This document shows positions 1-64,000 of a stretch of 64,000 nt of DNA, one piece after another. The stretch comes from Campylobacterota bacterium (GTDB lineage: Bacteria > Campylobacterota > Campylobacteria > Campylobacterales > Sulfurovaceae), in the NCBI GenBank assembly GCA_011048515.1, contig DSDW01000134.1, positions 9,496-73,495 on the forward strand, read 5' to 3'. The translations under genes and the position numbers were made by a program. The stretch's first letter is position 1; each line of letters begins with the position of its first letter. A model generated the notes under the pieces. The model had not been told where the DNA came from. It made no database searches and saw only the letters and a list, made by a program, of their open reading frames with translations.

Positions 1-820
1 CAACGACTACATCGACCGGAAGGTAGAACTTGATACCGTTCTGCTGTGCTTTTTCCATGATCGCTTTTGCCTCATCGATAAGATCATCCTCGACCAGTGA
101 ATTGCCGATCTCGTAGCCCTGTGCTTTGAGGAAGGTAAATGCCATTCCTCCGCCGATGATGACCTTGTCGACCTTTTCGATGAGGTTGGTGAGCGCCTGA
201 AGTTTTCCCGACACCTTACTGCCGCCCACAACTGCGACAAACGGTCTGACAGGGTTCTCTATCACCTTCGAAAAGAAGTTGATCTCCTTCTCCATCAGGA
301 ATCCGACCGCCTTGTGCTCTTTGTCAAAGAACTGTGTGATCGCATGGATAGAGGCATGCTTTCTGTGACATGCTCCAAATGCGTCATTTACATAGAAGTC
401 TGCAAAATCTGCCAGTTTTTTTGCAAACGCTTCGTCATTTTCTGTCTCCCCAGCCTCATAACGAAGGTTCTCTAACAGAAGAATGTCACCCGGCTGAAGC
501 TGTGCGGCTTTTTTGCGTGCATCTTCACCGATTACATCCTCTGCCATATAGATCTCATTTTTGATCTTGAGAAGCGTATGGAGCCTTTTGGCAACCGGCG
601 CAAGCGAATACTTCTCCTCATACTGTCCCGGTTCAGGTCTCTCATAATGGGAAGCCAGGATGATTTTGCACTCTCTGTCGATACAGTAACGGATGGTCTG
701 CAGTGCAGAACGGATACGTCTGTCATCGGTTATATTTCCAAACTCATCTTTGGGTACGTTAAAATCACAACGAATAAATACGCGTTTGCCTGCAATATCT
801 AGACTTTTAATATCTTTCAA
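1..820 (-). CDS. pgk: phosphoglycerate kinase (runs off left edge; 3' part missing)
   Basis: Hand translation from TTG at 820 (AGAGG RBS): [23 protein letters not shown]...DDRRIRSAL...LLENLRY...YVNDAFG...GGSKVSGK...[11 protein letters not shown]. Open to the window edge; directly downstream of gap. Confidence 0.95.
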
Positions 821-907
821 TACTTTTCCTCTTTTTTATACTGATTTAAAATTGATTTGAAGAGGAGCAAAGCTCCTCTGCGCGACTAGTCACGCTTTGT
901 ATTTTTC

Positions 908-1900
908 TTATTTGCTGATATGAAGTGCCATATCCACAAGTCTGCATGAGTAGCCCCACTCATTGTCATACCATGAAAGTACCTTGACCATATTGCCCCC
1001 AATCACCTGGATCGTGTCAAGTGCGACAACGCTGCTCTGCTCTTCTCCGATAAAGTCCTGTGATACTCTGTACTCTGTGTCTACACCGAGGATGCCTTTA
1101 TGGGAACCTTCGCTTGCCTGGATAAAGGCAGCTTTGACTTCGTCCAGTGTGACCTCTTTGTTCAGTGTCACGGTAAGATCAACCATCGAGACATCTGCGG
1201 TAGGGACTCTGATCGCCTGACCATTGAGTTTGCCTTCAAGGTTTGGCAGCACTTTTGAGATTGCTTTTGCGGCACCTGTAGTTGTCGGAACGAGGTTTGT
1301 CGCTCCGGCACGTCCTTTTCTCGGGTCTTTTTTGTGTTTTGCATCCAGGATCGGCTGGGATGATGTGTAAGAGTGGATCGTCGTCATCAGACCTTTTTTG
1401 ATGCCAAATGCATCGTCCAGGACTTTGGCAACAGGTGCAAGACCGTTCGTGGTACAGCTTGCATTTGAAACGACTCTCTGCCCCGCATAATCATTTTCGT
1501 TTGCACCGATGACAAAGGTTGCAGTATCATCTTTTGCCGGTGCAGAGAAGAGCACTTTTTTAATTCCGTTGTCCAGATAGGGCCGTACACTCTCAGCGGT
1601 CAAAAAGGCACCGGTACACTCCAGGACGAGTTCCGCCCCATAGTCGGCAAAGTTCAGTTTCGCAGGATCCCTTTCTGAGAGGATCTTTGCTTTGTCGCTT
1701 CCCATACAGAGGTAACCTTCTACTACTTTGGCATCCTTGCGTGTACCATGTACAGAGTCATATTTGACATTGTATTCGATCATTTCGTGAGCACCGCTTG
1801 CATTGACAGCGACCAGTTCGATATCATCTCTATCTGCGATGATACGTGCTACACATCTACCAATTCTACCCAGTCCGTTGATTGCTACTTTTAGTGCCAT
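908..1900 (-). CDS. gap: glyceraldehyde-3-phosphate dehydrogenase
   Basis: INGLGRIGR Rossmann motif, NASCTTN catalytic Cys, WYDNEWGYS. Confidence 0.97.
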   Translation of the reverse strand: MALKVAINGLGRIGRCVARIIADRDDIELVAVNASGAHEMIEYNVKYDSVHGTRKDAKVVEGYLCMGSDKAKILSERDPAKLNFADYGAELVLECTGAFLTAESVRPYLDNGIKKVLFSAPAKDDTATFVIGANENDYAGQRVVSNASCTTNGLAPVAKVLDDAFGIKKGLMTTIHSYTSSQPILDAKHKKDPRKGRAGATNLVPTTTGAAKAISKVLPNLEGKLNGQAIRVPTADVSMVDLTVTLNKEVTLDEVKAAFIQASEGSHKGILGVDTEYRVSQDFIGEEQSSVVALDTIQVIGGNMVKVLSWYDNEWGYSCRLVDMALHISK

Positions 1901-1959
1901 TTGTTATCCCTTGATTATTATGCTAAAATTGCGTAATTTTACTGTATTTGAGGTTATAT

Positions 1960-2547
1960 TTGGGTAAAAAGAGACAAGAGTCTATCGCAATATTCGGAGG
2001 AAGTTTCGACCCCCCGCATAAAGGACATCAGCAGATCGTCGAGAAAGCGGTGGCCACTTTGGATATCGACAGGCTCTTGATCGTACCCGCATACCTCAAT
2101 CCGTTTAAGCAGAGTTCTCTTGCACCGGCAAAACTCAGATTGCAGTGGTGCCAAACGCTTTTTGATCCCTTGGAAAAGGTTTCAGTCAGTGATTATGAGA
2201 TTTTGCAGGGTAAAAGTATGTACACCGCTGATACGGTAAAGCATTTCCAGAAAATGTATGATGTCAAGTATTTGATCATTGGTTCTGACAACCTTGAATC
2301 ATTGACAAAATGGCATCAGTATGAGTGGCTGAACCAACAGGTAATATGGGTAGTAGCTACGAGAAAAAACAGCAGTTTTGATACCTCTATGTTGAGAAAA
2401 TGGGTAAAAATAGAACTGGATGAAGCGATAAGCTCTACACATATAAGAAGTACACAACAGCTTGACGGTGTAGATGAAAAAATCGTTGATTCTGTCAAGC
2501 AGGTGTTAATCCAAAAGAGTCAACAAACAAAGGATAGAAATAGATGA
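1960..2547 (+). CDS. nadD: nicotinate-nucleotide adenylyltransferase
   Basis: AIFGGSFDPPHKGH, IIGSDNL, ISST motifs. Start uncertain (TTG 1960 with GAGG RBS, or 1948). Confidence 0.92.
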   Translation: MGKKRQESIAIFGGSFDPPHKGHQQIVEKAVATLDIDRLLIVPAYLNPFKQSSLAPAKLRLQWCQTLFDPLEKVSVSDYEILQGKSMYTADTVKHFQKMYDVKYLIIGSDNLESLTKWHQYEWLNQQVIWVVATRKNSSFDTSMLRKWVKIELDEAISSTHIRSTQQLDGVDEKIVDSVKQVLIQKSQQTKDRNR

Positions 2548-2888
2548 CATTAGACCAACGTATTGAAAATATTGTCGCACTACTTGATGATAAAAAAGCT
2601 GAAGAGATAGAAGTATTTAACCTAGATAATGCAGATTATGTTGCTAAACGTGTGGTGATCGCCAATTCGCTGAACGGAAAACATACCAAAGCACTTTTTG
2701 ACCATCTGAAAAGGGAACTAAAACCGAAAGGGGAGCAGTTCCTGGCAACTGATGAGACAGATGAGTGGACCGTAGCGGACCTTGGAGATATCCTTGTGCA
2801 TATCATGATCCCCGAGTACAGACAACGCTACTCGCTTGAGCAGTTTCTCAATGAGCTGATCTCAAATCAGAAAAAAGAAGAGGTCTAG
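2544..2888 (+). CDS. rsfS: ribosome silencing factor
   Basis: LDDKKAEEI, WTVADLGDILVHIM...RQRYSLE; follows nadD as usual. Confidence 0.92.
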   Translation: MTLDQRIENIVALLDDKKAEEIEVFNLDNADYVAKRVVIANSLNGKHTKALFDHLKRELKPKGEQFLATDETDEWTVADLGDILVHIMIPEYRQRYSLEQFLNELISNQKKEEV

Positions 2889-3220
2889 CCCAGGATCGAA
2901 TGCTCATGGCCTGAACCCGTGAGCAGCTCTATGAGCAGAAAAATCCCGATCGTTATAACAGGCGAGAAGAGGACCCACCAGTAGTAACGGTCTTTGAAAA
3001 GATAGACAAATATCCCTCCCCAGGCAAACACCAGAAGGATCAGGTGCGCGACAAATAGCGGTATTACCTGCCGGGTCACATTTCCCGCTACAGCCAGACC
3101 GAGTATCACTCCGAACGTACCAAGCGAAATAAAAAGTTTTTTCAGATTTTTTGTTTTGGTATAGTAGAGAAAGTGAATGCCCAAGGTCAGAAGCACTGCT
3201 AAAATCATGACACCTTTCAT
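2885..3220 (-). CDS. hypothetical membrane protein (about 4 TM)
   Basis: 111 aa hydrophobic ORF directly downstream of argS. Confidence 0.7.
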   Translation of the reverse strand: MKGVMILAVLLTLGIHFLYYTKTKNLKKLFISLGTFGVILGLAVAGNVTRQVIPLFVAHLILLVFAWGGIFVYLFKDRYYWWVLFSPVITIGIFLLIELLTGSGHEHSILG

Positions 3221-3247
3221 TTTGCTCCCTCCCTGTATGATCCAGTA

Positions 3248-4945
3248 TTATAACCTGTCTACTACTTCAATCCCAAGCAGTTCCAGCCCCTTTTTGATCG
3301 TCTTCGCCGTAAGGTCCGCCAGCTGCAGACGGCTCATTCTGATTGCCTCGTCCACCCCCTCTTTGAGGATAGGATTCTGCTCATAGAAACGCATAAAGAG
3401 CGTCACCATCTCATAGAGGTAGGTCGTGATCTGGTTGGGTGAAGCATCTTCCGCCGCACGTTCCAGGATATCTTCAAAGCGCAGCAGCATCACTGCCAAT
3501 TGGTGTTCCAATGCATCAGTAATAATAATGTCTCCTTCCACCGCAGCATGATGCTTTTTGAAGATGCTCTGGATCCTTGCGTAGGCATACTGCATGTAGA
3601 GTGAGGTATTCCCCTCAAAGCTCAGCATCTTGTCCCAGTCAAAGATATAGTTTGACTCCCGGTTAATGGATAGGTCTGCATACTTCACTGCACCGATCCC
3701 CACGATCCTTGCGAGATGTTCTACCTCCTCTTCGGTATAGTTCTCTCTCTCTTTGATCGCATCTTTGGCCCTGATGACCGCTTCATCCAGCAGGTCGATG
3801 AGTTTTACGGTACCCCCGTCACGTGTCTTGAAGGGCCTTCCGCTCTTGTCCATCATCGTTCCGAATGCCACGTGTTCAAGTTTGACATCTTCCGGGACAA
3901 AGCGGGATGTTTTTGCCACGTGAAAGATCTGTCTGAAGTGTTCAGACTGTCTGGCATCCACGACATAGCAGATACGCTTTGCGTGGAGCACATTGGCACG
4001 GTAACGCAGTGCGGCCAGGTCAGTAGTGGCGTAGAGGTAGCCGCCGTCTCCCTTTTGTACGATCACCGGGATCTCCTCGCCTTCGAGGAAGACACACTGT
4101 GCCCCGTTGCTCTCCTGCAGCAGCCCCTCCTGTATCAGGTCTTCGATCACCTGTGGGAGGTCCTCATTATAAAAACTCTCTGCCTTGACATCTTCTCTTG
4201 TCAGGTTGACACAGAGTTTGCCGTAGACATCTTCACAATGCCCCAGCGAGGCATCAATAAACTTCTGCCAGAGGTTCAGACAGTGGTGGTCACCGCTTTG
4301 GATCTTGACGACATACTCTCTTGCTTTGTCGGCAAATGCCTTGTCGGCATCAAAACGTGTTTTGGCCTCTTTGTAAAACTCTTCAAGATCACACAGCTGT
4401 TCAGCGCCTTCGTTGCCGCTCTCTTCAAGGTAGGCAATCAGCATCCCAAACTGTGTCCCCCAGTCTCCGATATGGTTCTGGCGGATCACTTCATCCCCCA
4501 GAAACTCCAATAGATTGGAGAGGGTATCACCGATAATCGTCGAACGAAGGTGCCCCACGTGCATCTGTTTTGCCATGTTTGGCCCGGAGTAGTCTACGAC
4601 TACCTTTACGGGTGTTTCGAGTTTGCTGATGCCCACTCTCTCATCACTGAGTGCATCCTTGCATGCCGAAGCGACCCATTTATGGTCCAACCAGAGGTTG
4701 ATAAAACCCGGCCCGGCAATTTCAGCTTTTTGGATGAGGGTAGAGGTGTCGAGCGCATTGAGGATCTCTGCGGCGATCTCTCTGGGATTTTTGCCCAGTT
4801 TTTTTGCCAATGCCATAGCTCCGTTGAATTGGTAGTCGCCAAACTGCGGTTGTGTCGCCTCAGAGACGCTGATGGGTTCTGCATCGATCCCAGCCTTGAT
4901 AAATGCCTCTTTGATAAGTTTGTTGAGTTGTGATTTCAGTTTCAT
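3248..4945 (-). CDS. argS: arginine--tRNA ligase
   Basis: VVDYSGPNMAKQMHVGHLRSTIIGD (HIGH), FKTRDG, YMQYAYARI. Confidence 0.97.
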   Translation of the reverse strand: MKLKSQLNKLIKEAFIKAGIDAEPISVSEATQPQFGDYQFNGAMALAKKLGKNPREIAAEILNALDTSTLIQKAEIAGPGFINLWLDHKWVASACKDALSDERVGISKLETPVKVVVDYSGPNMAKQMHVGHLRSTIIGDTLSNLLEFLGDEVIRQNHIGDWGTQFGMLIAYLEESGNEGAEQLCDLEEFYKEAKTRFDADKAFADKAREYVVKIQSGDHHCLNLWQKFIDASLGHCEDVYGKLCVNLTREDVKAESFYNEDLPQVIEDLIQEGLLQESNGAQCVFLEGEEIPVIVQKGDGGYLYATTDLAALRYRANVLHAKRICYVVDARQSEHFRQIFHVAKTSRFVPEDVKLEHVAFGTMMDKSGRPFKTRDGGTVKLIDLLDEAVIRAKDAIKERENYTEEEVEHLARIVGIGAVKYADLSINRESNYIFDWDKMLSFEGNTSLYMQYAYARIQSIFKKHHAAVEGDIIITDALEHQLAVMLLRFEDILERAAEDASPNQITTYLYEMVTLFMRFYEQNPILKEGVDEAIRMSRLQLADLTAKTIKKGLELLGIEVVDRL

Positions 4946-5056
4946 AAGGTTCCCATATGATCAAAATAGTTAAGTGATGGAATTGTAGCAAAAATTTGTT
5001 GGTGGAGAAGTTAGTCAAAGGAGAAGTCTCCGGCGCATGGCACCGGAGCAACGGTT

Positions 5057-5299
5057 TTAAGCGATATCGCTTTTTTTCTCTTCGGGCTTCTTTTCTTCGA
5101 TCTTCGTCTCGGCAGGAGTTTCTTCTTTGGAAGCGATTTCTTTTTTCTCTTCTTTTTCGTCGTCCTCTTTTACTGCCTGTTTGAAGTCTTTGATCCCTTT
5201 TCCTATCCCTTTGGCAAGATCAGGAATCTTTTTCGCTCCGAAAAGCAGTACAACGATCGCTAAGATGATCAGTAGTTCCGGCATACTTGGCATACCCAT
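5057..5299 (-). CDS. tatA: twin-arginine translocase TatA/E subunit
   Basis: [33 protein letters not shown]. Confidence 0.95.
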
Positions 5300-5369
5300 A
5301 TTCGTCCTTTAATTTCGCTACATTGAGCATTAATTTGTGATAATTATACATGAAAATATTTAATTTTTC

Positions 5370-5999
5370 TTAGTGGCTCAACCAACGTGAGATAAATTCA
5401 GCCTGATCTTCTTCATTTTGTTTCAACCTGGCAGCTTTTGCAATAATGACAAACTCTTTTGTCGCATCCTCTACCGCGTCATTGAGTATCGTGAAGTCAT
5501 ATTCGCCCACTGCCAGTATCTCTTTTTTGGCATTTTCAATTCGTTTGCTGATCACCGCCTCGTCATCGGTGGACCTTGCACGCAGCCGGTGTTCGAGGTC
5601 GCTCAGCGTAGGCGGCGTGATAAAGGCGGATGTGGTGATATCATTCATCTTTGCACGTACCAGACGATGCCCCTGGACGTCGATATCAAAAATGACCAGT
5701 TTCCCCGCCTGAAGTGCTTCCCTGACCGGTGTGAGAGAGGTTCCGTAGTAGTTGCCGTGCACTTCGGCATACTCAAGGAAGTTCCCCGCTTTGATATCCT
5801 CTTCAAACGCCTCTTTGCTTACAAAGAAGTAGTCTTTGCCGTCTACTTCGCCTGCCCGTGGCGGACGGGTTGTCGTAGAGATCGAAAAATAGTACTCTCC
5901 GATCTCTTCTGATGCTGCATTGATAATGGTGCTTTTCCCCGCACCGCTTGGACCGGACAATACTAAGATTGCACCGCTGTTGGATATTTTTCTACTCAT
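5370..5999 (-). CDS. gmk: guanylate kinase
   Basis: SGPSGAGKST, SISTTTRPPR, EYAEVHGNYYGT, DIDVQG. Confidence 0.97.
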   Translation of the reverse strand: MSRKISNSGAILVLSGPSGAGKSTIINAASEEIGEYYFSISTTTRPPRAGEVDGKDYFFVSKEAFEEDIKAGNFLEYAEVHGNYYGTSLTPVREALQAGKLVIFDIDVQGHRLVRAKMNDITTSAFITPPTLSDLEHRLRARSTDDEAVISKRIENAKKEILAVGEYDFTILNDAVEDATKEFVIIAKAARLKQNEEDQAEFISRWLSH

Positions 6000-6784
6000 T
6001 CTTCGCTGTCTTTAAACTTGATATTGATCGTCACCTCTGTACCGCTGAGAAGTTTTTTCAATTTTTTGATCTTCATTTTTTCTATTGCGTCCAGCAGTTT
6101 TGCTTCAAACGCTTCTCTTTGCTCTTCTGATTTTCTGACATCATGTGTGATGTGAAGAGTGACATCTTTTTCGAGTGCATTGACCACATCCTCTTCCTCT
6201 ACGATCTCCAGTCCTTCATCGATAAGATTTTGTTTAATGACCTCTCTTTTTAATGTTTCCAGCTCCTTTCCATCTTTTTCCCAAAGAGCATCATCAGGTA
6301 CCGTTTCATCCATCTCCAGGAGAGACTTGATCCTCTCAATTTCATTGATATCCAAAATCGGAGCAGAGCTTGCCACTCCCTCTTTATCTTTCCGCAGATC
6401 TTCAAGCGTCTCTTCTTCCGCCGAGAGCGGAAAGATATGAGGCGGCTCTCCGGAATATGCTTCAGTGTTTTCTGCAAAATGCAGTGACTCTATCACCTCT
6501 ATGATCTTGGAGGGAAGAAAGGGTTTTTTGATCACGATATCAACCGGGATATCTCTTTTTTCAGGGTGGCTTGTAAGAAGAACCAGTTTTGTGATATTAA
6601 GTTTTTTAAATACACCAAGGGTGATATGCTTGTAGCTTGCATCATCGATAAAGGCAAGATCATAGGCTTTATCTTCTATCTCTTCCAGAGAAGAAAATTC
6701 ATAGAGTTCTGCATGCCTGTCTTTTAAACACAGAGTGATGAGTCTGGAGACGACAGGGTTTGTATTGAGCAATAAAATTCGCAT
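5996..6784 (-). CDS. receiver-like domain plus acidic region; ChePep/'highly acidic protein'-like
   Basis: N-terminal MRILLL...DLAFIDD...VLLTS...KKPFLP resembles a receiver fold; Glu/Asp-rich remainder; lies next to gmk, as chePep does in Helicobacter. Confidence 0.6.
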   Translation of the reverse strand: MRILLLNTNPVVSRLITLCLKDRHAELYEFSSLEEIEDKAYDLAFIDDASYKHITLGVFKKLNITKLVLLTSHPEKRDIPVDIVIKKPFLPSKIIEVIESLHFAENTEAYSGEPPHIFPLSAEEETLEDLRKDKEGVASSAPILDINEIERIKSLLEMDETVPDDALWEKDGKELETLKREVIKQNLIDEGLEIVEEEDVVNALEKDVTLHITHDVRKSEEQREAFEAKLLDAIEKMKIKKLKKLLSGTEVTINIKFKDSEE

Positions 6785-6855
6785 ACAGAAAGCATCCTTT
6801 TAAATTTTGGCTATGGTTGATTATAGTCAAAAATTGATTATGTTTTGTTGTGGCA

Positions 6856-8133
6856 CTACAAAGCCTTTACCAGCCTGATAAAGGTCTCTCCCCTGTCTTT
6901 GTAGGACTTGAACTGGTCGAAACTTGCCGCGGCAGGAGAGAGCAGCGCAATGGAATCCAGGGTATGTTCCCGGTCGATCGCGGCTACTGCCTTATCGATC
7001 GTTTTTGCCTCATGGGCTTCGATCCCATAGGTTCTTGCCAGATCCAGAAGCCTGTCATTGTTTGCTCCGATCGTATAGATCCTGATATCGCATCCCTGCA
7101 TGACCTCAAAGAGCGGAGCAAGGTCCACTCCTTTATCTTCTCCTCCGAGGATCAGATGTATTTTTTGGCCCTCAAACCCTTTGATCGCCTGGACCGCGGC
7201 ATCCAGGTTGGTTGCCTTGGAGTCGTTGATCCATACTCTTCCCTGAGCATCTTCTATTTTCTCCTGTCTGTGTCCATCGAGTTTGAAAGCGTTGATGCGG
7301 TCATAGTCGGCTTCATCAAAGAGCACTCTGGTGATCGCCAGTGCGAGCAGGGCATCCTGCAAAAAAGCACCCTTGAATGCAACCTGCCCGGCATCAAGAT
7401 AAAAGTACTCCTCTAAAAATGCGTTCTCGTCATACTCCACCACATAGGCAGGAGTGGGGGGTATATTCAGCCCTTTGGGGATCAGTGCAAGTTCGCCTTC
7501 CCGCATTGTTCTGAGCGGTGCGAGCTTGTCTGCCTCATACTGTTCAGGCGTGCCGTGCCAGTCAAGATGATCCGGTGTGATGGGGAGCAGTAGGTAGATG
7601 TTCGGGGAGGCGATCCTGGTATGATGCAGGGTAAAAGAGCTGGTTTCTAGCACCCAGATCGGCGCCTCTGGATCAAGCTCTGCCAGCGGCGTACCGATAT
7701 TGCCGCCGGATACCGCGCCGCGCTTCTCAAGCAGGTGTGTCAGCATCTGCGTAGTGGTGGTTTTGCCGTTGGTGCCGGAGATCCAGACAGTGAAAGGCTT
7801 TTGCCTTTCAAGTGAAGCGTTTCGGTTGACATTGCCTTGCAACGCTTCTATAAATTTGCTCTGTGCTCCTTGCTCCCTGCTCCCTAATATATAGTCATAT
7901 TCACTCATCAGGTTTTGAGCACTTTTGATAAGCGGGTGACCGGGCTTGAGACTGGGGGTGGTGACCTCCAGGGTGCTTGCTTCCGGGTCAAAAAGATGTG
8001 AAGGGAGGATCTGGTTGCCCGCTTCATCCACAGAGACTTCTTTGACATTGTCGTCAAAAAAAGTACAGCCTCCGCCAAGGCTTTTTGCGATCGCCCTGGT
8101 GGTCAGTCCGTATCCGAAAAGTGTAGGTTTCAT
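6856..8133 (-). CDS. murD: UDP-N-acetylmuramoyl-L-alanine--D-glutamate ligase, with an in-frame insertion of about 25 aa
   Basis: ISGTNGKTTTT, GGNIG, LETSSF, DHLDWH, NDSKATN, LSPAAASFDQF. Confidence 0.95.
   Translation of the reverse strand: MKPTLFGYGLTTRAIAKSLGGGCTFFDDNVKEVSVDEAGNQILPSHLFDPEASTLEVTTPSLKPGHPLIKSAQNLMSEYDYILGSREQGAQSKFIEALQGNVNRNASLERQKPFTVWISGTNGKTTTTQMLTHLLEKRGAVSGGNIGTPLAELDPEAPIWVLETSSFTLHHTRIASPNIYLLLPITPDHLDWHGTPEQYEADKLAPLRTMREGELALIPKGLNIPPTPAYVVEYDENAFLEEYFYLDAGQVAFKGAFLQDALLALAITRVLFDEADYDRINAFKLDGHRQEKIEDAQGRVWINDSKATNLDAAVQAIKGFEGQKIHLILGGEDKGVDLAPLFEVMQGCDIRIYTIGANNDRLLDLARTYGIEAHEAKTIDKAVAAIDREHTLDSIALLSPAAASFDQFKSYKDRGETFIRLVKAL
7791..7887 (-). repeat. heptamer array plus hairpins in frame within murD
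   Basis: Minus strand AGGGAGC AGGGAGC AAGGAGC ACAGAGC, then stems GAAGCGTT/AACGCTTC and TGAAAGGC/GCCTTTCA. Confidence 0.65.
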
Positions 8134-8353
8134 AAAAAACTCCGTTTTTTAAATGAGGAGTGAGGAGTGCGCCCGAACGAAGTGACAAGTGCTCTTGGGG
8201 TAAGGAGTGAGGAGTGTCGGCATGTTTTGTGTGACAAAACGTTTAGTCTGTTTTTCTTCATGGTTTTCTTTATTCCATCCAAATGTATAAATGTATCGTA
8301 GAGGCTTTTTGCGAAAAAAGCTTACCATAACTCTTCACTCTTAATTCTTCACT
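8131..8353. mobile_element. empty heptamer-array element between mraY and murD
   Basis: Inverted arrays (TGAGGAG)n at 8153-8216 and ACTCTTC-type at 8330-8353. The reverse complement of 8330-8353 is identical to 45020-45043. Confidence 0.7.
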
Positions 8354-8373
8354 GTGAAGCATCGCTTCGGCTG

Positions 8374-9432
8374 CTATCTGAACTTAAAAGAGATAAGTGC
8401 CAGAATATTGGCGATAAGGGAGATCATCCAGAAGCGTACGATGATCTTGTTCTCTGCCCATTTCTTCATCTCGAAGTGATGGTGTATCGGTGCCATCAGA
8501 AAGACTTTTTTCCCGCGCAGTTTGAAGCTTCCCACCTGCAGGATCACCGAAACCGTCTCTATCACAAAGATCAGCCCGATCAGGATAAGGAGTATTTCGC
8601 TTTTGCCGAGGATCGCCAGGTAGGCGAGAAAACCGCCGATCGCCAAACTTCCCGTATCTCCCATAAAGATCTCGGCTGGGTAACAGTTGTACCAGAGAAA
8701 TCCCAAAAGCCCCCCTGCAAGAGCGGAGGCCATGATCGTCACTTCTCCCACCCCTTTGATATTGGGGACAAGCAGGTAGCCTGAGAAAATGGCATGGCCG
8801 GTGACATAGATGATCGTTCCCAGTGTCACCAGTGCAATGACAGAAGGTACGGTTGCAAGTCCGTCAAGCCCGTCGGTAAGGTTCACCGCATTGGTGGTAG
8901 CCAAAAATACCAATATCCAGAAGATAGCGGCAAAATAGCCCATATCAAAGAGTTCGTTTTTGAAAAAAGGGATATAGAATGTTGTCGGAAAATCGGCATA
9001 GAAAAGAATGCCTATCGCAGAGAGTGCCACGATGACCTGTCCTGCCATCTTCCCTTTTGCCGAAAGTCCTTCAAGGTTGTTCCCTGAGAGTATCTTCCCG
9101 ATATCGTCCTTAAACCCTACGAGGCCGAAACCGATCAGCGTGACAAGTCCGGCCAGGACAAACAGATTGCCCAGATCGGCACTTAAAAGTACGGCAATGA
9201 CCGTAGCGGAGAGGAACACTGCACCGCCCATGGTTGGTGTATGACGTTTTCCTTCATGCGCGGGAACATACTTGTTGATGGGCTGGTTGGCTTTTTTTGA
9301 GATCGCCCATGCCAGGTATTTTGGCATGATCACGAGTGTCAAAATGAATGCGATAAAGAATGCAAAACCTGACCGGACGGTAATGTATCCGAAAAGGTTC
9401 ATATCTAAAAGGTGCGAGAGTTCGTATAGCAT
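8374..9432 (-). CDS. mraY: phospho-N-acetylmuramoyl-pentapeptide transferase
   Basis: [36 protein letters not shown]. Confidence 0.97.
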
Positions 9433-9520
9433 GGGTCTCTTTTTTAGTTTTAGGATGAAAAAAGGTTATTTTACTATTATTTCAATAAAATATAAGACTT
9501 TAGAAGATTTAGGGAAGTTT

Positions 9521-11002
9521 ATGGATATTCAAAAGACCGTTTTAATTATCACTGATGGTATCGGGTATAAACCTGAGAGCAAATGCAACGCATTTGAAGA
9601 TGCGATCAAGCCGACCTATGACAAACTTTTTGAGGAGACCTCCAAGGTGCTGATCTCCACACATGGGCTCAGCGTCGGGCTGCCTGAGGGGCAGATGGGG
9701 AACTCCGAAGTGGGACATATGACGATCGGTAGCGGCCGTATCCTCTACCAGGATCTTGTCAAGATCTCTTTGGCACTTGAAGATGGAAGTATTGAAGAGA
9801 ATACAGCGCTGAATGAGATACTGGGTAGAAGCGAGAGAGTGCATTTGATCGGATTGTTGAGTGACGGCGGGGTACACTCGCATATCACGCATACGATCGG
9901 GCTGGCGAAACTTGCGAAGGCAAGAGGAAAGAGAGTCTTTTTGCACCTGATCACCGACGGAAGGGATGTCAGCCCTACCTCTTCAAAAAGCTACATCGAG
10001 CAGATCGAGGCGATCACTGATGAGAATATCTCTATCGCTACGCTCGGCGGGCGTTTTTATACGATGGACAGAGATAACCGCTGGGAGAGGGTTGAAAAAG
10101 GCTACAGAGCCATCGTAGAAGCAGCTCCTGCTACGACGTTCTCTCCGTTGGAGTATGTGGATGCTAGCTATGCGAAAAAAGAGACCGATGAGTTTATCGT
10201 GCCTGTGGCTTTTGAAGGGTATGAAGGTATCGCTGAGGGGGATGCGGTGATCATGACCAATTTCCGTTCGGACAGGGTGCGCCAGATCACTACGGCACTG
10301 GGTGATGCGCAGTTCAGTGAATTTGGCAGAACATTCAAACCCCTGCATATCTCAACGATGACACAGTATGATGCGACATTCCCCTATCCGGTACTCTTCC
10401 CGAAAGAGGCGCCGAAAAACACACTGGCCGAAGTGGTAAGCAGAGCAGGATTGCGTCAGCTTCATACGGCGGAGACTGAGAAGTACGCGCATGTGACATT
10501 TTTCCTCAACGGGGGCGTCGAGGAGCTGATGGAGGGGGAGAGCCGTGTGCTGATCCCGAGCCCTGATGTGAAGACCTATGATATGAAACCGGAGATGTCC
10601 GCTCCCGAGGTAGGCGAAGCAGTACGCACGGCGATGGATGAGGCGTATGACCTTGTGGTGGTGAACTTCGCAAACGGCGATATGGTGGGGCATACGGGTA
10701 ACTATGAGGCCGCATGCAAGGCGGTCAATGCCGTGGATACAGAACTTGGGAAGATCATCGAAAAGGCAAAAGAGAAAAACTATGCGATCGTGCTCACCTC
10801 TGACCACGGGAACTGTGAAGAGATGTTGGACCAGGAGGGACATATCCTGACCAATCACACCGTAGGAGAGGTATGGTGCTGGGTGTTGGCTGATGGTGTA
10901 GAGAAGCTCAAAGAAGGAGGCGGACTTAACAATGTGGCACCGACCGTGCTCAAAGTGATGGGACTGGAGATACCCGAAGAGATGGACGAACCGCTCTTTT
11001 AG
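9521..11002 (+). CDS. gpmI: 2,3-bisphosphoglycerate-independent phosphoglycerate mutase
   Basis: [44 protein letters not shown]; real start ATG 9521 rather than the track's 9272. Confidence 0.96.
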
Positions 11003-11137
11003 CATCTTCTCCAAACGCTCCGTTCAACGCTTCTAAACGATGCATTTACAAAGGACCAGATGGCATCGCCCGCCGCAGGAGATCTGCTGCAAGATCTTCT
11101 TTTGTCGATATTCCCGCATCCGTATCTTTTTGAATTA

Positions 11138-11146
11138 TGCTACAAT
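11138..11146 (+). promoter_or_regulatory. extended -10 promoter (TGCTACAAT); identical motif at 11528-11536 before fabG
   Basis: TGn-TACAAT upstream of two consecutive genes. Confidence 0.45.
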
Positions 11147-11177
11147 ATTCAAAAACCAAATAAGAAAGGTGGTACGC

Positions 11178-11519
11178 ATGCAAAAAAAGATCAAAGAATC
11201 AGTCGCCACACTTTTAGCACACATTATTAAGCTCGATGGCAGGGATATAGAGAAAGAAGCACCGCTCTTTTGCAGTATACTCGGTGAAGAGTTTGAGTGC
11301 AGCGAGGCCGAGGGTAAAATACTTCTCAAGGAGCTGATGGATAAGGAGTATGACCTGGATCATCATATCCGGATCATCAAACAGGCACTCTGCGAAGACA
11401 GGATCTCCAAATACCATCTGATGGAGCAGCTGAACCGTATCATCTACTCGGACAAGATCACGCCGGAGGATTACGAGTTTTTTGAGAAACTCAAAAATGA
11501 GTTATTTGAGTCTCATTAA
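11178..11519 (+). CDS. hypothetical protein, TerB-like fold
   Basis: 113 aa from ATG 11178 with AAGGTGG RBS; LAHIIKLDG...IIYSDKIT pattern resembles TerB-type helical proteins. Confidence 0.55.
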   Translation: MQKKIKESVATLLAHIIKLDGRDIEKEAPLFCSILGEEFECSEAEGKILLKELMDKEYDLDHHIRIIKQALCEDRISKYHLMEQLNRIIYSDKITPEDYEFFEKLKNELFESH

Positions 11520-11562
11520 GCGCTTCATGCTACAATATCGCAAAGATTTGTAAGGAAGTATA

Positions 11563-12306
11563 ATGAAATTTAGCGGGAATAATGTACTCGTGACCGGAGC
11601 AAGCAGAGGGATCGGTGCACAGATAGCGAAAACACTGGCGCAGATGGGACTGAAGGTATGGATCAACTACCGAAGCGGAGAAGCGGAAGCGAATACGGTA
11701 AAAGCAGCGATCGAAGCAGAAGGCGGCAGGGCTGAGGTGATCGGGTTTGACGTGAGCGATGAAGAGGCTTTTGTAGAGGCGATCAAACGTATCTTGGAAG
11801 AGGATGGGGAGCTGAGCTATCTTGTCAATAACGCCGGGATCACCAAAGACGGTCTGGCGATGAGAATGAAAACGGAACAGTTCATGGATGTGATCAACGC
11901 GAACCTGAAGTCGACATTCATCGGGTGCAGAGAAGCGCTGAAGGTGATGGGCAAAAAACGTTTCGGATCGGTAGTCAATATCGCATCGATCGTAGGCGAG
12001 ACGGGAAATGCAGGCCAGACCAACTACGCTGCAAGCAAAGGCGGGACGATCGCAATGACCAAATCTTTCGCCCAGGAGGCAGCATCGAGAGGTATCAGAT
12101 ACAACACGATCACTCCGGGGTTCATCGCCACAGAGATGACAGATGTGCTCAAAGAGGAGATCAAAGAAGCCTTTGTTTCCAAGATCCCGATGGGAAGATT
12201 CGGTGAGGCCAAAGAGGTCGCTGATGCCGTAGCATTCCTGCTCTCTGACCACTCCTCCTATATCACCGGAGAAACCCTAAAAGTAAACGGCGGAATGTAT
12301 ATGTGA
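11563..12306 (+). CDS. fabG: 3-oxoacyl-ACP reductase
   Basis: VTGASRGIG, VNNAGITKD, GNAGQTNYAASK (YxxxK). Confidence 0.96.
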   Translation: MKFSGNNVLVTGASRGIGAQIAKTLAQMGLKVWINYRSGEAEANTVKAAIEAEGGRAEVIGFDVSDEEAFVEAIKRILEEDGELSYLVNNAGITKDGLAMRMKTEQFMDVINANLKSTFIGCREALKVMGKKRFGSVVNIASIVGETGNAGQTNYAASKGGTIAMTKSFAQEAASRGIRYNTITPGFIATEMTDVLKEEIKEAFVSKIPMGRFGEAKEVADAVAFLLSDHSSYITGETLKVNGGMYM

Positions 12307-12436
12307 GACCCGTTAAGCAAATGACACCTGCGTGTCATTTGTAGGGTCGAAACCGAAGCGGTGGAGCAAAGCGACCCGCGGAGGCAGAAGGACCCGTTAA
12401 GCAAATGACACCTGCGTGTCATTTACAGGGTCGAAA
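12307..12436. repeat. two 46-nt palindromic direct repeats (REP-like) at a convergent gene junction
   Basis: 12307-12352 and 12391-12436 differ at 2 positions; internal stem CAAATGACAC/GTGTCATTTG; 38-nt spacer. Confidence 0.85.
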
Positions 12437-12437
12437 A

Positions 12438-13091
12438 TCAACCCCTCTTTCCTCTCACAAAATACCAGATCAGGACAATCACGGCAGCAATGGAAAGCAC
12501 CATAATGAGTGCATCACTGTAGACAATAAGCGTCGCTTCAAAGTTTTTGATAAAGTAGGTCCATAGGATAATGGCTATGAATGTACTGAAGAGGACAGCT
12601 GCAAGCGTGGTTAGATGGGGAAGCCCCATAAGATAGCCTACGAAGCTGCCTACCACAGGTCCTGTCATCGCAAAAGGTGTGAGTACAAAAAATACCAGAC
12701 CTATGATGCCATACTTCCGAATCATTGGCTGATACTTCTCCGCATTCTTTTGGGAGCGCATGAAAAAGTCGTTTAACGGTTTATAGGAAACCACGTGAAG
12801 GCTTCTCCAGCTGAGCACAAAAAGCGGATAGAGTATCAATACCATAATCGATTCAATGAATAGGTTAAACGCGATAAGCAGGGCAGTATCCACCTGTGAA
12901 GAGATACCGATGGAAAGTCCGGCCATTCTTCCAAAAATAATATTTGATGCCGTCATACTCAGCAGTATATTGAGCCTGTCCGGCCAAAAGTAAGCACTTA
13001 TCGCCAGGAGAATCAAAAATATGGCAAGCAGGAAAAGCCCGAATGCCAGGATCTTTCCCTCAAAATGTTTCAAAAAATTCTCTTTTCCCAC
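12438..13091 (-). CDS. small multi-drug export family membrane protein
   Basis: Multi-TM; YGIIGLVFFVLTPFAMTGPVVGSFVGYLMG matches this family's motif. Confidence 0.7.
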   Translation of the reverse strand: MGKENFLKHFEGKILAFGLFLLAIFLILLAISAYFWPDRLNILLSMTASNIIFGRMAGLSIGISSQVDTALLIAFNLFIESIMVLILYPLFVLSWRSLHVVSYKPLNDFFMRSQKNAEKYQPMIRKYGIIGLVFFVLTPFAMTGPVVGSFVGYLMGLPHLTTLAAVLFSTFIAIILWTYFIKNFEATLIVYSDALIMVLSIAAVIVLIWYFVRGKRG

Positions 13092-13243
13092 TTCGCAAAA
13101 TACCTTTCAATGTGTTAGAGATATTATAGCCAACAGGTGCGGAAAATTTTATTATTTTTATAAGCAGCGGGTATGAATACCTTTTCAGTTAAGAAACAAG
13201 TTTGGTTATAATGTTACGATGCTTATGGATTGAAAGGAGAGTG

Positions 13244-13906
13244 ATGGCGGTTCGGGTTCTTATACTGGAAGATGATAAGCTTTTCAATGAGACACTTCAG
13301 GATTTTCTGGAGGAAGAGGGCTATCTGCTGGATGCGGTGATGGATCCCTATTCGGCACTGGACCTCACCTATGAGAATAGGTACGATATCTATCTTTTTG
13401 ATGTGAATCTCCCTTATGAGAGCGGATTTGACCTCCTAGGCAAACTGCGCAGTGCGGGGGATATGACGCCGACGATATTTCTGACCTCCCGGGAGGATAA
13501 GGAGTCGCTTGCTGAAGGGTTTGGCATGGGTGCGGATGATTACATGAAAAAGCCCATCGATTTCGATGAACTTCAGCTACGTATCGATGCGCTGCTTCGC
13601 AGACAGACACGAACCCGAAGTCTCAGGATCGGTGAGTATGTCCTTGATGTGAAGAACAAGATACTTTTTTATCAGGGAGAAGAGGTTGAGCTGACGATCA
13701 AGGTGATAGAGCTGCTGATGCTTTTCGTGCAGTCCAAAGGGGATGTGGTCACCAATACTTTTATCAAAGAACAGCTCTGGACGGCCAACCAGATGCCAAG
13801 CGACGGTTCGATACGTGTCTATGTGACACAGCTGAAAAAACTTTTCCCCGAACATATCACCAACATCCGGGGAGTCGGATATAGATTTGAGGATCCTGAT
13901 GCATAA
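13244..13906 (+). CDS. OmpR-family response regulator
   Basis: LILEDD, LFDVNLP, FLTS, GADDYMKKP, C-terminal winged helix IRVYVTQLKK...NIRGVGY. Confidence 0.95.
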   Translation: MAVRVLILEDDKLFNETLQDFLEEEGYLLDAVMDPYSALDLTYENRYDIYLFDVNLPYESGFDLLGKLRSAGDMTPTIFLTSREDKESLAEGFGMGADDYMKKPIDFDELQLRIDALLRRQTRTRSLRIGEYVLDVKNKILFYQGEEVELTIKVIELLMLFVQSKGDVVTNTFIKEQLWTANQMPSDGSIRVYVTQLKKLFPEHITNIRGVGYRFEDPDA

Positions 13907-14738
13907 GCGGGTAGTATGGGGGACGCTGATCTATGTGATCAGCATAGGCTTTTTCCTGGGGTTTATCTACCATATGCTCACCACATGGGAGAGTTTTGCA
14001 GAAATCTACCTTTGGGTATCACTGATACTTTTGCTTTTTGGCGCGATGTTCGGATATGTCTTTATCTCTACGCTTCTGGCACATCATAAAAGGATCGATG
14101 AGAATCTCTCTCAGCTCACCAAAGAGATACTCCATGAACTCAATATCCCGCTTGCGACGATCCAGGCCAATACAAAACTGATCGCCAGAAAACTGGATGA
14201 TCCGAAGAGTCTGGAACGTATCGCGCGTATCGATGCATCTTCCAAAAGGCTTGAGAGGCTTTACCGGGAACTTGCCTATAGCATCAAAAAAGAGTTCCAG
14301 CCCATCGAAAAAGAGTGTTTTGATCTGAGGAAAGTGCTGGAAGAGAGGGTAGCTGTCTTTGAAGCGTTCGACCGCAATGCCTTTGTACTGGAGGTAGAAA
14401 GCTACAGGGTCACGGCAGATAAGATAGGATTTGAGAAGATGATAGACAATATCTTGATGAATGCGATGAAGTATTCCTCCAAAGATACACCTGTGACATT
14501 GCGCTTGACTCGGGATACTTTGAGTATCAGTGACCAGGGAGTCGGGATGAGCGAGACGGAGCTGCTGAAGATCTACGAGCGCTACTATCAGGCAGACAGC
14601 AGTAAAGAGGGGGAGGGCATAGGCCTTGCACTGGTAAAATCCTACTGTGACAGTGAAGGTATCGATATCCAGATAAAATCACAAAAAAATGTGGGGACCA
14701 CGGTGTTTCTCAATCTCAAAAAGATCAGTTCACACTAA
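13899..14738 (+). CDS. sensor histidine kinase
   Basis: ILHELNIPL H-box, DNILMNAMKYS N-box, SDQGVGM, GEGIGLALVK; 2 TM with almost no periplasmic loop. Confidence 0.93.
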   Translation: MHKRVVWGTLIYVISIGFFLGFIYHMLTTWESFAEIYLWVSLILLLFGAMFGYVFISTLLAHHKRIDENLSQLTKEILHELNIPLATIQANTKLIARKLDDPKSLERIARIDASSKRLERLYRELAYSIKKEFQPIEKECFDLRKVLEERVAVFEAFDRNAFVLEVESYRVTADKIGFEKMIDNILMNAMKYSSKDTPVTLRLTRDTLSISDQGVGMSETELLKIYERYYQADSSKEGEGIGLALVKSYCDSEGIDIQIKSQKNVGTTVFLNLKKISSH

Positions 14739-14760
14739 ATTAACACTCGCGTTATATAAT
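14729..14760 (+). promoter_or_regulatory. putative OmpR-type box (TTCACAC-N4-TTAACAC) and TATAAT -10
   Basis: Direct repeat with 11-bp period at 14729-14746, TATAAT at 14755-14760; a similar box precedes the TonB-dependent receptor. Confidence 0.55.
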
Positions 14761-14792
14761 CTGATCATTGAAAAAATTCAAGGGGGTATAAT

Positions 14793-15521
14793 GTGGCAAT
14801 TAAAAAATTATTTTATAAAGGGATAAGTGGCATTAGCGTAGGATTGATGCTAAGTGCATGTGGAGGAGGAAGTCAAACGAGTGATCCTGATCCCTCTGCA
14901 TCTTCTATCACTTTGCCAGTGAATGTGAGGGATGCACTTTTGGCACCTATGTCATCACTTACGCAGGAACTTAATGACTCCATTGCATACATGTATAGTG
15001 AAGAGAAGCTTGCAAAAGAGCTCTATCTTAATATCTATGAACATCAGAGTGTGATACAGCTTAAAAATATTGCGACGAATTCAGAGGTGAAGCATACGGA
15101 AGCAGTGAATCAGCTGGCAGCCAAATATGATCTTAATATCACAAAATACCCTGATACTGAACCGCCATACCTGTTAGCTGATATCGAAAAGTATGGCTCG
15201 GGAGTCTATCCTGTAGAACCTATCCAGGAGCTGTATGACAATCTTTATGACAAGGGGATCGCGTCGCAAAAAAATGCATTGGAAGTAGGGTGTATCGTTG
15301 AAGTCACAGATATCAATGATCTTGATGCTTATATTGTACAGGCAGAGGCATCTTCTGCGACGGATGTACTAGAGATATTCGAGTGGTTACGTAACGGAAG
15401 TTATAAACATTACTGGGCATTTGACAAAGGTTTGAAGGATATGAATATTGTGGAGGGATGTTGTTCCATTGGAGAGTTGGAGGGGGTGAATTATTGTCAT
15501 CCTGAATATCCAAAAAACTAA
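14793..15521 (+). CDS. DUF2202 (ferritin-like) lipoprotein
   Basis: Lipobox LSAC; EEKLAKELY, SEVKH, VGCIVEVTDINDL, GSYKHYWAF. Confidence 0.8.
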   Translation: MAIKKLFYKGISGISVGLMLSACGGGSQTSDPDPSASSITLPVNVRDALLAPMSSLTQELNDSIAYMYSEEKLAKELYLNIYEHQSVIQLKNIATNSEVKHTEAVNQLAAKYDLNITKYPDTEPPYLLADIEKYGSGVYPVEPIQELYDNLYDKGIASQKNALEVGCIVEVTDINDLDAYIVQAEASSATDVLEIFEWLRNGSYKHYWAFDKGLKDMNIVEGCCSIGELEGVNYCHPEYPKN

Positions 15522-15576
15522 AATGATGGAGGCATAGATTACTTTTGTTATAATGCGCTTCAAAAAAAGAGGTTAT

Positions 15577-16302
15577 GTGTCTAAAAATCGGTATTTACTC
15601 TCCTTTCTGGTAACAAGTTTTTTATATGCAACGATGGGATATTTGCTTTTTTATCTTTCAGAGACGACCAGCATTTCGGAACAGAAATCCCCCGTAAAAA
15701 CGATCGCCATGAGCGTTTATGCATTCCAGCCGGAAGTCGTGGAAGAAAAACCTGAACCGCCAAAAGAAGAGCCGACACCGGAACCGGAACCAGAGCCGAC
15801 ACCAGAACCTGAACCGGAGCCGGAGCTTCTACCCGTAGAGTCTCCAAAACCTGCACCTCTTGTAAAAAAAGAGGAGATCAAAAAACCGGAAGTCAAAAAG
15901 GTAAAAGAGGAGAAACCAAAAGAGAAACCTAAGAAGGCAGCGAAAAAGCATCCTGTGAAACTTCAGCCTACAGAGAAAATAAGTGCACGCAAAAGTACCC
16001 AGAAACAGCAGAGCACGGCAGCGGAGAAAAATCTTTTTCTTGCCAAGGTACGAGACCGTATCAACCAGCACAAGAGCTATCCGCGTATGGCAAAACGCCG
16101 CGGGATGGAAGGGAGTGTCAAGGTCGATTTTACGATCCTGGCAAACGGCAATGTCTCCGGCATTATGGTAAGCGGCCCCAAAGCGTTTCATGCTTCAGCC
16201 AAAGAGGCTGTAGAGAAGGCTTTCCCTGTCTCCGTCAAAAATATACCGATCACACTGCCGCAAAAAGTTTCCATTACACTCCACTATACCCTCAGTAGAT
16301 AG
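15577..16302 (+). CDS. tonB: energy transducer TonB
   Basis: N-terminal TM, Pro/Glu repeats (EPTPEPEPEP), C-terminal YPRMAKRRGMEGSVKVDF. Confidence 0.9.
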   Translation: MSKNRYLLSFLVTSFLYATMGYLLFYLSETTSISEQKSPVKTIAMSVYAFQPEVVEEKPEPPKEEPTPEPEPEPTPEPEPEPELLPVESPKPAPLVKKEEIKKPEVKKVKEEKPKEKPKKAAKKHPVKLQPTEKISARKSTQKQQSTAAEKNLFLAKVRDRINQHKSYPRMAKRRGMEGSVKVDFTILANGNVSGIMVSGPKAFHASAKEAVEKAFPVSVKNIPITLPQKVSITLHYTLSR

Positions 16303-16349
16303 TCCAAAGCGCAACAGACTCTCTGCTATCTGAAAAGTTAAACCAAAAA

Positions 16350-16367
16350 TTAACAGTGATTTAACAC
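16350..16367 (+). promoter_or_regulatory. putative OmpR-type box TTAACAG-N4-TTAACAC
   Basis: 11-bp-period direct repeat 45 bp upstream of the receptor start. Confidence 0.5.
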
Positions 16368-16411
16368 TTTTGTGTTTTACTTATAAGGATTTAAAATAAG
16401 GAGGATAAGAA

Positions 16412-18400
16412 ATGAAGAAGATAATAGGCCTTTCGCTCTTTGCGGCAATGGTAGTACAGGCCGCACCGGCGGTGCTGGATGAGATCGAGGTAGAGGAGAA
16501 AATCGATACTGAGGTGATCAGCGATGTGAGCGGGGAGGAGATCAAATCCGCGGATTTGGCAGATGCGCTTTTCAAGCAGTCACCCAGTGTGGCACTGGTA
16601 CGCCGAAGCGGGATTTCAAACGATGTCATCATCAGGGGGCAGAAGAAGGATAATATCAACGTTACGATCGATGGAGCAAAGGTGTGTGGCGCCTGCCCGA
16701 ACAGGATGGACCCTCCTATCTCTCATGTGGCGACCAATAATATCGATTATATAGAGATCAATGAAGGGCCGTTCAATGTCGAGGATTTCGGCAGTTTAAG
16801 TGCAAATGTGCAGGTCAATACACTGAAGCCCTCCAAAGAGTTCACCGGGGAAGTGGGTGTGAATGTCGGAAGCTGGGACTACAAAAAGGGATACTTCAAC
16901 GCAAGCGGAGGGACGGATGATGTAAGATTCCTGCTCAGCGCCTCAACAGAGAAAGGCGGACAGTACGAGGATGGTGATGGTAACACATTTGCCGAGCAGC
17001 AGGATGCCTATATCGCTGATCACAATTCTTCAGCAGGTATGGCCTACCTTCCGACGAAGCGGGAGATGGATGCTTTTGAAAAACAAACGCTGATGGCAAA
17101 ACTTTTTTGGGATATCACCGATACCCAGGAGCTGAGACTGGGGTATACGGCAAACAGGACCGATAATGTGCTCTATCCGAATACACCGATGGATGCGATC
17201 TATGACGACAGCGACATCTATACGCTGGAGTATATCGCCAAAGATCTGGGGGAGTACTCGAAAAAACTTTCTGTGAACCTCTATCAGACAGAAGTAGACC
17301 ACCCCATGTCAAACGAATATAGAAAGTCATCCGCAAAAGGGGTCATGACACACCATCTGACCACCAAAATGCAGGGGGCGAAACTCAAAAACGAGTTTGA
17401 TGTAGAGAACCATGCCCTTACAGCCGGACTGGACTACAGCCTGAGAAACTGGGACGGGAATTATCTCATGCCCAACGGTGCATCAAAACACAGTATCTGG
17501 GATGTCGATACGGAGAATATCGCCCTGTTTGTCAAAGACAAGGTGAAGGTAGGCAAGTTCGAGATCGATCTCGGTCTGAGATATGACGATACGGAAGTGA
17601 GTACCGCGGATACGAACAGCAGTGTTCCGACAAGAAGCTACAATGCCTTAAGCGGGAATATGCTGGCGACCTACCATGCAGACTTCACGACGAAGTATTT
17701 TGTCGGTGCGGGGGTTGCCCACAGGGTACCGGACGGACGAGAGCTCTATTATTATGATAAAGGCGGTCAAAGAATAGGAAACTTTGATCTGGATATGGTG
17801 ACCAACAGAGAGGTCGATATCGGTCTGGAGAAGAAATATGAAAACGCTGTCGCAAAAGTGAAACTCTTCTACAGCCATCTGGATAACTTTATCGCCTATA
17901 ACTCGCTTCACAACAGTTTTGACAACATCGATGCAAGGATATGGGGATTTGATCTCAGCGGGAGCTACTTTGCGACAGAGTCACTCTCTTTTGACCTCGG
18001 TCTCTCCTATCAAAACGGAAAGAAACTTGATACGCCGGCAGGACAGAGCGACAAAGACCTTCCTGAGATCCCGCCTTTCAAGGCTAACCTGGCTGTGAAT
18101 TATGCCGTGGATCCAAGCCTGCTGCTCAAAGCGGAAGTTGTTGCGGCAGATGCGTGGACGAGCTTTGACGCGGAAAACGGAGAGCAGAAGCTTGATGCGT
18201 ACGGCGTGCTGAACCTGAAGGGGACGAAAACATTCGGGGACAATATCGAACTGACCGTTGGTGTGGATAATGTGTTTGACTCTACCTACGCGGTATCCAA
18301 TACCTATAGAGACCTGACATTGATCTTCGGGGGCGGGGATGTGATGCTGCTCAATGAGCCCGGACGTTATTTCTATACGAATCTCAGCTACAAATTTTAG
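16412..18400 (+). CDS. TonB-dependent receptor, OprC/NosA-like copper type
   Basis: Plug ACPNRMDPP (CxxxM) and DHPM (HxM), matching the OprC copper site; C-terminal EPGRYFYTNLSYKF. Confidence 0.85.
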   Translation: MKKIIGLSLFAAMVVQAAPAVLDEIEVEEKIDTEVISDVSGEEIKSADLADALFKQSPSVALVRRSGISNDVIIRGQKKDNINVTIDGAKVCGACPNRMDPPISHVATNNIDYIEINEGPFNVEDFGSLSANVQVNTLKPSKEFTGEVGVNVGSWDYKKGYFNASGGTDDVRFLLSASTEKGGQYEDGDGNTFAEQQDAYIADHNSSAGMAYLPTKREMDAFEKQTLMAKLFWDITDTQELRLGYTANRTDNVLYPNTPMDAIYDDSDIYTLEYIAKDLGEYSKKLSVNLYQTEVDHPMSNEYRKSSAKGVMTHHLTTKMQGAKLKNEFDVENHALTAGLDYSLRNWDGNYLMPNGASKHSIWDVDTENIALFVKDKVKVGKFEIDLGLRYDDTEVSTADTNSSVPTRSYNALSGNMLATYHADFTTKYFVGAGVAHRVPDGRELYYYDKGGQRIGNFDLDMVTNREVDIGLEKKYENAVAKVKLFYSHLDNFIAYNSLHNSFDNIDARIWGFDLSGSYFATESLSFDLGLSYQNGKKLDTPAGQSDKDLPEIPPFKANLAVNYAVDPSLLLKAEVVAADAWTSFDAENGEQKLDAYGVLNLKGTKTFGDNIELTVGVDNVFDSTYAVSNTYRDLTLIFGGGDVMLLNEPGRYFYTNLSYKF

Positions 18401-18408
18401 GAGGGGAT

Positions 18409-19143
18409 ATGAACAAGGTTTTACTGATCGCGGGGGCACTGCTGGCACTCTCAAGCTTCTCCTATGCGGAGATGAAGTGCGGCGCGGGTAAATGCGGAGA
18501 GAAGATGCAGGAGCCAAAACCCAAGAAAATGATGCAGATGTTTCAGAGCGTTTCCCCCTCTGAAGCCACGCTGCTGCAAAAAGGTGATGCCAAGGTATTT
18601 TGTCCGAACTGCGGCATGAACCTTCCGATGTACTACAAGACCAACCATGCGGCCACCATTAACGGCGAGGTCAAACAGTACTGCTCGATACACTGCCTGG
18701 CAGAGGATATCGAAAGGGGTCTCAAGCCGACAGAGATCAAAGTCGTGGATGTCAGCAGCCTGAAGTTCATTGATGCCAAGAAGGCGCATTATGTTGTGGG
18801 AAGCAGCCAAAGAGGTACGATGAGCATGATCAGCAAATATGCCTTTGCCGATAAGACAGAGGCGGAAGCTTTTGTAGGTCTCTATGGCGGAGAGGTGACC
18901 GATTTTGACGGAGCGCTCCAAAAAGCGATGCAGGATTTCCAGAATGACGTGACTATGGTTGAGCAGAAACGTGACGAGATGCGCAAGATGGGAAAAGAGC
19001 TCTACCACGACAAGTGTCAGAAAACAGACAAAATGTTCGGCTCGGTTGCCGAAGCAAAAGCGTTTATCCTGAGTGATAAACTCTGCGAAGGACTCAATCC
19101 CAAGCAGTTGCAGGCTGTCGGGCTCTATCTGCAAAGCAGATAG
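18409..19143 (+). CDS. NosL-family protein with N-terminal KCGAGKCG motif
   Basis: Signal peptide; CPNCGM, YCSIHC, AHYVVGS, YAFADKTEAEAF. Confidence 0.82.
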   Translation: MNKVLLIAGALLALSSFSYAEMKCGAGKCGEKMQEPKPKKMMQMFQSVSPSEATLLQKGDAKVFCPNCGMNLPMYYKTNHAATINGEVKQYCSIHCLAEDIERGLKPTEIKVVDVSSLKFIDAKKAHYVVGSSQRGTMSMISKYAFADKTEAEAFVGLYGGEVTDFDGALQKAMQDFQNDVTMVEQKRDEMRKMGKELYHDKCQKTDKMFGSVAEAKAFILSDKLCEGLNPKQLQAVGLYLQSR

Positions 19144-19203
19144 ATGTTACACTACATCCCAAAAAAAAGCGGGTTTCTCTCCCCGCTCCCCAAAAGGTTC
19201 CCT

Positions 19204-19872
19204 ATGAAAAAAACCATTCTGATTCTCTCTATACTTTTATATCCTCTCATTGCCGGTGAGCCAAGCCAGGCCAAAGTGATCAACCTTACACAGAAGGGGG
19301 AGAAGATTGCCAAAAGCCTTTGCGATACCGATAAGCTGCCCGATGCTACAGGGACGATCGACCAGCTGATCGAAAAGATCAAAAAGTCTCAGGCATGCCC
19401 GCCTCTTTCGAAAGATAAACTCGAAGCGGTTGCCTACTATCTCAGCAACGGAAGCATGAAGGATATCAAAGGGCACCTGCATGTACCGGAAAACGCCAAA
19501 TGCCCGGTATGCGGGATGTTCGTTGCCAAGTATCCCAAATGGGCCGCTTCGATCACCTATGAGGGGAAAACCTACTACTTTGACGGGGTAAAGGATATGA
19601 TGAAGTATTATATCTTTGACGGAAATTTTCCTTTTGACCGGGAGAGCATCAAGGAGATGAAAGTGACAGATTACTATACACTCGAAGCGATCGATGCCAG
19701 TGAAGCATTTTATGTCTATGACGCCAACGTTTACGGACCGATGGGGAGGGAACTGATCCCTTTCAAAACGCTTGAAAGCGCTGAGACATTCAACGCGGAT
19801 CACCAGGGAAAGAAGATCCTGCGTTTTTATGAGATCACCGATGCGATGGTGATGGCACTGGACGGACTGTGA
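19204..19872 (+). CDS. NosL-family protein
   Basis: CPVCGM, YFDGVKDM, GPMGRELIPF...AETFNADHQG. Confidence 0.85.
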   Translation: MKKTILILSILLYPLIAGEPSQAKVINLTQKGEKIAKSLCDTDKLPDATGTIDQLIEKIKKSQACPPLSKDKLEAVAYYLSNGSMKDIKGHLHVPENAKCPVCGMFVAKYPKWAASITYEGKTYYFDGVKDMMKYYIFDGNFPFDRESIKEMKVTDYYTLEAIDASEAFYVYDANVYGPMGRELIPFKTLESAETFNADHQGKKILRFYEITDAMVMALDGL

Positions 19873-19886
19873 GAGGAAGTTTCGGG

Positions 19887-20138
19887 ATGATTAAACAGTT
19901 TATCGGATCGGCAGCGCTTTTGATGCTGGTGACGGGTATGGCGGTCGGACATTATCTCTCTGCGGACAAAAGATCGCACAGGGAGGCTTTTTCTGGCGTG
20001 GTGGCGGTGACAGGCATTGTTTCCCCTTCGCTCAGTACGGCATTTTACGAACCGGCGTTTCTGGGTGAGAAGGTAGAGCATCCCGCCTCTCCGCAGATGC
20101 AGTCACTCAACAGGATGGAGTTTGTTTATGCTGAGTAG
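19887..20138 (+). CDS. small hypothetical membrane protein
   Basis: Fills the gap between coupled genes; N-terminal hydrophobic helix; start 19887 or GTG 19869. Confidence 0.6.
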   Translation: MIKQFIGSAALLMLVTGMAVGHYLSADKRSHREAFSGVVAVTGIVSPSLSTAFYEPAFLGEKVEHPASPQMQSLNRMEFVYAE

Positions 20139-21309
20139 GTCTCCGTTTTTGTATTTTCTTACCCTCCTGCTTTTCAAGCAGAAGAGCAAACATCTGGGCA
20201 TTATGTCGATATCGGTTGTCATGATCGCTCTGGTAAGTGCGGTGCTGTTTATCTCCTCATCCCTGCAGAAGACGCTGCAGGATACGCTGGATGAGCAGGC
20301 GGATTTTACAGTCACAAGGATAGAAGCGGGAAGGCCCGTGAGCACACCGCTTGCATGGGTTGACAAGATCATTGAGATCGAGGGGGTATCAGAGGTGGCA
20401 CCCCGGATTCATGGCCGTTACTTTTATGCGCCGGGAGAGGAGTCGTTTCTGGTTGTTGGGATCGACTTTTTCGATGAGCAGGGGTCCAAAGCATTACAGT
20501 CTCTGCTAAAAGGTATCGATCTGAAGCAGTTCTTTGCCGAGGAGAGCATGATCGTGGGGGAGGGGGTCAAAGATTTTCTCCAGAAGCACTATTATAAAGA
20601 CACTTTTTCGTTCAAGACACCCCGGGGTGAGTTTAAAAAGGTGAAAATTGACGAAGTGCTGCCCGGATCGCTGAACCTGCTTGCCAACGATATGATCATT
20701 ATGCCTATCGGCCTGGCACGGGAGATTTTCGGGCTGAAAGAGGATGAGGTGACCGATATCACCTTCAATGTTCCCAATGATGCGGAGTGGGATAATGTCA
20801 TAGGAAAACTGCACCTTGTCGATTATGAGATAAGGGTAGTGGAGAAGAGAGAGGTTGAGAAGGCCTATGAGAACCTCTATAACTACAAGGGGGGCATTTT
20901 TCTGATCCTCTATATTATCGCTTTGCTTACCCTGATGCTGATCTTGTACCAGAGATATGCCATGGTCTACTCCCATGAACGAAAAGAGATAGGGATACTG
21001 AGGGCGGTCGGCTGGAGCATCAGGGATATCCTGAAGCTGAAATTCTATGAGACCCTGATCCTGGTGATAAGCAGTTTTGTGATCGGCACGGTAGCAGCAT
21101 ACGGGTATGTCTTTGTCCTCGGGGCGCCGGTCCTGATAGAGATATTCCTGGGCGGTGCCAACCTGGAAAACCAGGTACAGCTGATCCCCGAGGTCTCGTT
21201 CGGGACACTGGGGTCGCTCTTTTTACTCTATGCCGTACCGTTTTTTGCGGCGGTACTGATCCCTTCGTGGCGGGTCGCTGTGATACCACCCAAGGAGGCG
21301 ATGCGATGA
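20128..21309 (+). CDS. ABC transporter permease, FtsX/MacB/LolE type
   Basis: N-terminal TM, large periplasmic domain, ERKEIGILRAVGWS motif, 3 C-terminal TM. Confidence 0.9.
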   Translation: MLSRSPFLYFLTLLLFKQKSKHLGIMSISVVMIALVSAVLFISSSLQKTLQDTLDEQADFTVTRIEAGRPVSTPLAWVDKIIEIEGVSEVAPRIHGRYFYAPGEESFLVVGIDFFDEQGSKALQSLLKGIDLKQFFAEESMIVGEGVKDFLQKHYYKDTFSFKTPRGEFKKVKIDEVLPGSLNLLANDMIIMPIGLAREIFGLKEDEVTDITFNVPNDAEWDNVIGKLHLVDYEIRVVEKREVEKAYENLYNYKGGIFLILYIIALLTLMLILYQRYAMVYSHERKEIGILRAVGWSIRDILKLKFYETLILVISSFVIGTVAAYGYVFVLGAPVLIEIFLGGANLENQVQLIPEVSFGTLGSLFLLYAVPFFAAVLIPSWRVAVIPPKEAMR

Positions 21310-21983
21310 TCAGGATCGAAGATGTCGGCAAAAGATTCGGCGAGGGGGAAAATCTCTTTGAAGCCCTGAAGTCCATCACCCTTGAAGTAGAAGAGGGCGA
21401 GTGCGTGATACTCAGCGGTATCAGCGGAAGCGGAAAATCCACACTGCTCTCCCTGATCGCCGCACTCGACCGCCCGAGCAGCGGGAAGATCGTGGTGGAG
21501 GGAGAACTGGTCTCCAAGCTTCCTGACCTGCATGCCTCCGCTTACCGGGCAAAGACGATCGGGGTGATCTTTCAGCACTTTAATCTGATAGAGTCGTTAA
21601 GCGTGGAGGAGAATGTGATCGTCCCGCTGATCAACAGCGGTCTGGATATGCCGGCTATCCGCAAAATGGCAGAGCAGAGTATGCAGCGCGCATCGATCCT
21701 GCACAAAGCATCCCAGGATGTTGCTTCGCTCTCAGGCGGGGAGAAGCAGCGGTGCGCGATCGCAAGAGCGTTGGTCCATGACCCCAAAGTGATCCTCTGT
21801 GATGAGCCTACCGCCAATCTTGACCGGGAGAATTCGCTCAGGTTTATCGAAACCATTCAAAAACTGCATCAAGCAGGCAAAACCATTGTCGTTGCGACAC
21901 ATGATCCGCTCTTTGAAGCATTGCCTTTTGAGAGCCGTGTGATCCACATGGCGGACGGGATGATAGGAAAGCACGGTGAATGA
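21306..21983 (+). CDS. ABC transporter ATP-binding protein, LolD/MacB type
   Basis: GISGSGKST, LSGGEKQR, LCDEPTANLD, VATHD. Confidence 0.95.
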   Translation: MIRIEDVGKRFGEGENLFEALKSITLEVEEGECVILSGISGSGKSTLLSLIAALDRPSSGKIVVEGELVSKLPDLHASAYRAKTIGVIFQHFNLIESLSVEENVIVPLINSGLDMPAIRKMAEQSMQRASILHKASQDVASLSGGEKQRCAIARALVHDPKVILCDEPTANLDRENSLRFIETIQKLHQAGKTIVVATHDPLFEALPFESRVIHMADGMIGKHGE

Positions 21984-22941
21984 GATCCTTCTAAGCAGCG
22001 AGGTGATCGTCTATCTACTCTCCGAAGCAGTGCTCTATCTGCTGCTCTTCATCGCAGCGATCGCCACCCTGGGAATATTGAAAGGGTGGAATTTTGACCG
22101 CTTTACCAAGAGGCAGTTTGACCTGGAGAACCGCTCCTACCTAGTGATGAGCATCATCTTTTTTGTGCTGGGGCTCAAAATGCTTCTGCTTCCCTATTTC
22201 GCCTATACGATCGATGCACTCTCCCTTCTGGTCCCCGGGGCAATGTGTGCCGCGGGTGTGATCGATGCGAATGACTACGGTTCTCCGCTGCTGCTTTTGA
22301 AGATCATCATCCTTTTTCTGAGCGGCCTCTGGCTGGGGATCAACCGTTTGGATCTTGAGGAGAAGCACTATCCCTATATGAAGCTGAAGTCCTGGTTTTA
22401 TCTTCTGCTCTTTGTGCTTCTGAGCGTAGAGATGGTTCTGGATATCCTCTACTTCAGCCACATCGAAACCACCAATCCGGTCAGCTGCTGTTCGGTGATT
22501 TTCGGAGAGATCGGCGGAAACAGCCTCCCTTTCGGGCTGGATATCCCCAAGCTTTTGATCCTCTTCTATCTGCTCTACGCGCTTCTGGTGCTGATGCTGT
22601 TCACGGGGCATTATCTGGTACGTATCGCAGCAAGCCTCTTCTTTGCGATGATCGCCTACTACAGCGTGGTCTACTTTTTCGGTACCTATATCTATGAGCT
22701 TCCTACCCACAGGTGCCCCTTCTGTATGCTGCAGGCGGAGTATCATTATGTAGGATATCTGCTCTGGGGAGTGCTCTTCTCGGGTACCTTCCTGGCGATA
22801 GAGAGCGCCGTGATGGAAGGAATTTTTGGCAGAGATGCCTTGAAGCTCAAGAAAATTTCGATAGGATTGCTGACGTTGTTTGTGCTGTTGTGCAGCAGTT
22901 ATGTCGGCTTGTATTATCTCAAGAATGGAGTGCTTCTATGA
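21976..22941 (+). CDS. conserved hypothetical polytopic membrane protein with Cys motifs
   Basis: About 8 TM; PGAMCAAG, VSCCS, HRCPFC; translationally coupled to neighbours. Confidence 0.75.
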   Translation: MNEILLSSEVIVYLLSEAVLYLLLFIAAIATLGILKGWNFDRFTKRQFDLENRSYLVMSIIFFVLGLKMLLLPYFAYTIDALSLLVPGAMCAAGVIDANDYGSPLLLLKIIILFLSGLWLGINRLDLEEKHYPYMKLKSWFYLLLFVLLSVEMVLDILYFSHIETTNPVSCCSVIFGEIGGNSLPFGLDIPKLLILFYLLYALLVLMLFTGHYLVRIAASLFFAMIAYYSVVYFFGTYIYELPTHRCPFCMLQAEYHYVGYLLWGVLFSGTFLAIESAVMEGIFGRDALKLKKISIGLLTLFVLLCSSYVGLYYLKNGVLL

Positions 22942-23441
22942 AAAAGTTTTTGATCAATCTTCTTACGTTCGGGATCGTGATCGCGATTATTGTCATCCTG
23001 CTGCTTTCTTTGGGGACGGATCAGGGCGCGCGCTATGTCTACAAGGGGAACACTGCCTATGAGCCTGTGGTGATCCAGCCCAAAGAGTACCAGTGTTCGG
23101 AGTGCAGTATGGATATTGAAGAGATGGAGTACAGTGCTCAGATCATTACGCCCGAAGGGGATACCTACTTCTTTGATGACATCGGGTGTGTGGTGGATTG
23201 GCTGGAGGGACGCAAGATAGAAACCCAAAAGGTCATTACCAGAACACTCGATACAGGCAACTGGGTCGATGTGGATAAAGCCTGGTATACCCGTACAGCC
23301 TCTTCTCCTATGGGGTACGGGTTTGCGGCGTATGAGCACAAGAAGGAGGGGCTGATCCCCTATGAAGAGATGAAACTCCTGATGCTCCAGGGTAAACATC
23401 TCCATGACCCGTTCGTCAAGAAGTCACTGTCGGGGCAATAA
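22938..23441 (+). CDS. membrane-anchored NosL-like protein
   Basis: N-terminal TM; CSECSM, YFFDDIGC, SPMGYGFAAY. Confidence 0.75.
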   Translation: MKKFLINLLTFGIVIAIIVILLLSLGTDQGARYVYKGNTAYEPVVIQPKEYQCSECSMDIEEMEYSAQIITPEGDTYFFDDIGCVVDWLEGRKIETQKVITRTLDTGNWVDVDKAWYTRTASSPMGYGFAAYEHKKEGLIPYEEMKLLMLQGKHLHDPFVKKSLSGQ

Positions 23442-23581
23442 CAGTGTAACTTTTTGATAACATCGTGTGGATTTCGGAAGAGATGGGGGAGACAATTTCC
23501 CCGTTTGCTTCTTCCCCTAACTCCTTTTTATCATTTTTTAGCTATACTTTGAGGTATTTTAAACTTATAAGGAGCAATCAA

Positions 23582-23812
23582 ATGGCACTATTTGATGACG
23601 TAAAAGAAGTGGTTGTTGAGCAACTGAATGTAAGTCCGGACGAGGTAAAAGAAGATTCCAAATTCGTTGAAGACCTTGGTGCTGACAGCCTTGACGTGGT
23701 AGAACTTGTTATGGCACTTGAAGAGAAGTTTGATATTGAAATTCCAGATGATCAGGCTGAAGCGATCGCTACAGTTGCTGATGCGATCAAGTTCATCGAG
23801 AGTGCACAGTAA
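23582..23812 (+). CDS. acpP: acyl carrier protein
   Basis: [20 protein letters not shown]; start ATG 23582 with AAGGAG. Confidence 0.97.
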
Positions 23813-23905
23813 GTCGTCCTTTCACCCCGGTTATGGGGTGAGTCTAGGATAGATCTTAGCATTTTCTGAAATGTTAATATATATCTTATTTGTACAGGAG
23901 AGATA

Positions 23906-25123
23906 GTGAGAAGAGTAGTAGTGACAGGTTTGGGGATGATCAACTCTCTGGGACTTGAAAAAGAGAGCGCATTTGCTGCAATAGTGGAGGGTAAATGTGG
24001 TATCAAGAATATCACATCGTTTGATACGGAGGGTCACTCAGTGAAAATTGCAGGAGAGATCACGGATTTTGATCCCTCTACTGTTTTGGATGCCAAAGAG
24101 CAAAAAAAGGCCGACAGATTTATCCAGCTCGGGATGAAAGCCGCGCAGGAAGCGATGGAAGATGCCAAGATCCCTGAGGGTACAGAGATGGAAAGATTCG
24201 GTATCGTGTCTGCGTCTGGTATCGGCGGTTTGCCGAATATCGAGAAGAACTCTGTGATCTGCGAAACCAAAGGATCGAGAAGAATCTCTCCGTTCTTCAT
24301 CCCTTCTTCTTTGGTGAATATGCTTGGCGGATTTATCTCTATCTATCAGGGGCTGAAAGGGCCTAACCTCTCGGCAGTTACGGCTTGCGCAGCAGGAACG
24401 CATGCGATCAACGAGGCTGCAAAATGCATTATGGTAGGAACGGCAGATAAAATGTTGGTCGTCGGTGCGGAAGCAGCGATCTGTCCTGTAGGTATCGGTG
24501 GATTTGCTGCAATGAAAGCACTCTCTACACGCAATGACGATCCTCAGCGTGCATCCAGACCATTTGATGCGGAGCGTGACGGGTTCATTATGGGCGAGGG
24601 AGCAGGTGCACTGGTTCTTGAGAGTTATGAGGATGCAGTAGCGCGCGGCGCGACGATCTATGCAGAGCTTATAGGATTTGGCGAGAGCGGGGATGCCAGC
24701 CACATCACTGCACCATCCATGGACGGCCCGCTCAGGGCAATGCAAATGGCATACAAAATGGCAGGAGAACCGAAAATTGATTATGTCAATGCACACGGTA
24801 CATCGACACCGGCCAATGACAAGAATGAAACTGCTGCGCTCAAAGAACTCTTCGGCGGCAAAGAGAACTGTCCTCCGGTAAGTTCCATCAAAGGACAGAT
24901 CGGTCACTGTCTCGGTGCTGCAGGTGCGATAGAAGCGGTAACCTGTCTTATGGCAATGAGAGAAGGCGTACTTCCTCCGACGATCAACTATACGACCCCG
25001 GACGAGAACTGTGACCTTGACTATGTGCCAAATGAGGCAAGAAAAGCTGACCTGAACATCGTAATGAGTAACTCATTCGGTTTTGGCGGGACAAACGGCG
25101 TAGTGATCTTTAAAAAAGTATAA
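23906..25123 (+). CDS. fabF: beta-ketoacyl-ACP synthase II
   Basis: RRVVVTGLG, TACAAG, NAHGTST, KGQIGHCLGAAG, SNSFGFGG. Confidence 0.97.
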   Translation: MRRVVVTGLGMINSLGLEKESAFAAIVEGKCGIKNITSFDTEGHSVKIAGEITDFDPSTVLDAKEQKKADRFIQLGMKAAQEAMEDAKIPEGTEMERFGIVSASGIGGLPNIEKNSVICETKGSRRISPFFIPSSLVNMLGGFISIYQGLKGPNLSAVTACAAGTHAINEAAKCIMVGTADKMLVVGAEAAICPVGIGGFAAMKALSTRNDDPQRASRPFDAERDGFIMGEGAGALVLESYEDAVARGATIYAELIGFGESGDASHITAPSMDGPLRAMQMAYKMAGEPKIDYVNAHGTSTPANDKNETAALKELFGGKENCPPVSSIKGQIGHCLGAAGAIEAVTCLMAMREGVLPPTINYTTPDENCDLDYVPNEARKADLNIVMSNSFGFGGTNGVVIFKKV

Positions 25124-25132
25124 GGGAATAAG

Positions 25133-26068
25133 ATGGCTACATACTTAGAGTTTGAGAAGAAGATCGAGCAGATACAGGAAGATATTGTTTCTGCCCATGC
25201 CATCGCCAATATGGAGGCAGTATCAAGACTGCAACAAGATCTGCAAAAAGAGGTGAATAAGACATTCGGTTCGCTCTCAGACTTCCAAAAGCTTCAGCTC
25301 GCACGCCATCCTGACAGACCTTATGCGCTTGACTATATCAAAGCGATCATGCATGATGAGTATGAGATCCACGGAGATCGTGCCTTCCGTGATGACCCTG
25401 CGATTTTGTGCTACATCGGTTGGATCGGTGACCAAAAGGCGATGGTAATCGGTGAGCAAAAAGGGCGTGGCCAGAAAAACAAGATCAAAAGAAATTTCGG
25501 TATGCCAAACCCGGAGGGGTACAGAAAAGCGCTGCGCGCTGTAAGGCTTGCAGAGAAGTTTGACATCCCTGTGCTGATGCTGATCGACACTCCGGGTGCA
25601 TACCCCGGCCTGGGAGCAGAAGAGCGCGGGCAGAGTGAAGCGATTGCTAAGAACCTTTTTGAATTTGCCGCGGTCAAAGTACCGATGATATCGATCGTGA
25701 TCGGTGAAGGCGGTTCTGGAGGTGCCCTGGCTATCGGTGTGGCTGACAAGCTTGCCATGATGCGTTATTCTGTCTTCTCAGTCATCTCCCCTGAAGGGTG
25801 TTCTGCGATCCTATGGAACGATCCAAGCAAAGTAGAAACTGCAACGAAAGCACTGAAGATCACGCCCAATGATCTTTATGAGCATAAGCTTGTAGATGAT
25901 ATTCTCGAAGAGCCGCTTATAGGGGCACACCGTGACAAAGATACTGCGGCAACTGTGATCAAAAACTACTTCCTGGAGAGTGTAAGCGCGTTGAGGGAAC
26001 TCAGCGAGGATGAACTTCTGGAGCAGCGTTATCAAAAATTGACTGCCGTAGGCGCATTCTCTGAGTAG
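25133..26068 (+). CDS. accA: acetyl-CoA carboxylase carboxyltransferase alpha subunit
   Basis: [39 protein letters not shown]. Confidence 0.97.
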
Positions 26069-26095
26069 AAGCGGATCTTCACCCCTCCAGCACTG

Positions 26096-26713
26096 ATGAT
26101 ACACGAAATAGCACAAGCCATTGTCTCCTATATCGGAACGCTTGGTTATACAGGTATCTTTTTGCTGATGTTTTTAGAGAGCACTTTTTTCCCTTTCCCC
26201 AGTGAAATTGTGATGATCCCTGCCGGATATCTTGCTTATAGGGGCGAAATGAGTCTTTACGGTGTCATTCTGGCGGGTATCTTTGGCTCTGTTGCAGGTG
26301 CACTCTTTAACTATTATCTGGCGATCTATGTGGGACGTGCATTTATCCTGCGCTATGGAAAATACTTTTTTATCAAAGAGAAAACCATGGATAAGCTGGA
26401 GGTGTTTTTTAAGACACACGGGGAGCTCTCTACCTTTAACGGCAGGCTGGTCCCAGGAATTCGTCAGTTGATCTCCCTGCCTGCAGGGTTGGCGAGGATG
26501 CATGTAGGGAAGTTCGCCCTATACACAGCGCTTGGTGCAGGTATCTGGGTGATCGTGCTGGTGGCACTGGGATATCTGCTTGGTTCCAAGGAGGAGCTTA
26601 TCTCCGAGTATCTTCGTACTGCGACACTGATCGCACTGCTATGTGTGGCAATGATCACGCTTTTTTATATTGTACGGCATAAAAGACGCCACAAAATCCT
26701 TGATGAGGATTAG
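26096..26713 (+). CDS. DedA family membrane protein
   Basis: FLESTFFPFPSEIVM, RLVPGIRQLISLPAG. Confidence 0.9.
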   Translation: MIHEIAQAIVSYIGTLGYTGIFLLMFLESTFFPFPSEIVMIPAGYLAYRGEMSLYGVILAGIFGSVAGALFNYYLAIYVGRAFILRYGKYFFIKEKTMDKLEVFFKTHGELSTFNGRLVPGIRQLISLPAGLARMHVGKFALYTALGAGIWVIVLVALGYLLGSKEELISEYLRTATLIALLCVAMITLFYIVRHKRRHKILDED

Positions 26714-28071
26714 TGTAGTCTCCAGGAAATATATTTTTTCTTTTTGATCTTTACGTTTTTCAGTGCATTGCGTACTTTTTCAATCACATTACGGTGCAGC
26801 GTGATATAGGCATTATTATCTGTGATATCGATCTTGCCGATATCTACCGCATCGATACCTATCTCTTTGCAGAGTGTTCCCAGTATATCGCCTTTTCTCA
26901 GCTTGGTTTTTTTCCCTCCGTTGAGACAGAGCGTATCGAACTCTGATACCATTGTGTAGCCATGATCATTTCGTAACGCCCCCAGTTCACCCTTGCGTGC
27001 ACTTGAAGTGATATATTCGCACTTTGAACGCTCTTGCGGCGTATAGAGTGAGAGTGCCATGCCCGAAGCATCAGCACGTCCTGTACGTCCGATACGATGG
27101 GTGTAAACCTCTTTTTCAAAAGGGAGGTCATAGTTGATCACCAGTTCTATCTCTTTGATATCCAGACCTCTTGAGGCGACATCAGTAGCAACGAGTATGC
27201 GCTTGGAGCCGTTTGAAAAAGCTATAAGGGATTCATTGCGCGCCCTTTGATCCAGATCTCCCTGCAGATCGATAACAGAGTGGCCAAGCGTATGCAGTCT
27301 GTCAGCAAGCGCAACAGCATCTGCTTTGGTGTTGCAAAAAATGAGCAGGGAAGCCGGTTTGAAAGTATTGATCAGCGTGATGAGTGTCTGAAACTTATCG
27401 GAGGTTTCGTAAGCCACTTCATCGATTTTGCCAACCTCTTGCAGTGTATCCACTTTGATGGATATTGGGTCAATGAGCAGCTTTTTGCTTAGATCTTCTA
27501 TCTTGGAGGGAAAGGTCGCAGAGAAAAGCAGTGTTTGTCTTGGTACAGAGATATTGGAAGCAATACCCACGATTTCATCATAGAATCCCATATCAAGCAT
27601 TTTATCGGCCTCATCAAGTATCAGGCACTTGATGCTATTGAGCTCGAGTGTATTTTTGCCCAGGTGGTCTTTTATCCTGCCGGGTGTACCTATGAGTATA
27701 TGCGCCCCTTTTGCCAGCGAGTCGGCCTGTGCACGAAGAGGTACACCGCCATAAAGCGTGAGGACCTTTAGATTGGCTTTGCAGGCAGCCAGCTTTCTCA
27801 GTTCAGTCGCTACCTGTTCAGCAAGTTCACGGGTAGGAGTGATGATAAGTGTTTGCGGTCTGTTATGGGCAGTATCTGTGCGGATCACCGCAGGCAGACC
27901 AAATGCGACTGTTTTGCCTGAACCTGTTTTGGATTGTGCCAAGACATCTCTGCCTTCCAATATCGCAGGAATACTCTCTTCCTGTATCTTTGTCATCTGC
28001 GTATAGTTGAGATTGTCAAGTATATTGAGCAGTGAAACCGGTATCCCGTTGATGGTATTAAAATGTGCCAT
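26710..28071 (-). CDS. dbpA: DEAD-box RNA helicase DbpA
   Basis: TGSGKT, PTRELA, DEAD, SAT, HRIGRTGR, C-terminal GGKKTKLRKGDILG RNA-binding domain. Confidence 0.92.
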   Translation of the reverse strand: MAHFNTINGIPVSLLNILDNLNYTQMTKIQEESIPAILEGRDVLAQSKTGSGKTVAFGLPAVIRTDTAHNRPQTLIITPTRELAEQVATELRKLAACKANLKVLTLYGGVPLRAQADSLAKGAHILIGTPGRIKDHLGKNTLELNSIKCLILDEADKMLDMGFYDEIVGIASNISVPRQTLLFSATFPSKIEDLSKKLLIDPISIKVDTLQEVGKIDEVAYETSDKFQTLITLINTFKPASLLIFCNTKADAVALADRLHTLGHSVIDLQGDLDQRARNESLIAFSNGSKRILVATDVASRGLDIKEIELVINYDLPFEKEVYTHRIGRTGRADASGMALSLYTPQERSKCEYITSSARKGELGALRNDHGYTMVSEFDTLCLNGGKKTKLRKGDILGTLCKEIGIDAVDIGKIDITDNNAYITLHRNVIEKVRNALKNVKIKKKKYISWRLH

Positions 28072-28124
28072 AGTGTTCTTTGTAAAGATAGTGTTAAAAG
28101 TTTATAGTGTTAGAGGATGTATCA

Positions 28125-28145
28125 AACGGGCTGTGAAAGCCCGTT
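28125..28145 (-). terminator. probable intrinsic terminator after the YdcH-like gene
   Basis: AACGGGCT/AGCCCGTT stem with 5-nt loop. Confidence 0.55.
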
Positions 28146-28157
28146 GGGTTAAAAGAA

Positions 28158-28394
28158 TTACGCGTTTTCTTGTTGTTCTTTTCTGTACTTGAGGATCATC
28201 ATGAGTGCTTCATCTTTCAAAAGAAGCTTCTCTTTTTTCATCTTTTCAAGCTCTGCATCAGTCAGATGAAGTCTTCCCTCATCCGCGTCTGTTGTCTGTT
28301 GGTCAAGCTCATTGTGCTTCTCAAAGATTTTTGCAAAGTGTGCATTCTCTTGCTTGAGGATACTGATTTCATCTCTGTATTCGTGTAGCATCAT
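28158..28394 (-). CDS. YdcH/DUF465 family protein
   Basis: HFAKIFEKHNELD...LEKMKKEKLLLKDE. Confidence 0.85.
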   Translation of the reverse strand: MMLHEYRDEISILKQENAHFAKIFEKHNELDQQTTDADEGRLHLTDAELEKMKKEKLLLKDEALMMILKYRKEQQENA

Positions 28395-28426
28395 CTACTC
28401 CTGCTTATTTTTTGTAATTATAGCTA

Positions 28427-29617
28427 TTATGTTCTATACTCTGCATTAATTTTGACATACTCATAGCTCAAATCACATCCGTAAGAGGTATAGCTACCCT
28501 CTCCCATCCCGATATCGCAGGTCACTTTGAAGCTGGCCTGTTTCATGATCTCATAGGCTCTCTTCTCACGCTCTTTATCGAGTTCTCTGTGCGCAGCATC
28601 ATAGATAAGAAGGTCATCATAGTGAATCACGAGTTTTTCATCATCGCACGCGATACCCGAGGCACCGATCGTCGAAGCGATGCGCCCCCAGTTCGGATCC
28701 TCGCCGAAGAGGGCGGTCTTGACAAGCAGCGAGTTTGAGAGTGCGACACTTGCAGTGCGTGCCTCTTCTTCCGTTCTTGCCCCTGTGACCTCAAAGGTGA
28801 CCAGTTTGTTGGCCCCTTCACCGTCTTTGAGGATCATCATGGCAAGCTCGAACATGATCTTCTCCAGCGCCTCTTTGAAGGCCTCTTTATGGTAGTTTCC
28901 TGAAGTTTTGTTCGCAAGCAGCAGGACGGTGTCGTTTGTGGAGGTGTCTCCATCTACCGAGATACGGTTGAATGATCGCTCGGTGCTCCCTGCAAGCAAA
29001 GCATCCATATCCTCTTGTGGAACGGCTGCATCTGTTGCGATAAAGCAGAGCATTGTAGCCATTGCGGGATTGATCATCCCCGCACCCTTGCAGATCGCAG
29101 CGATATGGAAATTCTCTCCGTTTTCCAGTTCGACTCTGTAGGCCAGTTCTTTTTTGAAACTGTCCGTGGTCATGATCGCTCGGGCAGCTTGATCGGAGTC
29201 CTTGCTGCTGAAGTCAAGCGTATCGAAGGCGGAAGCGATCTTCTCCAGAGGCAGACGGTAGCCGATCACACCGGTTGAGGCCATTACGGGATTGAGGACA
29301 TCGATCTTTGCCGAGAGTTTTGAGATCAGGGTATCGATATCCTCGACGCCTTTCTCTCCGGTCATCGCATTGGCATTTTTTGCATTGATCAGGACGAAAT
29401 CAGTCTGAAAGTTTTCAGGATATTTTTTAAAATGTCTGATCGGTGCCGCCTGGAACTTGTTTTGCGTAAAGACCGCACTCACATCGCAGGGAACCTCCGA
29501 ACGGATAAAGGCGACATCGCCATCATCAGAATTGGTCCGCATCCCGACGTTGGTTGCTCCGCAGTAAAATCCCTGAACATTTTCCAGTCCTTTTTCTAAA
29601 GGTGTGATTGTATACAT
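28427..29617 (-). CDS. argJ: bifunctional glutamate N-acetyltransferase
   Basis: INAKNANA, STGVIG, KGAGMINPAMAT, DGDTSTND, DGEGA, DPNWGR; start ATG 29617 with GGAG. Confidence 0.96.
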   Translation of the reverse strand: MYTITPLEKGLENVQGFYCGATNVGMRTNSDDGDVAFIRSEVPCDVSAVFTQNKFQAAPIRHFKKYPENFQTDFVLINAKNANAMTGEKGVEDIDTLISKLSAKIDVLNPVMASTGVIGYRLPLEKIASAFDTLDFSSKDSDQAARAIMTTDSFKKELAYRVELENGENFHIAAICKGAGMINPAMATMLCFIATDAAVPQEDMDALLAGSTERSFNRISVDGDTSTNDTVLLLANKTSGNYHKEAFKEALEKIMFELAMMILKDGEGANKLVTFEVTGARTEEEARTASVALSNSLLVKTALFGEDPNWGRIASTIGASGIACDDEKLVIHYDDLLIYDAAHRELDKEREKRAYEIMKQASFKVTCDIGMGEGSYTSYGCDLSYEYVKINAEYRT

Positions 29618-29672
29618 TGTTGATTCTCCATTTGATTCATAGATTGAATGATTGAGCGAGAGCAGATGCACA

Positions 29673-30818
29673 TCAGACGTACTTCAGCTCTTCGGGTTTC
29701 TCTTTGCGCCTGATGAGGCTTTTTGCTTTTGCGATCCCTTCGCTGGTGCCGATCAGCAAGAGTTTTGATTTGGGCATGATGATCGTCTCTCCGTTGGGCA
29801 TCGGGATAAATTTGTCATCTCTCTGACGGATACCGATGATCGTCACGTTGGCTACATCGCGAAGTCTTGCTGCTTTTATTTTTTTCAGTGCCAGCCAGGA
29901 GGTTTTTGATACTTTAGCCTCCTCCATGTCCAGAGGGGTATCCTGCTTGTAAAGGAACTCCTGAAGCAGGTTTTCCATATCGGGGCGCGCTGCCATCGCA
30001 TTGATACGCTGTGCCAGCAGTTTTGTCGCGGTAACGACTTTATTGGCACCCAGTTTCAACAGCTTCTGGTCATCTTCATTACTTTTGGCATTGGCGATGA
30101 TCAGGTAGGGCTGTCCTCTATGGATCTCTTTCTCGTAGAGGCGTGCCGAAGCGACCGTAGCAATATTGTCAGCGACGTTATCTGCAAGCGTGATGACCCC
30201 CTTGGCTGAAGAGAGGTGCGATTTAAGTATCCCTTCCTGGGTATGAGGCTCAGCCGTAACAAAATAGGGATAATGATATTTTTTGGCAATTGCTTCGAGG
30301 TCTTCACTTGGGTCCACTACCACAAAAGGGATGTGGTTGGCTCTGAGGTGTTTGGTTACCTGAATGGTATACTCATTATGGTAACAGACGACGAAATGCT
30401 GTTTTAGTCTTGCAATCTCATAAAGCATTTTACGCTCCTTGGCGGTTTTTTGAAACTCACCTCTTTTGACCACTTCCACGATGATACCTATAGAGATAGA
30501 AAAGAGGATAAAGCCAAAGATGATCAATGTGATCGTAAAGATACGTCCTGCGTCAGAAAGGGGTGCGATCTCACCGAATCCTACCGTAGTAAAGGTAATC
30601 CCCGTTTGAAAAATCGCTTCCATCAGAGGAAAGTCATCAATGATCATGTAGCCCATCGTACCGATCAGCATCATCAATACAGTAAGAATAAGAGGGAGTC
30701 TAAAAGGTGCTAAATGACTATAGAATTCGTCATTCAGAGTAATATGCGGTTTTGGTGCGCTTCTCCAGCCGAGAAACTTTTTGAATCTTTGGACAGGACC
30801 CAAAGGTGTGTATCCCAA
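29673..30818 (-). CDS. potassium channel protein with TrkA-N/C (RCK) domains
   Basis: 2 TM with TTVGFG filter, HFVVCY NAD-binding domain, C-terminal IIGIRQ TrkA-C; start uncertain. Confidence 0.88.
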   Translation of the reverse strand: MGYTPLGPVQRFKKFLGWRSAPKPHITLNDEFYSHLAPFRLPLILTVLMMLIGTMGYMIIDDFPLMEAIFQTGITFTTVGFGEIAPLSDAGRIFTITLIIFGFILFSISIGIIVEVVKRGEFQKTAKERKMLYEIARLKQHFVVCYHNEYTIQVTKHLRANHIPFVVVDPSEDLEAIAKKYHYPYFVTAEPHTQEGILKSHLSSAKGVITLADNVADNIATVASARLYEKEIHRGQPYLIIANAKSNEDDQKLLKLGANKVVTATKLLAQRINAMAARPDMENLLQEFLYKQDTPLDMEEAKVSKTSWLALKKIKAARLRDVANVTIIGIRQRDDKFIPMPNGETIIMPKSKLLLIGTSEGIAKAKSLIRRKEKPEELKYV

Positions 30819-30830
30819 AGTATGGGATAC
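30810..30830 (-). terminator. hairpin at the end of rpmB
   Basis: GTATCCCA/TGGGATAC stem touching the rpmB stop codon. Confidence 0.45.
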
Positions 30831-31036
30831 TAGTTAGCCGCAGCTTGTGCAGCTATCTTTCTCATTGTTCTGAGTGTAGAAGCAGCAACTTTGATTCTCT
30901 TTGTTGTACCGTCTTCAAGTGTGACCTTTACAGATCTGAGGTTTGGAAGTTGTCTTCTTTTTGTCTTGTTGTTTGCGTGTGAAACGTTATTCCCAACAAG
31001 TGGACCTTTTCCGGATACTGAACATCTTCTTGCCAT
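30830..31036 (-). CDS. rpmB: 50S ribosomal protein L28
   Basis: [28 protein letters not shown]. Confidence 0.97.
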
Positions 31037-31294
31037 GATAATTCCTTTATAAAATAATAGATAAATTCAACCTGTGTTAGTAAAAGGCGAATATTTTGTG
31101 CGATTATAGAGTAAGTGACCATAATTTTTGCTTAAGGGTTTCTAGAAGTGCCCTTGATATCAGCATGCAGTATATTTTACCCGGAAAAGAGGAGAATTTT
31201 TTCATCATTCTTCTCCCTTCTGGCCCGATATATGGCATCTTATCATCTATATTTCGTTATAATAACTACAAATTATATCATAAATAGGGACAGT

Positions 31295-31936
31295 ATGTTA
31301 GTAGCACCGAGTATCTTATCGGCAAATTTTGGAGCGTTGGCAAAGGATGTTGAGGCGATCTGCGAAGGGGGGTGTGATCTTGTGCATGTGGATGTCATGG
31401 ATGGACACTTTGTTCCCAATCTTACGATCGGGCCTGTTGTCGTGGAATCTGTGGCAAAAGTGGCTACCAAACCGCTTGATATCCATCTTATGGTAGAGAA
31501 CAATACCTTTTTTGTCGATCTTTTTGCGCCGTTGAAGCCCGGGTTTATCTCTTTCCATATAGAAGAGGAGAAACACCCGCACCGGCTGATCCAGAAGATC
31601 AGGGATTTGGGGATACACCCGGCGATCGTGCTCAATCCCCATACACCGCCAGAAGCGATCGAGTTTTTGCTCGAAGATATCGATATGGTGCTGTTGATGA
31701 GTGTCAATCCCGGGTTTGGAGGACAGAAGTTTATCCCTTCGGTGATAGAAAAGGCAAAGCGCCTGAAGCAGCTCATCGAAAAGCGGAATCCAAAGTGCCT
31801 GATCGAAGTGGATGGCGGGGTCAACGATCTCAATGTCAAAGAACTGGAAGCAGCGGGCGTGGATGTCGTTGTGGCAGGATCCTATGTCTATAAGCATCCA
31901 GAGGGTGTAGCGAAAGCGATCGCTTCGCTCAAATAA
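31295..31936 (+). CDS. rpe: ribulose-phosphate 3-epimerase
   Basis: APSILSA, HVDVMDGHFVPN, MSVNPGFGGQ, EVDGG; start ATG 31295. Confidence 0.97.
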   Translation: MLVAPSILSANFGALAKDVEAICEGGCDLVHVDVMDGHFVPNLTIGPVVVESVAKVATKPLDIHLMVENNTFFVDLFAPLKPGFISFHIEEEKHPHRLIQKIRDLGIHPAIVLNPHTPPEAIEFLLEDIDMVLLMSVNPGFGGQKFIPSVIEKAKRLKQLIEKRNPKCLIEVDGGVNDLNVKELEAAGVDVVVAGSYVYKHPEGVAKAIASLK

Positions 31937-31954
31937 ATTGTTGAGAGTAGAGTT

Positions 31955-32566
31955 GTGCAAGTTCAAAACAGAAAACTAAGAGTAAAGATCTGCGGTATTA
32001 CCAATCTGAGGGATGCACTGCACGCAGTGGAGTGCGGTGCGGATGCATTGGGGTTTGTATTTTACAGCAAGTCTCCGAGATATATCAGCCCTGAAGCGGC
32101 AAAGAAGATCATTGACAAGCTGCCTCCTTTCGTCGAGACCGTAGGCCTCTTTGTCAATGAAGGGGTAGAGACGATCGACACGATCTGCAAATATACCGAT
32201 ATCTCCCGTGCGCAGATACACTTTGAGGTGGATGAAGAGTCGCTTAGCCAGCTGCATGAGCAGGTACTGCCGGTTGTACGGGTAAAAGTCCCTGAGGATA
32301 TCCATAAGTTCGATCACAGATACCGGCTGGTCGATATACACAGTGACGCATACGGCGGTACCGGGGAGCGCCTTAACCTTGAGTGGTTCAAAGGGGTTGA
32401 CTGTTCCAGGATCATCCTGGCAGGGGGGCTGACTCCGGAAAATGTCGGGGAAGTGAAACCATACGGTTTTTACGGGGTTGACGTCAGTTCGGGAGTAGAG
32501 TCGATCAAAGGGAAAAAAGATCCTAAGAAAGTAGAGCAGTTTATCGTTAATGCAAAAGGTTTTTGA
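31955..32566 (+). CDS. trpF: phosphoribosylanthranilate isomerase
   Basis: VKICGITN, GFVFYSKSPRY, LAGGLTPEN, DVSSGVE. Confidence 0.95.
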   Translation: MQVQNRKLRVKICGITNLRDALHAVECGADALGFVFYSKSPRYISPEAAKKIIDKLPPFVETVGLFVNEGVETIDTICKYTDISRAQIHFEVDEESLSQLHEQVLPVVRVKVPEDIHKFDHRYRLVDIHSDAYGGTGERLNLEWFKGVDCSRIILAGGLTPENVGEVKPYGFYGVDVSSGVESIKGKKDPKKVEQFIVNAKGF

Positions 32567-33347
32567 GGAACTGACCCATGCATTTCGCAAGCATAAAGGC
32601 GTATTGACGCAAGAGCAGTATGAGCATATTGCCATCAGGCATACGACACTGCTGGAGGACGCCGATACAATTTTTATCCTTCTTCAGGCATCAGGCTATC
32701 CTATTTCACAAAGAGAAGAGAACCTTTACCAGCTGGACACCTACTTTACGCCGTATTATGAACAGCGCTACTGTGTCGTAGATATCGAGACCAACGGGAG
32801 CAAGCCTGGAGATTCTCAGGTCATTGAGATCGGTGCCGTACTGGTTCAAAACGGTAAGATCATCGACCGTTTTGAAACCTTTGTGGAGTGTGCTTTTTTG
32901 CCGGAGTATATCACGAAGATCACAGGGATTGAACCCCAGGACCTGATCGGTGCTCCCAGCAGAAAAGAGGCATTGACCAAACTGCGCCACTTCATGGGAG
33001 ATGCGGTCTTTGTCGCACACAATGCCAACTTTGATTATAATTTTCTTGGTGCCTCTTTTGAACGTTTCGGACTTGGCAATATCGGCAACCCGAAACTCTG
33101 TACGATCGATCTTGCCAGACGTACCTTCGAGTGCGAACGCTACGGTCTGTCGTATCTGATAGACTTTCTGGGAATTGATATGGCAACCCACCACAGGGCC
33201 TACAGCGATGCCTACTGCGCCTATCAGGTGATGAGAAAGAGTTTTATGACTGTACCTGAGTATGTCAGAAGTGCGGATGACCTGATCGTTTTTTCAACTT
33301 CCAGCAGGAAAGAGAGAAAAAAGCAGGGAGTAAGTAGCAGGGAGTAG
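32550..33347 (+). CDS. DEDDh 3'-5' exonuclease (DNA polymerase III epsilon-like)
   Basis: VDIETNG, VAHNANFD, HHRAYSDA. Confidence 0.9.
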   Translation: MQKVFEELTHAFRKHKGVLTQEQYEHIAIRHTTLLEDADTIFILLQASGYPISQREENLYQLDTYFTPYYEQRYCVVDIETNGSKPGDSQVIEIGAVLVQNGKIIDRFETFVECAFLPEYITKITGIEPQDLIGAPSRKEALTKLRHFMGDAVFVAHNANFDYNFLGASFERFGLGNIGNPKLCTIDLARRTFECERYGLSYLIDFLGIDMATHHRAYSDAYCAYQVMRKSFMTVPEYVRSADDLIVFSTSSRKERKKQGVSSRE

Positions 33348-33608
33348 GGAGCAGGTTAGGTAAGCATTTTTTAGAAAATGCTTTTATTTTAAGGTTTTGT
33401 TCATGTAATCCATGAAAAATTGCTACCGTGTGCCTACACGGCTTCGCTTCGCTACGACTTCGAGCTTACAAAAGCAAAGCTGTTTGCTTTTGCTTAACAG
33501 CTCTCACAGTTCCGTCGCTAAGATCGTGAAACTGTTCACGATCTTTATACGCTCCTCATCTGCTACCTACTTCCTTTTTACTTTTTACTTTTTACTTTTT
33601 ACTTTTTA
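33322..33608. mobile_element. empty heptamer-array element at a convergent junction
   Basis: AGCAGGG AGTAAGT AGCAGGG AGTAGGG AGCAGGT-TAGGTAAGC plus hairpin at left; (CTTTTTA)x5 at 33574-33608; several perfect internal stems. Confidence 0.65.
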
Positions 33609-34245
33609 AAAGGTGATGCAAAAAGAGTATCTGTGCAAAAACAGGGGCAAAGAGATTGAGGATCGGGATATAGTTGAAGAGCGATCCGATCATTGCGATG
33701 AGTGTGGATCGTCTGCTTTTCGTTTTGAGCATATTTTTATCCGTGATAAAAAGGGAGCCGACATCATAGACCGTCGGGTCTTTGAGCAGGATAGACCAGA
33801 GATAGAGCATCACGATTTGACCGATGAAGGGTATAAAAAGCAGCGGAAACAGCAGGATAAAGAGCAGCAGGAAAAGAGCGCTTGACTTTACCGTGACAAG
33901 GAGGGAGGTCATGATATCGGCACTTCCCGTGATCGGGGTAGCGGGGTAGTGTTTTTTTGTCAGTGCGATCAGGAGTTTTTCGCTCATGAGCGCAGTAAAG
34001 AGCGATACCATGAGGATAAAAAGGGTATATCCTATGAGCAGAGAGGCCAGAGAGGTGACAGCGGCAGTGAGCCACTCCCACGGTATCCAGCTCGCATAGA
34101 GGGTGGTCAATCCAAAGAGCAGGTCCCAGAAGAGCCAGCTCAGGATCAGGGTACTTGCCAGCGAGAGTAGGGCGATTTTTGCCACAAAGAAAAGCACCGA
34201 AGGGCTGAGGATATCCTGGAGGCTCTTGGCAGCGATCTGTTTCAT
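33592..34245 (-). CDS. EI24/CysZ-like membrane protein
   Basis: Multi-TM; LFNYIPILNLFAPVF C-terminal motif. Confidence 0.65.
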   Translation of the reverse strand: MKQIAAKSLQDILSPSVLFFVAKIALLSLASTLILSWLFWDLLFGLTTLYASWIPWEWLTAAVTSLASLLIGYTLFILMVSLFTALMSEKLLIALTKKHYPATPITGSADIMTSLLVTVKSSALFLLLFILLFPLLFIPFIGQIVMLYLWSILLKDPTVYDVGSLFITDKNMLKTKSRRSTLIAMIGSLFNYIPILNLFAPVFAQILFLHHLLKSKK

Positions 34246-34769
34246 TACAGATATTCGTTCTTGAAGGCTACATAGCGTTTTGCCGAAGCATAGAGCTCTG
34301 CCACCTCTTCATCGGTGAGTTCGCGTACCACTTTTGCAGGACTTCCCATGATGAGGCTTCTAGGCGGGAACTTTTTATTCTTTGTCACCAGTGCGTCGGC
34401 ACCTACGATCGACTCTTTGCCGATCACCGCACCATCCAGGATGGTCGCACTCATTCCGATCAGGCAGGCATCTTCGATGGTGCATCCGTGCAGCATTACC
34501 CTGTGCCCGACCGTCACATCATTGCCGATGATCGTCGGGTGCCCGTCGCTCATATCCTCTTTTTTGTGGTGGGTGACATGGATCATGCTGAGGTCCTGGA
34601 TATTGGTGCGGTCGCCGATGGAGATGTAGTGTACATCCCCGCGCACTACGCACCCGAACCATATTGCACTGTCTTCGCCCATCGTTGTGCGTCCCACTAC
34701 GGTCGCCCCTTCGGCGACCCATGCATTCTTGCCCAGTTTCGGTGTCCACTCTTTAAATTTTACTAACAT
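34245..34769 (-). CDS. gamma carbonic anhydrase family protein (YrdA-like)
   Basis: VVRGDV, NIQD, VTVGHRVMLHGC hexapeptide repeats. Confidence 0.92.
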   Translation of the reverse strand: MLVKFKEWTPKLGKNAWVAEGATVVGRTTMGEDSAIWFGCVVRGDVHYISIGDRTNIQDLSMIHVTHHKKEDMSDGHPTIIGNDVTVGHRVMLHGCTIEDACLIGMSATILDGAVIGKESIVGADALVTKNKKFPPRSLIMGSPAKVVRELTDEEVAELYASAKRYVAFKNEYL

Positions 34770-34804
34770 TTTTTTCTCCTGTAAATCTCTTTTTACTTAA
34801 GTAT

Positions 34805-34832
34805 TCTCATTTCTAACTTCTTGCGTCTTACT
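34805..34832 (-). repeat. solo degenerate heptamer array
   Basis: Minus strand AGTAAGA CGCAAGA AGTTAGA AATGAGA between ppk1 and the gamma-CA gene. Confidence 0.45.
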
Positions 34833-34839
34833 CTTTCGC

Positions 34840-36927
34840 TCAGCTCTCTTTGAGCAGCCGGTTTGCCAGACGGTGGACATAGTCCGGTGTCTCTTTTTGG
34901 GATTTGTTGTGAATCCTGTTGGTATACTCCTCAAGGATCTTATGGTTGTTGATCGATTTTCCGAGTACAGGCATTTTCACATAGTTGCCATCGGGCTGAA
35001 GCCTCCAGTTGAGGTTGTTGTCCGCCAGCTGGAGCATCAGTATCTGGATGATCTTTTGTGTCAGATGCTCTTCGCCGATCGGTGTCATGAGCTCCACACG
35101 CCTGATCAGGTTTCGCGGCATCAGGTCGGCACTGGCGATGTAGCATCTCGTCTTGGCATGTTTGAAGTAGTAGATACGCGGATGCTCAAGGTACTTGCCG
35201 ATGATGGAGTGTACCGCGATGTTCTCGCTCACCCCTTTGATCCCCGGTTTCAAACAGCAGATACCCCTGATGATCAGGTCGATCCTGCACCCCTCCTGAG
35301 AGGCTTTGTAGAGTGCCTTGATGATATCCTGGTCTACCAGTGAATTGGCTTTGAGGATCATATGCCCCTCTTGGCCGTGACGGCCCTCTCTTTCGATGAG
35401 GCGGAGCAGTTTGGGTTTGATCTGCGTAGGCGCCATGTAGAGCGTATCGAGTTTGGTATAGTTGGAGAATCCCGTCAGAAAATGGAAAAAGTTGGTTGCA
35501 TCCTTGACATAGCTCTCTTTGGCAGAGAAATAGGAGATATCCGTATAGATCTTTGCCGTGCTCGGATTGTAGTTCCCTGTCGCAAGATGTACGTAGCTCT
35601 GCAGTTTTTTGCCTTTGCGCTTGATCACCTGTGCGATCTTCGCATGGACTTTGAGCCCCGGGATCCCATAGACGACATGTGCGCCCACCTCTTCAAGCAG
35701 TTTTGCCCACCTGAGATTGTTCTCTTCGTCAAAGCGTGCTTTGAGTTCGACGAGTACCATGACCTGTTTACCGTCGCGTACCGCATCGATGAGCGCTTTG
35801 ACAATCGGTGATTTCGGGCCTGCGCGGTAGAGTGTCATACGGATCGCCAGTGTGTCGGGGTCCGCAGCCGCCTGCGAGATGAACTTGACGACGGGATCAA
35901 AACTGTCATAGGGGTGGTAGAGCAGGATATCCTGTTTCTCGATCGCCCCAAAGATATCTTCGCTGTCAAGCGGCGGAAGTATCTTCGGGGTGAAGGTCGG
36001 AAGCATAAGGTGCGAGAGCGAGGTTTCTCCTACGATCTGCCAGAGGCTTCCCAGGTCAAGCGGGATGGATTTGTAGAAGTAGATATCCTCCTGGTCAAGT
36101 TTCAAATAGGAGAGAAGGAACTTGACCAGGTCATTGTTCGCCCCGTCAAGCAGTTCAAGGCGGATGAATGAGCCCTTGTTTCTCGAACGCAGCCCCTCCT
36201 GCAGGATCTCGAGGAAATCATCGGCCTCCTCCTCCTCGATCTCGATATCGGCATTTCTTGTGACCCTGAACGGGGTGGAGGCGATGCACTTGAACCCCGG
36301 GAAGAGTTCCGAAGCAAAATACTCCACCACCGTGTCGATCGGCACGAAGGTATGGTCGATCTGTAGAAATCTCGGCAGCACGCGCGGGATACGGATCAGG
36401 CCGTGCTTGATCTGGTTGGAGTCATCCTTGAGGGTGAGCGCCAGGCCGAAGCTCAGGTTGTTGAGGTGGGGGAAAGGGTGGGTCGCATCGACAGCGATCG
36501 GGATGATCACCGGATAGATCTCATTGAAAAAGATCGCTTTGACCTCTTCCTGTTCCTGGTCGTTGAGCGCAGTGTAGTTTTTGATATTGACGCCGTGGGT
36601 ATAGAGCTCCGAGACGATAGAGTTGTAGCATGACTCAAGGATCAAATGCTCTTTATGGAGATAGTTGCGTATCTCCTCAAGCTGTTCGCCGGGGGTCAGT
36701 TTGTCCGGCCCTGTCTCCTGGATGCGCGCATCATAGAGCGACTTGAGCCCGGCGACGCGTATCATGTAGAACTCGTCAAGGTTGGTTCCGTAAATGGCGA
36801 TGAACTTCAGCCTCTCCAGCGGCGGCAGGTTCTCATCGAGCGCCTGTGCGAGTGCGCGGGAGTTGAACTGCAGCCATGAGAGCTCACGGTTAAAATAGAG
36901 TTGTGATGAATTCAGGTCCATTGACAT
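34840..36927 (-). CDS. ppk1: polyphosphate kinase 1
   Basis: YFNRELSWLQFN, NLDEFYMIRVAG, HHPY-like YHPYDSF, ELKARFDE, GLKVHAK, EHPRIYYF. Confidence 0.97.
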   Translation of the reverse strand: MSMDLNSSQLYFNRELSWLQFNSRALAQALDENLPPLERLKFIAIYGTNLDEFYMIRVAGLKSLYDARIQETGPDKLTPGEQLEEIRNYLHKEHLILESCYNSIVSELYTHGVNIKNYTALNDQEQEEVKAIFFNEIYPVIIPIAVDATHPFPHLNNLSFGLALTLKDDSNQIKHGLIRIPRVLPRFLQIDHTFVPIDTVVEYFASELFPGFKCIASTPFRVTRNADIEIEEEEADDFLEILQEGLRSRNKGSFIRLELLDGANNDLVKFLLSYLKLDQEDIYFYKSIPLDLGSLWQIVGETSLSHLMLPTFTPKILPPLDSEDIFGAIEKQDILLYHPYDSFDPVVKFISQAAADPDTLAIRMTLYRAGPKSPIVKALIDAVRDGKQVMVLVELKARFDEENNLRWAKLLEEVGAHVVYGIPGLKVHAKIAQVIKRKGKKLQSYVHLATGNYNPSTAKIYTDISYFSAKESYVKDATNFFHFLTGFSNYTKLDTLYMAPTQIKPKLLRLIEREGRHGQEGHMILKANSLVDQDIIKALYKASQEGCRIDLIIRGICCLKPGIKGVSENIAVHSIIGKYLEHPRIYYFKHAKTRCYIASADLMPRNLIRRVELMTPIGEEHLTQKIIQILMLQLADNNLNWRLQPDGNYVKMPVLGKSINNHKILEEYTNRIHNKSQKETPDYVHRLANRLLKES

Positions 36928-37196
36928 AAAAACTCCGTTTTTAAATTAAAAATTAAAAGGTAAAAACTAACAATCCAGACTCGTTCCCACTCTCCTGAGT
37001 GGGAATGCATATACAACATTTCAGAGTAAAGGGAGTCTATTCACTTTTATGTCGTTTTGTACGCATTCCATATCAGGAGATATGGAACGAGGCGGTGGCT
37101 CCACTTTTTATGATTTGAAAGGATTATAGCAAAATAAAAGCACTTTGACAAAAGTGGATACTAAAGTTTTTAATTTTTAATTTTTACTTGTTAATT
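36925..37196. mobile_element. empty heptamer-array element containing an inverted REP doublet
   Basis: ATTAAAA ATTAAAA GGTAAAA at 36945-36965; inverse array at 37165-37196; REP hairpins at 36980-37008 and 37063-37091. Confidence 0.65.
36980..37091. repeat. REP doublet (REPIN-like)
   Basis: CTCGTTCCCACTCTCCTGAGTGGGAATGC and an inverted copy CTCGTTCCATATCTCCTGATATGGAATGC with compensatory stem changes. Confidence 0.8.
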
Positions 37197-37207
37197 GATC
37201 AAAAAGC

Positions 37208-39181
37208 CTAGAGCTTTTTGATCTTGGCGATCTCATCGCGCAGCCTTGCCGCCTCTTCAAACTCAAGGTTTTTGGCCGCAACCAGCATCTTTGCCTTGAG
37301 CTCACCGATCACTTTCTGGCGTTCGGCTTTCGGCATCTTGTCGAGTTTGCTGCGTTTATTGTAGAGTTCACCCGCGTCTTCGACTTTGAGATCGGTATCA
37401 AGTACCCTGACCGTGGTTTGGGGGGTGATATTGTGCGCTTTGTTGTATGCCATCTGCTTCTGGCGTCTCGCCTGTGTGGTTTCGATCGTGGTCTTCATCG
37501 ACTCCGTCATCTTCTTGGCATACATCAGTACTTTCCCGTTGGCGTTTCTGGCCGCACGCCCGGAGGTCTGTATCAGCGAGGTGGTCGAGCGGAGGAACCC
37601 CTCTTTGTCCGCATCAAGGATCGCTACGAGGCTCACCTCGGGGAGGTCAAGCCCCTCCCTCAGCAGGTTGATCCCCACCAATATGTCAAATTCGCCCAGG
37701 CGGAGCGAACGGATCGTCTGGTTGCGTTCGATCGCATCCATCTCGGAGTGCATATAGCGCGCTTTCAGCCCAAGGTCATTGTAGTAGGTGGTCAGCTCTT
37801 CGGCCATCTTTTTGGTCAGTACCGTCACGAGTACCCGTTCTCCCCGTTCGATGACGGGTTTCATCCTGTCATGCAGGTCCTCCACCTGGTAGGTGCTGTC
37901 TATCACCTCTATCTCGGGATCGAGCAGCCCCGTGGGACGTACGACCTGTTCGGCAACGACGGAGGAGAGTTCCCCTTCGATCTGTGCCGGTGTGGCAGAG
38001 ACGAAAAGGTAGTGGGGCGCTTTGTTGATATACTCGTCAAATTTGAGCGGACGGTTATCCAGCGCCGAGGGGAGGCGGAAGCCGTGCTCCACCAGTACCT
38101 CCTTGCGGCTTCTGTCCCCTGCATACATACCGCGGAATTGGGGGAGGGAGACATGCGACTCATCGACGATCACCAGGTAGTCGTCATGCATCGCTTCGAA
38201 GTAGTCCATCATCGAGTAGGGGGTCTCCCCCGGTTTTTTGCCGGTAAGGTGGCGCGAGTAGTTCTCGATCCCCTTGCAGATCCCTGTCGCCTCCAGCATC
38301 TCAAGGTCGAACTCGGTACGCTGCTTGAGGCGGTTGTACTCTATCAGGCGCTCCTCTTTCTGGAAAAAGGCGAGCCTCTCGTCCAGCTCCTCCTCGATGC
38401 TTTTGATCGCTTTTGCCAGCTTCTCTTTCCCTACGATGAACTGGTTGGCGGAGTAGACCGTCACCTCTTTTTTGTGCTCCTCCTTCTCTCCGGTGAGCGA
38501 GTTGAAGGTGTAGATATCCTCGACTTCATCCCCGAAGAACTCCACACGGATGGCAAACTCCTCGGAGTAGGCGGGATAGATATCTACCACCTCCCCGCTG
38601 ACACGGAAGTTCCCCCGGTCAAAGTACTCGTCGTTGCGTTTGTAGCCCATATCGACCAGTTTGAGCAGCAGCGCTTTGCGGTCATGCTCCTCGCCGACAC
38701 AGAGTTTCTGGACGATGGTTTTGTAGTCCTCTGGCGAGCCCAGCCCGTAGTTGGCGGAGACCGAGGCGACGACGATCACATCATCGTGGCTGAGCAGCGA
38801 AGCGGTCGTAGAGAGCCTGAGGCGTTCGAGCTCCTGGTTGATCGAGCTGTCCTTCTCGATAAAGAGATCCTGCCTCGGCAGGTAGGCTTCGGGCTGGTAG
38901 TAGTCGTAGTAGCTGATAAAGTACTCGACATGGTTGTTAGGGAAGAAAGACTTGAACTCGCTGTAGAGCTGTGCGGCCAGCGTCTTGTTGTGCGTCATGA
39001 TCAGGGTCGGCTTCTGTGTCTTCTCGATCACTTTCGCCATCGTATAGGTCTTCCCCGAACCCGTCACCCCCAGCAGAGTCTGGTAGCGGTTGCCCGCAAG
39101 GATGGAACTGCTGAGCGCCTCGATCGCTCCCGGCTGGTCTCCGGAAGGCTGATAGGGACTGCTTACGGTAAAATTTTTCAA
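37208..39181 (-). CDS. uvrB: excinuclease ABC subunit B
   Basis: [48 protein letters not shown] domain [11 protein letters not shown]; likely start TTG 39181. Confidence 0.98.
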
Positions 39182-39202
39182 ATTCTCCCTTTCAAATTTA
39201 TA

Positions 39203-39721
39203 AGTAAAAATTAACAAGTAAAAAGTAAAAGTTTATGTAGATATTTTATTATACAACAGTTTTATTTTTGAGCCTTTTAAGACTGGATACAAGCAGACGG
39301 ATAATCTCTTTGATATCTTCTATAAGACTTTCAAACATTGCCTGCGTTATAAACTTGGTATCGTATAGTAAATTGATCCAATACTTTGTTTCATTTGCTT
39401 CTTTTAGACCTATGTTTAGTTTATTGATAAAGTCAGCATGAGACTGTGCGAACTCGGACTCAGATATCAATGCGCCGATCGATGTTCCTGACCGAAGAAT
39501 CTGTCTGCTTAATACATACTCTTTTTTCTCATTGTTGAGGTATTGAGACAGGTTTACTACTCTGATAGCAAATGCATAGGATTTAGAGTGCAATAAGTTC
39601 TCTTTTTTCATGTCAGAGTTTACCCATCTGTTATTTATTTATGAGTATTATAACGATAAAGGTTAAAAAGTGTTTTTAATTGTTACTTTTTACTTTTTAA
39701 TTTAAAAAACGGAGTTTTTTT
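39203..39721 (-). mobile_element. four-helix-bundle cassette bounded by inverted AGTAAAA-type heptamer arrays
   Basis: AGTAAAA ATTAACA AGTAAAA AGTAAAA at 39203-39230; inverse array at 39672-39702. Confidence 0.7.
39249..39611 (-). CDS. four helix bundle protein (TIGR02436; 23S rRNA IVP/Avd-like)
   Basis: QILRSGTSIGALISE...AQS..DFINKL...KEANETKYWI.LL family signature. Confidence 0.9.
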   Translation of the reverse strand: MKKENLLHSKSYAFAIRVVNLSQYLNNEKKEYVLSRQILRSGTSIGALISESEFAQSHADFINKLNIGLKEANETKYWINLLYDTKFITQAMFESLIEDIKEIIRLLVSSLKRLKNKTVV

Positions 39722-39940
39722 ATGTCAGCCTTACAAAGACTACAAGCGAAGATCGAGCAGTGGAGAGTGGATTTTGAAGCGCTCAAAAGCGAAAATGCAC
39801 AGTTGAAGGTCGAACTGCAAAATGCGAGCGGTTCCAAAGAGGAGCAGTCTGCAGAGATCGAACTGTTGAAGCTTGAACTGGAAGAGAAAGATGCGGAGAT
39901 CGAGAAGATCATTGCGCAGGTCGAATCTTTACTTGCGTAA
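39722..39940 (+). CDS. ZapB-like coiled-coil cell division protein
   Basis: 72 aa pure coiled coil upstream of a ZapA-like gene. Confidence 0.6.
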   Translation: MSALQRLQAKIEQWRVDFEALKSENAQLKVELQNASGSKEEQSAEIELLKLELEEKDAEIEKIIAQVESLLA

Positions 39941-39951
39941 AGACTCTCTTT

Positions 39952-40078
39952 AATTAACAATGAATAAGTAATAATTAATAATGAAAGTATGTGTTGCACG
40001 CAACACTTTCATTAAGTAAAAGCACTTCAACGAAGTGCATACAAAACTTATTAATTATTCACTATTAATTATTTATTC
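39952..40078. mobile_element. empty AT-rich heptamer-array element
   Basis: AATTAAC AATGAAT AAGTAAT AATTAAT AATGAAA at left, inverse array 40046-40078, two internal hairpins (GTGTTGC/GCAACAC; GCACTTC/GAAGTGC). Confidence 0.6.
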
Positions 40079-40099
40079 AAAATAATCCAAAGGATTTTC

Positions 40100-40321
40100 A
40101 TGAAGCAGGTTGGGCTTACAATCTCCGGCAATCGCTACAACATCAATCTTGACGACGATTTCGCTGATTTTGTCTATCGGGATCTGAAGGAAGCCGGAGT
40201 CGAACTCTTTAAAGACAACAAACCCGATGCCCTGCTGAGGGCCTACCTCCGCCTGGCAAAACAGGCGACCTCCTATGAAAATGAGATCGAAATGCTGATC
40301 GAGACGCTTGAGGGGCTATAA
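40100..40321 (+). CDS. ZapA-like cell division protein
   Basis: VGLTISGNRYNINL N-terminal beta motif plus C-terminal coiled coil. Confidence 0.55.
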   Translation: MKQVGLTISGNRYNINLDDDFADFVYRDLKEAGVELFKDNKPDALLRAYLRLAKQATSYENEIEMLIETLEGL

Positions 40322-40348
40322 TCACCCTTCTTGCGTCAGACCGCTATC

Positions 40349-41341
40349 TTACTCCAACACACTTCTCCCCTCTTCGATAAAGCGTTCACAGCTCTCCTCC
40401 TGATCATACGCATCGATGCTGAAACCCAGTCTGGTGTTTGAGGCATTAGCAGAGAGTTTTGTTCCCAGGGTTTCCTGCAGACGACCGGCCAATACCTCTC
40501 CATGCTCTTTGGAGGTCATCGGCAGGAGTATGCAGAAGAGCGTTTTCTCCCCCTCAGATGCGGGATCGCTGTATCTTGCGGCGATGTCACTGCTGCGTAT
40601 GGCACCCGAGACGATCGTGCCGAACTCCCGGTAAAATTGCTTTTTCGCCTTTTTGTCCGCCGTGCTCTCAAAGGTGACAGAGATCCACAGGGCGCAGAGC
40701 GGGGTACGGTAGCGTTTTGATTCGGCGCAGGCGTTCTGAAGTACGGATAAAAAGTACTTTTTATTGAATAACCCCGTCTCCCCGTCATGGATGGCGTGCT
40801 TTTTCATCTGCAGATGGATATAAACCCTGACAAAATAGATCGCGGCAATCAAAAGCAGCATTGTAAGCAAAAGAGAGCCATAGAAAATATTGACAATCTT
40901 ATGCTGTTTCAGATAGACCATTTTTTCAATGATGAGCGCAAGCGTTTCTGCGGAGTCATAGCACTGGAGGTTTTGGTCAGGAAGATCCTTGCCGTCTTTT
41001 GCAACAGAAAGTCTATAGTCATGCCAGCATTGTTCTACACGCTGAAAATCTTTTTGGAGCGTAGTTTCACCGATGTAATACTCGCAACTGTTGTTTAGCT
41101 TGACCCATGATGAGAGATCATGGAGGGCATTCTCTATCTCTTTCTCCGATATCTGACGCGTTGTCGGGTCAAGATAATGGTGCCCGATGCCGCCTGCCAG
41201 CCAACTGCTTTGCCGGATGGCTTTTGTATCCTGCTGCAGGGCTTGAAATGCCTGATGGACAAAATAGAACCCAACAGGCATCAACAATACAATCGCATAT
41301 AAAACAGCCGTGATACGATAGGATGGCCACTCTTTTTGCAT
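40349..41341 (-). CDS. membrane protein with degenerate GGDEF domain
   Basis: 2 TM around a periplasmic domain; HDGETGLFNKKYF, IRSSDIAARY then SDPASEGEKTL in place of GGDEF. Confidence 0.75.
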   Translation of the reverse strand: MQKEWPSYRITAVLYAIVLLMPVGFYFVHQAFQALQQDTKAIRQSSWLAGGIGHHYLDPTTRQISEKEIENALHDLSSWVKLNNSCEYYIGETTLQKDFQRVEQCWHDYRLSVAKDGKDLPDQNLQCYDSAETLALIIEKMVYLKQHKIVNIFYGSLLLTMLLLIAAIYFVRVYIHLQMKKHAIHDGETGLFNKKYFLSVLQNACAESKRYRTPLCALWISVTFESTADKKAKKQFYREFGTIVSGAIRSSDIAARYSDPASEGEKTLFCILLPMTSKEHGEVLAGRLQETLGTKLSANASNTRLGFSIDAYDQEESCERFIEEGRSVLE

Positions 41342-41351
41342 ACTCTCTCCT

Positions 41352-41750
41352 CTATCTCGTTATTTTTTGGCCGCCGAAATCATAGCTTTTTGCCAAATGG
41401 CCGCCTACATAGTCGATATCCGCGCAGTAATCCGCAGCGGCACTGTTGGTGGTGACATTGAAATCCTCCCCGTTCACGGCATAGACGATGGTATAGCAGA
41501 CGACGCGGTCGCATGCATCGGAATGGTCTGTTTCGGTAAAGTCGATATGCTGGGCGGTATAGGCGTAGGCTGCATCCCTGATGCAGATTGCCATATTGGA
41601 TACATCGGCGCTCAGCTTGGCGTCATCACGCGTCACCGCCAGTTTTGAGATCGCCATGGAGGCAAGTATCCCTATGATGATGATCACAAAGATAAGTTCT
41701 ATGACTGTAAATCCGTTCCGAAGCCGTGAAGAAATAGCTACTGTTTTCAT
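41352..41750 (-). CDS. type IV pilin / pseudopilin
   Basis: Class III signal RNG|FTVIELIFVIIIIGIL. Confidence 0.88.
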   Translation of the reverse strand: MKTVAISSRLRNGFTVIELIFVIIIIGILASMAISKLAVTRDDAKLSADVSNMAICIRDAAYAYTAQHIDFTETDHSDACDRVVCYTIVYAVNGEDFNVTTNSAAADYCADIDYVGGHLAKSYDFGGQKITR

Positions 41751-41945
41751 CTTGAACGATACCTCTCATTGCTATGTGTTCATTGATCTCTCTTGTATAC
41801 TTATACTATAAATATTTCAAATTATATACAAATATTTTAAATTAAGCAAACCGAGGAGGATGTTTTATAAATTTGAAAGCTTCGGCATATTATAATTTGA
41901 CAGGCCGGTTATTGAATCGGTACTATTTTTTATCAGGAGTTAATC

Positions 41946-42467
41946 ATGACACAGACGAACATGAGACGCGGATTTACGATGATCGAATTGATCTTTGTTA
42001 TTGTAATTATCGGTATTTTGGCAGCGGTTGCTATTCCTAAACTGGCAGCAACAAGAGATGATGCAAAGATCTCTAACATTGTTTCAAATACAAGAACAGC
42101 ATTAGGGGATATGAAAGCATTCTATACATCACAAGGTAATACAGTATGGAAAGATGCTGCTACTTTGATTGATACAATTACAGATGTACCATTTGAAACA
42201 GCTTGTGGTACGACAGCGATTGGAACAAAAGCAACATCTGCAGCAGGTAAGGATTTTGTGCTTTGTGATGAATCATCAGCTACTGGTGCAATTTGTATTA
42301 CAATGACGCTTACTGATGATGGGAATGTAACAGTTGAAGCAACAACTGCAGCTACACCAATATGTAAAGGCGTATTAAGTGATCCGGCGATCCAAGGGAT
42401 TGTAGGTGGTACTACTGCAACTTCTAGCAAAGTACATCAACTTGGCGGTATAGGCGTAGAAAGATAA
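41946..42467 (+). CDS. type IV pilin (probable major pilin)
   Basis: RRG|FTMIELIFVIVIIGILAAVAIPK; strong AGGAG RBS; downstream hairpin; AT-rich codons. Confidence 0.9.
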   Translation: MTQTNMRRGFTMIELIFVIVIIGILAAVAIPKLAATRDDAKISNIVSNTRTALGDMKAFYTSQGNTVWKDAATLIDTITDVPFETACGTTAIGTKATSAAGKDFVLCDESSATGAICITMTLTDDGNVTVEATTAATPICKGVLSDPAIQGIVGGTTATSSKVHQLGGIGVER

Positions 42468-42479
42468 ACTCTTATGCCC

Positions 42480-42505
42480 TGTCCCATATCTTCGTATATG
42501 GGACA
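42480..42505 (+). terminator. probable terminator after the pilin gene
   Basis: TGTCCCATAT/ATATGGGACA stem followed by TTT. Confidence 0.6.
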
Positions 42506-42680
42506 TTTCTCCTCCATCTCTAAAATTCATTTTTCGTAACCTTCAATCACTCTTTCCTAAAATTTCCGAAATCTATCCCTGCTACAAAACGCTAATGTTC
42601 TGAGTGCACAACCTATATACTTTGACAAAGAATATGCTATACTTTATAAAAGATAAAGAATACGCCCTAAAGGATAAAAG

Positions 42681-43139
42681 ATGGTTGGAATGGCAAAATG
42701 CAGAAAGGCATTTACAATGGTGGAGCTGGTGTTTGTGATCGTCGTGATAGGGATCCTGGCAGCGATCGCGATACCGAAACTTGCGGTGACAAGGGATGAT
42801 GCGATCATCACCAAAGCGATCAACACGGTAGCTGCCGTTAGAAGTGCCATTGCAACGGAACGTTCAAAAAATATACTCATGGGCAATTACGATGACTTCA
42901 ACAAAACATCGATCGGCTATACTGCCAATCAGGTCTTTACGGGGATGCTTGAGTATCCGGTCGAGAGGTGTACGGGGAGCGAAAAGGATTGTTGGGTGGT
43001 GGGAGGTTCGGATAGCCAGCCTACCTATACCTTCAGGGGTCCTACGGGGGATGTGATCTATACCTACAAAAACAAAAAATTTGTTTGTACTTCCACCGAA
43101 GCGGTCTGTAAAGTGTATGATGACCATCATGTCGATTGA
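42681..43139 (+). CDS. type IV pilin / pseudopilin
   Basis: RKA|FTMVELVFVIVVIGILAAIAIPK. Confidence 0.88.
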   Translation: MVGMAKCRKAFTMVELVFVIVVIGILAAIAIPKLAVTRDDAIITKAINTVAAVRSAIATERSKNILMGNYDDFNKTSIGYTANQVFTGMLEYPVERCTGSEKDCWVVGGSDSQPTYTFRGPTGDVIYTYKNKKFVCTSTEAVCKVYDDHHVD

Positions 43140-45010
43140 TTTTTGATAAAAAAGCTTTTGTGTACTATTATCACGTTGCATTATTAAAAACGCATAGCCC
43201 TGTTTTTACATACGCTTCGACTACCAGGTATGAGATCGGAGCGGTTGTTTCTGTCCCGGTCAAATCTCTGGATAAAGAGGGTGTGGTAGTTCGTGTATCA
43301 GAGAAACCGGAGTTTGAAACCCTTGAGATCAAATCCTCTTTGGGTCAATACTACTCTGGAATACAGCTGGAAACGGCGAAGTTCATCTCCGACTACTACT
43401 TCTCCTCTCTGGGCGAGGCACTCTCCCTTTTTATCCCGTACCGTCGTCATTCCGGGCTTGACCCGGAATCCACATTGCAGGATGAGGAAGTTGCATTACC
43501 TCAGTTAACAGAAGCGCAGCAAAATGCCTATAACGCGCTGCTGCACAAAGAGAGAGCACTCCTCTTCGGGGTCACGGGCGCGGGGAAAACGGAGATATTC
43601 ATCAGCTTAATGGCGAAGATGCTTGAGGAGGGGAAAAGCACGGTCTTTCTGATGCCGGAGATCTCGCTCACGCCCCAGATGGAGACGCGTCTGAAAAAGT
43701 ACTTCGGCGAGCGTGTGGCGATGTGGCACTCCAAGCTGACGAAGAAGAAAAAAGAGAGCATCCTGGAGGGGATCCACAGCGGCGGGATACGCATCGTGGC
43801 GGGCGCGCGCTCGGCGCTCTTTGTCCCGCTGCAGGACCTCGGGCTGATCATCGTGGACGAAGAGCATGACGACAGCTACAAGGCGATGACACGGCCGCGC
43901 TACCATGCCAGGGATGTCGCGGTGCTGATGGGGCAGAAGCTCGGGGCAAAAGTGCTCCTGGCCTCTGCGACGCCGAGCATGGGTTCTTATACAAAATATG
44001 ATGTGGTCAAGCTGGACAGACCTTTCATTCAGACAGCGAAACGCTACACCTTTATCCCCGGCGATACGGTCAACACGACGATCCTGAAGGCGTTGAAAGA
44101 GAACTATCTCAAGGGCGGGCAGTCCCTGCTTTTTCTGCCGACACGCGGCAACTTCAAATACCTCTACTGTGAAAAGTGCGGCAAGACGCACCTCTGCCCT
44201 TTCTGTTCTGTCGGCATGGCGCTGCACCGCAACCACAGGCACCTGAAGTGCCACTACTGCAACTACACCGAAGCGATCCGTGACAGCTGCAGCTACTGCG
44301 GGCATACGCCGCTGAGAAGCGAACGCATGGGTACGCAGGAGGCGGTAGAGGTGATAGGCGCGGCGATCGAGGGGATCAAAGTAGAGAAGTTCGACAGGGA
44401 CAGCATCACCACGGCAAACAAGCTCAAGCAGGCATTGCAGCGTTTCGAGAAGAAGGAGAGCGACCTGTTGCTGGGCACGCAGATGCTCTCCAAGGGGCAT
44501 GACTACGCCGATATCACACTCTCCGTGATCATGGGGCTGGACCATATCCTTGGGCTGGCGGACTACCGCGCCAGAGAGCGGGCGATGAGCCTTTTCTTCC
44601 AGATCGCGGGGCGCAGCGGACGCGCCAAAGCAGCCGAGGTGGTCGTGCAGACAGGGGACCAGGAGTTTTTCAAAAGCTGCCTGGGGGACTACGAGTCCTT
44701 CATAAAAGAGGAGCTCTCCTTTCTGGAGATGATGGGGTATCCGCCTTTTGCCTCGCTGGCACGGATACTGATCGCCCACAAAGATGAAAGCAAGGCAGCC
44801 AAGATCACACTCGATACCGTCGCCAGGCTCAAATCCTTCGAAGCGGTAGAGATCGTAGGGCACGGCAAAGCACCGGTAGAAAAGATCGCCAACAAGTACC
44901 GCTTCCACATCCTGCTGAGGGCAAAAAGCAGGGTGCCGCTGCTCAAAGCGCTCCATGCGGTGGACTGCCGGGAGATAGAGATCGATATGGACCCGGTCGA
45001 ATTTTCTTAG
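43136..45010 (+). CDS. priA: primosomal protein N' (helicase)
   Basis: GVTGAGKTE, MPEISLTPQ, VDEEHD, SATPS, 8-Cys zinc cluster, QMLSKGHD, QIAGRSGR. Confidence 0.97.
   Translation: MIFDKKAFVYYYHVALLKTHSPVFTYASTTRYEIGAVVSVPVKSLDKEGVVVRVSEKPEFETLEIKSSLGQYYSGIQLETAKFISDYYFSSLGEALSLFIPYRRHSGLDPESTLQDEEVALPQLTEAQQNAYNALLHKERALLFGVTGAGKTEIFISLMAKMLEEGKSTVFLMPEISLTPQMETRLKKYFGERVAMWHSKLTKKKKESILEGIHSGGIRIVAGARSALFVPLQDLGLIIVDEEHDDSYKAMTRPRYHARDVAVLMGQKLGAKVLLASATPSMGSYTKYDVVKLDRPFIQTAKRYTFIPGDTVNTTILKALKENYLKGGQSLLFLPTRGNFKYLYCEKCGKTHLCPFCSVGMALHRNHRHLKCHYCNYTEAIRDSCSYCGHTPLRSERMGTQEAVEVIGAAIEGIKVEKFDRDSITTANKLKQALQRFEKKESDLLLGTQMLSKGHDYADITLSVIMGLDHILGLADYRARERAMSLFFQIAGRSGRAKAAEVVVQTGDQEFFKSCLGDYESFIKEELSFLEMMGYPPFASLARILIAHKDESKAAKITLDTVARLKSFEAVEIVGHGKAPVEKIANKYRFHILLRAKSRVPLLKALHAVDCREIEIDMDPVEFS
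43446..43473 (+). repeat. REP-like palindrome in frame within priA
   Basis: GTCATTCCGGGCTTGACCCGGAATCCAC; stem ATTCCGGG/CCCGGAAT; encodes RHSGLDPES. Confidence 0.7.
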
Positions 45011-45019
45011 AAAATTCGA

Positions 45020-45510
45020 AGTGAAGAATTAAGAGTGAAGAGTGAAGAGTTTTGGTATGCTTTTCTTTTGAAAAGCTTTTTTTAAATCAGGAAATAAATG
45101 AGTATATTGGAAGAGAAAAGCTATGCTTTTTCGATTCGTATCGTGAAGTGTACACAGTATTTGCAAGATGATAAGAAAGAGTTTGTTCTAAGTAAACAGC
45201 TCATTCGTTCGGGTACAGCTGTGGGTGCATTGATCGCTGAGGCGAAATATGCACAATCGAAATCGGATTTTATCAATAAACTCTCAATAGCCGCCAAAGA
45301 AGGAAATGAGACCAAATATTGGCTGCGTCTTTTAAAAGATTGTAACTATCTTCAAGAAAAAAGTGCTATAAGTCTATTGGATGATATAGAGGGTCTCATC
45401 CGGATATTGGCATCAAGTATAAAAACTGCAAAAGAGAATAACTATGAAAAATAAAACACAAACGAAGTTTGTTTTCCAGCACTCTTCACTCTTCACTCTT
45501 CACTCTTCAT
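45020..45510 (+). mobile_element. four-helix-bundle cassette bounded by inverted AGTGAAG heptamer arrays
   Basis: AGTGAAG AATTAAG AGTGAAG AGTGAAG AGT at 45020-45050; (ACTCTTC)x4 at 45481-45508; a hairpin just inside each array. Confidence 0.8.
45098..45454 (+). CDS. four helix bundle protein (TIGR02436; 23S rRNA IVP/Avd-like)
   Basis: QLIRSGTAVGALIAEA..AQS..DFINKL.IA.KE.NETKYWL.LL; 60/110 identical to the 39249-39611 protein by hand alignment. Confidence 0.9.
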   Translation: MSILEEKSYAFSIRIVKCTQYLQDDKKEFVLSKQLIRSGTAVGALIAEAKYAQSKSDFINKLSIAAKEGNETKYWLRLLKDCNYLQEKSAISLLDDIEGLIRILASSIKTAKENNYEK

Positions 45511-45532
45511 TTTTCCCTCAAGGAGGAAAACT

Positions 45533-46594
45533 GTGAAAGAGAGATTTCCTACAAAGAAGATCTATGTCGGCAATGTAGCCGTAGGAGGGGATGCCCCGAT
45601 CTCGGTGCAGTCGATGACCTACAGTGATACGCATAATGTGGAGGCAACGGTCGAGCAGATCAACAGGCTGCACTTTGCTGGTGCGGATATCGTACGTGTG
45701 GCTGTGCCGAAGATGGAGGATGCCCTGGCGCTTGAGGAGATCAAGAAGCGTATCTCTCTGCCGCTGATCGCGGATATCCACTTTGACTACAGACTGGCGC
45801 TTGAAGCAGCCAAGTGGGTGGACTGCATCCGGTTCAACCCCGGGAATATCGGTGAGAAGAACCGTATCAGGGAGATCGTCAAAGCGTGCCAGGAGAGAAG
45901 CCTTCCGATCCGTGTGGGGGTCAATGCGGGAAGTCTGGAAAAAGAGTTTGAGGACCGGTACGGAGCGACCGCCGAGGGAATGGTGGCAAGCGCGGAGTAC
46001 AATATTAAGTTCCTTGAAGACCTCGGCTTTACCGATATCAAAGTCTCCCTCAAGGCCAGCGATGTGGACCGTACCGTGGAAGCCTACCGGATGCTTCGCC
46101 CCAAAAATAACTACCCTTTCCATCTCGGGGTGACGGAGGCCGGTACGGTCTTTCATGCCACGATCAAGTCCGCGATCGGGCTGGGGGCACTGCTGCTTGA
46201 CGGGATAGGGGATACCCTGCGTGTCTCGATCACCGGTGAGCTGGAAGAGGAGATCAGGGTAGGCAAAGCGATCCTTAAAGACAGCGGACGCGTGCAGGAG
46301 GGGCTCAACATCATCTCCTGTCCGACCTGCGGGCGGATAGAGGCGGACCTGGTCTCGGCCGTGGCAGAGGTGGAGAGGCGCACCGCGCATATCAAAACAC
46401 CGATGGATGTCTCCGTAATGGGATGCGTGGTCAACGCCATTGGCGAAGCCAAGCATGCCGATGTGGCGATCGCCTACGGAAAAGGTTCCGGACTCATTAT
46501 GGTAAAGGGTGAGGTGGTGGCACGCCTTCCCGAGAATGAACTAGTCGATAGATTTGTTGCTGAAGTAGAGAATTTTGCAAAAGAGAATAGCTGA
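45533..46594 (+). CDS. ispG: 4-hydroxy-3-methylbut-2-en-1-yl diphosphate synthase (flavodoxin)
   Basis: [47 protein letters not shown]. Confidence 0.97.
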
Positions 46595-49056
46595 TGGAAA
46601 ACATGTACAACCTCAATATCGAACGTGCGGTCCTCTCTGCGATCATCTTCGACCCGGAGATCTACGAAGAGGTCGCTGCCAAGCTAAAGCCGCATGACTT
46701 TTATCTCCCCTTCCATCAGCACCTATTTGCTGCGATGGAAGAGCTTTCGCACGAAGAGAAGCCGATCGATGAAGAGTTTTTGCGCAGCAAACTGAAAAAC
46801 AAAGGGAAGTTCGACGAAGTTGCGATGCTCGACCTGCTCTCGGTCAACCCTATCTCAAATACCGGAGCCTATCTTGCGGAGATCAAGGCAAAGTCCAGTA
46901 AGCGCGCACTTGCGACACTGGCTACGGAGATCAGAAAACGAACGATCGAAGATGACCTGCCTGCCGATGAGGTGATGAACCTCGTAGAAAAGAAGCTCTA
47001 TGAGATCACACAGAACAGCAGTAACGAGGATTTCCGGGAATCCAATGAAATTACTCTCTCTATGCTCGAGGAGATCAACCGCCTCAAGGCGATGGGCAAC
47101 TCCAAGCTGATCGGTACGGATACGGGATTTAAAAACCTCAATGATAAAACCTCGGGATTCGGAAAAGGGGACCTCGTCATTGTCGCTGCGAGGCCGGCGA
47201 TGGGGAAATGTCTGGGCAAAGGCACAAAAGTGCTGATGTATGATGGTTCGTTGAAAAATGTGGAAGATGTTGTGGTGGGGGATAAACTGATGGGGGATGA
47301 CTCTACGCCTCGCAATGTACTTTCTCTGGCCCGTGGACGAGAAGAGATGTATTGGGTCAGACAAAACAAAGGGGTGGACTACCGCGTCAATAAATCACAT
47401 ATCCTCTCTTTGAAACGTTCGCGCAACGAAGGCAGACATAAACATGGGGATGTGCTAAATATCGAAGTTTCAGACTACATTGAAAAGAGTGACAAGTTCA
47501 AAACAAACTACAAAGGATACAAAGTCAGTGTAGAGTTCGATGCAAAACCTTTGGAGATCGAACCCTACTTTTTGGGCTTGTGGCTGGGGGATGGCAGAAG
47601 CTCTGATGTGCGTATCGCTACGGAAGATGATGAGGTGGTAGAGTATCTGCAGGAGTATGCTTTTAGATTGGATAAAAAACTTCATCGTTATGAGGTAGAT
47701 GGCAAATGTACCATGTTCGGTATCACTAATATACAAAAAGAGGGTGCTTTGCGTGATGTAAGCCATTCACTGCAAGGAAAGCTCCGAACACTGGGTGTGA
47801 TAGATAACAAACATATTCCTCATGACTATCTCACGGGGAGCAAAGAACAAAGAGAGGCATTGCTTGCGGGATTGATAGATAGTGACGGCTATTATGATGA
47901 TAGATATCATGTGATGGAGATCGTTCAAAAAAATCAAGCACTTGCCCAGCAGATAAAGTTTTTGGCAGACTCTCTTGGTTTTAGAGTCTCTTTGGTGAAG
48001 AAAAAAGCGACCATCAAGTCCATGGGCTATGAGAGTGATGTATTTCGGGTGCGTATCGTAGGGAATTTGGAAACGATACCTACACGGATAGAAAGAAAAA
48101 AAGCAAGAGCATTGGCATCCAAAAGAGACCATCGTCATACCGGGATCAAAGTAGAATTTGATAAAGTAGATGACTATTATGGTTTTGTGTTGGATGGCAA
48201 CCATCTTTTTTTGCTGGAAGATATGACAGTGACGCACAACACGGCTTTCGTCCTCAATATAGCACTCAAAGCGATCGAACGGGACGAAGGGGTGGCATTT
48301 TTCTCACTGGAGATGCCTGCGGAGCAGCTGATGCTCAGAATGCTCTCTGCCAAGACCTCCATTCCCCTGCAGTCGCTCAGAGTGGGTGATCTGACCGATG
48401 AACAGTGGTCACAGCTCTCGGCAGCGACCGATGATATCTCCAAAAAGAGGCTTTTTGTGGATGACGGGGGACATGCGACGATCCATCAGGTAAGAAGCAA
48501 ATTGCGCAAGCTCAAGTCCAGGCACCCTGAGATCTCGATAGCGATCATCGACTACCTGCAGCTGATGAGCGGCGACGGGAAGGAAGGAAGACAGCAGGAG
48601 GTTTCCGAGATCTCAAGGGGGCTGAAACAGCTTGCCAGAGAACTGCAGATCCCGATCGTGGCACTTTCCCAGCTCAACCGCGGACTGGAGGCAAGGGAAA
48701 ACAAACGGCCGATGCTCTCCGACCTCCGTGAATCCGGGGCGATAGAACAGGATGCGGATATCATTCTCTTTGTCTACCGTGATGATGTCTACCGGGAAGC
48801 CAAAGAGAAAGAGAAAGAGATGAAGGCGAAAGCCGAAGGCAAGGAGTACAGTTCGGAGTTCAAAAAGAAGTCCGAAGAGGAGGCGGAGATCATCATCGGG
48901 AAACAGAGGAACGGTCCGACGGGTACGGTGGATCTGCTCTTTCAGAAAAGATTTACACGCTTTGTGGATGCCTCACACTCTCCGGCCTTTGAAGTGGTCT
49001 ATGAAGAGGGGAATATCCCGATGAATGAAGGGAATATCGAACTACCGAGGATCTAG
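46594..49056 (+). CDS. dnaB: replicative DNA helicase with intein
   Basis: IERAVLSA, ARPAMGK|intein|TAF, FSLEM, IDYLQL, SQLNR, DLRESGAIEQDAD, KQRNGPTG. Confidence 0.97.
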   Translation: MENMYNLNIERAVLSAIIFDPEIYEEVAAKLKPHDFYLPFHQHLFAAMEELSHEEKPIDEEFLRSKLKNKGKFDEVAMLDLLSVNPISNTGAYLAEIKAKSSKRALATLATEIRKRTIEDDLPADEVMNLVEKKLYEITQNSSNEDFRESNEITLSMLEEINRLKAMGNSKLIGTDTGFKNLNDKTSGFGKGDLVIVAARPAMGKCLGKGTKVLMYDGSLKNVEDVVVGDKLMGDDSTPRNVLSLARGREEMYWVRQNKGVDYRVNKSHILSLKRSRNEGRHKHGDVLNIEVSDYIEKSDKFKTNYKGYKVSVEFDAKPLEIEPYFLGLWLGDGRSSDVRIATEDDEVVEYLQEYAFRLDKKLHRYEVDGKCTMFGITNIQKEGALRDVSHSLQGKLRTLGVIDNKHIPHDYLTGSKEQREALLAGLIDSDGYYDDRYHVMEIVQKNQALAQQIKFLADSLGFRVSLVKKKATIKSMGYESDVFRVRIVGNLETIPTRIERKKARALASKRDHRHTGIKVEFDKVDDYYGFVLDGNHLFLLEDMTVTHNTAFVLNIALKAIERDEGVAFFSLEMPAEQLMLRMLSAKTSIPLQSLRVGDLTDEQWSQLSAATDDISKKRLFVDDGGHATIHQVRSKLRKLKSRHPEISIAIIDYLQLMSGDGKEGRQQEVSEISRGLKQLARELQIPIVALSQLNRGLEARENKRPMLSDLRESGAIEQDADIILFVYRDDVYREAKEKEKEMKAKAEGKEYSSEFKKKSEEEAEIIIGKQRNGPTGTVDLLFQKRFTRFVDASHSPAFEVVYEEGNIPMNEGNIELPRI
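47209..48240 (+). mobile_element. intein with LAGLIDADG homing endonuclease (344 aa) in the DnaB Walker A motif
   Basis: Starts CLGKGT, block B VNKSH, endonuclease blocks FLGLWLGDG and LLAGLIDSDG, ends VTHN followed by +1 Thr. Confidence 0.95.
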
Positions 49057-49092
49057 CCCTCACAAAGTAAAGCATTCTGAAAGGGGAAGAGG

Positions 49093-50358
49093 ATGCAACT
49101 ACAAAAACCACAGCTTTTTGCTGATAGAAAAAGTCTGGCCTGGGTACTGTTGTTCTTTGTGATGATCCTGCTTATCCGGCTCTTTGTGCACTATCAGGAG
49201 TATCTCTCCTTCGTCTCTAAACCTTTTTACTACACCTATGCGGATGTGATCAGCGAAAAGAGCAAGTACTCCCGCGGGAAAAGTTACAAGGTATTGAAAC
49301 TTCATGCGGAGAACAGGCTGCGCTTTATCACCACTTCCTACAGCAAAGACTCCTACGCAAATAGACGGCTGCGTCTTCAGCTCTTTCCTGATGAGAAGAT
49401 CGGTTTCCGGGGATATATGGGCACTTTTTTTGTCAAATCGCGTATCAAAGAGGTGCAATCCGTACAAAGCGGATACAAGGAGAGGTTGCTGGCAAAGGTG
49501 ACGGAACAGCACAATTCTGAGACGCTTGGCTCGTTTTATAATGCGATCTTCTTTGCCACCCCGCTGCCCGATACTTTGAGGGTACAGATCAGCAAACTGG
49601 GCGTGAGCCACCTGATCGCATTGAGCGGCTTTCACCTGGGGATACTCTGGGGAATCATATACGGGCTGATAAAGATCGCCTACACCCCATTGCAGCAGAG
49701 ATATTTTCCCTATCGCTTTATCCTCATCGATGTGGGAATGGTAACATTGATCGTTTTGGGAATCTATCTCTGGTTTGTGGGATTCCCGCCCTCGCTGGTA
49801 CGCTCCTATGCGATGCTTCTGGCAGGATGGGGTGTCTTGGTTGCAGGGATGGAGCTGCTGAGCTTTGCTTTTCTCTTTACTGTGGCAGGGATGCTGCTGG
49901 CACTCTTCCCCTCGCTCCTCTTCTCCCTGGGGTTTTGGCTCTCCGTCTCAGGCGTATTTGCCATCTTTCTGCTCTTGAAATATGCGCAGCATATCGACAA
50001 ACGTATCCAGGCGCTGCTGATCATACCGGTGGGGATCTTTGTGTTGATGCTTCCCGTGGTGCACGGCATCTTCGGGGTGACGACACCCTATCAGCTGCTC
50101 TCGCCGCTCTTGTCCCTGCTCTTTATCCCCTTTTATCCTTTGGCGATGGTGCTGCACCTTGTGGGGTATGGCGGGGTATTTGACGGGGTGCTGCTGAAAC
50201 TCTTTGCCCTCCCCGCAGAGGCCGAGAACCATCTTCTGCCTGCAGGAATGATGTACGGGTATATCGTTCTAGCGCTTTTGTCGATCAGGTACAGGCCGGC
50301 CTTTGTGCTGCTGGCAGGTGCGGCATCCTCTTATGCGCTTTATCTCTTTCTGCTATAG
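49093..50358 (+). CDS. comEC: ComEC/Rec2 family competence protein
   Basis: LGVSHLIALSGFHL, PSLVRS, LGFWLS. Confidence 0.88.
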   Translation: MQLQKPQLFADRKSLAWVLLFFVMILLIRLFVHYQEYLSFVSKPFYYTYADVISEKSKYSRGKSYKVLKLHAENRLRFITTSYSKDSYANRRLRLQLFPDEKIGFRGYMGTFFVKSRIKEVQSVQSGYKERLLAKVTEQHNSETLGSFYNAIFFATPLPDTLRVQISKLGVSHLIALSGFHLGILWGIIYGLIKIAYTPLQQRYFPYRFILIDVGMVTLIVLGIYLWFVGFPPSLVRSYAMLLAGWGVLVAGMELLSFAFLFTVAGMLLALFPSLLFSLGFWLSVSGVFAIFLLLKYAQHIDKRIQALLIIPVGIFVLMLPVVHGIFGVTTPYQLLSPLLSLLFIPFYPLAMVLHLVGYGGVFDGVLLKLFALPAEAENHLLPAGMMYGYIVLALLSIRYRPAFVLLAGAASSYALYLFLL

Positions 50359-50367
50359 AGGAACCCT

Positions 50368-51183
50368 TTAGATATGTTCGATCTCCTCCTCTTTGTTCAG
50401 CAGGTCACAGAACTTGAGCCCATGCAGGAAGATCATCCAGGAGACATAGATCCACAAAAAGAAGAAGAGGAGCGTGGAGACGGAGCCGTAGATGTTCATA
50501 TAGGTTTTGTTGTGGAGGATATAGTAGATAAAGCCGTTTTTGGAGAGGTTCCACACAAGCGAAGTGATAAAAGAGCTGATGAGTGCGGATGATACGGAGA
50601 CCCTGGTGTTTGCAGAGAACTGGAACAACAGGTAAAACACCATCCACACGATCAGAAAAGGGACAAAGTAGAGCAGCTGAATACTGCTGGTGATACTGAA
50701 GCGGTTCAAATAGAGCTGCATCGTTGCAGAGAGGTAAAAAGAAATCCCCATCATCAAAGGAATGACGAGAAGAAGGAGGCCGTAGGTTTTGAGTGCATTG
50801 AAGACCCCGCGGTTTGGCACACCGAAGATATCATTGACGATATAGTCATAGTTTTTGAAAAAGAGTATCGCTGCTACTGTGACATAGAGCACGCCGATAT
50901 ATCCGAGTTTGTAGGAGTTCTCCATAAAGGTATTGATGTAGTCTATTACCTCCTTTGAGTATGTGGGCAGGAGGTTGCGGAAGATCAGATCTTTGATCTG
51001 GACTTGTATCTCCTCAAAGGCAGGCAGAGTGGTAAAGACCCACAGTATAATGACCATCAATGGAATGATGGAGAAGAGCGTACTCCAGCTGAGGCTTGAA
51101 GCGTAGTGGCCGATCTTGTCATCAAAAAGCTCGCTGATGAAGTCCCGTAGGAAGATATAGTAGTGTCGCAAAAGGGATCTCAT
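50368..51183 (-). CDS. YihY/virulence factor BrkB family membrane protein
   Basis: ASSLSWSTLFSIIPL, YMNIYGSVSTLLFFFLWIY. Confidence 0.88.
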   Translation of the reverse strand: MRSLLRHYYIFLRDFISELFDDKIGHYASSLSWSTLFSIIPLMVIILWVFTTLPAFEEIQVQIKDLIFRNLLPTYSKEVIDYINTFMENSYKLGYIGVLYVTVAAILFFKNYDYIVNDIFGVPNRGVFNALKTYGLLLLVIPLMMGISFYLSATMQLYLNRFSITSSIQLLYFVPFLIVWMVFYLLFQFSANTRVSVSSALISSFITSLVWNLSKNGFIYYILHNKTYMNIYGSVSTLLFFFLWIYVSWMIFLHGLKFCDLLNKEEEIEHI

Positions 51184-51200
51184 CGGGGATCCCTTGTTTT

Positions 51201-51340
51201 AGTGAATAGTGAATAGTGAGGAGTGAAGAGTGTCGGTATGCACTGCTTTGTAGTGCCTTTAGTAAATAAAAGAGAAACAAAGCTCATTTTCAAAAACTCC
51301 TCTTCATTAATCGCTAATTTCTAACACTTCACTCCTCGCT
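51201..51340. mobile_element. empty heptamer-array element
   Basis: AGTGAAT AGTGAAT AGTGAGG AGTGAAG AGT-GTCGGTATGC plus hairpin; degenerate inverse end CACTTCACTCCTCGCT. Confidence 0.65.
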
Positions 51341-51364
51341 TTAAAAAGGCAAATGCCTTTTTAA
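51341..51364 (-). terminator. perfect hairpin overlapping the glcD-like stop codon
   Basis: TTAAAAAGGC-AAAT-GCCTTTTTAA. Confidence 0.6.
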
Positions 51365-52749
51365 TTTGGCAGTCCCATTTTCCCCGGATTGAGGATATTG
51401 TTGGGGTCAAATGCCTGTTTGAGGTCTCTGAAGAGTTGTATCTCCTCTTCGTTGAAGGCGATATTCATAAACGGTGCCTTGGCTGTTCCGATACCGTGTT
51501 CGCCGCTGAGCGTACCGCCCATCTCCACCACCAGTTCGAATATCTCTTCGATACAGTGGTGCCCCTCTTCAAGCTGCTTTGGATCGCTCCCGTCCACCAT
51601 GACGTTGACATGGATATTGCCATCCCCGGCATGTCCGAAGCAGGGTACTTTGAACCCATACTTCCTGCCGATCTCATAGATACGTTTCAGTGCTTCAGGC
51701 AGCATACTTCTTGGCACCGAGATATCCTCATTGAGCTTTTTGCTGCCGTATATGGTGATTACCGGGGAAGCGTTGCGTCTGGCAACCCAAAGCCGGTCTC
51801 TCTCTTCGGCAGTGTGCGCTACGATGAAATCCTGCGCGCCGTTCTCTTTGAAGGATTTTTCCAGGGTTGCAAGCTGGAACTCCACCTCCTCAGGGACATT
51901 CCCGTCCACATCGCCGATCAGCAGGCCGCCCGCATCTTCAGGCAGTTCGATACCGAGTTTCTCCTTCAGCGCCTGTACCACCAGGTCATCCATGAACTCC
52001 ATCGCTACGGGGTTTGCGCCTGAAGCAAGTGACTTGAAGACCGCGTTCATCGCATCTTCAACGGAAGGGAAGATGCCCATATAGGCTTTGGTATATTTGG
52101 GTTTTGGGATCAGTTTGAGCGTGATCTCCGTGATGACAGCCAAAGTTCCTTCGCTCGCGATCAGGATGCCAGCGATGTTATATCCCGCCACATCTTTGAT
52201 CGTACGTTTCCCCGCACGGATGATGTCTCCGTTCGGACGTACGGCTCTGAGTGCCATCACATAGTCTTTGGTAATCCCGTACTTGGCCGCACGCATACCT
52301 CCGGCATTTTCGCTGACATTTCCGCCAAGCGTCGAGTAGGCTTCGCTGGCAGGATCCGGCGGATAGAAAAGTCCTACCGCTTCTGCTGCTTTTTGCAGAT
52401 CCATATTGACCACGCCGGGCTGGACGACGGCAACCATGTTCTCCATATCGATCTCGAGGATCTTGTTCATATGTTTTTCCATCGCCAGGGTGATCCCGCC
52501 GTTTGTCGGAAGCGCTCCCCCGGTAAAGCCCGAGCCCGCGCCGCGCGGAGTGATCACAATCTTGTGCTCATTGCAATAGGACAGGATGTGGCTGACATCC
52601 TCCTCATTGCGGGGAAATACTACCGCATCGGGTTCGAAACGTGTACGCGTCGCATCGTACGAGTAAGCGATAAGATGGGCTTTGTCAGAGTAGACATTTT
52701 CCTTGCCTACCATCTCTTCGAAAGCTTTGATATGTTTTGCGTCTAGCAT
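51361..52749 (-). CDS. glcD: FAD-linked oxidase, GlcD-like (glycolate/D-lactate dehydrogenase subunit)
   Basis: PRGAGSGFTGG, PPDPAS, GGNVSENAGG, GHAGDGNIH, GEHGIG, NILNPGK. Confidence 0.85.
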   Translation of the reverse strand: MLDAKHIKAFEEMVGKENVYSDKAHLIAYSYDATRTRFEPDAVVFPRNEEDVSHILSYCNEHKIVITPRGAGSGFTGGALPTNGGITLAMEKHMNKILEIDMENMVAVVQPGVVNMDLQKAAEAVGLFYPPDPASEAYSTLGGNVSENAGGMRAAKYGITKDYVMALRAVRPNGDIIRAGKRTIKDVAGYNIAGILIASEGTLAVITEITLKLIPKPKYTKAYMGIFPSVEDAMNAVFKSLASGANPVAMEFMDDLVVQALKEKLGIELPEDAGGLLIGDVDGNVPEEVEFQLATLEKSFKENGAQDFIVAHTAEERDRLWVARRNASPVITIYGSKKLNEDISVPRSMLPEALKRIYEIGRKYGFKVPCFGHAGDGNIHVNVMVDGSDPKQLEEGHHCIEEIFELVVEMGGTLSGEHGIGTAKAPFMNIAFNEEEIQLFRDLKQAFDPNNILNPGKMGLPN

Positions 52750-52846
52750 AAAACTCCTTTTTAAACTCTATCGATCAATTGACTGATTGGTTGATAAGTG
52801 GTTGCATTACCCGATTCGCTCATGGTGACGGGTTTGATCCTGGGAC

Positions 52847-53533
52847 CTAAAGCTGTTCCATGGTCCTGTAGTAGTCCTTCACATCATTGTCGGTGTCAAA
52901 CCAGCCGGATTCTATCTTTTCCAGGCGTGAAAAGAAAGGGAATTTGCCTTTTTGAGGCAGATTTTCCATTTTTTTCTGGCTGATGATCTTTTGAGATACA
53001 GGATCCAGAAGTACCGCCGTGCCGCTGCGTACGATCAACACAAGCCCTACCTGATAGGCTTTGGCGAACTCGGAAAGATTTTCCCTGCTTGGTAAGCTCT
53101 CTCCCTCAGTTGAAAGGAAAAGTGCATAAAGATCGGGATGTATCCAGTTTTTACTATATTGCTTGGTGATTTTTGTATAGGTCTCCGCATCAGGGGCCAG
53201 AATCAGTACATTTTGGTACATATATCCGCCAATCACTTTGTCCCCACGCTTTACAGGGGTCTTGATCGTAGGCAGTTTTTTATGATCAATCGCACTGTGG
53301 GCTATCGCTTCTGCCGATCCCTCTTTGCCGGTCTGAACAAGATAGCTTGTGATTGCCTCGGCATTTTTTCCGTAAGGGTGTATCACTACTCCGCTCATGC
53401 CGTCAAGAGGGAAAGCGTTTTGGAGTTTGAGATGCTGTTGATCAACATCCTTTATGGTTGTATGTACGGCAGAAGGGAAAAAATCTGCAAAAAGCGGAAT
53501 GGAAAAAAGCGTAATAAGTGCAAACCTGCGCAT
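52847..53533 (-). CDS. plasminogen-binding N-terminal domain (PgbA-like) exported protein
   Basis: Signal peptide; GMSGVVIH, YQNVLILAP, WIHPDLYA, PFFSR motifs of the Campylobacterota family. Confidence 0.7.
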   Translation of the reverse strand: MRRFALITLFSIPLFADFFPSAVHTTIKDVDQQHLKLQNAFPLDGMSGVVIHPYGKNAEAITSYLVQTGKEGSAEAIAHSAIDHKKLPTIKTPVKRGDKVIGGYMYQNVLILAPDAETYTKITKQYSKNWIHPDLYALFLSTEGESLPSRENLSEFAKAYQVGLVLIVRSGTAVLLDPVSQKIISQKKMENLPQKGKFPFFSRLEKIESGWFDTDNDVKDYYRTMEQL

Positions 53534-53697
53534 AGCGATCCTTTTAATGGATAATATTAGCTTGATTATACAGAGAAAAGAGTAAAAGTTCCATAATCGA
53601 TTGCTGTTATCATTAACATAATTAAGTTATAATGATGGCTGATTAATGAGGACTGGAAGCATGAGAAGAAATAAAATCAAGTGCATGGAGGCGCCCC

Positions 53698-54918
53698 ATG
53701 CCAATGTTTAAAAGTGTTGTGGTGATACTTTTGGCGCTTACCTCTCTTTTCGGTGCGAAAGTGACGCTCCATGACTGGGAAAGAGGGCAGACATTTTCAA
53801 ATTTTCTTGAAGAGCATAATATTCCAAAGAAGTTGCTGGGCCAAATCTCCGATGAGGATCAAAAGTTTCTCACAGAGATACAGAGTGATTCTAAGTATTA
53901 TCAGCTGGTCGGAGCCGATAATACCCTGATACAGGCATTGATCCCTATCAATGAGGAGATGCAGATCCATCTTTACAGGGACAGAGAGAGCGGCGAGTAC
54001 AGTTTTGACATCATTCCCATCGTCTATGAAGAGAATGAGTATTTTGCCAATGTTGAGATAAACTCCAATCCTTACAGCGACACTTTGGAGTGTGTCAAAG
54101 AAGAAAAGATCGCCAAAAGAGTGGGGCAGGCGCTCAAGAATACGATCAATACAAAATCGTTGGCCAAGGGTGATCAGGTTGCCTTTTGTTATAAGCAGCG
54201 TACCCGGCTGGGGGAGATCTGTCATATGCCGAGTATTGAAGTGATCAAGCTTACTACGCGCGGCAAGACGAAGTTCATCTATGCGGATGAAGACGGGGAT
54301 GGCCATCTTGAAGGGGCGCAGCGTACCAGCTTCAGCAAAGAAGGTGATCTTGTCCATCTGGTACCTTTCAGAGACCGATCCAAGAAACTCGGTATGCCCC
54401 TCAGGCATATACGTATTACCTCGTCGTTCAGCTACAGAAGATGGCACCCTATCCTGAAGCGTTATCGTCCCCACCACGGAACAGATTTCGGCGCAAGGAC
54501 AGGGACGCCGCTTTTGGCTGTCTATGAAGGGACGGTAAGTTATGCCGGCTGGATGGGAGGATACGGAAAGGTGGTGAAGATCAGGCACCCCAGAGGCTAT
54601 GAATCCCTCTATGCACATCAAAATCGCATCAGCGTGCGCAGGGGGGAGCGGGTCAAAAAAGGGCAGATCATCGGATATGTGGGCAGTACGGGCAGAAGCA
54701 CAGGACCGCATCTTCATTTCGGGCTTCAAAAAAGCGGAAGATGGGTCGACCCTATGAAGCATCTTCAGCGTACTTCCCTGAACAAGCAGAAGTTTAACAA
54801 GATCGTGATCAAAGATGCCAAAATGCATAAAGAGAAGCTTGTCAGGCTGCTCGATGCAAACAGCAGCACTTATGTCTGGGATGACACCAGCACGCAGAGC
54901 ACAAGGATAGGTGGATAG
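53698..54918 (+). CDS. M23 family peptidase (Csd3-like)
   Basis: RWHPILKRYRPHHGTDFGA, LYAHQ, GRSTGPHLHFG. Confidence 0.92.
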   Translation: MPMFKSVVVILLALTSLFGAKVTLHDWERGQTFSNFLEEHNIPKKLLGQISDEDQKFLTEIQSDSKYYQLVGADNTLIQALIPINEEMQIHLYRDRESGEYSFDIIPIVYEENEYFANVEINSNPYSDTLECVKEEKIAKRVGQALKNTINTKSLAKGDQVAFCYKQRTRLGEICHMPSIEVIKLTTRGKTKFIYADEDGDGHLEGAQRTSFSKEGDLVHLVPFRDRSKKLGMPLRHIRITSSFSYRRWHPILKRYRPHHGTDFGARTGTPLLAVYEGTVSYAGWMGGYGKVVKIRHPRGYESLYAHQNRISVRRGERVKKGQIIGYVGSTGRSTGPHLHFGLQKSGRWVDPMKHLQRTSLNKQKFNKIVIKDAKMHKEKLVRLLDANSSTYVWDDTSTQSTRIGG

Positions 54919-54922
54919 AGGC

Positions 54923-55501
54923 ATGAAAAACGAGATCAAGTCTTTTCAGCTTCATCCACTTGAAGATCCGAAGTTCATCACCGCCTCTCTTGCTACCTAT
55001 CAGCAAAACGGTGTTGCAAAGAGCTGGGAGATCGTAGAGGCGCACGACAGCGTTGCGATCCTGATCTACCACACAACAAAAGATGCGTTTGTGCTGGTAC
55101 GGCAGTTCAGGCCGGCGGTCTATATCAACAATCTTGACGGACTCACGATCGAGCTCTGTGCAGGTATCGTGGATAAAAATCTTTCGTTGCTGCATATCGC
55201 ATCGGAGGAGATAGAAGAGGAGTGCGGTTACCGTATAGACGTGAACCAGCTGGAAAAGATCACCTCTTTTTACACTTCAGTGGGCTTTGCAGGCAGCAAG
55301 CAGATGCTCTACTATACAGAGGTGGACGAAAGCATAAAAGTCTCCGAAGGCGGAGGCGTGGATGATGAACAGATCGAAGTGGTCTATCTGCCGGTTTCAG
55401 AAGCCAACGCTTTTATCTATGATGAAAAAGTGGCAAAAACACCGGGGTTGATTTTTGCCTTTATGTGGTGGTTTGGGAATAAATTGGAAATTAGAAATTA
55501 A
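54923..55501 (+). CDS. NUDIX hydrolase (nucleoside diphosphate-sugar pyrophosphatase, NudF/NudK-like)
   Basis: LVRQFRPAV, ELCAGIVD...EEIEEECG Nudix box. Confidence 0.88.
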   Translation: MKNEIKSFQLHPLEDPKFITASLATYQQNGVAKSWEIVEAHDSVAILIYHTTKDAFVLVRQFRPAVYINNLDGLTIELCAGIVDKNLSLLHIASEEIEEECGYRIDVNQLEKITSFYTSVGFAGSKQMLYYTEVDESIKVSEGGGVDDEQIEVVYLPVSEANAFIYDEKVAKTPGLIFAFMWWFGNKLEIRN

Positions 55502-55577
55502 AAATTTTGGGCATTTCTTCAGGTTAAAGAGTAAAGAAGTGGGAATAAAAAATACTCCTAACTCCCCTAACTCTACT
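55482..55577. repeat. degenerate heptamer-array element at a convergent junction
   Basis: AATTGGA AATTAGA AATTAAA AAT (contains the Nudix stop) and ACTCCTA ACTCCCC TAACTCT ACT (contains the globin stop). Confidence 0.45.
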
Positions 55578-56058
55578 TGTCCTCTATCGCCTGTGTATAG
55601 GCTGCATAGTAGTGGCTTCCGTCAGTGAAACTGTTGACTGTCAGTTTTGAAAAGGCTTCAAGGTATTCCCAGAAATTATCTTTGAGCTCCTGAGGAATAT
55701 CAGTTTCCCGCAGGGCCGTCTCCATGCATCCCAGCCACTCGTAGCGGCTTTTTTCATAGATGGAAAACTCATCATGCAGGCGGATCATATACTCAGTGAG
55801 ATCCTGCCCCTCCGACTCGGTATGCACCTTCGGTCCGCCGCAGAGCTGGATAAAAAAGCGTGCATTTTTCTCTTTGACCTTTGCGAACTCCTCTTCATCC
55901 TGGGGGAAGAAGTTGGCGATGGCACTCTCATAGATCTCATCGTAAAAACGGTACATCAGGTCTTGCATCCCTTCATACCCCAATGCCTCGTAAAATGCCG
56001 GGTCAGGCATCCTGAAGTGTACGTTCTTGCCTTTGACTACAGGGGTTACATCATACAT
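55573..56058 (-). CDS. truncated hemoglobin (group II-like)
   Basis: YEALG...RFY, FFIQLCGGP, RLH proximal His, WLGCMETAL. Confidence 0.82.
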   Translation of the reverse strand: MYDVTPVVKGKNVHFRMPDPAFYEALGYEGMQDLMYRFYDEIYESAIANFFPQDEEEFAKVKEKNARFFIQLCGGPKVHTESEGQDLTEYMIRLHDEFSIYEKSRYEWLGCMETALRETDIPQELKDNFWEYLEAFSKLTVNSFTDGSHYYAAYTQAIEDK

Positions 56059-56116
56059 TATATTGCTCCGAATGTGAAAAATATCAGTTATTGTATCAAA
56101 TTATCATAAATATAAA

Positions 56117-56992
56117 TTACTCATCACAGTAGCGTTTGAGCAGGTAGCTGTAAGACTCGATCCGTCTGTCACGGAGGAAGGGCCAGATATCGCGCACTGC
56201 TTTGGTGCGTGCATGGTCGATCTCTCCGTAGAGTATCTCCTCATTTTCGCTTCCGGCCTGTACGAGTATCTCTCCCTGGGCTCCGGCGATAAAGGAGTTG
56301 CCCCAGAAACGTATCCCCTCCATCACACCTGAGCTGTCAGCTTCAAACCCTACGCGGTTGCATGATATGACCGGGATCCCGTTGGCAATGGCATGGGAGC
56401 GCTGGATCGTGATCCAGCTCTCCAGCTGTCTTCTTTTTTCCTCTTCGCTGTCTGCATCGAACCAACCGATCGCTGTCGGGTAGATAAGTATCTCTGCACC
56501 GCGAAGGGTCATCGCTCTGGCAGCTTCCGGGTACCACTGATCCCAGCAGACAAGTACTCCCAGCCTCCCTACGGATGTGTCAATCGGCTCAAAACCAAGA
56601 TCTCCCGGGGTAAAGTAGAACTTCTCGTAAAACCCCGGGTCATCGGGGATATGCATCTTTCGATATTTCCCTGCGACCGTACCATCTTTTTCAAAGACCA
56701 CCGCAGTGTTGTGGTAGAGTCCTGCCGTACGCCTCTCAAAAAGTGACGTGACAAGCACGACCGCATTCTCTCTGGCAACCTCCGCCCAGTAAGCGACATC
56801 CTCCTCAAAATTTGCCGCATAATCGAAAAATCCTGTATCTTCGCTTTGGCAGAAGTATTCACTCTGGTGAAGTTCCTGGAGCACGATCAGTTCGGCTCCG
56901 TTCTTGGCAGCCTCTTGTATTTTAGAGGTAGTAGCGTTGACGGTATCGGTTTTATTTCCGTAAAATTTTTGTTGAATCAGTGCTGTTTTCAT
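56117..56992 (-). CDS. aguB: N-carbamoylputrescine amidase (carbon-nitrogen hydrolase)
   Basis: LQELH, YRKMHIPDDPGFYEKFYF, VCWDQWYPE. Confidence 0.9.
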   Translation of the reverse strand: MKTALIQQKFYGNKTDTVNATTSKIQEAAKNGAELIVLQELHQSEYFCQSEDTGFFDYAANFEEDVAYWAEVARENAVVLVTSLFERRTAGLYHNTAVVFEKDGTVAGKYRKMHIPDDPGFYEKFYFTPGDLGFEPIDTSVGRLGVLVCWDQWYPEAARAMTLRGAEILIYPTAIGWFDADSEEEKRRQLESWITIQRSHAIANGIPVISCNRVGFEADSSGVMEGIRFWGNSFIAGAQGEILVQAGSENEEILYGEIDHARTKAVRDIWPFLRDRRIESYSYLLKRYCDE

Positions 56993-57057
56993 AAGGGTGA
57001 TTTTAGCATAATTTTATTTCTTATTAAACCTTATTTTTATATAGTTATGGGCAAGGG

Positions 57058-57134
57058 AATGTTAAAAGCCAAACATATCGTGAGGTGTGGACGGAAAGCT
57101 ATGGGTCTCAGGGAAGATCGCCAGGCTGCACATT
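57058..57134 (+). ncRNA. c-di-GMP-I (GEMM) riboswitch aptamer (cis-regulatory)
   Basis: P1 AATGT/ACATT; CCAAAC-ATATC-GTGA-GGTGT-GGACGGAAAGC (GNRA loop, conserved GAC and AAA); P3 GGTCT/AGATC then GCCAGGCTGC; C21-G46 covariation relative to Vc2. Confidence 0.85.
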
Positions 57135-57192
57135 TTTAGCTTCATATACTTTTACTTTTCCTGCAGATATGCCGATATAAAGGATAGAATGA

Positions 57193-57828
57193 ATGAAAAG
57201 TACAACAATTGCAGCAGTATCTGCGGCGATTTTTCTCTTTACCGGATGCGGTACCAGCAAGGTCGCACATGCCAGCATAGTAAATAACGGAAAGGGTTAT
57301 GCTTCAGACAAAAGCACACAAAGTGTGAAGAGAAAGCGAGCAGTCTCTCACTCGGCTTTTATCACCAAAAGCCAGCAAAAAGAGTTCCTGCAGCATATAA
57401 ATAAAGTCCGCTCCGAGAGAAGATCATGCGGAAAATACGGCCGTATGGGGCCTGTAGAGCCATTGGCATGGAGTGATAAACTCTATGAGGCTGCCTATCT
57501 CCACAGCTATGATATGGCCAAGAGCAGCCACTTCGGGCATGACGGATCAGGCAGCAGAAATGACAGATGCTCTGTCGATATGGGGCTGAGACGCGGAAGC
57601 AAGCTTAAAGAGCGTATGAGCTATACGGATTATCGATGGAGGGCGATCGGTGAAAATATTGCGGCAGGGCAACCATCAACGCATGCGGCAATGCAAGCCT
57701 GGCTTCGCAGTGATGAACACTGTAAAAACCTCATGAGCGATCATTTTACGGAAGTAGGAATGGCTTACCACCCATCAAATGATCACTATCAAAACTACTG
57801 GGCTCAAAACTTTGGCCGGAGTCTGTAA
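57193..57828 (+). CDS. CAP (SCP) domain lipoprotein
   Basis: Lipobox FTGC; AAYLHSYDM, HFGHDG, GENIAAG, WLRSDEHCKNLM, YWAQNFG. Confidence 0.88.
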   Translation: MKSTTIAAVSAAIFLFTGCGTSKVAHASIVNNGKGYASDKSTQSVKRKRAVSHSAFITKSQQKEFLQHINKVRSERRSCGKYGRMGPVEPLAWSDKLYEAAYLHSYDMAKSSHFGHDGSGSRNDRCSVDMGLRRGSKLKERMSYTDYRWRAIGENIAAGQPSTHAAMQAWLRSDEHCKNLMSDHFTEVGMAYHPSNDHYQNYWAQNFGRSL

Positions 57829-57843
57829 GTTTAGAGGTGCCCT

Positions 57844-58857
57844 TTAGTAAGCGACCTGCATCGTAGAACAGTGCAGGCTGCCTCCCTGTTCGATCAGTTT
57901 GAGACAGTTGACCGGGATGATCTCTCTGCCAGGGAATTGTGCGGCAAACACCTCATGGGCAGTTTTGTCCTGCGGAGTACCGTATGTCGGGTAGACCAGC
58001 GCATCGTTGGTGATCAGAAAGTTCGCATAGGTGGCAGGCAGCCGGTCACCCTCTTCGCTGTAAACGGCGTCACACATCGGAAGTGCTACAAGGTTATAGG
58101 GCTTTCCGTCAACCGTTTTGAACGTCTGTAGCTGCTCCTCCATCTTTTTGAGTGCCTCATAGTGTTCATCGCTCTGATCATCGCACTTGACGTACATGAT
58201 CGTATCCCGGTTGACAAAACGCGCCAGGGTATCGATGTGCGAATCGGTATCATCCCCTGCCAGATACCCGTGATCAAGCCACAATACCCTTGTCGCCCCA
58301 AGTGTCTCCCGGAGTTTCGCCTCGACCGCCTCTTTGCTCAATCCGCCGTTTCTGTTGGGGTTGCAGAGACACTCGGATGTCGTGAGGATCGTCCCCTCTC
58401 CGTCACTCTCCAGCGAACCTCCCTCAAGGACGAAGTCGATCGTCTCCATCGGGGTGGTCCCCATATAGCCCGTTTTGTGAAGTATCGTATTGACACGATT
58501 GTCAAGAGTGGCGTCAAATTTACCTCCCCATCCGTCAAAAGTGAAGTCAAGTAATTTGAGTTCATTACCTTCTTTGATAGAAATATATCCGTAGTCACGT
58601 ATCCAGGTATCATTTGTCGGGATTTCGATAAATGTCATATTGCGGGTAGAGCAGAACAACCCGGATATCCTCTCTTTGTTATCGCAGACGATATATACCG
58701 GCTCGGCATAGGCGATCGCCTGAGCGATACGGATAAACGGGCTGAGCGCCTCCTCTAAACTCTTTTCATTTTCTGGATCATGCCAGTCTGTCTCCTTGTG
58801 GGGAAACGACAAGAGCACAAGCCTTTGTTTTTCCCATTCTGCAACCATACGTTTCAT
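57844..58857 (-). CDS. aguA: agmatine deiminase
   Basis: MVAEWE, NDTWIRDYG, LEGGSLESDG, DDTDSHID, PATYANF, GGSLHCSTMQ. Confidence 0.93.
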   Translation of the reverse strand: MKRMVAEWEKQRLVLLSFPHKETDWHDPENEKSLEEALSPFIRIAQAIAYAEPVYIVCDNKERISGLFCSTRNMTFIEIPTNDTWIRDYGYISIKEGNELKLLDFTFDGWGGKFDATLDNRVNTILHKTGYMGTTPMETIDFVLEGGSLESDGEGTILTTSECLCNPNRNGGLSKEAVEAKLRETLGATRVLWLDHGYLAGDDTDSHIDTLARFVNRDTIMYVKCDDQSDEHYEALKKMEEQLQTFKTVDGKPYNLVALPMCDAVYSEEGDRLPATYANFLITNDALVYPTYGTPQDKTAHEVFAAQFPGREIIPVNCLKLIEQGGSLHCSTMQVAY

Positions 58858-58994
58858 TAGTCTAAATTACACCTTTCATTTTTTTTCCCGTTTTTGGAGT
58901 CTTTGATAGCTTTTTTCAGCGCTTTGAGAAGAGCGAAAAGGATCATCACGGTCAAGAATATACCGATAATCTCCAGCATTGTCAGCCAATCCAT
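58857..58994 (-). CDS. 45-aa single-TM small protein coupled to aguA
   Basis: Hand-translated [45 protein letters not shown]; stop overlaps the aguA start (TAATG); below the track's cutoff. Confidence 0.6.
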
Positions 58995-59047
58995 TTTTTG
59001 CCTTTATTGACGGGATGAATTTTGTCTATTTGGGGTATAATTCCTTC

Positions 59048-60055
59048 ATGGCATATATAACGATCAATAGACAAAATTTTTATCATAATCTTAACCAAAT
59101 CGCGCTAAAAACCGGCTCTAAAGAAAAAATAGCCATTGTATTGAAGGACAATGCCTATGGACATGGTCTCAAACTGATAGCAACGCTGGCAAGCGAATAC
59201 GGGATCAAACACGCAGTCGTGCGTGATCTGACGGAGGCCGATGAGGTCAAAGGATTCTTTGAAAGCGTATTGGTACTTGCAGGTGAGAGCAGGGCGGATG
59301 AGGTCTGTAGTTTCGCAGTCAACAGTATCGAACAGCTCTCCGGGATGGAGAAAGGGTGCCGGGTAGAGATCAAGGTCGATACCGGTATGCATCGTAACGG
59401 TATTGCCCTCAGCGAGCTGGATGAAGCACTGGATATGCTCACGGAAAAGGAGCTGAACCTGATCGGTGTGATGACCCACTTCAAATCCGCGGATGAACTG
59501 GGCTCAGAGTATTTCTGGCAAAAGAAGTATTTTGAACTTGCAAAGCAACGGGTCAAAGAGCGCGGGTTTGATAATGTGCGATTCCATTCGCATAACTCTG
59601 CGGCGATCCTGCGTACGAAAAGTTTCGATGAAGATATGGTGCGTGCGGGCATCGCGCTATACGGGTATGATGAACTTCCAGGGAGTTTTGACAAAACAGA
59701 CCTCAGGCCTGTCTTGACGCTCTATGCCAAAAAGGTTGCCACAAAACTTCTTGAAAAGGGACAGAGAGTAGGGTATGGCGGCACCTACACTGCGCCGAAA
59801 GATATGGTGGTCTCGACCTACAATATCGGGTATGGCGACGGGTGGCCAAGAGCAAGCGACAAAGCGCCCTATCGGACAAGTGAGGGGCTTGAGGTACTGG
59901 GACGGGTCTCGATGGACCTGATGAGTTTTGAGAGTGAAAAGGAGTCTTTGTGCATCATGGATGACGCACAACAGGCAGCCAGACACTTTGGGACGATCTC
60001 CTATGAGATCATGACCGCACTCTCCTCTGATATACCAAGGGAAGTGATAGAGTAG
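59048..60055 (+). CDS. alr: alanine racemase
   Basis: [10 protein letters not shown] (PLP Lys), [25 protein letters not shown]; start ATG 59048. Confidence 0.95.
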
Positions 60056-60074
60056 CGCACTGTCTCTTCATCAC

Positions 60075-60287
60075 TTACTGGTGGATGATCCTGATGATAT
60101 CATTGTTCTCATCCACTATTTGAAAGATATGTTTGTCTCCGGCACTTTGATGGTAGACCGCTTCGCTGTTTTGTGCATCGTCGAGTAGGACACGGATCGT
60201 CGCATTCCGGTCCTCTATCTCTACATCAAAAGAGATGATCTCTACGGCTGAAACCACTACACCATCTTCGACTTTTTTTAAAATCAT
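60075..60287 (-). CDS. small hypothetical protein
   Basis: 70 aa ORF with AAGGAAG RBS filling the gap. Confidence 0.5.
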   Translation of the reverse strand: MILKKVEDGVVVSAVEIISFDVEIEDRNATIRVLLDDAQNSEAVYHQSAGDKHIFQIVDENNDIIRIIHQ

Positions 60288-60399
60288 TGTTTCTTCCTTT
60301 TGACTTAATGGTATCTTATTATATTATATTTGTATAAAGATATTAGGATATGAAGAGGTTAGAGTATTTACCCGGTAAATATCGGGCAGGTTCTGTTGC

Positions 60400-60418
60400 C
60401 TCAGGCATGATGCCTGAG
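60400..60418 (-). terminator. hairpin after the porin gene
   Basis: CTCAGGCA/TGCCTGAG stem. Confidence 0.5.
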
Positions 60419-60426
60419 AACTTCTG

Positions 60427-61077
60427 TTAAAATTTGTAGGTAATCCCTACAGTAATCGCATCGGCTTTAAAATCTGACATATAGGCTGGTGAATCATCAA
60501 ATGAGTCATCATCATACCATACTGTATAGTCCACAAATGCACCAAGTGATTCTGTAAAGTTGTATCCTGCACCGATACCCCACTGGAAGCCGCTGTCATC
60601 ATAGTCGCCTCCACCCTCATACTCAATCGAGGTCTGTCCGTAACCGAGCAATCCGTAGAGTGCAAAGTCTCCGATCGGATACATCGGTTTGAGGTAGATA
60701 GCGAGATTGGAAAGATCACTGCCATCATCCCAATCATAACCACCATTTGCCTCCCATGAAGCATCCGTAAAGCTCATTGCATAACGCCCTTCCACTGCGA
60801 TATAAGGATTGAACTGATATCCTGCCAGGATGGTTCCGCCGGTCCATGTGGCTTCCAAATCATTGTAGGCCAACATTACATCACCCACCTCTCCTGTATT
60901 TGCTTTTTCTTCCCAGCTTAAAAACGAAACCCCGGCACCCACATAGAATCCGCTCTTCTCCGGAGCCGGTGCTACCACCTCCTCAACCGGTGTATATACC
61001 GGGGCGATATCTCCTCCTGCCATCGCAAAAGTACCTAATGCCAAACACGCTACTATCGATAAACTTAACTTTTTCAT
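60427..61077 (-). CDS. outer-membrane beta-barrel (porin family) protein
   Basis: Signal peptide, GFYVGAG, AGYQFNPYIAVEGRY, C-terminal VGITYKF. Confidence 0.88.
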   Translation of the reverse strand: MKKLSLSIVACLALGTFAMAGGDIAPVYTPVEEVVAPAPEKSGFYVGAGVSFLSWEEKANTGEVGDVMLAYNDLEATWTGGTILAGYQFNPYIAVEGRYAMSFTDASWEANGGYDWDDGSDLSNLAIYLKPMYPIGDFALYGLLGYGQTSIEYEGGGDYDDSGFQWGIGAGYNFTESLGAFVDYTVWYDDDSFDDSPAYMSDFKADAITVGITYKF

Positions 61078-61187
61078 AATGAACTCCTTGTCATTGTTGT
61101 GAGGAAACTATATATCCTTCTTATACAATATCATTAAAATTATTAAAAAATTATAAAATGGGTGAATTCCTGCAGCGCTGTGATACT

Positions 61188-62558
61188 TTAGATGAAGCCG
61201 AGGTTTTTTTCCATAAAACTATTGAGGTTTGGAAAAATACGCTCAAGCTCACTGGTGCTGTATGGGCCGAACCATGAAGCGAGTGTCGCCAGATACTGTT
61301 CTGCGGAAGTCGTGGGGATCACACGCCCGGTTTTTGTGATATAGTCGCTGGTATACCCCCCTGCTGTCATCTTAAGCTCGGGGATCTCCCCGTAGATCCG
61401 GCCGCCCTTGACTGCACCACCCATGACCAGGGCATGGCCTCCCCAGCCATGGTCTGTTCCATTTCCGTTGGGTACAAGAGATCTCCCGAAATCCGAAGCA
61501 GTGAAAGTAGTCACCTGCTCTGAGAGCTGCATACTCTCGATGGCATCCTGGAATTCCCGTAAAACACTGTTGAGGTAGTTTAGTTTCAAGGGATGGTCTG
61601 CTGCCTGTAATGCATGGTGGTCAAACCCATGCAAACGGGCAAAAAAGATCTGTCGTTTGGGAGCGTTTGGAAGCTGTGTGTGTACCGAGATCAGTCTGGC
61701 GATCATTTCCAGTTGTTTGGCCAGGGGTACACCGGGTTCATTGTCAAGGGTGCTGACAAAGCGAAAGTCTGATGCTCCTTCCAGCGCTTCACTCACACTT
61801 GTACGGTAGTCGATGTTCTTGATCTGGTTATCGGCATAGGCTTTGACCAGCAGATGCTCGCTTTCAACCTCTCTTTGAATGATCTGGTCAAGTATCCCGT
61901 CAAATGCGGCTTTGGAGTCGGGCTCAGCATAGCCGTAACTATCGAAGGAGTGAATATCTCCGCTGATCTCAAAAACAGGTTTTTCGCCTCCAGACTGCAT
62001 AAAGTTGCTGCCATCGACGCTGATATTGGTAAAATCACTGCGGTTTTCAAGCAAGTTTGCCGCTCTGGCTGCCCACCCGGAGAGTTCTATCGTATGGGAG
62101 TTTGCGGTCATCCACTGTTTCTGCTGATCGATATGGGAAAAGAGTTGGGGCGGGTGGGCTATACCGGATTCAAACTCTTCCTTGGTGACCGGCCGGATGA
62201 GCGTTCCGACATTTGCAATGATGGCGAGTTTGTCCGCATTGAACATCTCCTGCATTGCAGGCATATTGAAAAGGCCATAGTCCGTGTTTTTCAATGGCAG
62301 CAGTGCATCTTTGGGGACACTGAGGCTACCTCTGATTTTGGCATAGTCATTATAGGCTGCAGTGGAGGTAGGAACGATCATATTAAACGCATCGTTGCCT
62401 CCCTCGAGGAATACGCACACCAGGGCTTTATAGTCAGATAACTCTTCTGCTTTCAGCGGCGAAAAAGCCCCCAGAAGAGAGAGCAGGGAAGAGGAGCTTA
62501 GGGCAAGTGATGCCTGAAGTTTTAAAAAGTCACGTCTATCCATTGTTTTGCTTCTCAT
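61188..62558 (-). CDS. DUF1501 domain protein with Tat signal
   Basis: DRRDFLK, KALVCVFLEGGND, LFSHIDQ, GFDHH, SDFGRSL..NG.GTDHGWG, GGAVKGG. Confidence 0.88.
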   Translation of the reverse strand: MRSKTMDRRDFLKLQASLALSSSSLLSLLGAFSPLKAEELSDYKALVCVFLEGGNDAFNMIVPTSTAAYNDYAKIRGSLSVPKDALLPLKNTDYGLFNMPAMQEMFNADKLAIIANVGTLIRPVTKEEFESGIAHPPQLFSHIDQQKQWMTANSHTIELSGWAARAANLLENRSDFTNISVDGSNFMQSGGEKPVFEISGDIHSFDSYGYAEPDSKAAFDGILDQIIQREVESEHLLVKAYADNQIKNIDYRTSVSEALEGASDFRFVSTLDNEPGVPLAKQLEMIARLISVHTQLPNAPKRQIFFARLHGFDHHALQAADHPLKLNYLNSVLREFQDAIESMQLSEQVTTFTASDFGRSLVPNGNGTDHGWGGHALVMGGAVKGGRIYGEIPELKMTAGGYTSDYITKTGRVIPTTSAEQYLATLASWFGPYSTSELERIFPNLNSFMEKNLGFI

Positions 62559-62561
62559 TGC

Positions 62562-64000
62562 TTACCTCTCTATGGCATATTCAGCAGACAGGACGATCAG
62601 TGCGATGATCTGTTCTGCGATATCACGTGCACTTTGATGCGTTGCAGTATAGTCGATAAGTTCCTCTTTGAGCTCATCACTCATCTGCCCTGACATCAAA
62701 AGCAGATTCAAGTGTTCGATGAATGCCTCCGGGCCTTGCTGGGCAAGCAGGTTTTTCTCATAATTCAGATCAAGAGTGATCCGATCATGCTGGCGGTCTG
62801 TCAGTCCGATAACATCAAGCATGACAGTCCCAAACTCGCTCATCTTCAGAGGAGAGAGGACCTTAAACTCCGGTGCTGCAAGGTTGTTATCCTGTAGGAT
62901 GCCTGTGGGGCTATAGGTGGGTTGGTAGTAGTTGAACACCGATGGTGCAGTAAGAGGCTGGAGGTGGAGACCAAGACTCTGTGCTGCTTCAAAGTCATAA
63001 AATACATAACTGCTGATAGATGGATCGCCTACGGCATGAAAGGTCCTCATCACCGAAGCGATACGGATAAGCTGTTCTCTCAACTTTCCATGTGTATAAG
63101 GCGATGGGTGTTGATCCTTGTAATTGAGGAGGGCCTCTTCATCTGTCAGGATAGCTCGGATCACCGCTTTCATATCCCCCCTGACACCTGATCCGTTGTC
63201 ATTGAACACTGAGGCAACTCTTGCAACGTATTGCGGTGATGGATTGCTGGTAACGAGTCTTTGTATCAGCTGTTTGCCTATAAACGGACCTACATTGGGA
63301 TGATTGAAGATGATATCGATCGTGTTGCTGAGGTCCTCCTTTGCTGAAAGACCCGAAGGTATGCTTTGAGGCTGTCCATAGGCATCGTTGAAGGTATCGG
63401 AAAAAACTTTTTCTCTTGTATCGTGATAGGCTTCGTAAGCAACCATAGGTTTGATAAACGAGGCTAAGGTATTTGTACCGTCCAGATAATAAAATGCGCC
63501 ATTGTCGCTTGTCCACCCGGTATAGACTTTGGCAAACTCCTCGATATCTTTTTGCGTATAGGTTGGTATAGGTTTGCCATCCAAAAGCTTCGGCTCACCG
63601 TTGAGTTCGAGCTGCACCAGTCCTATGCTGAAAAGCTGGAGTATCTCTCTGGCATAGTTCTCATCGGCATGCACCAGTGTGCCGTTTTCGGTCGTATGTT
63701 CTTTCATGTTGCCCCAGGTACTGAGGTAGATACCCATTGAAGGGTGCAGAGCAGTATGGTAGAGGATCTCTCTGTAGTTCCCAAATGCATGATCCAGCAG
63801 TAGGTCAAAATAGTCAGCAAGCGGATAGTGATATTCTACTCCAATAGAGGAAACGACAATGATCTCGCTCAAGGCCAAAGCGACCCTTTGTCTCAGCTGG
63901 TCCTCTGCGTTGACAGTGATACTGTACCAGGCATTGTAAAAGGCTTTGCGTACGACCACATCCCTAAGATCTCTGCCCTGATGTCTGTTGATCCAGTCAA
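62562..64000 (-). CDS. DUF1800 domain protein (runs off right edge; 5' part missing)
   Basis: DQLRQRVALALSEI, HAFGNYR, DENYAREILQLFSIG, HPNVGPFI...LVTSNPS, GKLRE; frame open to position 64000. Confidence 0.88.
   Translation of the reverse strand, partial: DWINRHQGRDLRDVVVRKAFYNAWYSITVNAEDQLRQRVALALSEIIVVSSIGVEYHYPLADYFDLLLDHAFGNYREILYHTALHPSMGIYLSTWGNMKEHTTENGTLVHADENYAREILQLFSIGLVQLELNGEPKLLDGKPIPTYTQKDIEEFAKVYTGWTSDNGAFYYLDGTNTLASFIKPMVAYEAYHDTREKVFSDTFNDAYGQPQSIPSGLSAKEDLSNTIDIIFNHPNVGPFIGKQLIQRLVTSNPSPQYVARVASVFNDNGSGVRGDMKAVIRAILTDEEALLNYKDQHPSPYTHGKLREQLIRIASVMRTFHAVGDPSISSYVFYDFEAAQSLGLHLQPLTAPSVFNYYQPTYSPTGILQDNNLAAPEFKVLSPLKMSEFGTVMLDVIGLTDRQHDRITLDLNYEKNLLAQQGPEAFIEHLNLLLMSGQMSDELKEELIDYTATHQSARDIAEQIIALIVLSAEYAIER

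Follow-up and report, generated by a model that had tools for sequence, protein, structure and literature searches.

The closest described counterparts of the elements considered here are the intervening sequences (IVS) of rRNA genes. The IVS of Coxiella burnetii is 428 nt long and contains an S23p ORF; its 5' end bears two to three heptamers in tandem, RNase III cleaves at the first of them, and the copy number varies between strains (PMC4990558). The elements found in the window (the whole 64,000-nt stretch of DNA analysed) share with the rRNA IVS of C. burnetii and Leptospira (PMC4990558) a protein of the PF05635/TIGR02436 family, a length of about 430-510 nt, stem-forming inverted ends and a position within the host transcript in host orientation, and with the Coxiella IVS also the tandem heptamers adjoining the ORF and the view of the element as selfish. 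At the same time, rRNA IVS are located in rRNA helices 25 or 45, whereas the window elements lie between protein-coding genes, carry arrays on either side that make up the main stem and have gene-less derivatives; those of Sulfurovaceae add a linker, a terminator-like hairpin and an outward Shine-Dalgarno (SD) sequence, and cleavage by RNase III is here only predicted.

Cyanobacterial heptamer repeats (STRR) were reportedly described by Mazel in 1990. MacGregor (2015) listed 169 sets of TAACTGA repeats, most of which end 1 nt short of a start codon, noted stop codons in all three frames and proposed a binding protein; these repeats occur in Beggiatoaceae, cyanobacteria and Bacteroidetes (PMC4679880). 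GGGAATC arrays are known from Xanthomonas, with 70 convergent (inverted) pairs among 186 sites, and GGGGAYT arrays from Nostoc (PMC4692102). None of the papers on STRR, TAACTGA (PMC4679880) or GGGAATC/GGGGAYT (PMC4692102) connects the arrays with four-helix-bundle (4HB) genes. Like the arrays of the window, these are intergenic tandem 7-nt units, often placed right before start codons, with variable copy number and positions kept between relatives; their sequences differ from those of the window, yet resemble the consensus A-R-T-K-R-A-N.

Neisseria Correia elements, REP/BIME and ERIC are short, dispersed, palindromic intergenic sequences that are co-transcribed, fold into stems and can carry promoters or terminators; Correia elements are cut by RNase III. 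All of them possess fixed-sequence terminal inverted repeats (TIRs), a target-site duplication (TA for Correia elements) and no dedicated protein cargo, whereas the window elements end in copy-variable tandem heptamers and one gene family travels along. Free-standing homing endonuclease genes of phages are small and selfish, wedged between conserved co-directional genes and patchy among close relatives. Homing endonuclease genes are also found in rRNA insertions (PMC11270868). Unlike the 4HB cassettes, they have no flanking repeat arrays.

We assign the loci described below, with a probability of about 0.6, to a selfish, operon-riding cassette of the rRNA-IVS type, present in protein-coding transcription units both as copies and as derivatives that lack the gene. 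The original prediction, a dispersed family of elements with inverted heptamer arrays and 4HB cargo, was confirmed as an observation and partly supported as an interpretation.

Heptamer arrays of the window

Among short tandem periods, only period 7 is enriched in the window: our own tandem scan gave five strong period-7 runs, one of period 6 and none of periods 4, 5 and 8-12, with none in shuffles. The array sequences had been described as variable around a conserved period, which is half right because a degenerate consensus, A-R-T-K-R-A-N, exists. This consensus was built from independent, unrelated metagenomic loci, and the test motif (ARTKRAN)x3, with up to two mismatches, scored 29 matches in the window, where 1.04 were expected and none of 100 shuffles exceeded 5. 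Of these matches, 27 belong to loci A, D, E, F, G, H and I, with left ends matched on the + strand and right ends on the - strand. The longest inverted repeats of the whole window are array pairs, namely those of loci G, E, F and D.

Table 1 Loci of the window and their component features (window positions; TRF, array called by that program)
Feature	Position	Strand	Description
Locus A	8134..8373	-	gene-less derivative, mraY-murD interval
A, R-array	8353-8327	-	AGTGAAGAATTAAGAGTGAAGAGT; 24 nt identical to G left end; TRF 8330-8353
A, linker and hairpin		-	TATGGTAAGC, then GCTTTTT-TCGC-AAAAAGC
A, CTCCTCA-type arrays	8154-8169 and 8205-8220	+ coordinates	TRF 8154-8169
A, RBS module	8147-8135	-	before murD ATG
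Locus B	33322..33608	.	gene-less, between convergent genes
B, neighbours	32550-33347; 33592-34245	+; -	exonuclease; CysZ-like; both stop within arrays
B, R-array	33322-33355		AGCAGGG/AGTAAGT; TRF; then linker TTAGGTAAGC
B, hairpin + T-run	33363-33380		several further internal hairpins
B, Y-array	33574-33608		CTTTTTA x5; TRF
Locus C	34771..34861	-	weak solo purine-rich array, ppk stop to next gene's start
Locus D	36928..37207	-	gene-less, uvrB-ppk interval
D, arrays	36943-36974 and 37167-37196		TRF; plus end hairpin + T-run
D, promoter	37151 to 37123		TTGTCA-17-TATAAT, extended TG, directed toward ppk
D, long internal hairpin	36980-37091
D, RBS module	36940-36928		before ppk ATG
Locus E	39186..39722	-	full cassette, small ORF 39722-39940(+) to uvrB(-)
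E, arrays	39194-39232 and 39673-39703		AAGTAAA/AATTAAA type; TRF
E, 4HB ORF	39249-39611	-	TATAAT-like box upstream
E, outward RBS module	39707-39719	+	AAACGGAGTTTTT
Locus F	39942..40087	+	gene-less; small co-directional ORFs 39722-39940 and 40100-40321 on either side
F, R-array	39951-39982		TRF
F, Y-array	40048-40077		TRF
F, hairpins	39991-40006 and 40022-40038		linker TTTTGTATGC on their - strand
Locus G	45015..45528	+	full cassette, priA-ispG interval
G, R-array	45020-45050		AGTGAAG/AATTAAG, preceded by TTCG; TRF
G, linker	45052-45060		TTGGTATGC
G, terminator-like hairpin + T-run	45059-45076
G, 4HB ORF	45098-45454	+
G, second hairpin	about 45463-45478
G, Y-array	45480-45509		TRF; then TTTTTCCCTCAAGGAGG
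Locus H	51200..51338	.	gene-less, between two - strand genes
H, neighbours	51361-52749; 50368-51183	-; -	FAD oxidase; BrkB-like
H, R-array	51200-51232		TAGTGAA/AGTGAGG; TRF
H, linker	51233-51241		TCGGTATGC
H, hairpin	51239-51255
H, complementary array	about 51319-51336		CACTTCACTCCTC
Locus I	55481..55577	.	short pair between convergent genes
I, neighbours	54911-55501; 55573-56058	+; -	NUDIX; globin; both stop within arrays
I, arrays	55481-55506 and about 55555-55577		AAATTAG-type (TRF) and CTCCTAA-type
Period-7 run in murD	7856..7885	-	TRF

About ten loci had been assigned to a single architecture, and eight of them are solid. Locus C (34805-34832 in the original listing) is weak, TRF calling no array there. 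The run at 7858-7885 is probably not a family member: it is read in frame within the murD coding sequence (peptide ...GSREQGAQS...), lacks a partner, a linker and a hairpin, and departs from the A-R-T-K-R-A-N consensus. Among the flanking genes named earlier, murD, mraY, uvrB, priA and ispG were identified again, the ORFs named zapB and zapA match no Pfam family, and the gene adjoining locus D is ppk. The sigma70-like promoter of locus D is the top-scoring one across 33-46 kb.

The linker and hairpin attributed to the ends held in part. TNGGTAWGC occurs eight times in the window (2.4 expected), only three of the eight being at elements; near-variants are present at other element ends, and the relative L003 carries the same linker and hairpin. 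The outward RBS module AAACGGAGTTTTT occurs three times against 0.11 expected, in each case immediately 3' of a Y-array and followed by a host ATG. In predicted RNA structures, pairing between the outer arms is seen at loci B, D, E, F, G and H, the z scores lying between -2.0 for E and -9.2 for B (where many pairs are G.U); the arms of locus A pair only in part and those of locus I barely.

The interiors of R..Y pairs fall into two size classes (8-201 nt and 346-592 nt, with one exception of 1451 nt), in agreement with the proposed 4HB-carrying and gene-less forms. Descent from a common ancestor, rather than independent slippage, is supported for this dispersed family by the common consensus heptamer at the ends and by the linker and hairpin within the lineage, as had been proposed; the ends of A and G have 24 identical bases.

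The 4HB protein

The two window ORFs, 39249-39611(-) and 45098-45454(+), match TIGR02436 with E of about 1e-29, and their products are 54% identical, practically as predicted (about 55%). The cargo thus belongs to TIGR02436/PF05635, the family of 23S rRNA intervening-sequence proteins; the gene in the core unit has about 117 codons. The AlphaFold model of the cargo consists of four helices (pLDDT 94.5), and its top fold match is 2RLD (BT_0352; TM 0.9), an entry with five chains, followed by Xcc0516 (2GSC) and then by the Avd protein of diversity-generating retroelements (DGR; 4DWL, 8UBE). The sequence match to the Avd family is marginal (NF033474, 20 bits where the cutoff is 80). Kinship of the cargo to rRNA IVS proteins and Avd, claimed in the original prediction, is supported by both sequence and fold. 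BT_0352-like proteins are acidic (pI 5.6), the family median being 9.1. We know of no nuclease motif or activity in 4HB proteins.

DGR Avd has the same four-helix-bundle fold and is a pentamer, a basic protein acting within a ribonucleoprotein; unlike it, the 4HB genes of the window are not seen to be accompanied by a reverse transcriptase (RT), a template repeat or a variable repeat. It is conceivable that the 4HB protein, being Avd-like, acts together with an RT encoded elsewhere, and that an excised or looped RNA is copied into transcribed regions. The fold matches, including entries of Avd-RT-RNA complexes (8UBE, 8UB7), and the weak NF033474 match are in line with this, and an RNA intermediate would naturally give strict co-orientation with host transcription. 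Nevertheless, we regard such retro-mobility as very improbable: no RT is seen among the annotated ORFs of the window or beside any cassette examined, poly-A and template-repeat/variable-repeat features are absent, and the need for read-through expression explains the co-orientation equally well.

Association of arrays and 4HB genes outside this genome

At 80 metagenomic 4HB loci, 101 period-7 arrays (3.14/kb) lie within 200 bp of the ORF against 36 elsewhere (0.16/kb), i.e., the heptamer density beside 4HB ORFs is ~20-fold higher, while the control periods 4-6 and 8-12 gave 0-1 arrays each. Flanking heptamer arrays were found at 66 of these 80 loci and, among viral contigs, at 19 of 23, with protein identity down to 28%. 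Arrays most often have 4-5 units (median 31 nt), and the arms are significantly complementary in 53 of 75 loci. The genes beside the 4HB gene are co-oriented with it (60/60 upstream, 62/68 downstream) at gaps of about 31 and 35 nt, which means that the arrays are the spacers.

The array-gene-array architecture recurs around members of the 4HB family from at least three bacterial phyla. Loci of Bacteroides (araD-4HB-araA, the 4HB gene being BT_0352, PDB 2RLD), Bacteroidaceae and Anaerolineae carry (AATTGAC)n and (AATTGTC)n beside the gene, and a Chloroflexi homologue likewise has flanking (AATTGAC)n. A TTTTGAA-type array, the Nostoc heptamer, stands beside a 4HB gene in L186. Host contexts vary by taxon and include ara, aromatic amino acid, type I R-M, cas and rRNA genes. 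The association is general and not peculiar to this genome, being true in every set sampled, and the original prediction understated it. The uncharacterised 4HB protein family is now linked to enigmatic seven-base repeats, and no paper tying such arrays to 4HB genes in general was found in the literature.

Heptamer repeats could, in principle, recur independently by slippage in AT-rich intergenic DNA, their proximity to 4HB genes being a coincidence. Heptamers are cited in PMC4692102 as over-represented among simple repeats in many bacteria, and the copy number is strain-variable, as in Coxiella strains and in L170 and L171, which differ by 21 nt. This explanation is hardly credible, however, in view of the 20-fold density beside 4HB ORFs with no enrichment of other periods, the single consensus across phyla, a length distribution that is tightly peaked rather than geometric, the inverted pairing of the arms and the linker and hairpin kept between genera.

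Movement and alleles in relatives

Movement of the cassette is shown, for example, by CP087124. The unit 45015-45521 (508 bp, arrays included) recurs there at another site with 96.5% identity, against 87-89% for the flanks (ispG is 86.8% identical to that of the window). The second copy occupies the ispG-dnaB interval, which in the window is an overlapping TGATG junction. The ORF of this copy shares 98.0% identity with that of the window, with seven synonymous and no non-synonymous codon changes.

The predicted presence/absence and cargo polymorphism was found at several loci as filled, short and empty alleles. In related strains, priA|ispG occurs without an insert, ispG|dnaB holds a short one of about 187 nt and a G-type element lacks the 4HB gene, and the end module 45019-45080 is scattered into unrelated contexts. 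The site of locus E holds syntenic cassettes in L001 and L003 and is empty in L002; the locus D element is missing from L001, and related strains have 18-19 nt in place of its interior. The position of locus F is also filled in L003, with shorter alleles in related strains, and one related strain has 20 nt instead of locus C. In another organism, the L151 cassette site is empty in strains with about 99%-identical flanks.

The observed inverted ends, scattered end module, short derivatives without the gene and polymorphic insertions would also be expected of an ordinary DNA transposon or MITE family, with the arrays serving as TIRs for a transposase encoded elsewhere and carrying the 4HB gene as a passenger. 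We consider this improbable. The sole datable insertion, that of CP087124, has no target-site duplication, and the termini vary among copies in one genome while the arms within a copy match, unlike TIRs recognised by a transposase. The same "passenger", with almost no other cargo, recurs across phyla and viral contigs, and orientation is tied to host transcription (60/60). Finally, neither a transposase nor an RT was seen among the roughly 20 annotated ORFs of the window.

Proposed mode of existence of the cassette

The core unit of the cassette consists of the 4HB gene between two inverted arrays of 4-5 A-R-T-K-R-A-N heptamers, placed between co-directional host genes in their orientation. 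Most loci elsewhere leave no room for an own promoter, and read-through expression is therefore expected; some Sulfurovaceae copies bear their own -10 boxes, so it is not obligatory. In the transcript, the two arrays may pair into a stem of ~30 bp with the cassette looped out, a likely substrate of RNase III by analogy with the Coxiella IVS. Such a stem would draw the upstream stop near the downstream start, making the insertion cheap for the host. Arm mismatches on the sense strand show no excess of G.U (41) over A.C (50), so RNA pairing is not singled out against DNA pairing or inter-arm copying. Incoming ribosomes would meet stop codons in the purine-rich array, in most arrays in all three frames; since the heptamers match composition-matched shuffles in stop-codon content (97 against 97.9 of 127), a role in stopping translation is best taken as a consequence, not as something shown to be under selection.

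Arrays often occur singly, both here (locus C, L003 12042-12075) and in the literature (Beggiatoaceae, Nostoc), and stem formation therefore cannot be their sole role. The arrays probably also bind the 4HB pentamer, one heptamer per protomer, as we infer, although the acidity of BT_0352-like proteins counts against this, and the gene-less pairs may be decayed or non-autonomous relatives sharing these putative 4HB sites. Protein binding is likewise central to a different explanation, in which the arrays are cis-regulatory RNA or DNA sites near start codons, a trans-acting 4HB protein controls many genes and its own gene is autoregulated by the flanking sites; no mobile element would be involved, and the arrays would have spread through slippage and selection. 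Arrays do outnumber 4HB genes (seven gene-less loci against two genes in the window), the gene-less loci come in two heptamer flavours matching the two 4HB paralogues, 4-5 units suit a pentamer, and the solo arrays of locus C and of the L151 empty allele stand just upstream of start codons, like most TAACTGA sets, for which a binding protein was proposed (PMC4679880). Against this stand the discrete 508-bp unit that recurs with its arrays at a new site, the unrelated operons that hold cassettes in different taxa and the clean filled and empty alleles inside nearly identical flanks, and we regard such a regulon as rather unlikely. It is partly compatible with the selfish-cassette reading, as the 4HB protein could both bind the arrays and travel with them.

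In the Sulfurovaceae subfamily, the ends additionally carry a conserved linker, a terminator-like hairpin and an outward SD module for the downstream gene; at locus G, TTTTTCCCTCAAGGAGG provides the SD for ispG (GTG at 45533).

Arrays and cargo in the window

By UvrB identity, the Sulfurovaceae (Campylobacterota) chromosome piece, with a GC content of about 47%, is related to Sulfurovum sp. 16-42-52 (L001, 86%), a Sulfurovaceae MAG (L002, 85%) and a 'Nitratifractor' MAG (L003, 81%). Around its priA-ispG cassette, the DNA matches a metagenome contig and MAG GCA_016933735.1 at 100% identity and the complete genome CP087124.1 at 87–89%. The genes beside the loci are murD, mraY, ppk, uvrB, priA, ispG, dnaB and those for a DnaQ-like exonuclease, a CysZ-like protein, an FAD oxidase, a BrkB-like protein, a NUDIX protein and a globin. 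Every locus lies between protein-coding genes; Rfam detected no rRNA in the window, and a motif search detected no conserved 23S motifs in the fetched loci. Neither Rfam families nor tRNAs were found as cargo, the window having no tRNAs and, elsewhere, a single Rfam match, a c-di-GMP riboswitch.

Tandem Repeats Finder recovered nine of the ten sites at which period-7 arrays had been claimed. In our own scan of the window, strong runs numbered five for period 7, one for period 6 and none for periods 4, 5 and 8–12, with none in shuffles. The array pairs of loci G, E, F and D are the four longest inverted repeats of the window and, read 5' to 3' on either strand, the purine-rich array always comes first. 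A heptamer consensus built without the window had 29 sites in it against 1.04 expected, 27 of which fell in the loci of the original prediction. As had also been proposed, two pairs enclose TIGR02436 four-helix-bundle (4HB) genes (ORFs of 118 and 120 codons, E about 1e-29; 102.2 and 100.8 bits against a curated cutoff of 24), the products of which are 54% identical to each other. Similarity among the loci is confined to the arrays and short flanks, with the exception of 24 identical bases shared by an end of A and an end of G. The gene-less loci match the two cassette flavours, AGTGAAG in A and H and AAGTAAA/AATTAAA in one arm of B and in D, F and I, and no 4HB-gene remnants were found within them by tblastn at E up to 10.

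Two of the proposed sites turned out to be weak: 34805-34832 is a poor solo array, and 7858-7885 lies in frame within murD, without a partner and off consensus. The heptamer of this murD run, AGGGAGC, is a rotation of AGCAGGG of locus B and encodes the in-frame peptide ...GSREQGAQS...; the run could be due to chance or could be an old in-frame array. The two small ORFs named zapB and zapA had no Pfam hits. Apart from the two weak loci, the observation stood, and its interpretation was borne out in part, namely, for the existence of a family, its cargo, its gene-less forms and its polymorphism among relatives.

Positions of the elements and other features in the window (unless another locus is named)
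Feature	Position	Strand	Content or setting
Run in murD	7856-7885	-	Period-7 run
Locus A	8134-8373		Gene-less
Locus B	33322-33608		Gene-less
Locus C	34771-34861		Weak solo array
Locus D	36928-37207		Gene-less
Locus E	39186-39722	-	4HB cassette beside uvrB
Locus F	39942-40087		Gene-less
Locus G	45015-45528	+	4HB cassette, priA/ispG
Locus H	51200-51338		Gene-less
Locus I	55481-55577		Gene-less
Gene	32550-33347		Ends inside array
Gene	33592-34245		Ends inside array
Gene	54911-55501		Ends inside array
Gene	55573-56058		Ends inside array
Gene-end inversion	44998-45018		Outside purine-rich array
Gene-end inversion	37197-37225		Outside purine-rich array
Gene-end inversion, L083 (CP087124)	about 1405-1421		Outside purine-rich array
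DnaB	46594-49056	+	Contains intein
Palindrome, copy 1	12319-12341		Intergenic
Palindrome, copy 2	12402-12424		Intergenic
24-nt tandem repeat	15768-15822		Within ORF 15553-16302
20-nt tandem repeat	41801-41844		Intergenic, upstream of ORF 41946-42467
c-di-GMP-I-GGC riboswitch	57059-57134	+	60.2 bits vs Rfam gathering score 59; upstream of ORF 57193-57828
Other repeat family, L002	12000-12300		Downstream of uvrB
Cassette, L151	2449-2908		460 nt
Long arrays, L156	1-158 and 641-807		On both sides of 4HB gene
Bacteroides BT_0352 gene (PDB 2RLD)			Between araD-like gene and araA; flanks (AATTGAC)5 and (AATTGTC)4
Bacteroidaceae 4HB copy			Between aminotransferase and DAHP synthase genes
Anaerolineae 4HB copy			Between hsdS and hsdR, type I restriction system

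Association of the arrays with 4HB genes beyond the window

A scan of metagenome contigs with the 4HB protein alignment yielded 80 loci with 50–62% identity, from many environments and with GC contents of 0.29–0.59. Within 200 bp of the ORF, 101 period-7 arrays were present (3.14 per kb), against 36 in the other 223 kb (0.16 per kb), and each other period from 4 to 12 gave zero or one array near the 4HB ORFs. Flanking heptamer arrays were carried by 66 of the 80 loci. Among the 75 loci with enough flank for arm comparison, the upstream array matched the reverse complement of the downstream array far above shuffles in 53, and the heptamer sequence changed from locus to locus. The consensus of 127 arrays was A (96%), A/G (76/22%), T (80%), T/G (71/28%), G/A (50/33%), A (80%) and N, that is, ARTKRAN. 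Array length was sharply peaked, 87 of the 127 having 4 or 5 units (median 31 nt, interquartile range 26–33). One 4HB gene, in locus L156, stands between very long arrays, with at least 22 units of GAATGGA/GAATTGA compared to the usual 4–5.

The 4HB gene lies on the strand of its upstream neighbour in 60/60 loci and of its downstream neighbour in 62/68, with median gaps of 31 and 35 nt, respectively, so the arrays make up essentially all of the intergenic spacers. Purine-then-pyrimidine pairs had interiors of either 8–201 or 346–592 nt, with a lone exception of 1451 nt; this bimodality means that the cargo is the 4HB gene or almost nothing.

The same heptamer occurs at the Bacteroides, Bacteroidaceae and Anaerolineae loci of the table, and array copy number differed by three units between two Bacteroides strains. 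In viral contigs, flanking arrays were present at 19 of 23 4HB loci, including those of proteins just 28–38% identical, and GC-rich heptamers, e.g., GATTGCG, also occurred. The 4HB family comprises 17,177 clusters at 50% identity (E <= 1e-3). A full-text literature search found no link of heptamer arrays to 4HB genes beyond the description of the Coxiella IVS; as far as we could determine, the cross-phylum association is an undescribed generalisation.

The 4HB protein

PF05635 was a precomputed assignment for all homologues. The AlphaFold (AF2) model (pLDDT 94.5) is an up-down four-helix bundle with helices at residues 2-24, 30-49, 55-81 and 87-113. Neither Xcc0516 nor Avd came up in a profile search against PDB sequences; both did in the Foldseek fold search, which matched BT_0352 (2RLD, TM 0.9), Xcc0516 (2GSC, TM 0.75) and the Avd of DGRs, including Avd in an RT-RNA complex. 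Both 2RLD and 2GSC contain five chains per entry, and a homopentameric ring is reported for Xcc0516 (PMC4990558). The median predicted pI among aligned members was 9.1, and the BT_0352-like protein was acidic. Compared with two copies at the second site (ispG|dnaB), the window copy shows 7 and 9 codon differences, all of them synonymous, which indicates that the 4HB gene is under purifying selection.

End modules of the Sulfurovaceae elements

Going inward from its outer edge, an end comprises the purine-rich array, a linker T-N-G-G-T-A-W-G-C (variants TATGGTAAGC, TTTTGTATGC and TTTAGTATCC) and a hairpin of 6–9 bp. A T-run usually follows the hairpin, and some of the hairpins satisfy simple terminator criteria. 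The strict linker pattern is modestly enriched in the window (8 against 2.4 expected), and since the same linker and hairpin are present in L003, they are conserved across genera. Three loci have an identical module, TTTAAAAAACGGAGTTTTT, between the pyrimidine-rich array and the host ATG (that of murD, of ppk and of the small ORF after locus E); its core, AAACGGAGTTTTT, has exactly three occurrences in the window, where 0.11 would be expected. The right end of locus G places TCAAGGAGG ahead of the ispG start, and an identical end sequence stands ahead of dnaB in the second copy of CP087124. Thus, the element appears to supply the Shine-Dalgarno site of the downstream gene. Genes also end inside arrays, both in the window and in CP087124, the ispG of which now terminates at a TGA within the array.

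Immediately external to some purine-rich arrays, the upstream gene's final codons are repeated in inverted form. For priA and uvrB, the resulting hairpin has 9–11 bp with the stop codon in its loop; a similar hairpin, GCGTTTG-CCT-CAAACGC, is found at CP087124 ispG, and the window's empty ispG site carries the palindrome TTTTGCAAAA. These gene-end hairpins could reflect a target preference or an insertion footprint.

Mobility and turnover

Presence/absence polymorphism was found among relatives as filled, short and empty alleles at priA|ispG, ispG|dnaB, uvrB and locus D. A second cassette is inserted between ispG and dnaB in CP087124 and in a JGI contig, where the ispG stop and dnaB start of the window overlap (TGATG). 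Compared to the window, this cassette is 96.5% identical over the unit 45015-45521 and 98.0% over the ORF, against 86.8% for ispG; at the same time, it is only 93.4% identical to CP087124's own priA-ispG copy. Its being nearer to the window copy suggests that it came in from a window-like lineage rather than having arisen by simple local duplication. At this single datable case, comparison with the window's empty site showed no target-site duplication.

Among related-strain contigs, there are an empty priA|ispG junction, an ispG|dnaB junction with a short insert (about 187 nt) that bears G-type arrays, and a G-type element without the 4HB gene. Alleles of C, D and F in related strains have interiors reduced to about 20 nt with the array sequence kept, and many related-strain contigs have only the 60-nt left end module in common, followed by unrelated sequence; contigs assembled from RNA runs showed DNA-level allele differences and yielded no RNA ends. 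L001 and L003 each have the cassette beside uvrB, with different heptamers; L002 has none there, and L001 is without locus D. Downstream of uvrB, L002 has another dispersed repeat family, CCGTCATTCCGGACTTGATCCGGAATCCAC, in several copies with small hairpins.

Turnover was also found in an organism unrelated to that of the window. At the site of the L151 cassette, cultured strains (coded organisms C and D) have instead a 34-nt solo array, AAAAGCAAATAACTAATCACTAACAACTAATCAC, between flanks about 99% identical. This array is of a different heptamer type; the upstream gene takes its stop codon from it, and its far end lies just short of the downstream start. Both organisms also hold gene-less pairs with the L151 cassette's own heptamer.

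Relation to known systems and proposed working

Among described systems, the S23p-encoding rRNA IVS comes closest; it has in common with the window elements the protein family, heptamers and inverted ends, forming in the window elements a predicted stem around the ORF. In the Coxiella IVS, tandem heptamers are located at the 5' end and RNase III excises at the first repeat (PMC4990558). However, the defining site of the rRNA IVS is inside a 23S (or 16S) rRNA helix, whereas the window elements lie between protein-coding genes, and we rate them as IVS-like selfish elements. MITEs are resembled in the multiple dispersed copies and insertion polymorphism; unlike MITEs, the arms match within a copy and the heptamers vary between copies, only a degenerate consensus being common, and the single datable insertion (CP087124) lacks a target-site duplication. 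A DGR is set apart by its reverse transcriptase and template/variable repeat pair, neither of which adjoins the cassettes, whose neighbours at the inspected loci are housekeeping genes; moreover, the window 4HB scored 20 bits with the Avd model NF033474 (cutoff 80).

Like STRR, TAACTGA and GGGAATC repeats, the window arrays are tandem 7-nt units, intergenic, near gene starts and ends and variable in copy number. The consensus ARTKRAN, drawn from the metagenomic arrays, resembles TAACTGA and AACTAAT, and TTTTGAA-type arrays stand beside a 4HB gene in locus L186. Heptamer repeats described earlier without an explanation are STRR (cyanobacteria), TAACTGA (Beggiatoaceae, cyanobacteria and Bacteroidetes; PMC4679880) and GGGAATC (Xanthomonas, with 70 convergent pairs; PMC4692102), and two papers, one of them PMC4679880, postulate an unidentified heptamer-binding protein. 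Pfam-based surveys report IVP genes within cas operons and CPR rRNA insertions, terming the domain uncharacterised.

Co-orientation with the neighbours and the mostly missing room for a promoter argue that the cassette is transcribed together with them. In the co-transcript, the two arrays would pair into an outer RNA stem, an arrangement that would be that of the Coxiella S23p-encoding IVS; RNA folding predicted such a stem, of ~30 bp, for B, D, E, F, G and H (z -2.0 to -9.2). Looping-out would then set the upstream stop beside the downstream start, which, with the stops in purine-rich arrays and the outward Shine-Dalgarno sites, would explain the tolerance of cassettes between coupled essential genes such as ispG/dnaB. 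A strand-specific RNA-pairing signal was not seen, there being no G.U excess over A.C between the arms on the sense strand (41 vs 50), and solo arrays occur without a partner array. Stop codons as the selected cause of period 7 were rejected: 97 of 127 consensus heptamers had a stop, against 97.9 in composition-matched shuffles. All three frames are blocked by 74 of the 127 arrays.

The narrow length of 4–5 units and the conserved heptamer suggest that the arrays have a sequence-specific partner, for which the 4HB protein, probably a pentamer, would be the obvious candidate, with one heptamer per protomer. Tentatively, at a probability of a little over one in three, the heptamer arrays and the IVP/4HB family may be two halves of one ancient system, in which a pentameric Avd-like protein recognises ~5 heptamers and a transposase-less mobile cassette colonises operons, rRNA genes and phage genomes, being neutral by looping out of the host transcript. 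The same joint proposal takes in cyanobacterial STRR, TAACTGA, GGGAATC, Nostoc TTTTGAA and Coxiella IVS repeats.

The role of IVS/S23p 4HB proteins, the over-representation of heptamers in bacterial intergenic DNA and the heptamer binder have long been unexplained. Protein and repeats are found in one unit across at least three phyla and viral contigs, and with this shared architecture each of the three questions can be put to a direct test in tractable hosts, such as Bacteroides thetaiotaomicron, where BT_0352 offers a solved structure, the ara operon and (AATTGAC)n flanks. The elements point to a way for a selfish gene to occupy essential operons at little apparent cost to the host. In annotation, it should be borne in mind that such elements can provide housekeeping genes with their stop codons, Shine-Dalgarno sites and terminators.

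Other features of the window

A selfish element of a second kind adjoins the ispG|dnaB cassette insertion site, namely, a DnaB intein with a LAGLIDADG homing endonuclease (Pfam Hom_end_hint, Hom_end, LAGLIDADG_3). The 23-nt palindrome AAATGACACCTGCGTGTCATTTG occurs twice with a spacing of 60 nt and could be an operator or a bidirectional terminator. Additionally, a 24-nt unit repeated 2.3 times, with a sub-period of 6/12 nt, probably encodes a repetitive protein linker, and an AT-rich 20-nt unit is repeated 2.1 times.

Follow-up and report, generated by a model that had tools for sequence, protein, structure and literature searches.

A PF05635 four-helix-bundle gene between complementary heptamer arrays upstream of uvrB: a candidate mobile cassette of the 23S rRNA intervening-sequence kind

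Introduction

The PF05635 family comprises thousands of proteins and two crystal structures, and it was first seen in the intervening sequences (IVSs) of rRNA in 1993; to our knowledge, its proteins are still without a function. Members of the family known as S23p are encoded within the 23S rRNA IVSs of Leptospira, Coxiella burnetii, Xanthomonas and Brucella. These elements of about 0.45–0.5 kb sit in helix 25 or 45 of the 23S gene, and their ORF lies between inverted termini that pair as a stem of some 28–30 bp. In Coxiella, the S23p ORF is enclosed by a 28-bp terminal stem that is cut by RNase III, and the 5′ arm carries at the cut two to three tandem copies of GACAGAT, in a number that differs between strains (PMC4990558). 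The authors reported no sign of S23p production in vivo, and located rRNA IVSs in hairpin loops (PMC4990558). The heptamers have been handled in the literature as a detail of Coxiella and not as a rule of the family.

Three other systems invite comparison. Avd of the diversity-generating retroelements is a basic pentameric barrel that acts as a nucleic acid-bound component of a ribonucleoprotein; heptamer arrays are not described for Avd loci. The REPIN-RAYT systems are alike in outline, with a small gene set between short repeats in inverted orientation that are specific to the genome; further inverted pairs of that repeat, with no gene, are dispersed in large numbers through intergenic spacers. 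The TRAP-type ring RNA-binding regulators offer an analogy only, with no homology: an oligomeric ring is matched by a corresponding number of tandem repeats, placed in leaders beside ribosome-binding sites.

Tandem heptamers have also been described with no explanation attached. PMC4692102 reports intergenic GGGAATC pairs in Xanthomonas, with 70–75 convergent array pairs per genome, GGGGA(C/T)T in Nostoc, and an over-representation of heptamer repeats in bacteria generally; PMC4679880 reports TAACTGA arrays in Beggiatoaceae, cyanobacteria and Bacteroidetes, and proposes a post-transcriptional regulatory network in Beggiatoa. These arrays resemble those treated here in being tandem 7-nt repeats of few copies in intergenic DNA, often as convergent pairs or ending just before start codons, with a distribution that suggests horizontal spread. 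A term search within both papers returned no link between PF05635 and heptamer arrays. The literature searched contained no published generalisation of such arrays in the PF05635 family, only the Coxiella note and the papers on unexplained heptamers.

Here we describe a PF05635 gene, with its arrays, upstream of uvrB in a Campylobacterota bacterium of the Sulfurovaceae. We propose, as a reading with close to an even chance of being right, that this unit (cassette 1) is a mobile cassette of the 23S rRNA IVS (S23p) kind, with clade-specific cis arrays that are putatively read by its own pentamer and that may also form an RNase III-type stem.

The Cassette Upstream of uvrB

The window, i.e., the whole stretch of 64,000 nucleotides that was analysed, contains two cassettes of this type. 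The locus of cassette 1 has the following features:

37208–39181, minus strand: uvrB, co-directional with cassette 1 and directly downstream of it
39202–39230: gene-downstream array of cassette 1, pyrimidine-rich on the gene strand, CTTTTACTTTTTACTTGTTAATTTTTACTT (TRF and inverted-repeat search)
39249–39611, minus strand: cassette 1 gene, encoding a 120-aa four-helix-bundle (4HB) protein (PF05635 / TIGR02436, "S23p"; ORF and profile matches)
39646–39653, unstranded: palindromic −10-like box, TATTATAA/TTATAATA (orthology)
[quoted passage not shown]
39722–39940, plus strand: divergent 72-aa coiled-coil gene, conserved in Sulfurovum, the far-side marker of the insertion site

The initial annotation had described an AT-rich gene of 120 aa, and both points hold: the ORF has this length, and the cassette is 30% G+C in a window of 47.7%. 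The protein is basic (pI 9.45). PF05635 was the sole family matched in the profile search (93.8 bits, cut-off 33.8), and the TIGR02436 profile HMM scored about 102 bits (102.2; cut-off 24). The AF2 model (pLDDT 94.4) has four helices, and its closest Foldseek match is 2RLD (BT_0352; TM 0.85–0.98, 60% identity), with 2GSC at TM 0.70–0.88; the entries of both solved relatives hold five chains. The fold is also common to Avd (4DWL and 8UBE, TM 0.72–0.85), to which the protein is distantly related in sequence (Avd model NF033474, E 0.007), but the score of 16.7 bits is far under the equivalog cut-off of 80, and the genes directly next to the cassettes included no reverse transcriptase. In strains X4 and X5 the gene has lost 5 nt, so that it is dispensable, in the short term at least. 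In the single RNA run of the matching metatranscriptome study, the cassette 1 locus was without coverage.

The two arrays were found by TRF as period-7 repeats at 39202–39230 (AAGTAAA, 4.1 copies) and 39673–39703 (4.4 copies). The inverted-repeat search aligned arms at 39190–39224 and 39673–39707 (35 nt, 86%) and, in a second alignment, at 39208–39233 and 39678–39703 (26 nt, 88%). A hand count had put the in-register pairing at 23 of 28 positions; the best 28-nt register has 24 of 28 complementary, while composition-preserving shuffles (n = 500) reached a maximum of 22. The left array reads AGTAAAA ATTAACA AGTAAAA AGTAAAA, with the variant second unit that the initial annotation had pointed out. 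Its comparison with cassette 2 was equally accurate: AATTAAG is again a variant in the second position, and the heptamer itself is AGTGAAG instead of AGTAAAA. Cassette 2 spans 45020–45509:

45020–45050, plus strand: upstream array, AGTGAAG AATTAAG AGTGAAG AGTGAAG (TRF)
45098–45454, plus strand: cassette 2 gene, 118 aa, between priA and the next gene (ORF and homology)
45480–45509, plus strand: downstream array, CACTCTT in 4.3 copies (TRF)

The proteins of the two cassettes are paralogues (51% identity, phmmer E 5.6e-40).

The array at 39202–39230 is located between the stop codon of the cassette 1 gene and the ribosome-binding site of uvrB. The start of uvrB is most likely the TTG at 39181, judged by the match to orthologues, and not the position 39217 of the mechanical ORF list; the left array would then be noncoding. 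The array at 39673–39703 is, on the plus strand, within the 5′ leader of the 72-aa gene. The −10-like box, which lies within cassette 1 in the window, is conserved as TTATAATAGCG at orthologous sites, filled and empty, and may be the shared promoter of the 4HB-uvrB unit (minus strand) and the 72-aa gene (plus strand); a consensus promoter scan did not pick up the box. In the window, and also in L097 and L036, this putative −10 box is downstream of the upstream array, and a single transcript may thus never contain both arrays of cassette 1.

Heptamer Arrays across the Family

About 130 relatives were collected, from a broad sub-family that shares about 54% identity or more with cassette 1 and covers about 10 phyla. 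It had been considered that most homologues might lack arrays. This is not what was found: of the 82 homologous cassettes, which come from about 10 phyla as well as from viral contigs and plasmids, 80 have a period-7 array, and TRF reported one in 137 of 159 flanks, with no array of another period. At a score of at least 10, period 7 was found in 50 upstream and 57 downstream flanks of 77; other periods reached this score in 0–1 flanks, and control segments in 1 of 141. The two arms of a cassette match each other (median score 17) far better than do arms of different loci (8). Polarity is also conserved, with the upstream array purine-rich in 59 of 62 cases and the downstream array pyrimidine-rich in 59 of 65. 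The arrays have 4–5 units (median 4.4), with no dependence on G+C (rho 0.02), and 50 of 65 fit the consensus A-R-T-K-A-R-N at 6/6 positions, vs. 10–17% of shuffled heptamers. On the N. punctiforme plasmid pNPUN01, a 4HB gene lies between AGGTCGG arrays. Bacteroides FopS sRNAs were considered as the identity of the arrays and rejected as unrelated.

Most cassettes run in the direction of their neighbours (upstream in 65 of 76, downstream in 70 of 76) and most spacers to the neighbours are shorter than about 100 nt. In a Bacteroides relative the cassette is co-transcribed with its neighbours: contigs of an RNA run, silent on transcript ends, cover the upstream gene, the cassette and the downstream gene. 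A specific association with uvrB across phyla was rejected, with uvrB being a neighbour only in the Sulfurovum and Nitratifractor loci.

This arrangement could be taken to mean that the arrays matter solely as the arms of an RNase III stem. The protein would then not read them, its function being unrelated or absent, and period 7 would be a by-product of slippage or conversion between the arms. The Coxiella work is in line with this reading, both in the RNase III excision of the S23p-bearing IVS and in the missing evidence for S23p in vivo (PMC4990558). So are the co-directional placement between genes and the arm of about 30 bp regardless of G+C, which would fit a length-measuring dsRNA enzyme. 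The arms also pair in minimum-free-energy folds (z −1.9 for cassette 1 and −5.3 for cassette 2), and for cassette 1 in the centroid as well. Still, we consider a processing stem alone unlikely. Period 7 and A-R-T-K-A-R-N, both near-universal, are more than such a stem would need. Mismatches in the arms have no G.U excess over A.C (71 vs. 80, p = 0.5), and nothing here indicates selection for pairing of the sense RNA specifically. The protein shows strong conservation (28 alignment columns do not vary across phyla); the arms of cassette 1 are probably in separate transcripts; and arrays also occur singly and unpaired, as in the L097 spacer.

Occupancy, Clades and Mobility

The initial annotation had suggested independent acquisitions and, possibly, co-variation of protein and array, and both suggestions gained support. 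A cassette occupies the uvrB site in the window and in L001, L003, L004, L006, L097 and L099, and the site is empty in L091–L096 and L098, with filled and empty sites interleaved among Sulfurovum lineages. The divergence between filled and empty sites is too great for junctions or a target-site duplication to be placed. Cassette 1 has no transposase, and no catalytic mobility gene was found in or near the cassettes. On this point cassette 1 is unlike REPIN-RAYT: its 120-aa product is a helical bundle in which no catalytic domain is recognised, and not a Y1 (IS200/IS605-like) transposase, and its repeats are tandem heptamer arrays where those of REPIN-RAYT are single palindromes.

Protein distance and heptamer distance are related, with a Spearman coefficient of 0.46 over 97 elements (0 of 1000 permutations) and of 0.21 for cross-phylum pairs only (0 of 2000 within-phylum permutations). 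The cassette-2-type relatives, which were gathered by a metagenome scan, give the clearest view. All 12 of these proteins (pairwise identity 69–100%) go with AGTGAAG, and they do so at two sites, priA and mraY-murD, whose labels are interleaved within the clade; at the mraY-murD site, proteins of another clade (about 56% identity) go with AATGAGT. The heptamer type thus tracks the protein clade and not the genome site. It is worth pointing out that co-inheritance of gene and arrays as a single mobile unit would equally yield this co-variation, and that the dialects can stem from gene conversion among arrays.

These data bear on a very different possibility, namely that the host generates the array pairs as slippage-prone repeats or hairpins and that the 4HB gene merely prefers the loop between them. 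Gene-less pairs with short loops are indeed common in carrier genomes, rRNA IVSs occupy hairpin loops (PMC4990558), and heptamer repeats are over-represented in bacteria according to PMC4692102. We nevertheless hold this insertion preference to be very improbable: at the uvrB locus the empty sites are free of arrays and the filled ones have gene plus arrays, the heptamer at a given site follows the protein clade, and the AATTAAG variant unit travels with most of the cassette-2 clade.

A further alternative is a host regulon. Under that explanation the protein is a post-transcriptional regulator, its heptamer operators evolve in many leaders, its own flanks included, and the cassette look reflects autoregulation. 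murD, ppk, the 72-aa gene and uvrB do each have a pyrimidine-rich array directly 5′ of the ribosome-binding site; arrays are able to bracket an ancestral spacer (uvrB-ppk); synteny of the cassettes is long-lived within families; and a network of this kind was proposed for the Beggiatoa TAACTGA repeats (PMC4679880). Against these stand the close relatives that differ in having or lacking a cassette at one and the same site, one clade at different sites and one site with different clades, protein identities of 65–83% across phyla, the copies on viral contigs and plasmids, the frameshifted copy in related strains, and neighbours that are diverse housekeeping genes with, by eye, no obvious common functional theme. 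A regulon of the host in place of a selfish element therefore seems to us distinctly unlikely.

Arrays without a Gene

The window has further arrays, gene-less pairs among them:

8154–8353, minus strand: gene-less array pair in the mraY-murD spacer, cassette-2 dialect
33322–33608, plus strand: hybrid pair of an AGCAGGG/AGTAAGT array and a CTTTTTA array of five units, with no 4HB gene within
36943–37197, minus strand: gene-less array pair bracketing the uvrB-ppk spacer, cassette-1 dialect (TRF)
39951–40077, plus strand: mini-element of two arrays (AATTAAC/AATGAAT/AAGTAAT...) around two terminator-like hairpins
51200–51335, plus strand: gene-less pair, cassette-2 dialect (AGTGAAT/AGTGAGG/AGTGAAG ... 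with a degenerate partner)
55481–55570, plus strand: AAATTGG/AAATTAG/AAATTAA array with a weak pyrimidine-rich partner

The array at 8330–8353 is identical to the upstream array of cassette 2, the AATTAAG unit included, and relatives have an intact 4HB cassette at this mraY-murD site. Remnants of a 4HB gene were sought inside the gene-less pairs and none was found (best E 0.56), so these pairs are not simple pseudogenes. Within the uvrB-ppk spacer are a small TIR element and a site resembling a promoter, and arrays are absent from this spacer in relatives; since the pair brackets an ancestral promoter and no cargo, a simple cut-and-paste unit does not account for it. The mini-element has an orthologue in L099 in a different dialect, and its arrays there (AATTAGA) carry the heptamer of L099's own cassette. 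More generally, distant arrays resemble the cassette type of their own genome (mean distance 1.56 vs. 2.38, 0 of 5000 permutations). Among known RNA families, Rfam matched only a c-di-GMP riboswitch elsewhere in the window, and no rRNA.

Proposed Mechanism and Significance

Returning to the mobile-cassette reading, cassette 1 would be a compact, horizontally mobile intergenic module lodged in the uvrB leader, between protein-coding genes, unlike the rRNA IVSs with which it has the PF05635 protein, the size and the inverted termini in common. Its layout would run from a purine-rich array through a basic 4HB gene, whose solved relatives are pentameric, to a complementary pyrimidine-rich array. 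The arrays would be part of the unit and move with the gene, each protein lineage having one heptamer word, a variant of A-R-T-K-A-R-N. The protein ring may read its own arrays in single-stranded form, one heptamer per subunit, which would account for the 4–5 units per array; as in the TRAP analogy, such binding is hypothetical. Recognition could serve autoregulation, propagation or both, and propagation would account for the gene-less arrays of the same dialect in other spacers. Where both arrays are in one transcript, they may form a stem some 30 bp long that RNase III would cut out as in the rRNA IVSs, possibly at the uvrB locus too, and such excision would make insertion inside operons tolerable. 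Transposition, by a mechanism of any kind, is likewise our inference.

A bolder version, which we advance as possible rather than probable, is that tandem heptamers are read sequence-specifically by PF05635 pentamers, and that the gene and its dispersed cognate arrays, with a different 7-nt word in each lineage, make up a self-propagating two-part system that would invade operon spacers, rRNA hairpins, phages and plasmids across bacteria. If true, this view would offer one explanation for the rRNA IVSs, the bacterial excess of heptamers, and the arrays of Xanthomonas, Nostoc and Beggiatoa, and the protein with its short repeat would form a programmable-looking pair.

For the PF05635 sub-family, the finding is that complementary arrays are almost always present, that their polarity and unit number are constant, and that their word differs by lineage and tracks the protein and not the site, and the label "function unknown" becomes a testable hypothesis of a pentamer that reads 5 × 7 nt. 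For the annotation of the window, about a dozen odd intergenic repeats are accounted for, and the leaders of uvrB, murD, ppk and neighbouring genes are seen to be remodelled by array elements.

The Cassette Upstream of uvrB and Its Paralogue

The initial annotation had placed a 120-aa four-helix-bundle (4HB) gene between inverted arrays in front of uvrB, and profile matches, repeat detection and the alignment of the two arms confirmed this arrangement. Its elements, and those of a paralogous cassette beside priA, are as follows:

39202-39230, cassette 1 left array, period 7 (Tandem Repeats Finder, TRF)
39249-39611, minus strand, cassette 1 4HB gene (120 aa)
39673-39703, cassette 1 right array, period 7 (TRF)
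45020-45050, cassette 2 array
45098-45454, cassette 2 4HB gene, paralogue of cassette 1 (51% identity)
45480-45509, cassette 2 array

The cassette 1 protein is a member of PF05635 ('23S rRNA-intervening sequence protein', 93.8 bits, cut-off 33.8) and TIGR02436 ('four helix bundle protein', 102 bits, cut-off 24), and it is basic, with a pI of 9.45. Among solved structures the closest is BT_0352 from Bacteroides thetaiotaomicron (2RLD, five chains; E 7.5e-38). The AlphaFold model, with four helices and a pLDDT of 94, superposes on 2RLD (TM about 0.9, 60% identity) and on 2GSC (Xcc0516), with a looser fit to the structures 4DWL and 8UBE of the DGR protein Avd.

The two arrays are mutually inverted (35 nt at 86%, or 26 nt at 88%). 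Their best 28-nt register pairs at 24 of 28 positions, the maximum in 500 shuffles being 22. The left array reads AGTAAAA ATTAACA AGTAAAA AGTAAAA, with the variant second unit just as it had been read at the outset. Comparison with orthologues puts the uvrB start most likely at the TTG at 39181, and this array would thus be intergenic. Cassette 2 carries AGTGAAG AATTAAG AGTGAAG AGTGAAG on one side and four copies of CACTCTT on the other.

Period-7 Arrays across the Family

Eighty genomic loci encoding proteins 54-80% identical were fetched from Campylobacterota, Bacteroidota, Gammaproteobacteria, Cyanobacteria, Chloroflexota, Patescibacteria, Planctomycetota, Acidobacteriota, Nitrospirota, Verrucomicrobiota and Desulfobacterota. 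Self-similarity at offset 7, measured over 120 nt on each side of the gene, scored at least 10 in 50 of 77 upstream and 57 of 77 downstream flanks; any other period from 3 to 12 reached that score in 0-1 flanks. At offset 7 itself, one of 141 control segments taken from these loci and none of the 154 shuffled flanks reached it. Absence of arrays from most homologs would have counted against the initial annotation, yet by TRF a period-7 array is present in 80 of the 82 cassettes (137 of 159 flanks). Such arrays belong to the family and not to the cassette 1 locus alone.

These arrays share further features. Arms within one cassette resemble each other (median score 17) far more than arms from different loci do (8). 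Read along the sense strand of the gene, 59 of 62 upstream arrays are purine-rich and 59 of 65 downstream arrays pyrimidine-rich. Unit counts cluster around 4-5 (median 4.4) and are independent of G+C (rho 0.02; medians 4.1-4.6 across all G+C classes). Once rotated, the heptamers have a common consensus, A-R-T-K-A-R-N, whose six defined positions are all fitted by 50 of 65, compared with 10-17% of shuffled or composition-matched heptamers.

The same gene-plus-array package is found on ten viral contigs (AATTGAC, AGTTAGG, AATTCGT, AATGAGT and others), and on the Nostoc punctiforme plasmid pNPUN01 a 41%-identical member lies between AGGTCGG/AAGTCGG arrays. A copy on a Treponema megaplasmid has G+C-rich arrays. 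In Treponema saccharophilum pTS1 a gene-less purine/pyrimidine pair (L101:1060-1175) lies directly upstream of the 4HB gene, so that a pyrimidine-rich array precedes that gene, an exception to the usual polarity. Two near-identical viral cassettes (L089 and L090) differ by one CTCATTA unit in their downstream arrays, showing copy-number change by slippage.

The Heptamer Word Follows the Protein Lineage

Among 65 elements, protein distance and heptamer distance had a Spearman correlation of 0.24 overall and 0.21 for cross-phylum pairs only (0/2000 permutations within phyla). Searching metagenomes with the cassette-2 protein added 67 loci, for 126 elements in all, and in the 97 with strong arrays the correlation was 0.46 (0/1000). 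The co-variation of protein and array suggested in the initial annotation is thus borne out.

The cleanest test is a natural experiment at two Sulfurovum sites, between priA and the next gene and between mraY and murD. All 12 members of the Sulfurovum cassette-2 clade (pairwise identity 69-100%) carry AGTGAAG, usually with the variant second unit AATTAAG, and they occupy both sites, whose labels are mixed in the identity matrix; cassette 2 of the window is 82% identical to a murD-site copy, compared with 70-81% to other priA-site copies. The mraY-murD site also hosts another clade, about 56% identical, which uses AATGAGT (L058, L119, L120, L124). The words of the cassette-1 clade at the uvrB site are AATTAAA/AGTAAAA, AATTAGG or AATTAGA. 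The heptamer word tracks protein lineage rather than site, and the alternative of no relation between clade and array type does not describe these data.

Gene-Less Arrays and Genome Dialects

Eleven arrays in the window score at least 10 at period 7, compared with 0-2 at any other period. Several form pairs without any trace of a 4HB gene inside, and a near-identical leader is joined to the pyrimidine array at three unrelated genes:

8154/8330, gene-less pair, mraY-murD spacer
33322/33574, gene-less pair
36943/37167, gene-less pair, uvrB-ppk spacer
39951/40048, gene-less pair around two terminator-like hairpins
51200, gene-less pair
55481, gene-less pair
8113-8133, minus strand, leader TTTAAAAAACGGAGTTTTTT-ATG of a murD-like gene
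36907-36927, minus strand, the same leader at ppk
39704-39724, plus strand, the same leader at the 72-aa gene

Array-free relatives have different leaders at both ppk and the 72-aa gene, so a portable ribosome-binding site seems to accompany the array.

The gene-less arrays use the dialects (heptamer types) of the two cassettes and a G-rich third, AGCAGGG, for which the window holds no cognate 4HB gene. The array at 8330-8353 is identical to the cassette-2 upstream array, and since relatives have an intact cassette-2-type gene at the mraY-murD site, this pair is a gene-less derivative. The uvrB-ppk pair encloses an ancestral promoter region that is array-free in relatives, which indicates that the two ends of a spacer can each acquire an array separately. 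For 45 distant arrays in 19 loci, the mean distance was 1.56 to the heptamer of their own cassette and 2.38 to those of other loci (0/5000).

The mini-element at 39951/40048, after the 72-aa gene, has an orthologue in L099 with the same two hairpins; its arrays are AATTAGA there, the L099 cassette dialect, and AATTAAC/AAGTAAT in the window. The element is polymorphic. The contig of metagenome strain X4 joins 39982 directly to sequence matching about 40078 onward, missing both hairpins and the right array (39983-40077), and in L097 the spacer contains just one array, which is pyrimidine-rich.

Other features were seen alongside. The uvrB-ppk pair contains a strong sigma-70-like site facing ppk (37123-37151, minus strand; TTGTCA, 17 nt, TG-TATAAT, 11/12), and the same spacer holds an element of about 130 nt (36978-37108) with terminal inverted repeats CTCGTTCCCACTCTCCTGAGTGGGAATGCAT ... 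ATGCATTCCATATCAGGAGATATGGAACGAG, present in the same place in L094-L096 and absent from L091-L093, which looks like an unrelated MITE. The hybrid pair at 33322-33608 (left AGCAGGG/AGTAAGT/AGTAGGG, right five CTTTTTA) can pair only through G.U, hence only as plus-strand RNA, the sole such case seen. A G-rich dialect array at 7857-7885 (TGCTCCC-type; AGCAGGG on the other strand) lies within the murD-like ORF 6856-8133 (minus strand), which means that it is translated or that this part of the gene model is in error. A c-di-GMP-I-GGC riboswitch aptamer lies at 57059-57134 on the plus strand (RF03167, 60.2 bits against 59).

Filled and Empty uvrB Sites

Sulfurovum genomes conserve the order ppk and uvrB, both leftward, followed by the 72-aa and 73-aa genes, both rightward. 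Seven sites (L091-L096, L098) are empty: uvrB and the 72-aa gene are just 70-90 nt apart, and the spacer has a shared palindromic -10 box (gcTATTATAAcac / gtgTTATAATAGCG) and no arrays. The site is filled in the window, L097, L099, L001, L003, L004 and L006, and in Nitratifractor (L027, L036) a cassette is also directly upstream of uvrB. Ranked by identity of the 72-aa protein to that of the window, the states run 94% filled (L097), 86% empty, 82% empty, 81% filled, 79-81% empty and 75-76% filled; such interleaving implies repeated gain or loss.

The entire cassette lies within the uvrB leader in L001, L003, L004, L006 and L099, where the -10 box is followed in turn by the purine array, the gene, the pyrimidine array and the uvrB ribosome-binding site. 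The window, L097 and L036 instead have this box inside the cassette, after the upstream array and before the gene; if the box is the promoter, the cassette 1 arrays would belong to different, divergent transcripts, each just 5' of a ribosome-binding site. In assembler contigs of two metagenome strains (X4, X5) the flanking genes differ from the window by 3-8%, with zero substitutions between 39150 and 39745 and with 5 nt deleted from the 4HB gene at window position 39363, a lead compatible with recent cassette exchange and gene decay.

Transcription and a Possible Mechanism

Both neighbours are mostly co-directional with the 4HB gene (upstream 65/76 loci, downstream 70/76). Spacers are mostly under about 100 nt, with hardly any room besides the arrays, and many loci are syntenic within a family. 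By eye, the neighbours (murA, argC, tpiA, tilS, HIT-family, etfA, glgC, hsdM/S and others) have no obvious common theme. In a Bacteroides with the exact L064 locus, RNA-seq contigs span from the upstream gene through the cassette to the downstream gene, so the cassette is transcribed together with its neighbours there, although contigs are blind to processing sites. Several other contigs carry the L064 array, some as close inverted pairs; the dialect is therefore dispersed in that genome. Three contigs of the RNA runs (X21, X25, X29) join L064:2945-2980 to 3359 onward, purine array abutting pyrimidine array as though exactly the 378-nt gene were skipped. Because the upstream flank differs from L064, this is most likely a gene-less paralogous pair elsewhere in the genome, not an excision product.

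An element of this kind in the 23S rRNA of Coxiella has terminal repeats that form a 28-bp stem, which RNase III cuts at the first of 2-3 GACAGAT heptamers (PMC4990558). Pairing in RNA is favoured by the co-directional placement between genes and by predicted folds with the arms as closing stem (z = -5.3 for cassette 2, z = -1.9 for cassette 1). Several points speak against such pairing being the whole story. A stem requires neither a period nor a conserved word; arm mismatches have no G.U excess (71 G.U vs 80 A.C), single arrays occur, and the cassette 1 arms are probably in different transcripts. The elements move among sites and hosts as a package with a set polarity and unit count, their word is clade-specific, and their dialects are genome-wide. 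A stem leaves unexplained the strict period 7, the conserved word, the 4-5 units, the strand polarity and the dialects.

We favour, at slightly less than an even chance, a combined model in which the arrays would be cognate sites of the cassette's own protein and, where co-transcribed, would pair into an RNase III-type stem. The basic protein, as a homo-pentamer, would read one heptamer per subunit on one strand; the strict period, the word conserved with the protein, the 4-5 units at any G+C, the polarity and the dialects all fit such a reading. A stem-only model, a host regulon and an insertion preference are the rivals to this combined model.

Relation to Known Systems

Cassette 1 works like an rRNA intervening sequence (IVS), but its location is not the one by which an IVS is defined. 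Its protein is a relative of Avd rather than an Avd itself: the match to the Avd profile is below the cut-off, and no reverse transcriptase gene is among the immediate neighbours. The arrangement is alike in outline to REPIN-RAYT, from which it differs by its non-enzymatic protein and tandem heptamers; the cassette contains no catalytic gene. Two papers describe intergenic heptamer arrays, often paired or beside start codons and left unexplained, in Xanthomonas and Nostoc (PMC4692102) and in Beggiatoaceae (PMC4679880), and a term search of both found no mention of the PF05635 family. A search of full texts, mostly of papers free of subscription, found no published statement of a general 4HB-heptamer association. 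The points of interest are the family-wide array rule and the coupling of heptamer word to protein clade.

Follow-up and report, generated by a model that had tools for sequence, protein, structure and literature searches.

The spacer between priA and ispG in a Sulfurovum bacterium is filled, from the priA stop codon to the ispG start codon and in sense orientation, by a gene cassette (here referred to as cassette 2) that is very probably a mobile element of the intervening-sequence (IVS) type. We propose that it is one copy of a mobile gene cassette in which a four-helix-bundle gene is carried between inverted tandem-heptamer arms, an element type that we would equate with that of the ORF-bearing IVSs of 23S rRNA. 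The full proposal, in which a mobile, operon-invading cassette of IVS type also forms an mRNA stem that is cut by RNase III, is one toward which we lean slightly. Where bacterial rRNA IVSs and their conserved ORF come from, how they move, and what they are for have been questions since the early 1990s. The presence of an IVS-type design in the priA-ispG spacer implies that such elements also invade ordinary operons, and in this locus and its relatives the encoded protein is under selection.

Cassette 2, its stem, and its protein

Within the 64-kb window (the whole stretch of DNA analyzed), the 5' neighbor of cassette 2 is the gene for PriA (43136-45010), and its 3' neighbor is the gene for GcpE/IspG (45533-46594, with a GTG start at 45533), followed by the gene for DnaB (46594-49056). 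The sequence-only reading had treated the three as an operon. This is reasonable for ispG and dnaB, whose stop and start overlap, but unproven for priA and ispG; empty priA-ispG alleles carry a -10-like box.

A repeat finder returned an imperfect inverted repeat of 37 nt per arm and 86% complementarity at 45019-45055 and 45476-45512. On the plus strand, the left arm (45019..45055) consists of ~4.5 tandem heptamers (AGTGAAG, AATTAAG, AGTGAAG, and AGTGAAG) followed by GTTTTGG, and its partner, the right arm (45476..45512), of CCAGCAC followed by ~4.5 CTTCACT heptamers. Because both arms are tandem heptamers, several shifted registers also pair. The 20-bp perfect complementarity between 45031-45050 and 45481-45500 claimed earlier was recovered both in the sequence and by the repeat finder, as was its extension to about 30 bp with three mismatches: there are three non-Watson-Crick positions over 45019-45050, one of them a G-U. 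When RNA structure was predicted, the ORF was closed by a 10+20+4-bp stem in both the minimum free energy (MFE) and the centroid structures (z = -4.9; 0 of 100 shuffles as stable), so the suggestion that the stem loops out the whole ORF held as well. The longest perfect inverted repeat in 44800-45700 was 20 nt, whereas 300 dinucleotide shuffles averaged 9.1 nt and never exceeded 13, and the window contains one further perfect inverted repeat of at least 16 nt within 700 nt, at 36943/37168, in an element of the same family. It is hardly conceivable that the inverted repeat arose by chance or through misassembly, as shuffles gave at most 13 perfect bp, independent assemblies and runs contain the same cassette sequence, and about 75 other cassettes share the design.

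The small hairpin expected inside each arm was found at 45059-45076 on the left and at 45455-45475 on the right. The left hairpin (GCTTTTC-TTTT-GAAAAGC on the plus strand, then T7) has the look of an intrinsic terminator and gave a terminator-like match; of 28 modules, 25 had a hairpin at this place, built from about 20 different stem sequences, and 19 had a U-rich tail. It is overlapped by the TGGTATGCT box (in 45053..45083, plus strand), which is extended -10-like and makes up the conserved inner stretch of the terminal repeat. Judged by its sequence, the TGGTATGCT box might be a promoter, although this is a guess; a promoter scan gave no convincing sigma-70 match for the cassette 2 ORF. Many other cassettes have a -10-like box within or just past the left arm. 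The right hairpin (45455..45475, plus strand) has an ACAAAC-GAA-GTTTGT core, with a T-rich run after it on the minus strand that mirrors the left module. An SD-like AGGAAAT (45088-45094, plus strand) lies ahead of the 118-aa ORF, and the outward end of the cassette (45511..45535, plus strand) consists of a hairpin, TTTTCC/GGAAAA, around the SD AAGGAGG (45520-45526), followed by the ispG GTG. SD-bearing hairpins were seen at the equivalent outward-end position at other loci.

The ORF itself (45098..45454, plus strand) is intact and encodes 118 aa. Its earlier assignment to the four-helix-bundle family of rRNA IVS proteins was confirmed by profile scores above the cutoffs for both PF05635 (91.4 bits; cutoff, 33.8) and TIGR02436 (100.8 bits; cutoff, 24), and the closest solved structure was 2rld_A (E = 4.3e-29, residues 3-114). 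The fold and family are homologous to those of Avd of diversity-generating retroelements, but the NF033474 match was weak (20.1 bits against an equivalog cutoff of 80), and no reverse transcriptase or template/variable repeats adjoin the cassette. Among Sulfurovum copies, dN/dS was 0.06 to 0.25, indicating purifying selection, and 33 alignment columns were invariant; the strength of this selection shows that the cassette is more than a neutral passenger. As a four-helix bundle of 118 aa, the protein has no known catalytic motif. A family motif, GxxRxxxSxxxNxxE, is quoted in PMC3936711 from Lin 2006 and Zhang 2014. The cassette 2 protein has the Arg (R37) and the Glu (E48) of this motif and Ala at the Ser position, which is Ser or Ala in its Sulfurovum relatives. 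Nearly all of 14 Sulfurovum copies have Leu where the motif has Asn (GALIAE), and copies from Nostoc, Treponema, and Bernardetia retain GANIRE.

Mobility of the cassette and its sister elements

We compared the priA-ispG site across 80 Sulfurovum loci. It was empty in about 26 Sulfurovum species, while 12 loci held a cassette, 3 a decayed cassette, and 1 a solo arm. In close relatives, the site is taken by a different cassette: in two loci (L001 and L002), the flanks are 92 to 94% identical to the window while the cassette ORF is only 75 to 78% identical. Strains X5 and X7 differ at 17 to 23 positions in priA and at 13 or more in ispG but nowhere in 44996-45532, and because the difference-free tract between these diverged strains is exactly this interval, the SD travels with the cassette. 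The complete genome CP087124.1 encodes the identical protein in a second copy located between ispG and dnaB, a boundary that is empty in the window and in many relatives and that holds decayed elements in others. Compared with the window, the host genes of CP087124.1 are 86.5 to 88.3% identical, the cassette 96.6%, and the ORF 98.0%. Cassettes at priA-ispG are thus swapped or replaced faster than the host genes diverge, and a series of loci (L014, L054, L015, L027, and L089) documents the decay of cassettes. Empty, occupied, and freshly occupied sites can be compared base by base, and the element is demonstrably mobile. The cassette has the terminal inverted repeats, presence/absence polymorphism, and new-site copies of terminal-inverted-repeat transposons and MITEs.

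The window holds several sister elements. Cassette 1 (39190..39707, minus strand), upstream of uvrB, carries a paralogous 120-aa four-helix-bundle gene (39249-39611) whose product is 54% identical to that of cassette 2; its arms are built from a different heptamer (AAGTAAA/TTTACTT), yet pairing is kept, and they close the MFE and centroid structures. An ORF-less remnant between mraY and murD (8147..8354, minus strand) retains a stub of the ORF 3' end, and its left module (8326-8354, minus strand) is nearly identical to that of cassette 2, a module type that also occurs in L005, L047, L049, L015, L084, and L087. Three further ORF-less elements, to which no strand is assigned, lie at 39942..40087 (AATTAAT/AGTGAAT-type arms and two inner hairpins), 51195..51340 (TAGTGAA/GAGTGAG/GAGTGAA arms and a GTCGGTATGC-hairpin module), and 33322..33610 (an AGCAGGG/AGTAGGG arm and a GGTAAGC-hairpin, with five TTTTTAC heptamers of the cassette 1 type on the right side). 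An arm pair of the AATTAAA/GTAAAAA type at 36930..37201, likewise unstranded, encloses an unrelated nested palindromic repeat.

The left junction of cassette 2 is itself palindromic. At 44997..45019 (plus strand), TCGAATTTTCT-T-AGAAAATTCGA forms an 11-nt, 100% inverted repeat in which an inverted copy just 3' of the stop pairs with the last priA codons, leaving the stop codon in the loop. The 18 priA-ispG loci with heptamer arms typically have a junction hairpin of 9 to 14 bp (mean, 9.6 pairs), compared with a mean of 4.3 pairs at the 52 loci without arms, and the 3' half of the hairpin tracks synonymous differences in priA. Junctions at cassette copies contain host flank copied in inverted orientation. 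Among distant cassettes, only 3 of 28 had a stop-codon junction hairpin, so this feature is not universal. The repeat finder detected no direct repeat flanking the cassette 2 arms that would represent a direct target-site duplication. In metagenomes, the read depth of the right arm was many times that of its flanks, and this arm is therefore multicopy; a single DNA run from an enrichment (X3) covers the genome at about 25,000x.

These observations bear on whether the ends act at the DNA level only, as terminal inverted repeats of an element that transposes or recombines and in which the heptamer arms and the GGTATGC/inner-hairpin modules are recognized by mobility machinery as double-stranded DNA or single-stranded hairpins, with RNA pairing incidental. 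The new-site copy, the same-site turnover, and a cassette younger than its host genes show mobility, and they lend strong indirect support to a DNA-level role of the ends, which the sequence-only reading had offered as an alternative. The inverted host-flank copies at the junctions suggest a DNA-end reaction. The order of variant heptamers is mirrored in both arms, as in true inverted duplicates (L103, L111, and L148); the inner motif GGTATGC/GCATACC occurs at both ends, each with its own compensated hairpin; ORF-less derivatives are abundant, with at least 5 in 64 kb; and stem mismatches have no G-U bias. Against an exclusively DNA-level role, profile searches found no transposase or recombinase in or beside cassette 2, and its sole ORF fits no transposase family; defense-system models (PADLOC) gave no match; the 27 heptamer types would be unusual for ends read by one sequence-specific enzyme; and no direct target-site duplication accompanies them. 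Moreover, in any transcript containing both arms, these would still pair over more than 30 bp, and the cell has RNase III. We regard a role at the DNA level only as unlikely, if a serious contender. The recombination alternative is nevertheless at least as well supported as the mRNA-IVS interpretation it was set against, and the earlier interpretation as a whole is partly supported. In the mobile-cassette proposal that we prefer, the arms probably serve the movement of the element at the DNA level too.

Arm design across related cassettes

Of 87 related cassettes, 75 were flanked by inverted repeats of 13 nt or more, almost always heptamer arrays. The design recurs in four phyla, which makes heptamer-built arms a cross-phylum hallmark of IVS-type cassettes. 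The heptamer varies from cassette to cassette, giving 27 types, while the two arms of one cassette match. The left arm and the reverse-complemented right arm had a 10-mer in common in 70 of 85 cassettes (mean, 6.1, versus 0.82 for non-self pairs). When the arrays on each side were called independently, the consensus heptamer was identical in both arms of 27 of 45 cassettes, compared with a mean of 3.3 and a maximum of 11 in 10,000 permutations. Four different matched heptamer pairs occur at the priA-ispG site alone, and copies from Nostoc, Treponema, and Bernardetia have the same arm design built from unrelated heptamers. In some ORF-less remnants, the arms do not match (L011/L086 at ispG-dnaB).

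Cassettes lie 10 to 160 nt from the neighboring genes, and both neighbors are codirectional with the cassette in 44 of 47 cases overall and in 24 of 27 at distant, independent loci. The latter ratio appears to exceed what replication-strand bias alone would produce, which also speaks against ends that function solely in DNA. We dropped the generalization that the purine-rich arm is always 5' of the ORF, as an inverted repeat is identical on either strand. We considered whether stop codons in three frames explain the 7-nt period. In 63 of 65 cassettes, the left arm closes two frames or more, but permuted tandem heptamers of the same composition do as well, so frame closing is a property of such arms rather than a product of selection.

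The period-7 arrays, found in every phylum, are not explained by an RNase III stem, and this counts against the processing interpretation. They might instead be read by a protein, possibly a pentamer of the four-helix bundle itself with one heptamer per subunit, so that the arrays would be cis-regulatory pads for translation or transcription of adjacent genes and arm pairing would be a switch or a by-product. Period but not sequence is kept across phyla (PMC4990558), the AGTGAAN core of the Sulfurovum-like set is conserved beyond the needs of pairing, and Y-rich arrays lie 15 to 40 nt upstream of at least 8 start codons in the window. Intergenic heptamer repeats also occur directly upstream of starts in Beggiatoaceae, Cyanobacteria, and Bacteroidetes (PMC4679880), and those of Nostoc have an "unidentified interacting partner" (bioRxiv 10.1101/2022.06.06.494920). 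Purifying selection on the cassette protein and the homopentamers formed by its relatives (Lin et al. 2006, as cited in PMC4990558) fit the same idea. Coinheritance could, however, account for heptamer types that track the protein clade, and solo arrays may be decay products of cassettes (L014, L054, L015, L027, and L089). We consider protein reading of this kind rather improbable as the explanation of the arms.

A broader synthesis, which we put forward tentatively and doubt somewhat ourselves, would join IVS-family proteins and tandem heptamer arrays into one widespread mobile system. The protein might read its own heptamer, one unit per pentamer subunit; cassettes would invade gene boundaries in operons through an unusual DNA-end reaction that copies the flank in inverted orientation; rRNA IVSs would be a special case; and decayed arms would be what is seen as intergenic heptamer repeats in Cyanobacteria, Bacteroidota, Beggiatoaceae, and Campylobacterota. 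This would provide a possible source for the puzzling heptamer repeats of several phyla.

Transcription, possible stem processing, and known elements

Contigs assembled from nine metatranscriptome runs (X14, X16, X20-X25) join ispG, the left arm, and the ORF in some cases and the ORF and the right arm in others, indicating that the cassette is transcribed; the contigs break at the repeated arms. At least one "spanning" contig, 2 kb long and ending in the dnaB junction, is probably a chimera of two near-identical cassettes, and differences in RNA depth are confounded by paralogous cassettes. In CP087124.1, the second copy (cassette B) lies directly upstream of the essential dnaB, so expression presumably passes through or starts within the element. 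Given the inward terminator-like hairpins with T-runs and the -10-like boxes, many transcripts may hold one arm only.

In transcripts reading through from priA, we propose that the two arms pair over more than 30 bp, looping out the ORF, and that RNase III would cut this duplex as it does in rRNA IVSs. The cut would separate a priA mRNA that ends in the stop-codon hairpin, the RNA of the cassette, and an ispG-dnaB mRNA that keeps its own SD, and because the RNAs would be separated in this way, the insertion could be tolerated inside an essential gene cluster. Sulfurovum presumably has RNase III; no gene for it was found in the DNA examined, and a signature search of the related loci was empty. 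Stem mismatches showed no excess of G-U (43, versus 44 A-C), so a DNA-level process could maintain arm complementarity, and these counts give no specific sign that an RNA helix is under selection. By homology with rRNA IVSs, RNase III cutting of the mRNA is plausible, and we judge the chances that the stem is processed in mRNA to be about even.

The cassettes invite comparison with small intergenic elements of other bacteria. Correia/NEMIS elements of Neisseria are small and intergenic, with terminal inverted repeats, are cotranscribed with their neighbors, form stems cut by RNase III, and can carry promoter and terminator activity. Correia elements lack an ORF and have conserved 26-bp inverted repeats and a TA target duplication, whereas the cassettes described here have variable heptamer-array arms and no direct target duplication, and full copies are protein coding. 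RAYT genes with inverted REPs (REPINs) consist of a gene between hairpin-forming modules, accompanied by many gene-less doublets in operon spacers, and the cassettes are likewise genes bracketed by inverted hairpin modules, with scattered gene-less forms. RAYT, however, is a recognizable HUH/Y1 nuclease, and REPs are not tandem heptamers.

The closest likeness is to the ORF-bearing 23S rRNA IVSs of Coxiella burnetii, Leptospira, Xanthomonas, and Brucella, which have PF05635 in common with cassette 2. In the Coxiella 23S IVS, the termini form a 28-bp stem that RNase III cuts at its middle; the IVS also has a sense-oriented S23p (four-helix-bundle) ORF, and a 5' arm with 2 to 3 tandem GACAGAT heptamers whose copy number varies among strains (PMC4990558). 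Cassette 2 resembles such IVSs in its sense-oriented ORF in the loop, its length (494 nt, versus 428 nt for the IVS), its complementary termini with a stem of ~28 to 37 bp, the tandem heptamers in its 5' arm, and a sporadic, horizontally transferred distribution (PMC4990558). It differs in location, as rRNA IVSs sit within rRNA genes, in 23S helices 9, 25, or 45 or in 16S, and cassette 2 in a spacer between protein-coding genes; the window contains no Rfam rRNA, and 16S/23S signatures were absent from 160 related loci except for one isolated match in L058. The Coxiella ORF is decaying, whereas the cassette ORF is under strong purifying selection, and cassette 2 additionally brings an SD for the downstream gene, along with inner hairpins and host-flank junction hairpins. 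Excision of rRNA IVSs from the transcript leaves the ends unligated; that RNase III makes the cut is proven there and would apply to cassette 2 by homology.

Our literature search returned no paper linking four-helix-bundle genes to heptamer arms outside rRNA and none proposing mRNA IVSs. TAACTGA-type intergenic heptamers of Beggiatoaceae, Cyanobacteria, and Bacteroidetes are mostly "forward" and lie just upstream of starts (PMC4679880), and their patchy occurrence, like that of STRR-type cyanobacterial repeats, is suggestive of horizontal spread (PMC4679880; bioRxiv 10.1101/2022.06.06.494920). Those reports concern direct arrays only, with no tie to four-helix-bundle genes or inverted pairs, whereas the arrays here are inverted pairs around a four-helix-bundle gene or its remnants. 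The notion of a "selfish IVS" thereby yields testable questions: whether the mRNA stem is an RNase III site that renders insertions nonpolar, whether the protein binds heptamers, and which reaction lies behind the palindromic junctions. For annotation, a PF05635 gene located in a functional operon, for example a cas locus (PMC3936711), is probably a passenger and does not belong to the system.

Structure of cassette 2 and its relatives in the window

Cassette 2 lies in a Sulfurovum genome, and its neighbors encode PriA, GcpE/IspG, and DnaB with an intein. The sequence-only reading had described perfect complementarity between 45031-45050 and 45481-45500, which both the sequence and a repeat finder bear out. 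These segments belong to arms of 37 nt that are 86% complementary (45019-45055 and 45476-45512; repeat-finder pair I1). Tandem heptamers make up both arms (left, AGTGAAG and AATTAAG; right, CTTCACT), which can therefore also pair in several shifted registers (I2 to I6). Perfect inverted repeats in 44800-45700 reach a maximum length of 20 nt; in 300 dinucleotide shuffles of that interval, the longest repeat was 9.1 nt on average and 13 nt at most. When the 64-kb window was searched for perfect inverted repeats of 16 nt or more spaced up to 700 nt apart, the one further hit (36943/37168) proved to be part of another element of the same family. The proposal that the stem loops out the ORF, with a small hairpin inside each arm, also held up: minimum-energy and centroid RNA structures both contain a closure of 10 + 20 + 4 bp (z = -4.9), and the inner hairpins are present at 45059-45076, followed by T7, and at 45455-45475. 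The ORF (45098-45454) clearly matches the four-helix-bundle family PF05635/TIGR02436, and the closest solved structure to its protein is 2rld (E = 4e-29). Two assemblies, L164 and L165, do not differ from the window across the regions compared. In 45098-45454 and alignment A1, the conserved Asn of the family motif R-S-x-x-S-I-G-A-N-I-x-E is replaced by Leu (GALIAE) in almost all Sulfurovum copies and retained in the Nostoc, Treponema, and Bernardetia copies. The intein of dnaB (46594-49056), at ~47206-48140, has Hint and LAGLIDADG homing-endonuclease domains; thus, two kinds of selfish element lie at most 2 kb apart.

A second full cassette (cassette 1; minus strand, upstream of uvrB, ORF 39249-39611) is 54% identical, and its arms use another heptamer (AAGTAAA/TTTACTT) but nonetheless pair and close the ORF. 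The window also holds at least five ORF-less relatives (8147-8354, 33322-33610, 36930-37201, 39942-40087, and 51195-51340). Because several ORF-less copies keep ORF stubs (e.g., 8147-8354 and those at the related loci L014, L015, and L054), we regard them as decay products of full cassettes. Element ends have a common module which, read inward, comprises a heptamer array, a GT.T.GGTATGC-like motif, a hairpin, and usually a T-rich run. The hairpins are 6 to 9 bp long, and their stem sequences vary by copy (~20 different in 28 modules).

The start codons at 8133, 36926, and 39722, in three different genes, are preceded by a near-identical leader, TTTAAAAA(A)CGGAGTTTTT(T)ATG, immediately after a Y-rich heptamer arm. 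The Shine-Dalgarno (SD) sequence of this leader lies in a loop closed by AAAAAC/GTTTTT pairing; the ribosome-binding site thus seems to come from the element end. Inside the murD ORF (6856-8133), 7790-7890 on the minus strand contains, in frame, three to four AGGGAGC heptamers in a row, a pair of small hairpins, and a stretch resembling CTTCACT. These features fall within ~25 to 30 additional amino acids between the N-terminal domain and Mur_ligase_M (from residue 118) and may represent an in-frame mini-element insertion. An AAATTRG array at 55481-55585, followed by TTTTGGGCAT and, ~60 nt downstream, a CTAACTC-type run, is possibly one more decayed element.

Insertion at two gene boundaries

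Cassette 2 is a mobile, sense-oriented insertion of the IVS/four-helix-bundle family at a gene boundary, where it occupies the entire spacer and brings the SD of the downstream gene; we hold its identity and mobility with high confidence. In the strains of the sequencing runs X5 and X7, comparison with the window gives 17 to 23 differences in the final 430 nt of priA, 13 or more in ispG, and none across 44996-45532, a tract that spans the junction hairpin and the ispG SD. The complete genome CP087124.1 encodes the exact 118-amino-acid protein between ispG and dnaB and has a second, more diverged cassette copy in its priA-ispG spacer. Its host genes are 86.5 to 88.3% identical to those of the window, compared with 96.6% for the ispG-dnaB cassette and 98.0% for the ORF. 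The empty site is preserved in the window as the ispG/dnaB overlap TGATG (46592-46596), which in CP087124.1 persists on the right-hand side of the insertion.

The ispG-dnaB junctions of CP087124.1 have an unusual build. At the left one, an inverted copy, CAAACGC, stands between host GCGTTTG and the arm, and the ispG stop codon now comes from the first arm heptamer; on the right, TTTTCCATC is followed by an SD-containing loop and host GATGGAAAA. Decayed ispG-dnaB elements in other species have the same kind of junction hairpin, as at L005 (dnaB start ATGGACAA, inverted copy TTGTCCATC). At priA, the last codons and an inverted copy placed 3' of the stop form a hairpin of 9 to 14 bp, which is usual at the 18 loci with arms (mean of 9.6 pairs, versus 4.3 in 52 loci lacking them) and tracks synonymous priA differences. 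Stop-codon hairpins are rare in distant cassettes (3/28). There is no direct target duplication.

Among 80 Sulfurovum-like loci retrieved through IspG, the priA-ispG spacer is empty (50 to 101 nt) in ~26, holds a four-helix-bundle cassette in 12, a cassette with an internal deletion in 3, and a solo left arm in 1. Arm heptamers at this site vary by locus, yet the left always matches the right (GAGTGAA/TTCACTC, TAGTGAA/TTCACTA, GAGTGAG/CTCACTC, and GGTGAAT/ATTCACC). In the closest relatives, L001 and L002, the flanks are 92 to 94% identical to the window and the cassette ORF 75 to 78%, and L001 retains a window-type left-arm remnant outside a GAGTGAG-type cassette; we therefore conclude that the cassette was exchanged at this site. 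At further loci, the same spacer has received unrelated insertions, namely, palindromic repeats of the 'GTAGGGTG' kind, a pair of DUF4258/DUF2283 genes, or a pilin-like gene; the priA-ispG spacer is thus a hot spot for insertions in general.

The palindromic family (GTAGGGTG...CACCCTAC type) occupies this spacer at L004, L009, L013, L019, L021, L023, L040, L057, L064, and L069 and the ispG-dnaB spacer at L004, L006, L021, and L040. The DUF4258/DUF2283 module, possibly toxin-antitoxin-like, occurs at L039, L046, L058, and L080, and the pilin-like gene occurs at L030. The ispG-dnaB boundary is a second hot spot, with the full cassette of CP087124.1 at L166 2916-3435 and ORF-less remnants or a solo arm at L002, L005, L011, L015, L039, L049, L054, L058, L065, L086, and L089 (about ten species besides CP087124.1); in these species, the first arm heptamer often supplies the ispG stop codon.

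Arms and orientation across the family

The terminal arms keep their complementarity while their sequence drifts. A metagenome scan found 80 further cassettes, whose proteins are 53 to 83% identical. Inverted repeats of 13 nt or longer, nearly always built of tandem heptamers, bracket 75 of the 87 cassettes for which both flanks were available; 27 heptamer types occur, with AGTGAAN as the common core. Left and right arms have a 10-mer in common (as reverse complement) in 70/85 unique cassettes, with a mean of 6.1 shared 10-mers within a cassette versus 0.82 for non-self pairs. When arrays were called separately on each side, the consensus heptamer was the same in 27/45 cassettes (mean of 3.3 and maximum of 11 in 10,000 permutations). 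The four-helix-bundle gene is codirectional with both neighbors in 44 cases versus 3 otherwise (24 versus 3 among distant loci, counted as independent because of their distance), at gaps of 10 to 160 nt. Its dN/dS of 0.06 to 0.25 indicates purifying selection. Signature motifs of 16S and 23S rRNA were absent from the related loci except for one isolated match (L058).

Cassettes in other phyla have the same build: Nostoc punctiforme has GTCGGAG upstream and CTCCGAC downstream, Treponema saccharophilum has GAAAGNG/CTCTCCG arrays, and Bernardetia has (TTAGTGA)17 upstream and ATCACTA-type repeats downstream, with recF 48 nt beyond. The Coxiella 23S rRNA IVS has the same features, with a 28-bp terminal stem that RNase III cuts mid-stem (in vitro and RACE) and a GACAGAT heptamer in 2 to 3 tandem, strain-variable copies in the 5' arm (PMC4990558). 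The period of 7 is thus kept across phyla, and the sequence is not. A protein may recognize the heptamer arrays as regulatory pads for adjacent genes, with the pentameric four-helix bundle itself as one candidate; this is the sole rival explanation that addresses the conserved period in every phylum. Upstream of the four-helix-bundle gene on the T. saccharophilum plasmid pTS1 (L162 1170-1480), an unusually long GAAAGNG array (~240 nt) lies directly against its complementary array, giving a hairpin-forming block beside the cassette.

PF05635 genes outside rRNA were already known, e.g., 18 copies within cas operons (PMC3936711), and unexplained intergenic heptamer repeats have been reported in Beggiatoaceae, Cyanobacteria, and Bacteroidetes (PMC4679880; bioRxiv 10.1101/2022.06.06.494920). 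Our search of the accessible literature found no paper linking such repeats to four-helix-bundle genes, no description of matched heptamer arms around them, no documentation of their mobility between operon boundaries, and no proposal that such elements are processed in mRNA. Cassette 2 is a relative of the ORF-bearing 23S rRNA IVSs and probably acts as they do; since it lacks their defining location within an rRNA gene, we class it as a variant of these IVSs and not a strict member. In lifestyle it resembles Correia elements and REP/RAYT systems. The sequence features of those systems are absent from it, as is any recognizable transposase.

Transcripts and putative processing

RNase III cleaves duplexes once they span roughly two helical turns. 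From this general property and the homology to rRNA IVSs, we infer that in read-through transcripts a duplex of >30 bp would form and then be cut. The products would be the upstream mRNA, bearing the junction hairpin; the RNA of the cassette; and the downstream mRNA, which would keep an SD of its own. Splitting the transcript into three RNAs would make the insertion nonpolar. We put RNase III processing of the stem in mRNA at roughly even chances. The ispG-dnaB copy of CP087124.1 is a natural experiment: with essential dnaB directly behind the cassette, expression must traverse the element or begin inside it.

The RNA runs that contain the sequence, all in the form of assembled contigs that break at repeats, show cassette transcription in several environments. 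Some contigs extend from ispG across the left arm and its inner hairpin as far as the ORF start, and some lead from the ORF into the right arm; one spanning contig is probably chimeric, because its end is the dnaB junction. The left inner hairpin with its T7 run resembles an intrinsic terminator, and in many cassettes either a -10-like box (TTTTnGnTAnAAT) precedes the ATG by 5 to 7 nt or a TGGTATGCT box overlaps the hairpin; if these are active, one-armed transcripts would be expected among the total. Across 65 stems, sense-strand mismatches comprise 43 G-U and 44 A-C, which gives no sign of selection on a sense-strand RNA helix versus upkeep of the arms at the DNA level. The arms may be DNA-level ends for movement and nothing else. 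Both this explanation and protein-read pads are compatible with our main reading. In the public metagenome X3, which contains this genome, word depth over 44500-46000 is ~16,000 to 25,000x and equal for priA, the cassette, and ispG; no cassette-skipping contig was seen.

Elsewhere in the window, three small genes clustered on both strands just upstream of priA (41352-43139) encode type IV pilin-like N termini (FTMIELIFVIVIIGILA; N_methyl motif), and 57059-57134 on the plus strand matches the c-di-GMP-I-GGC riboswitch aptamer (RF03167; 60.2 bits versus a gathering score of 59).
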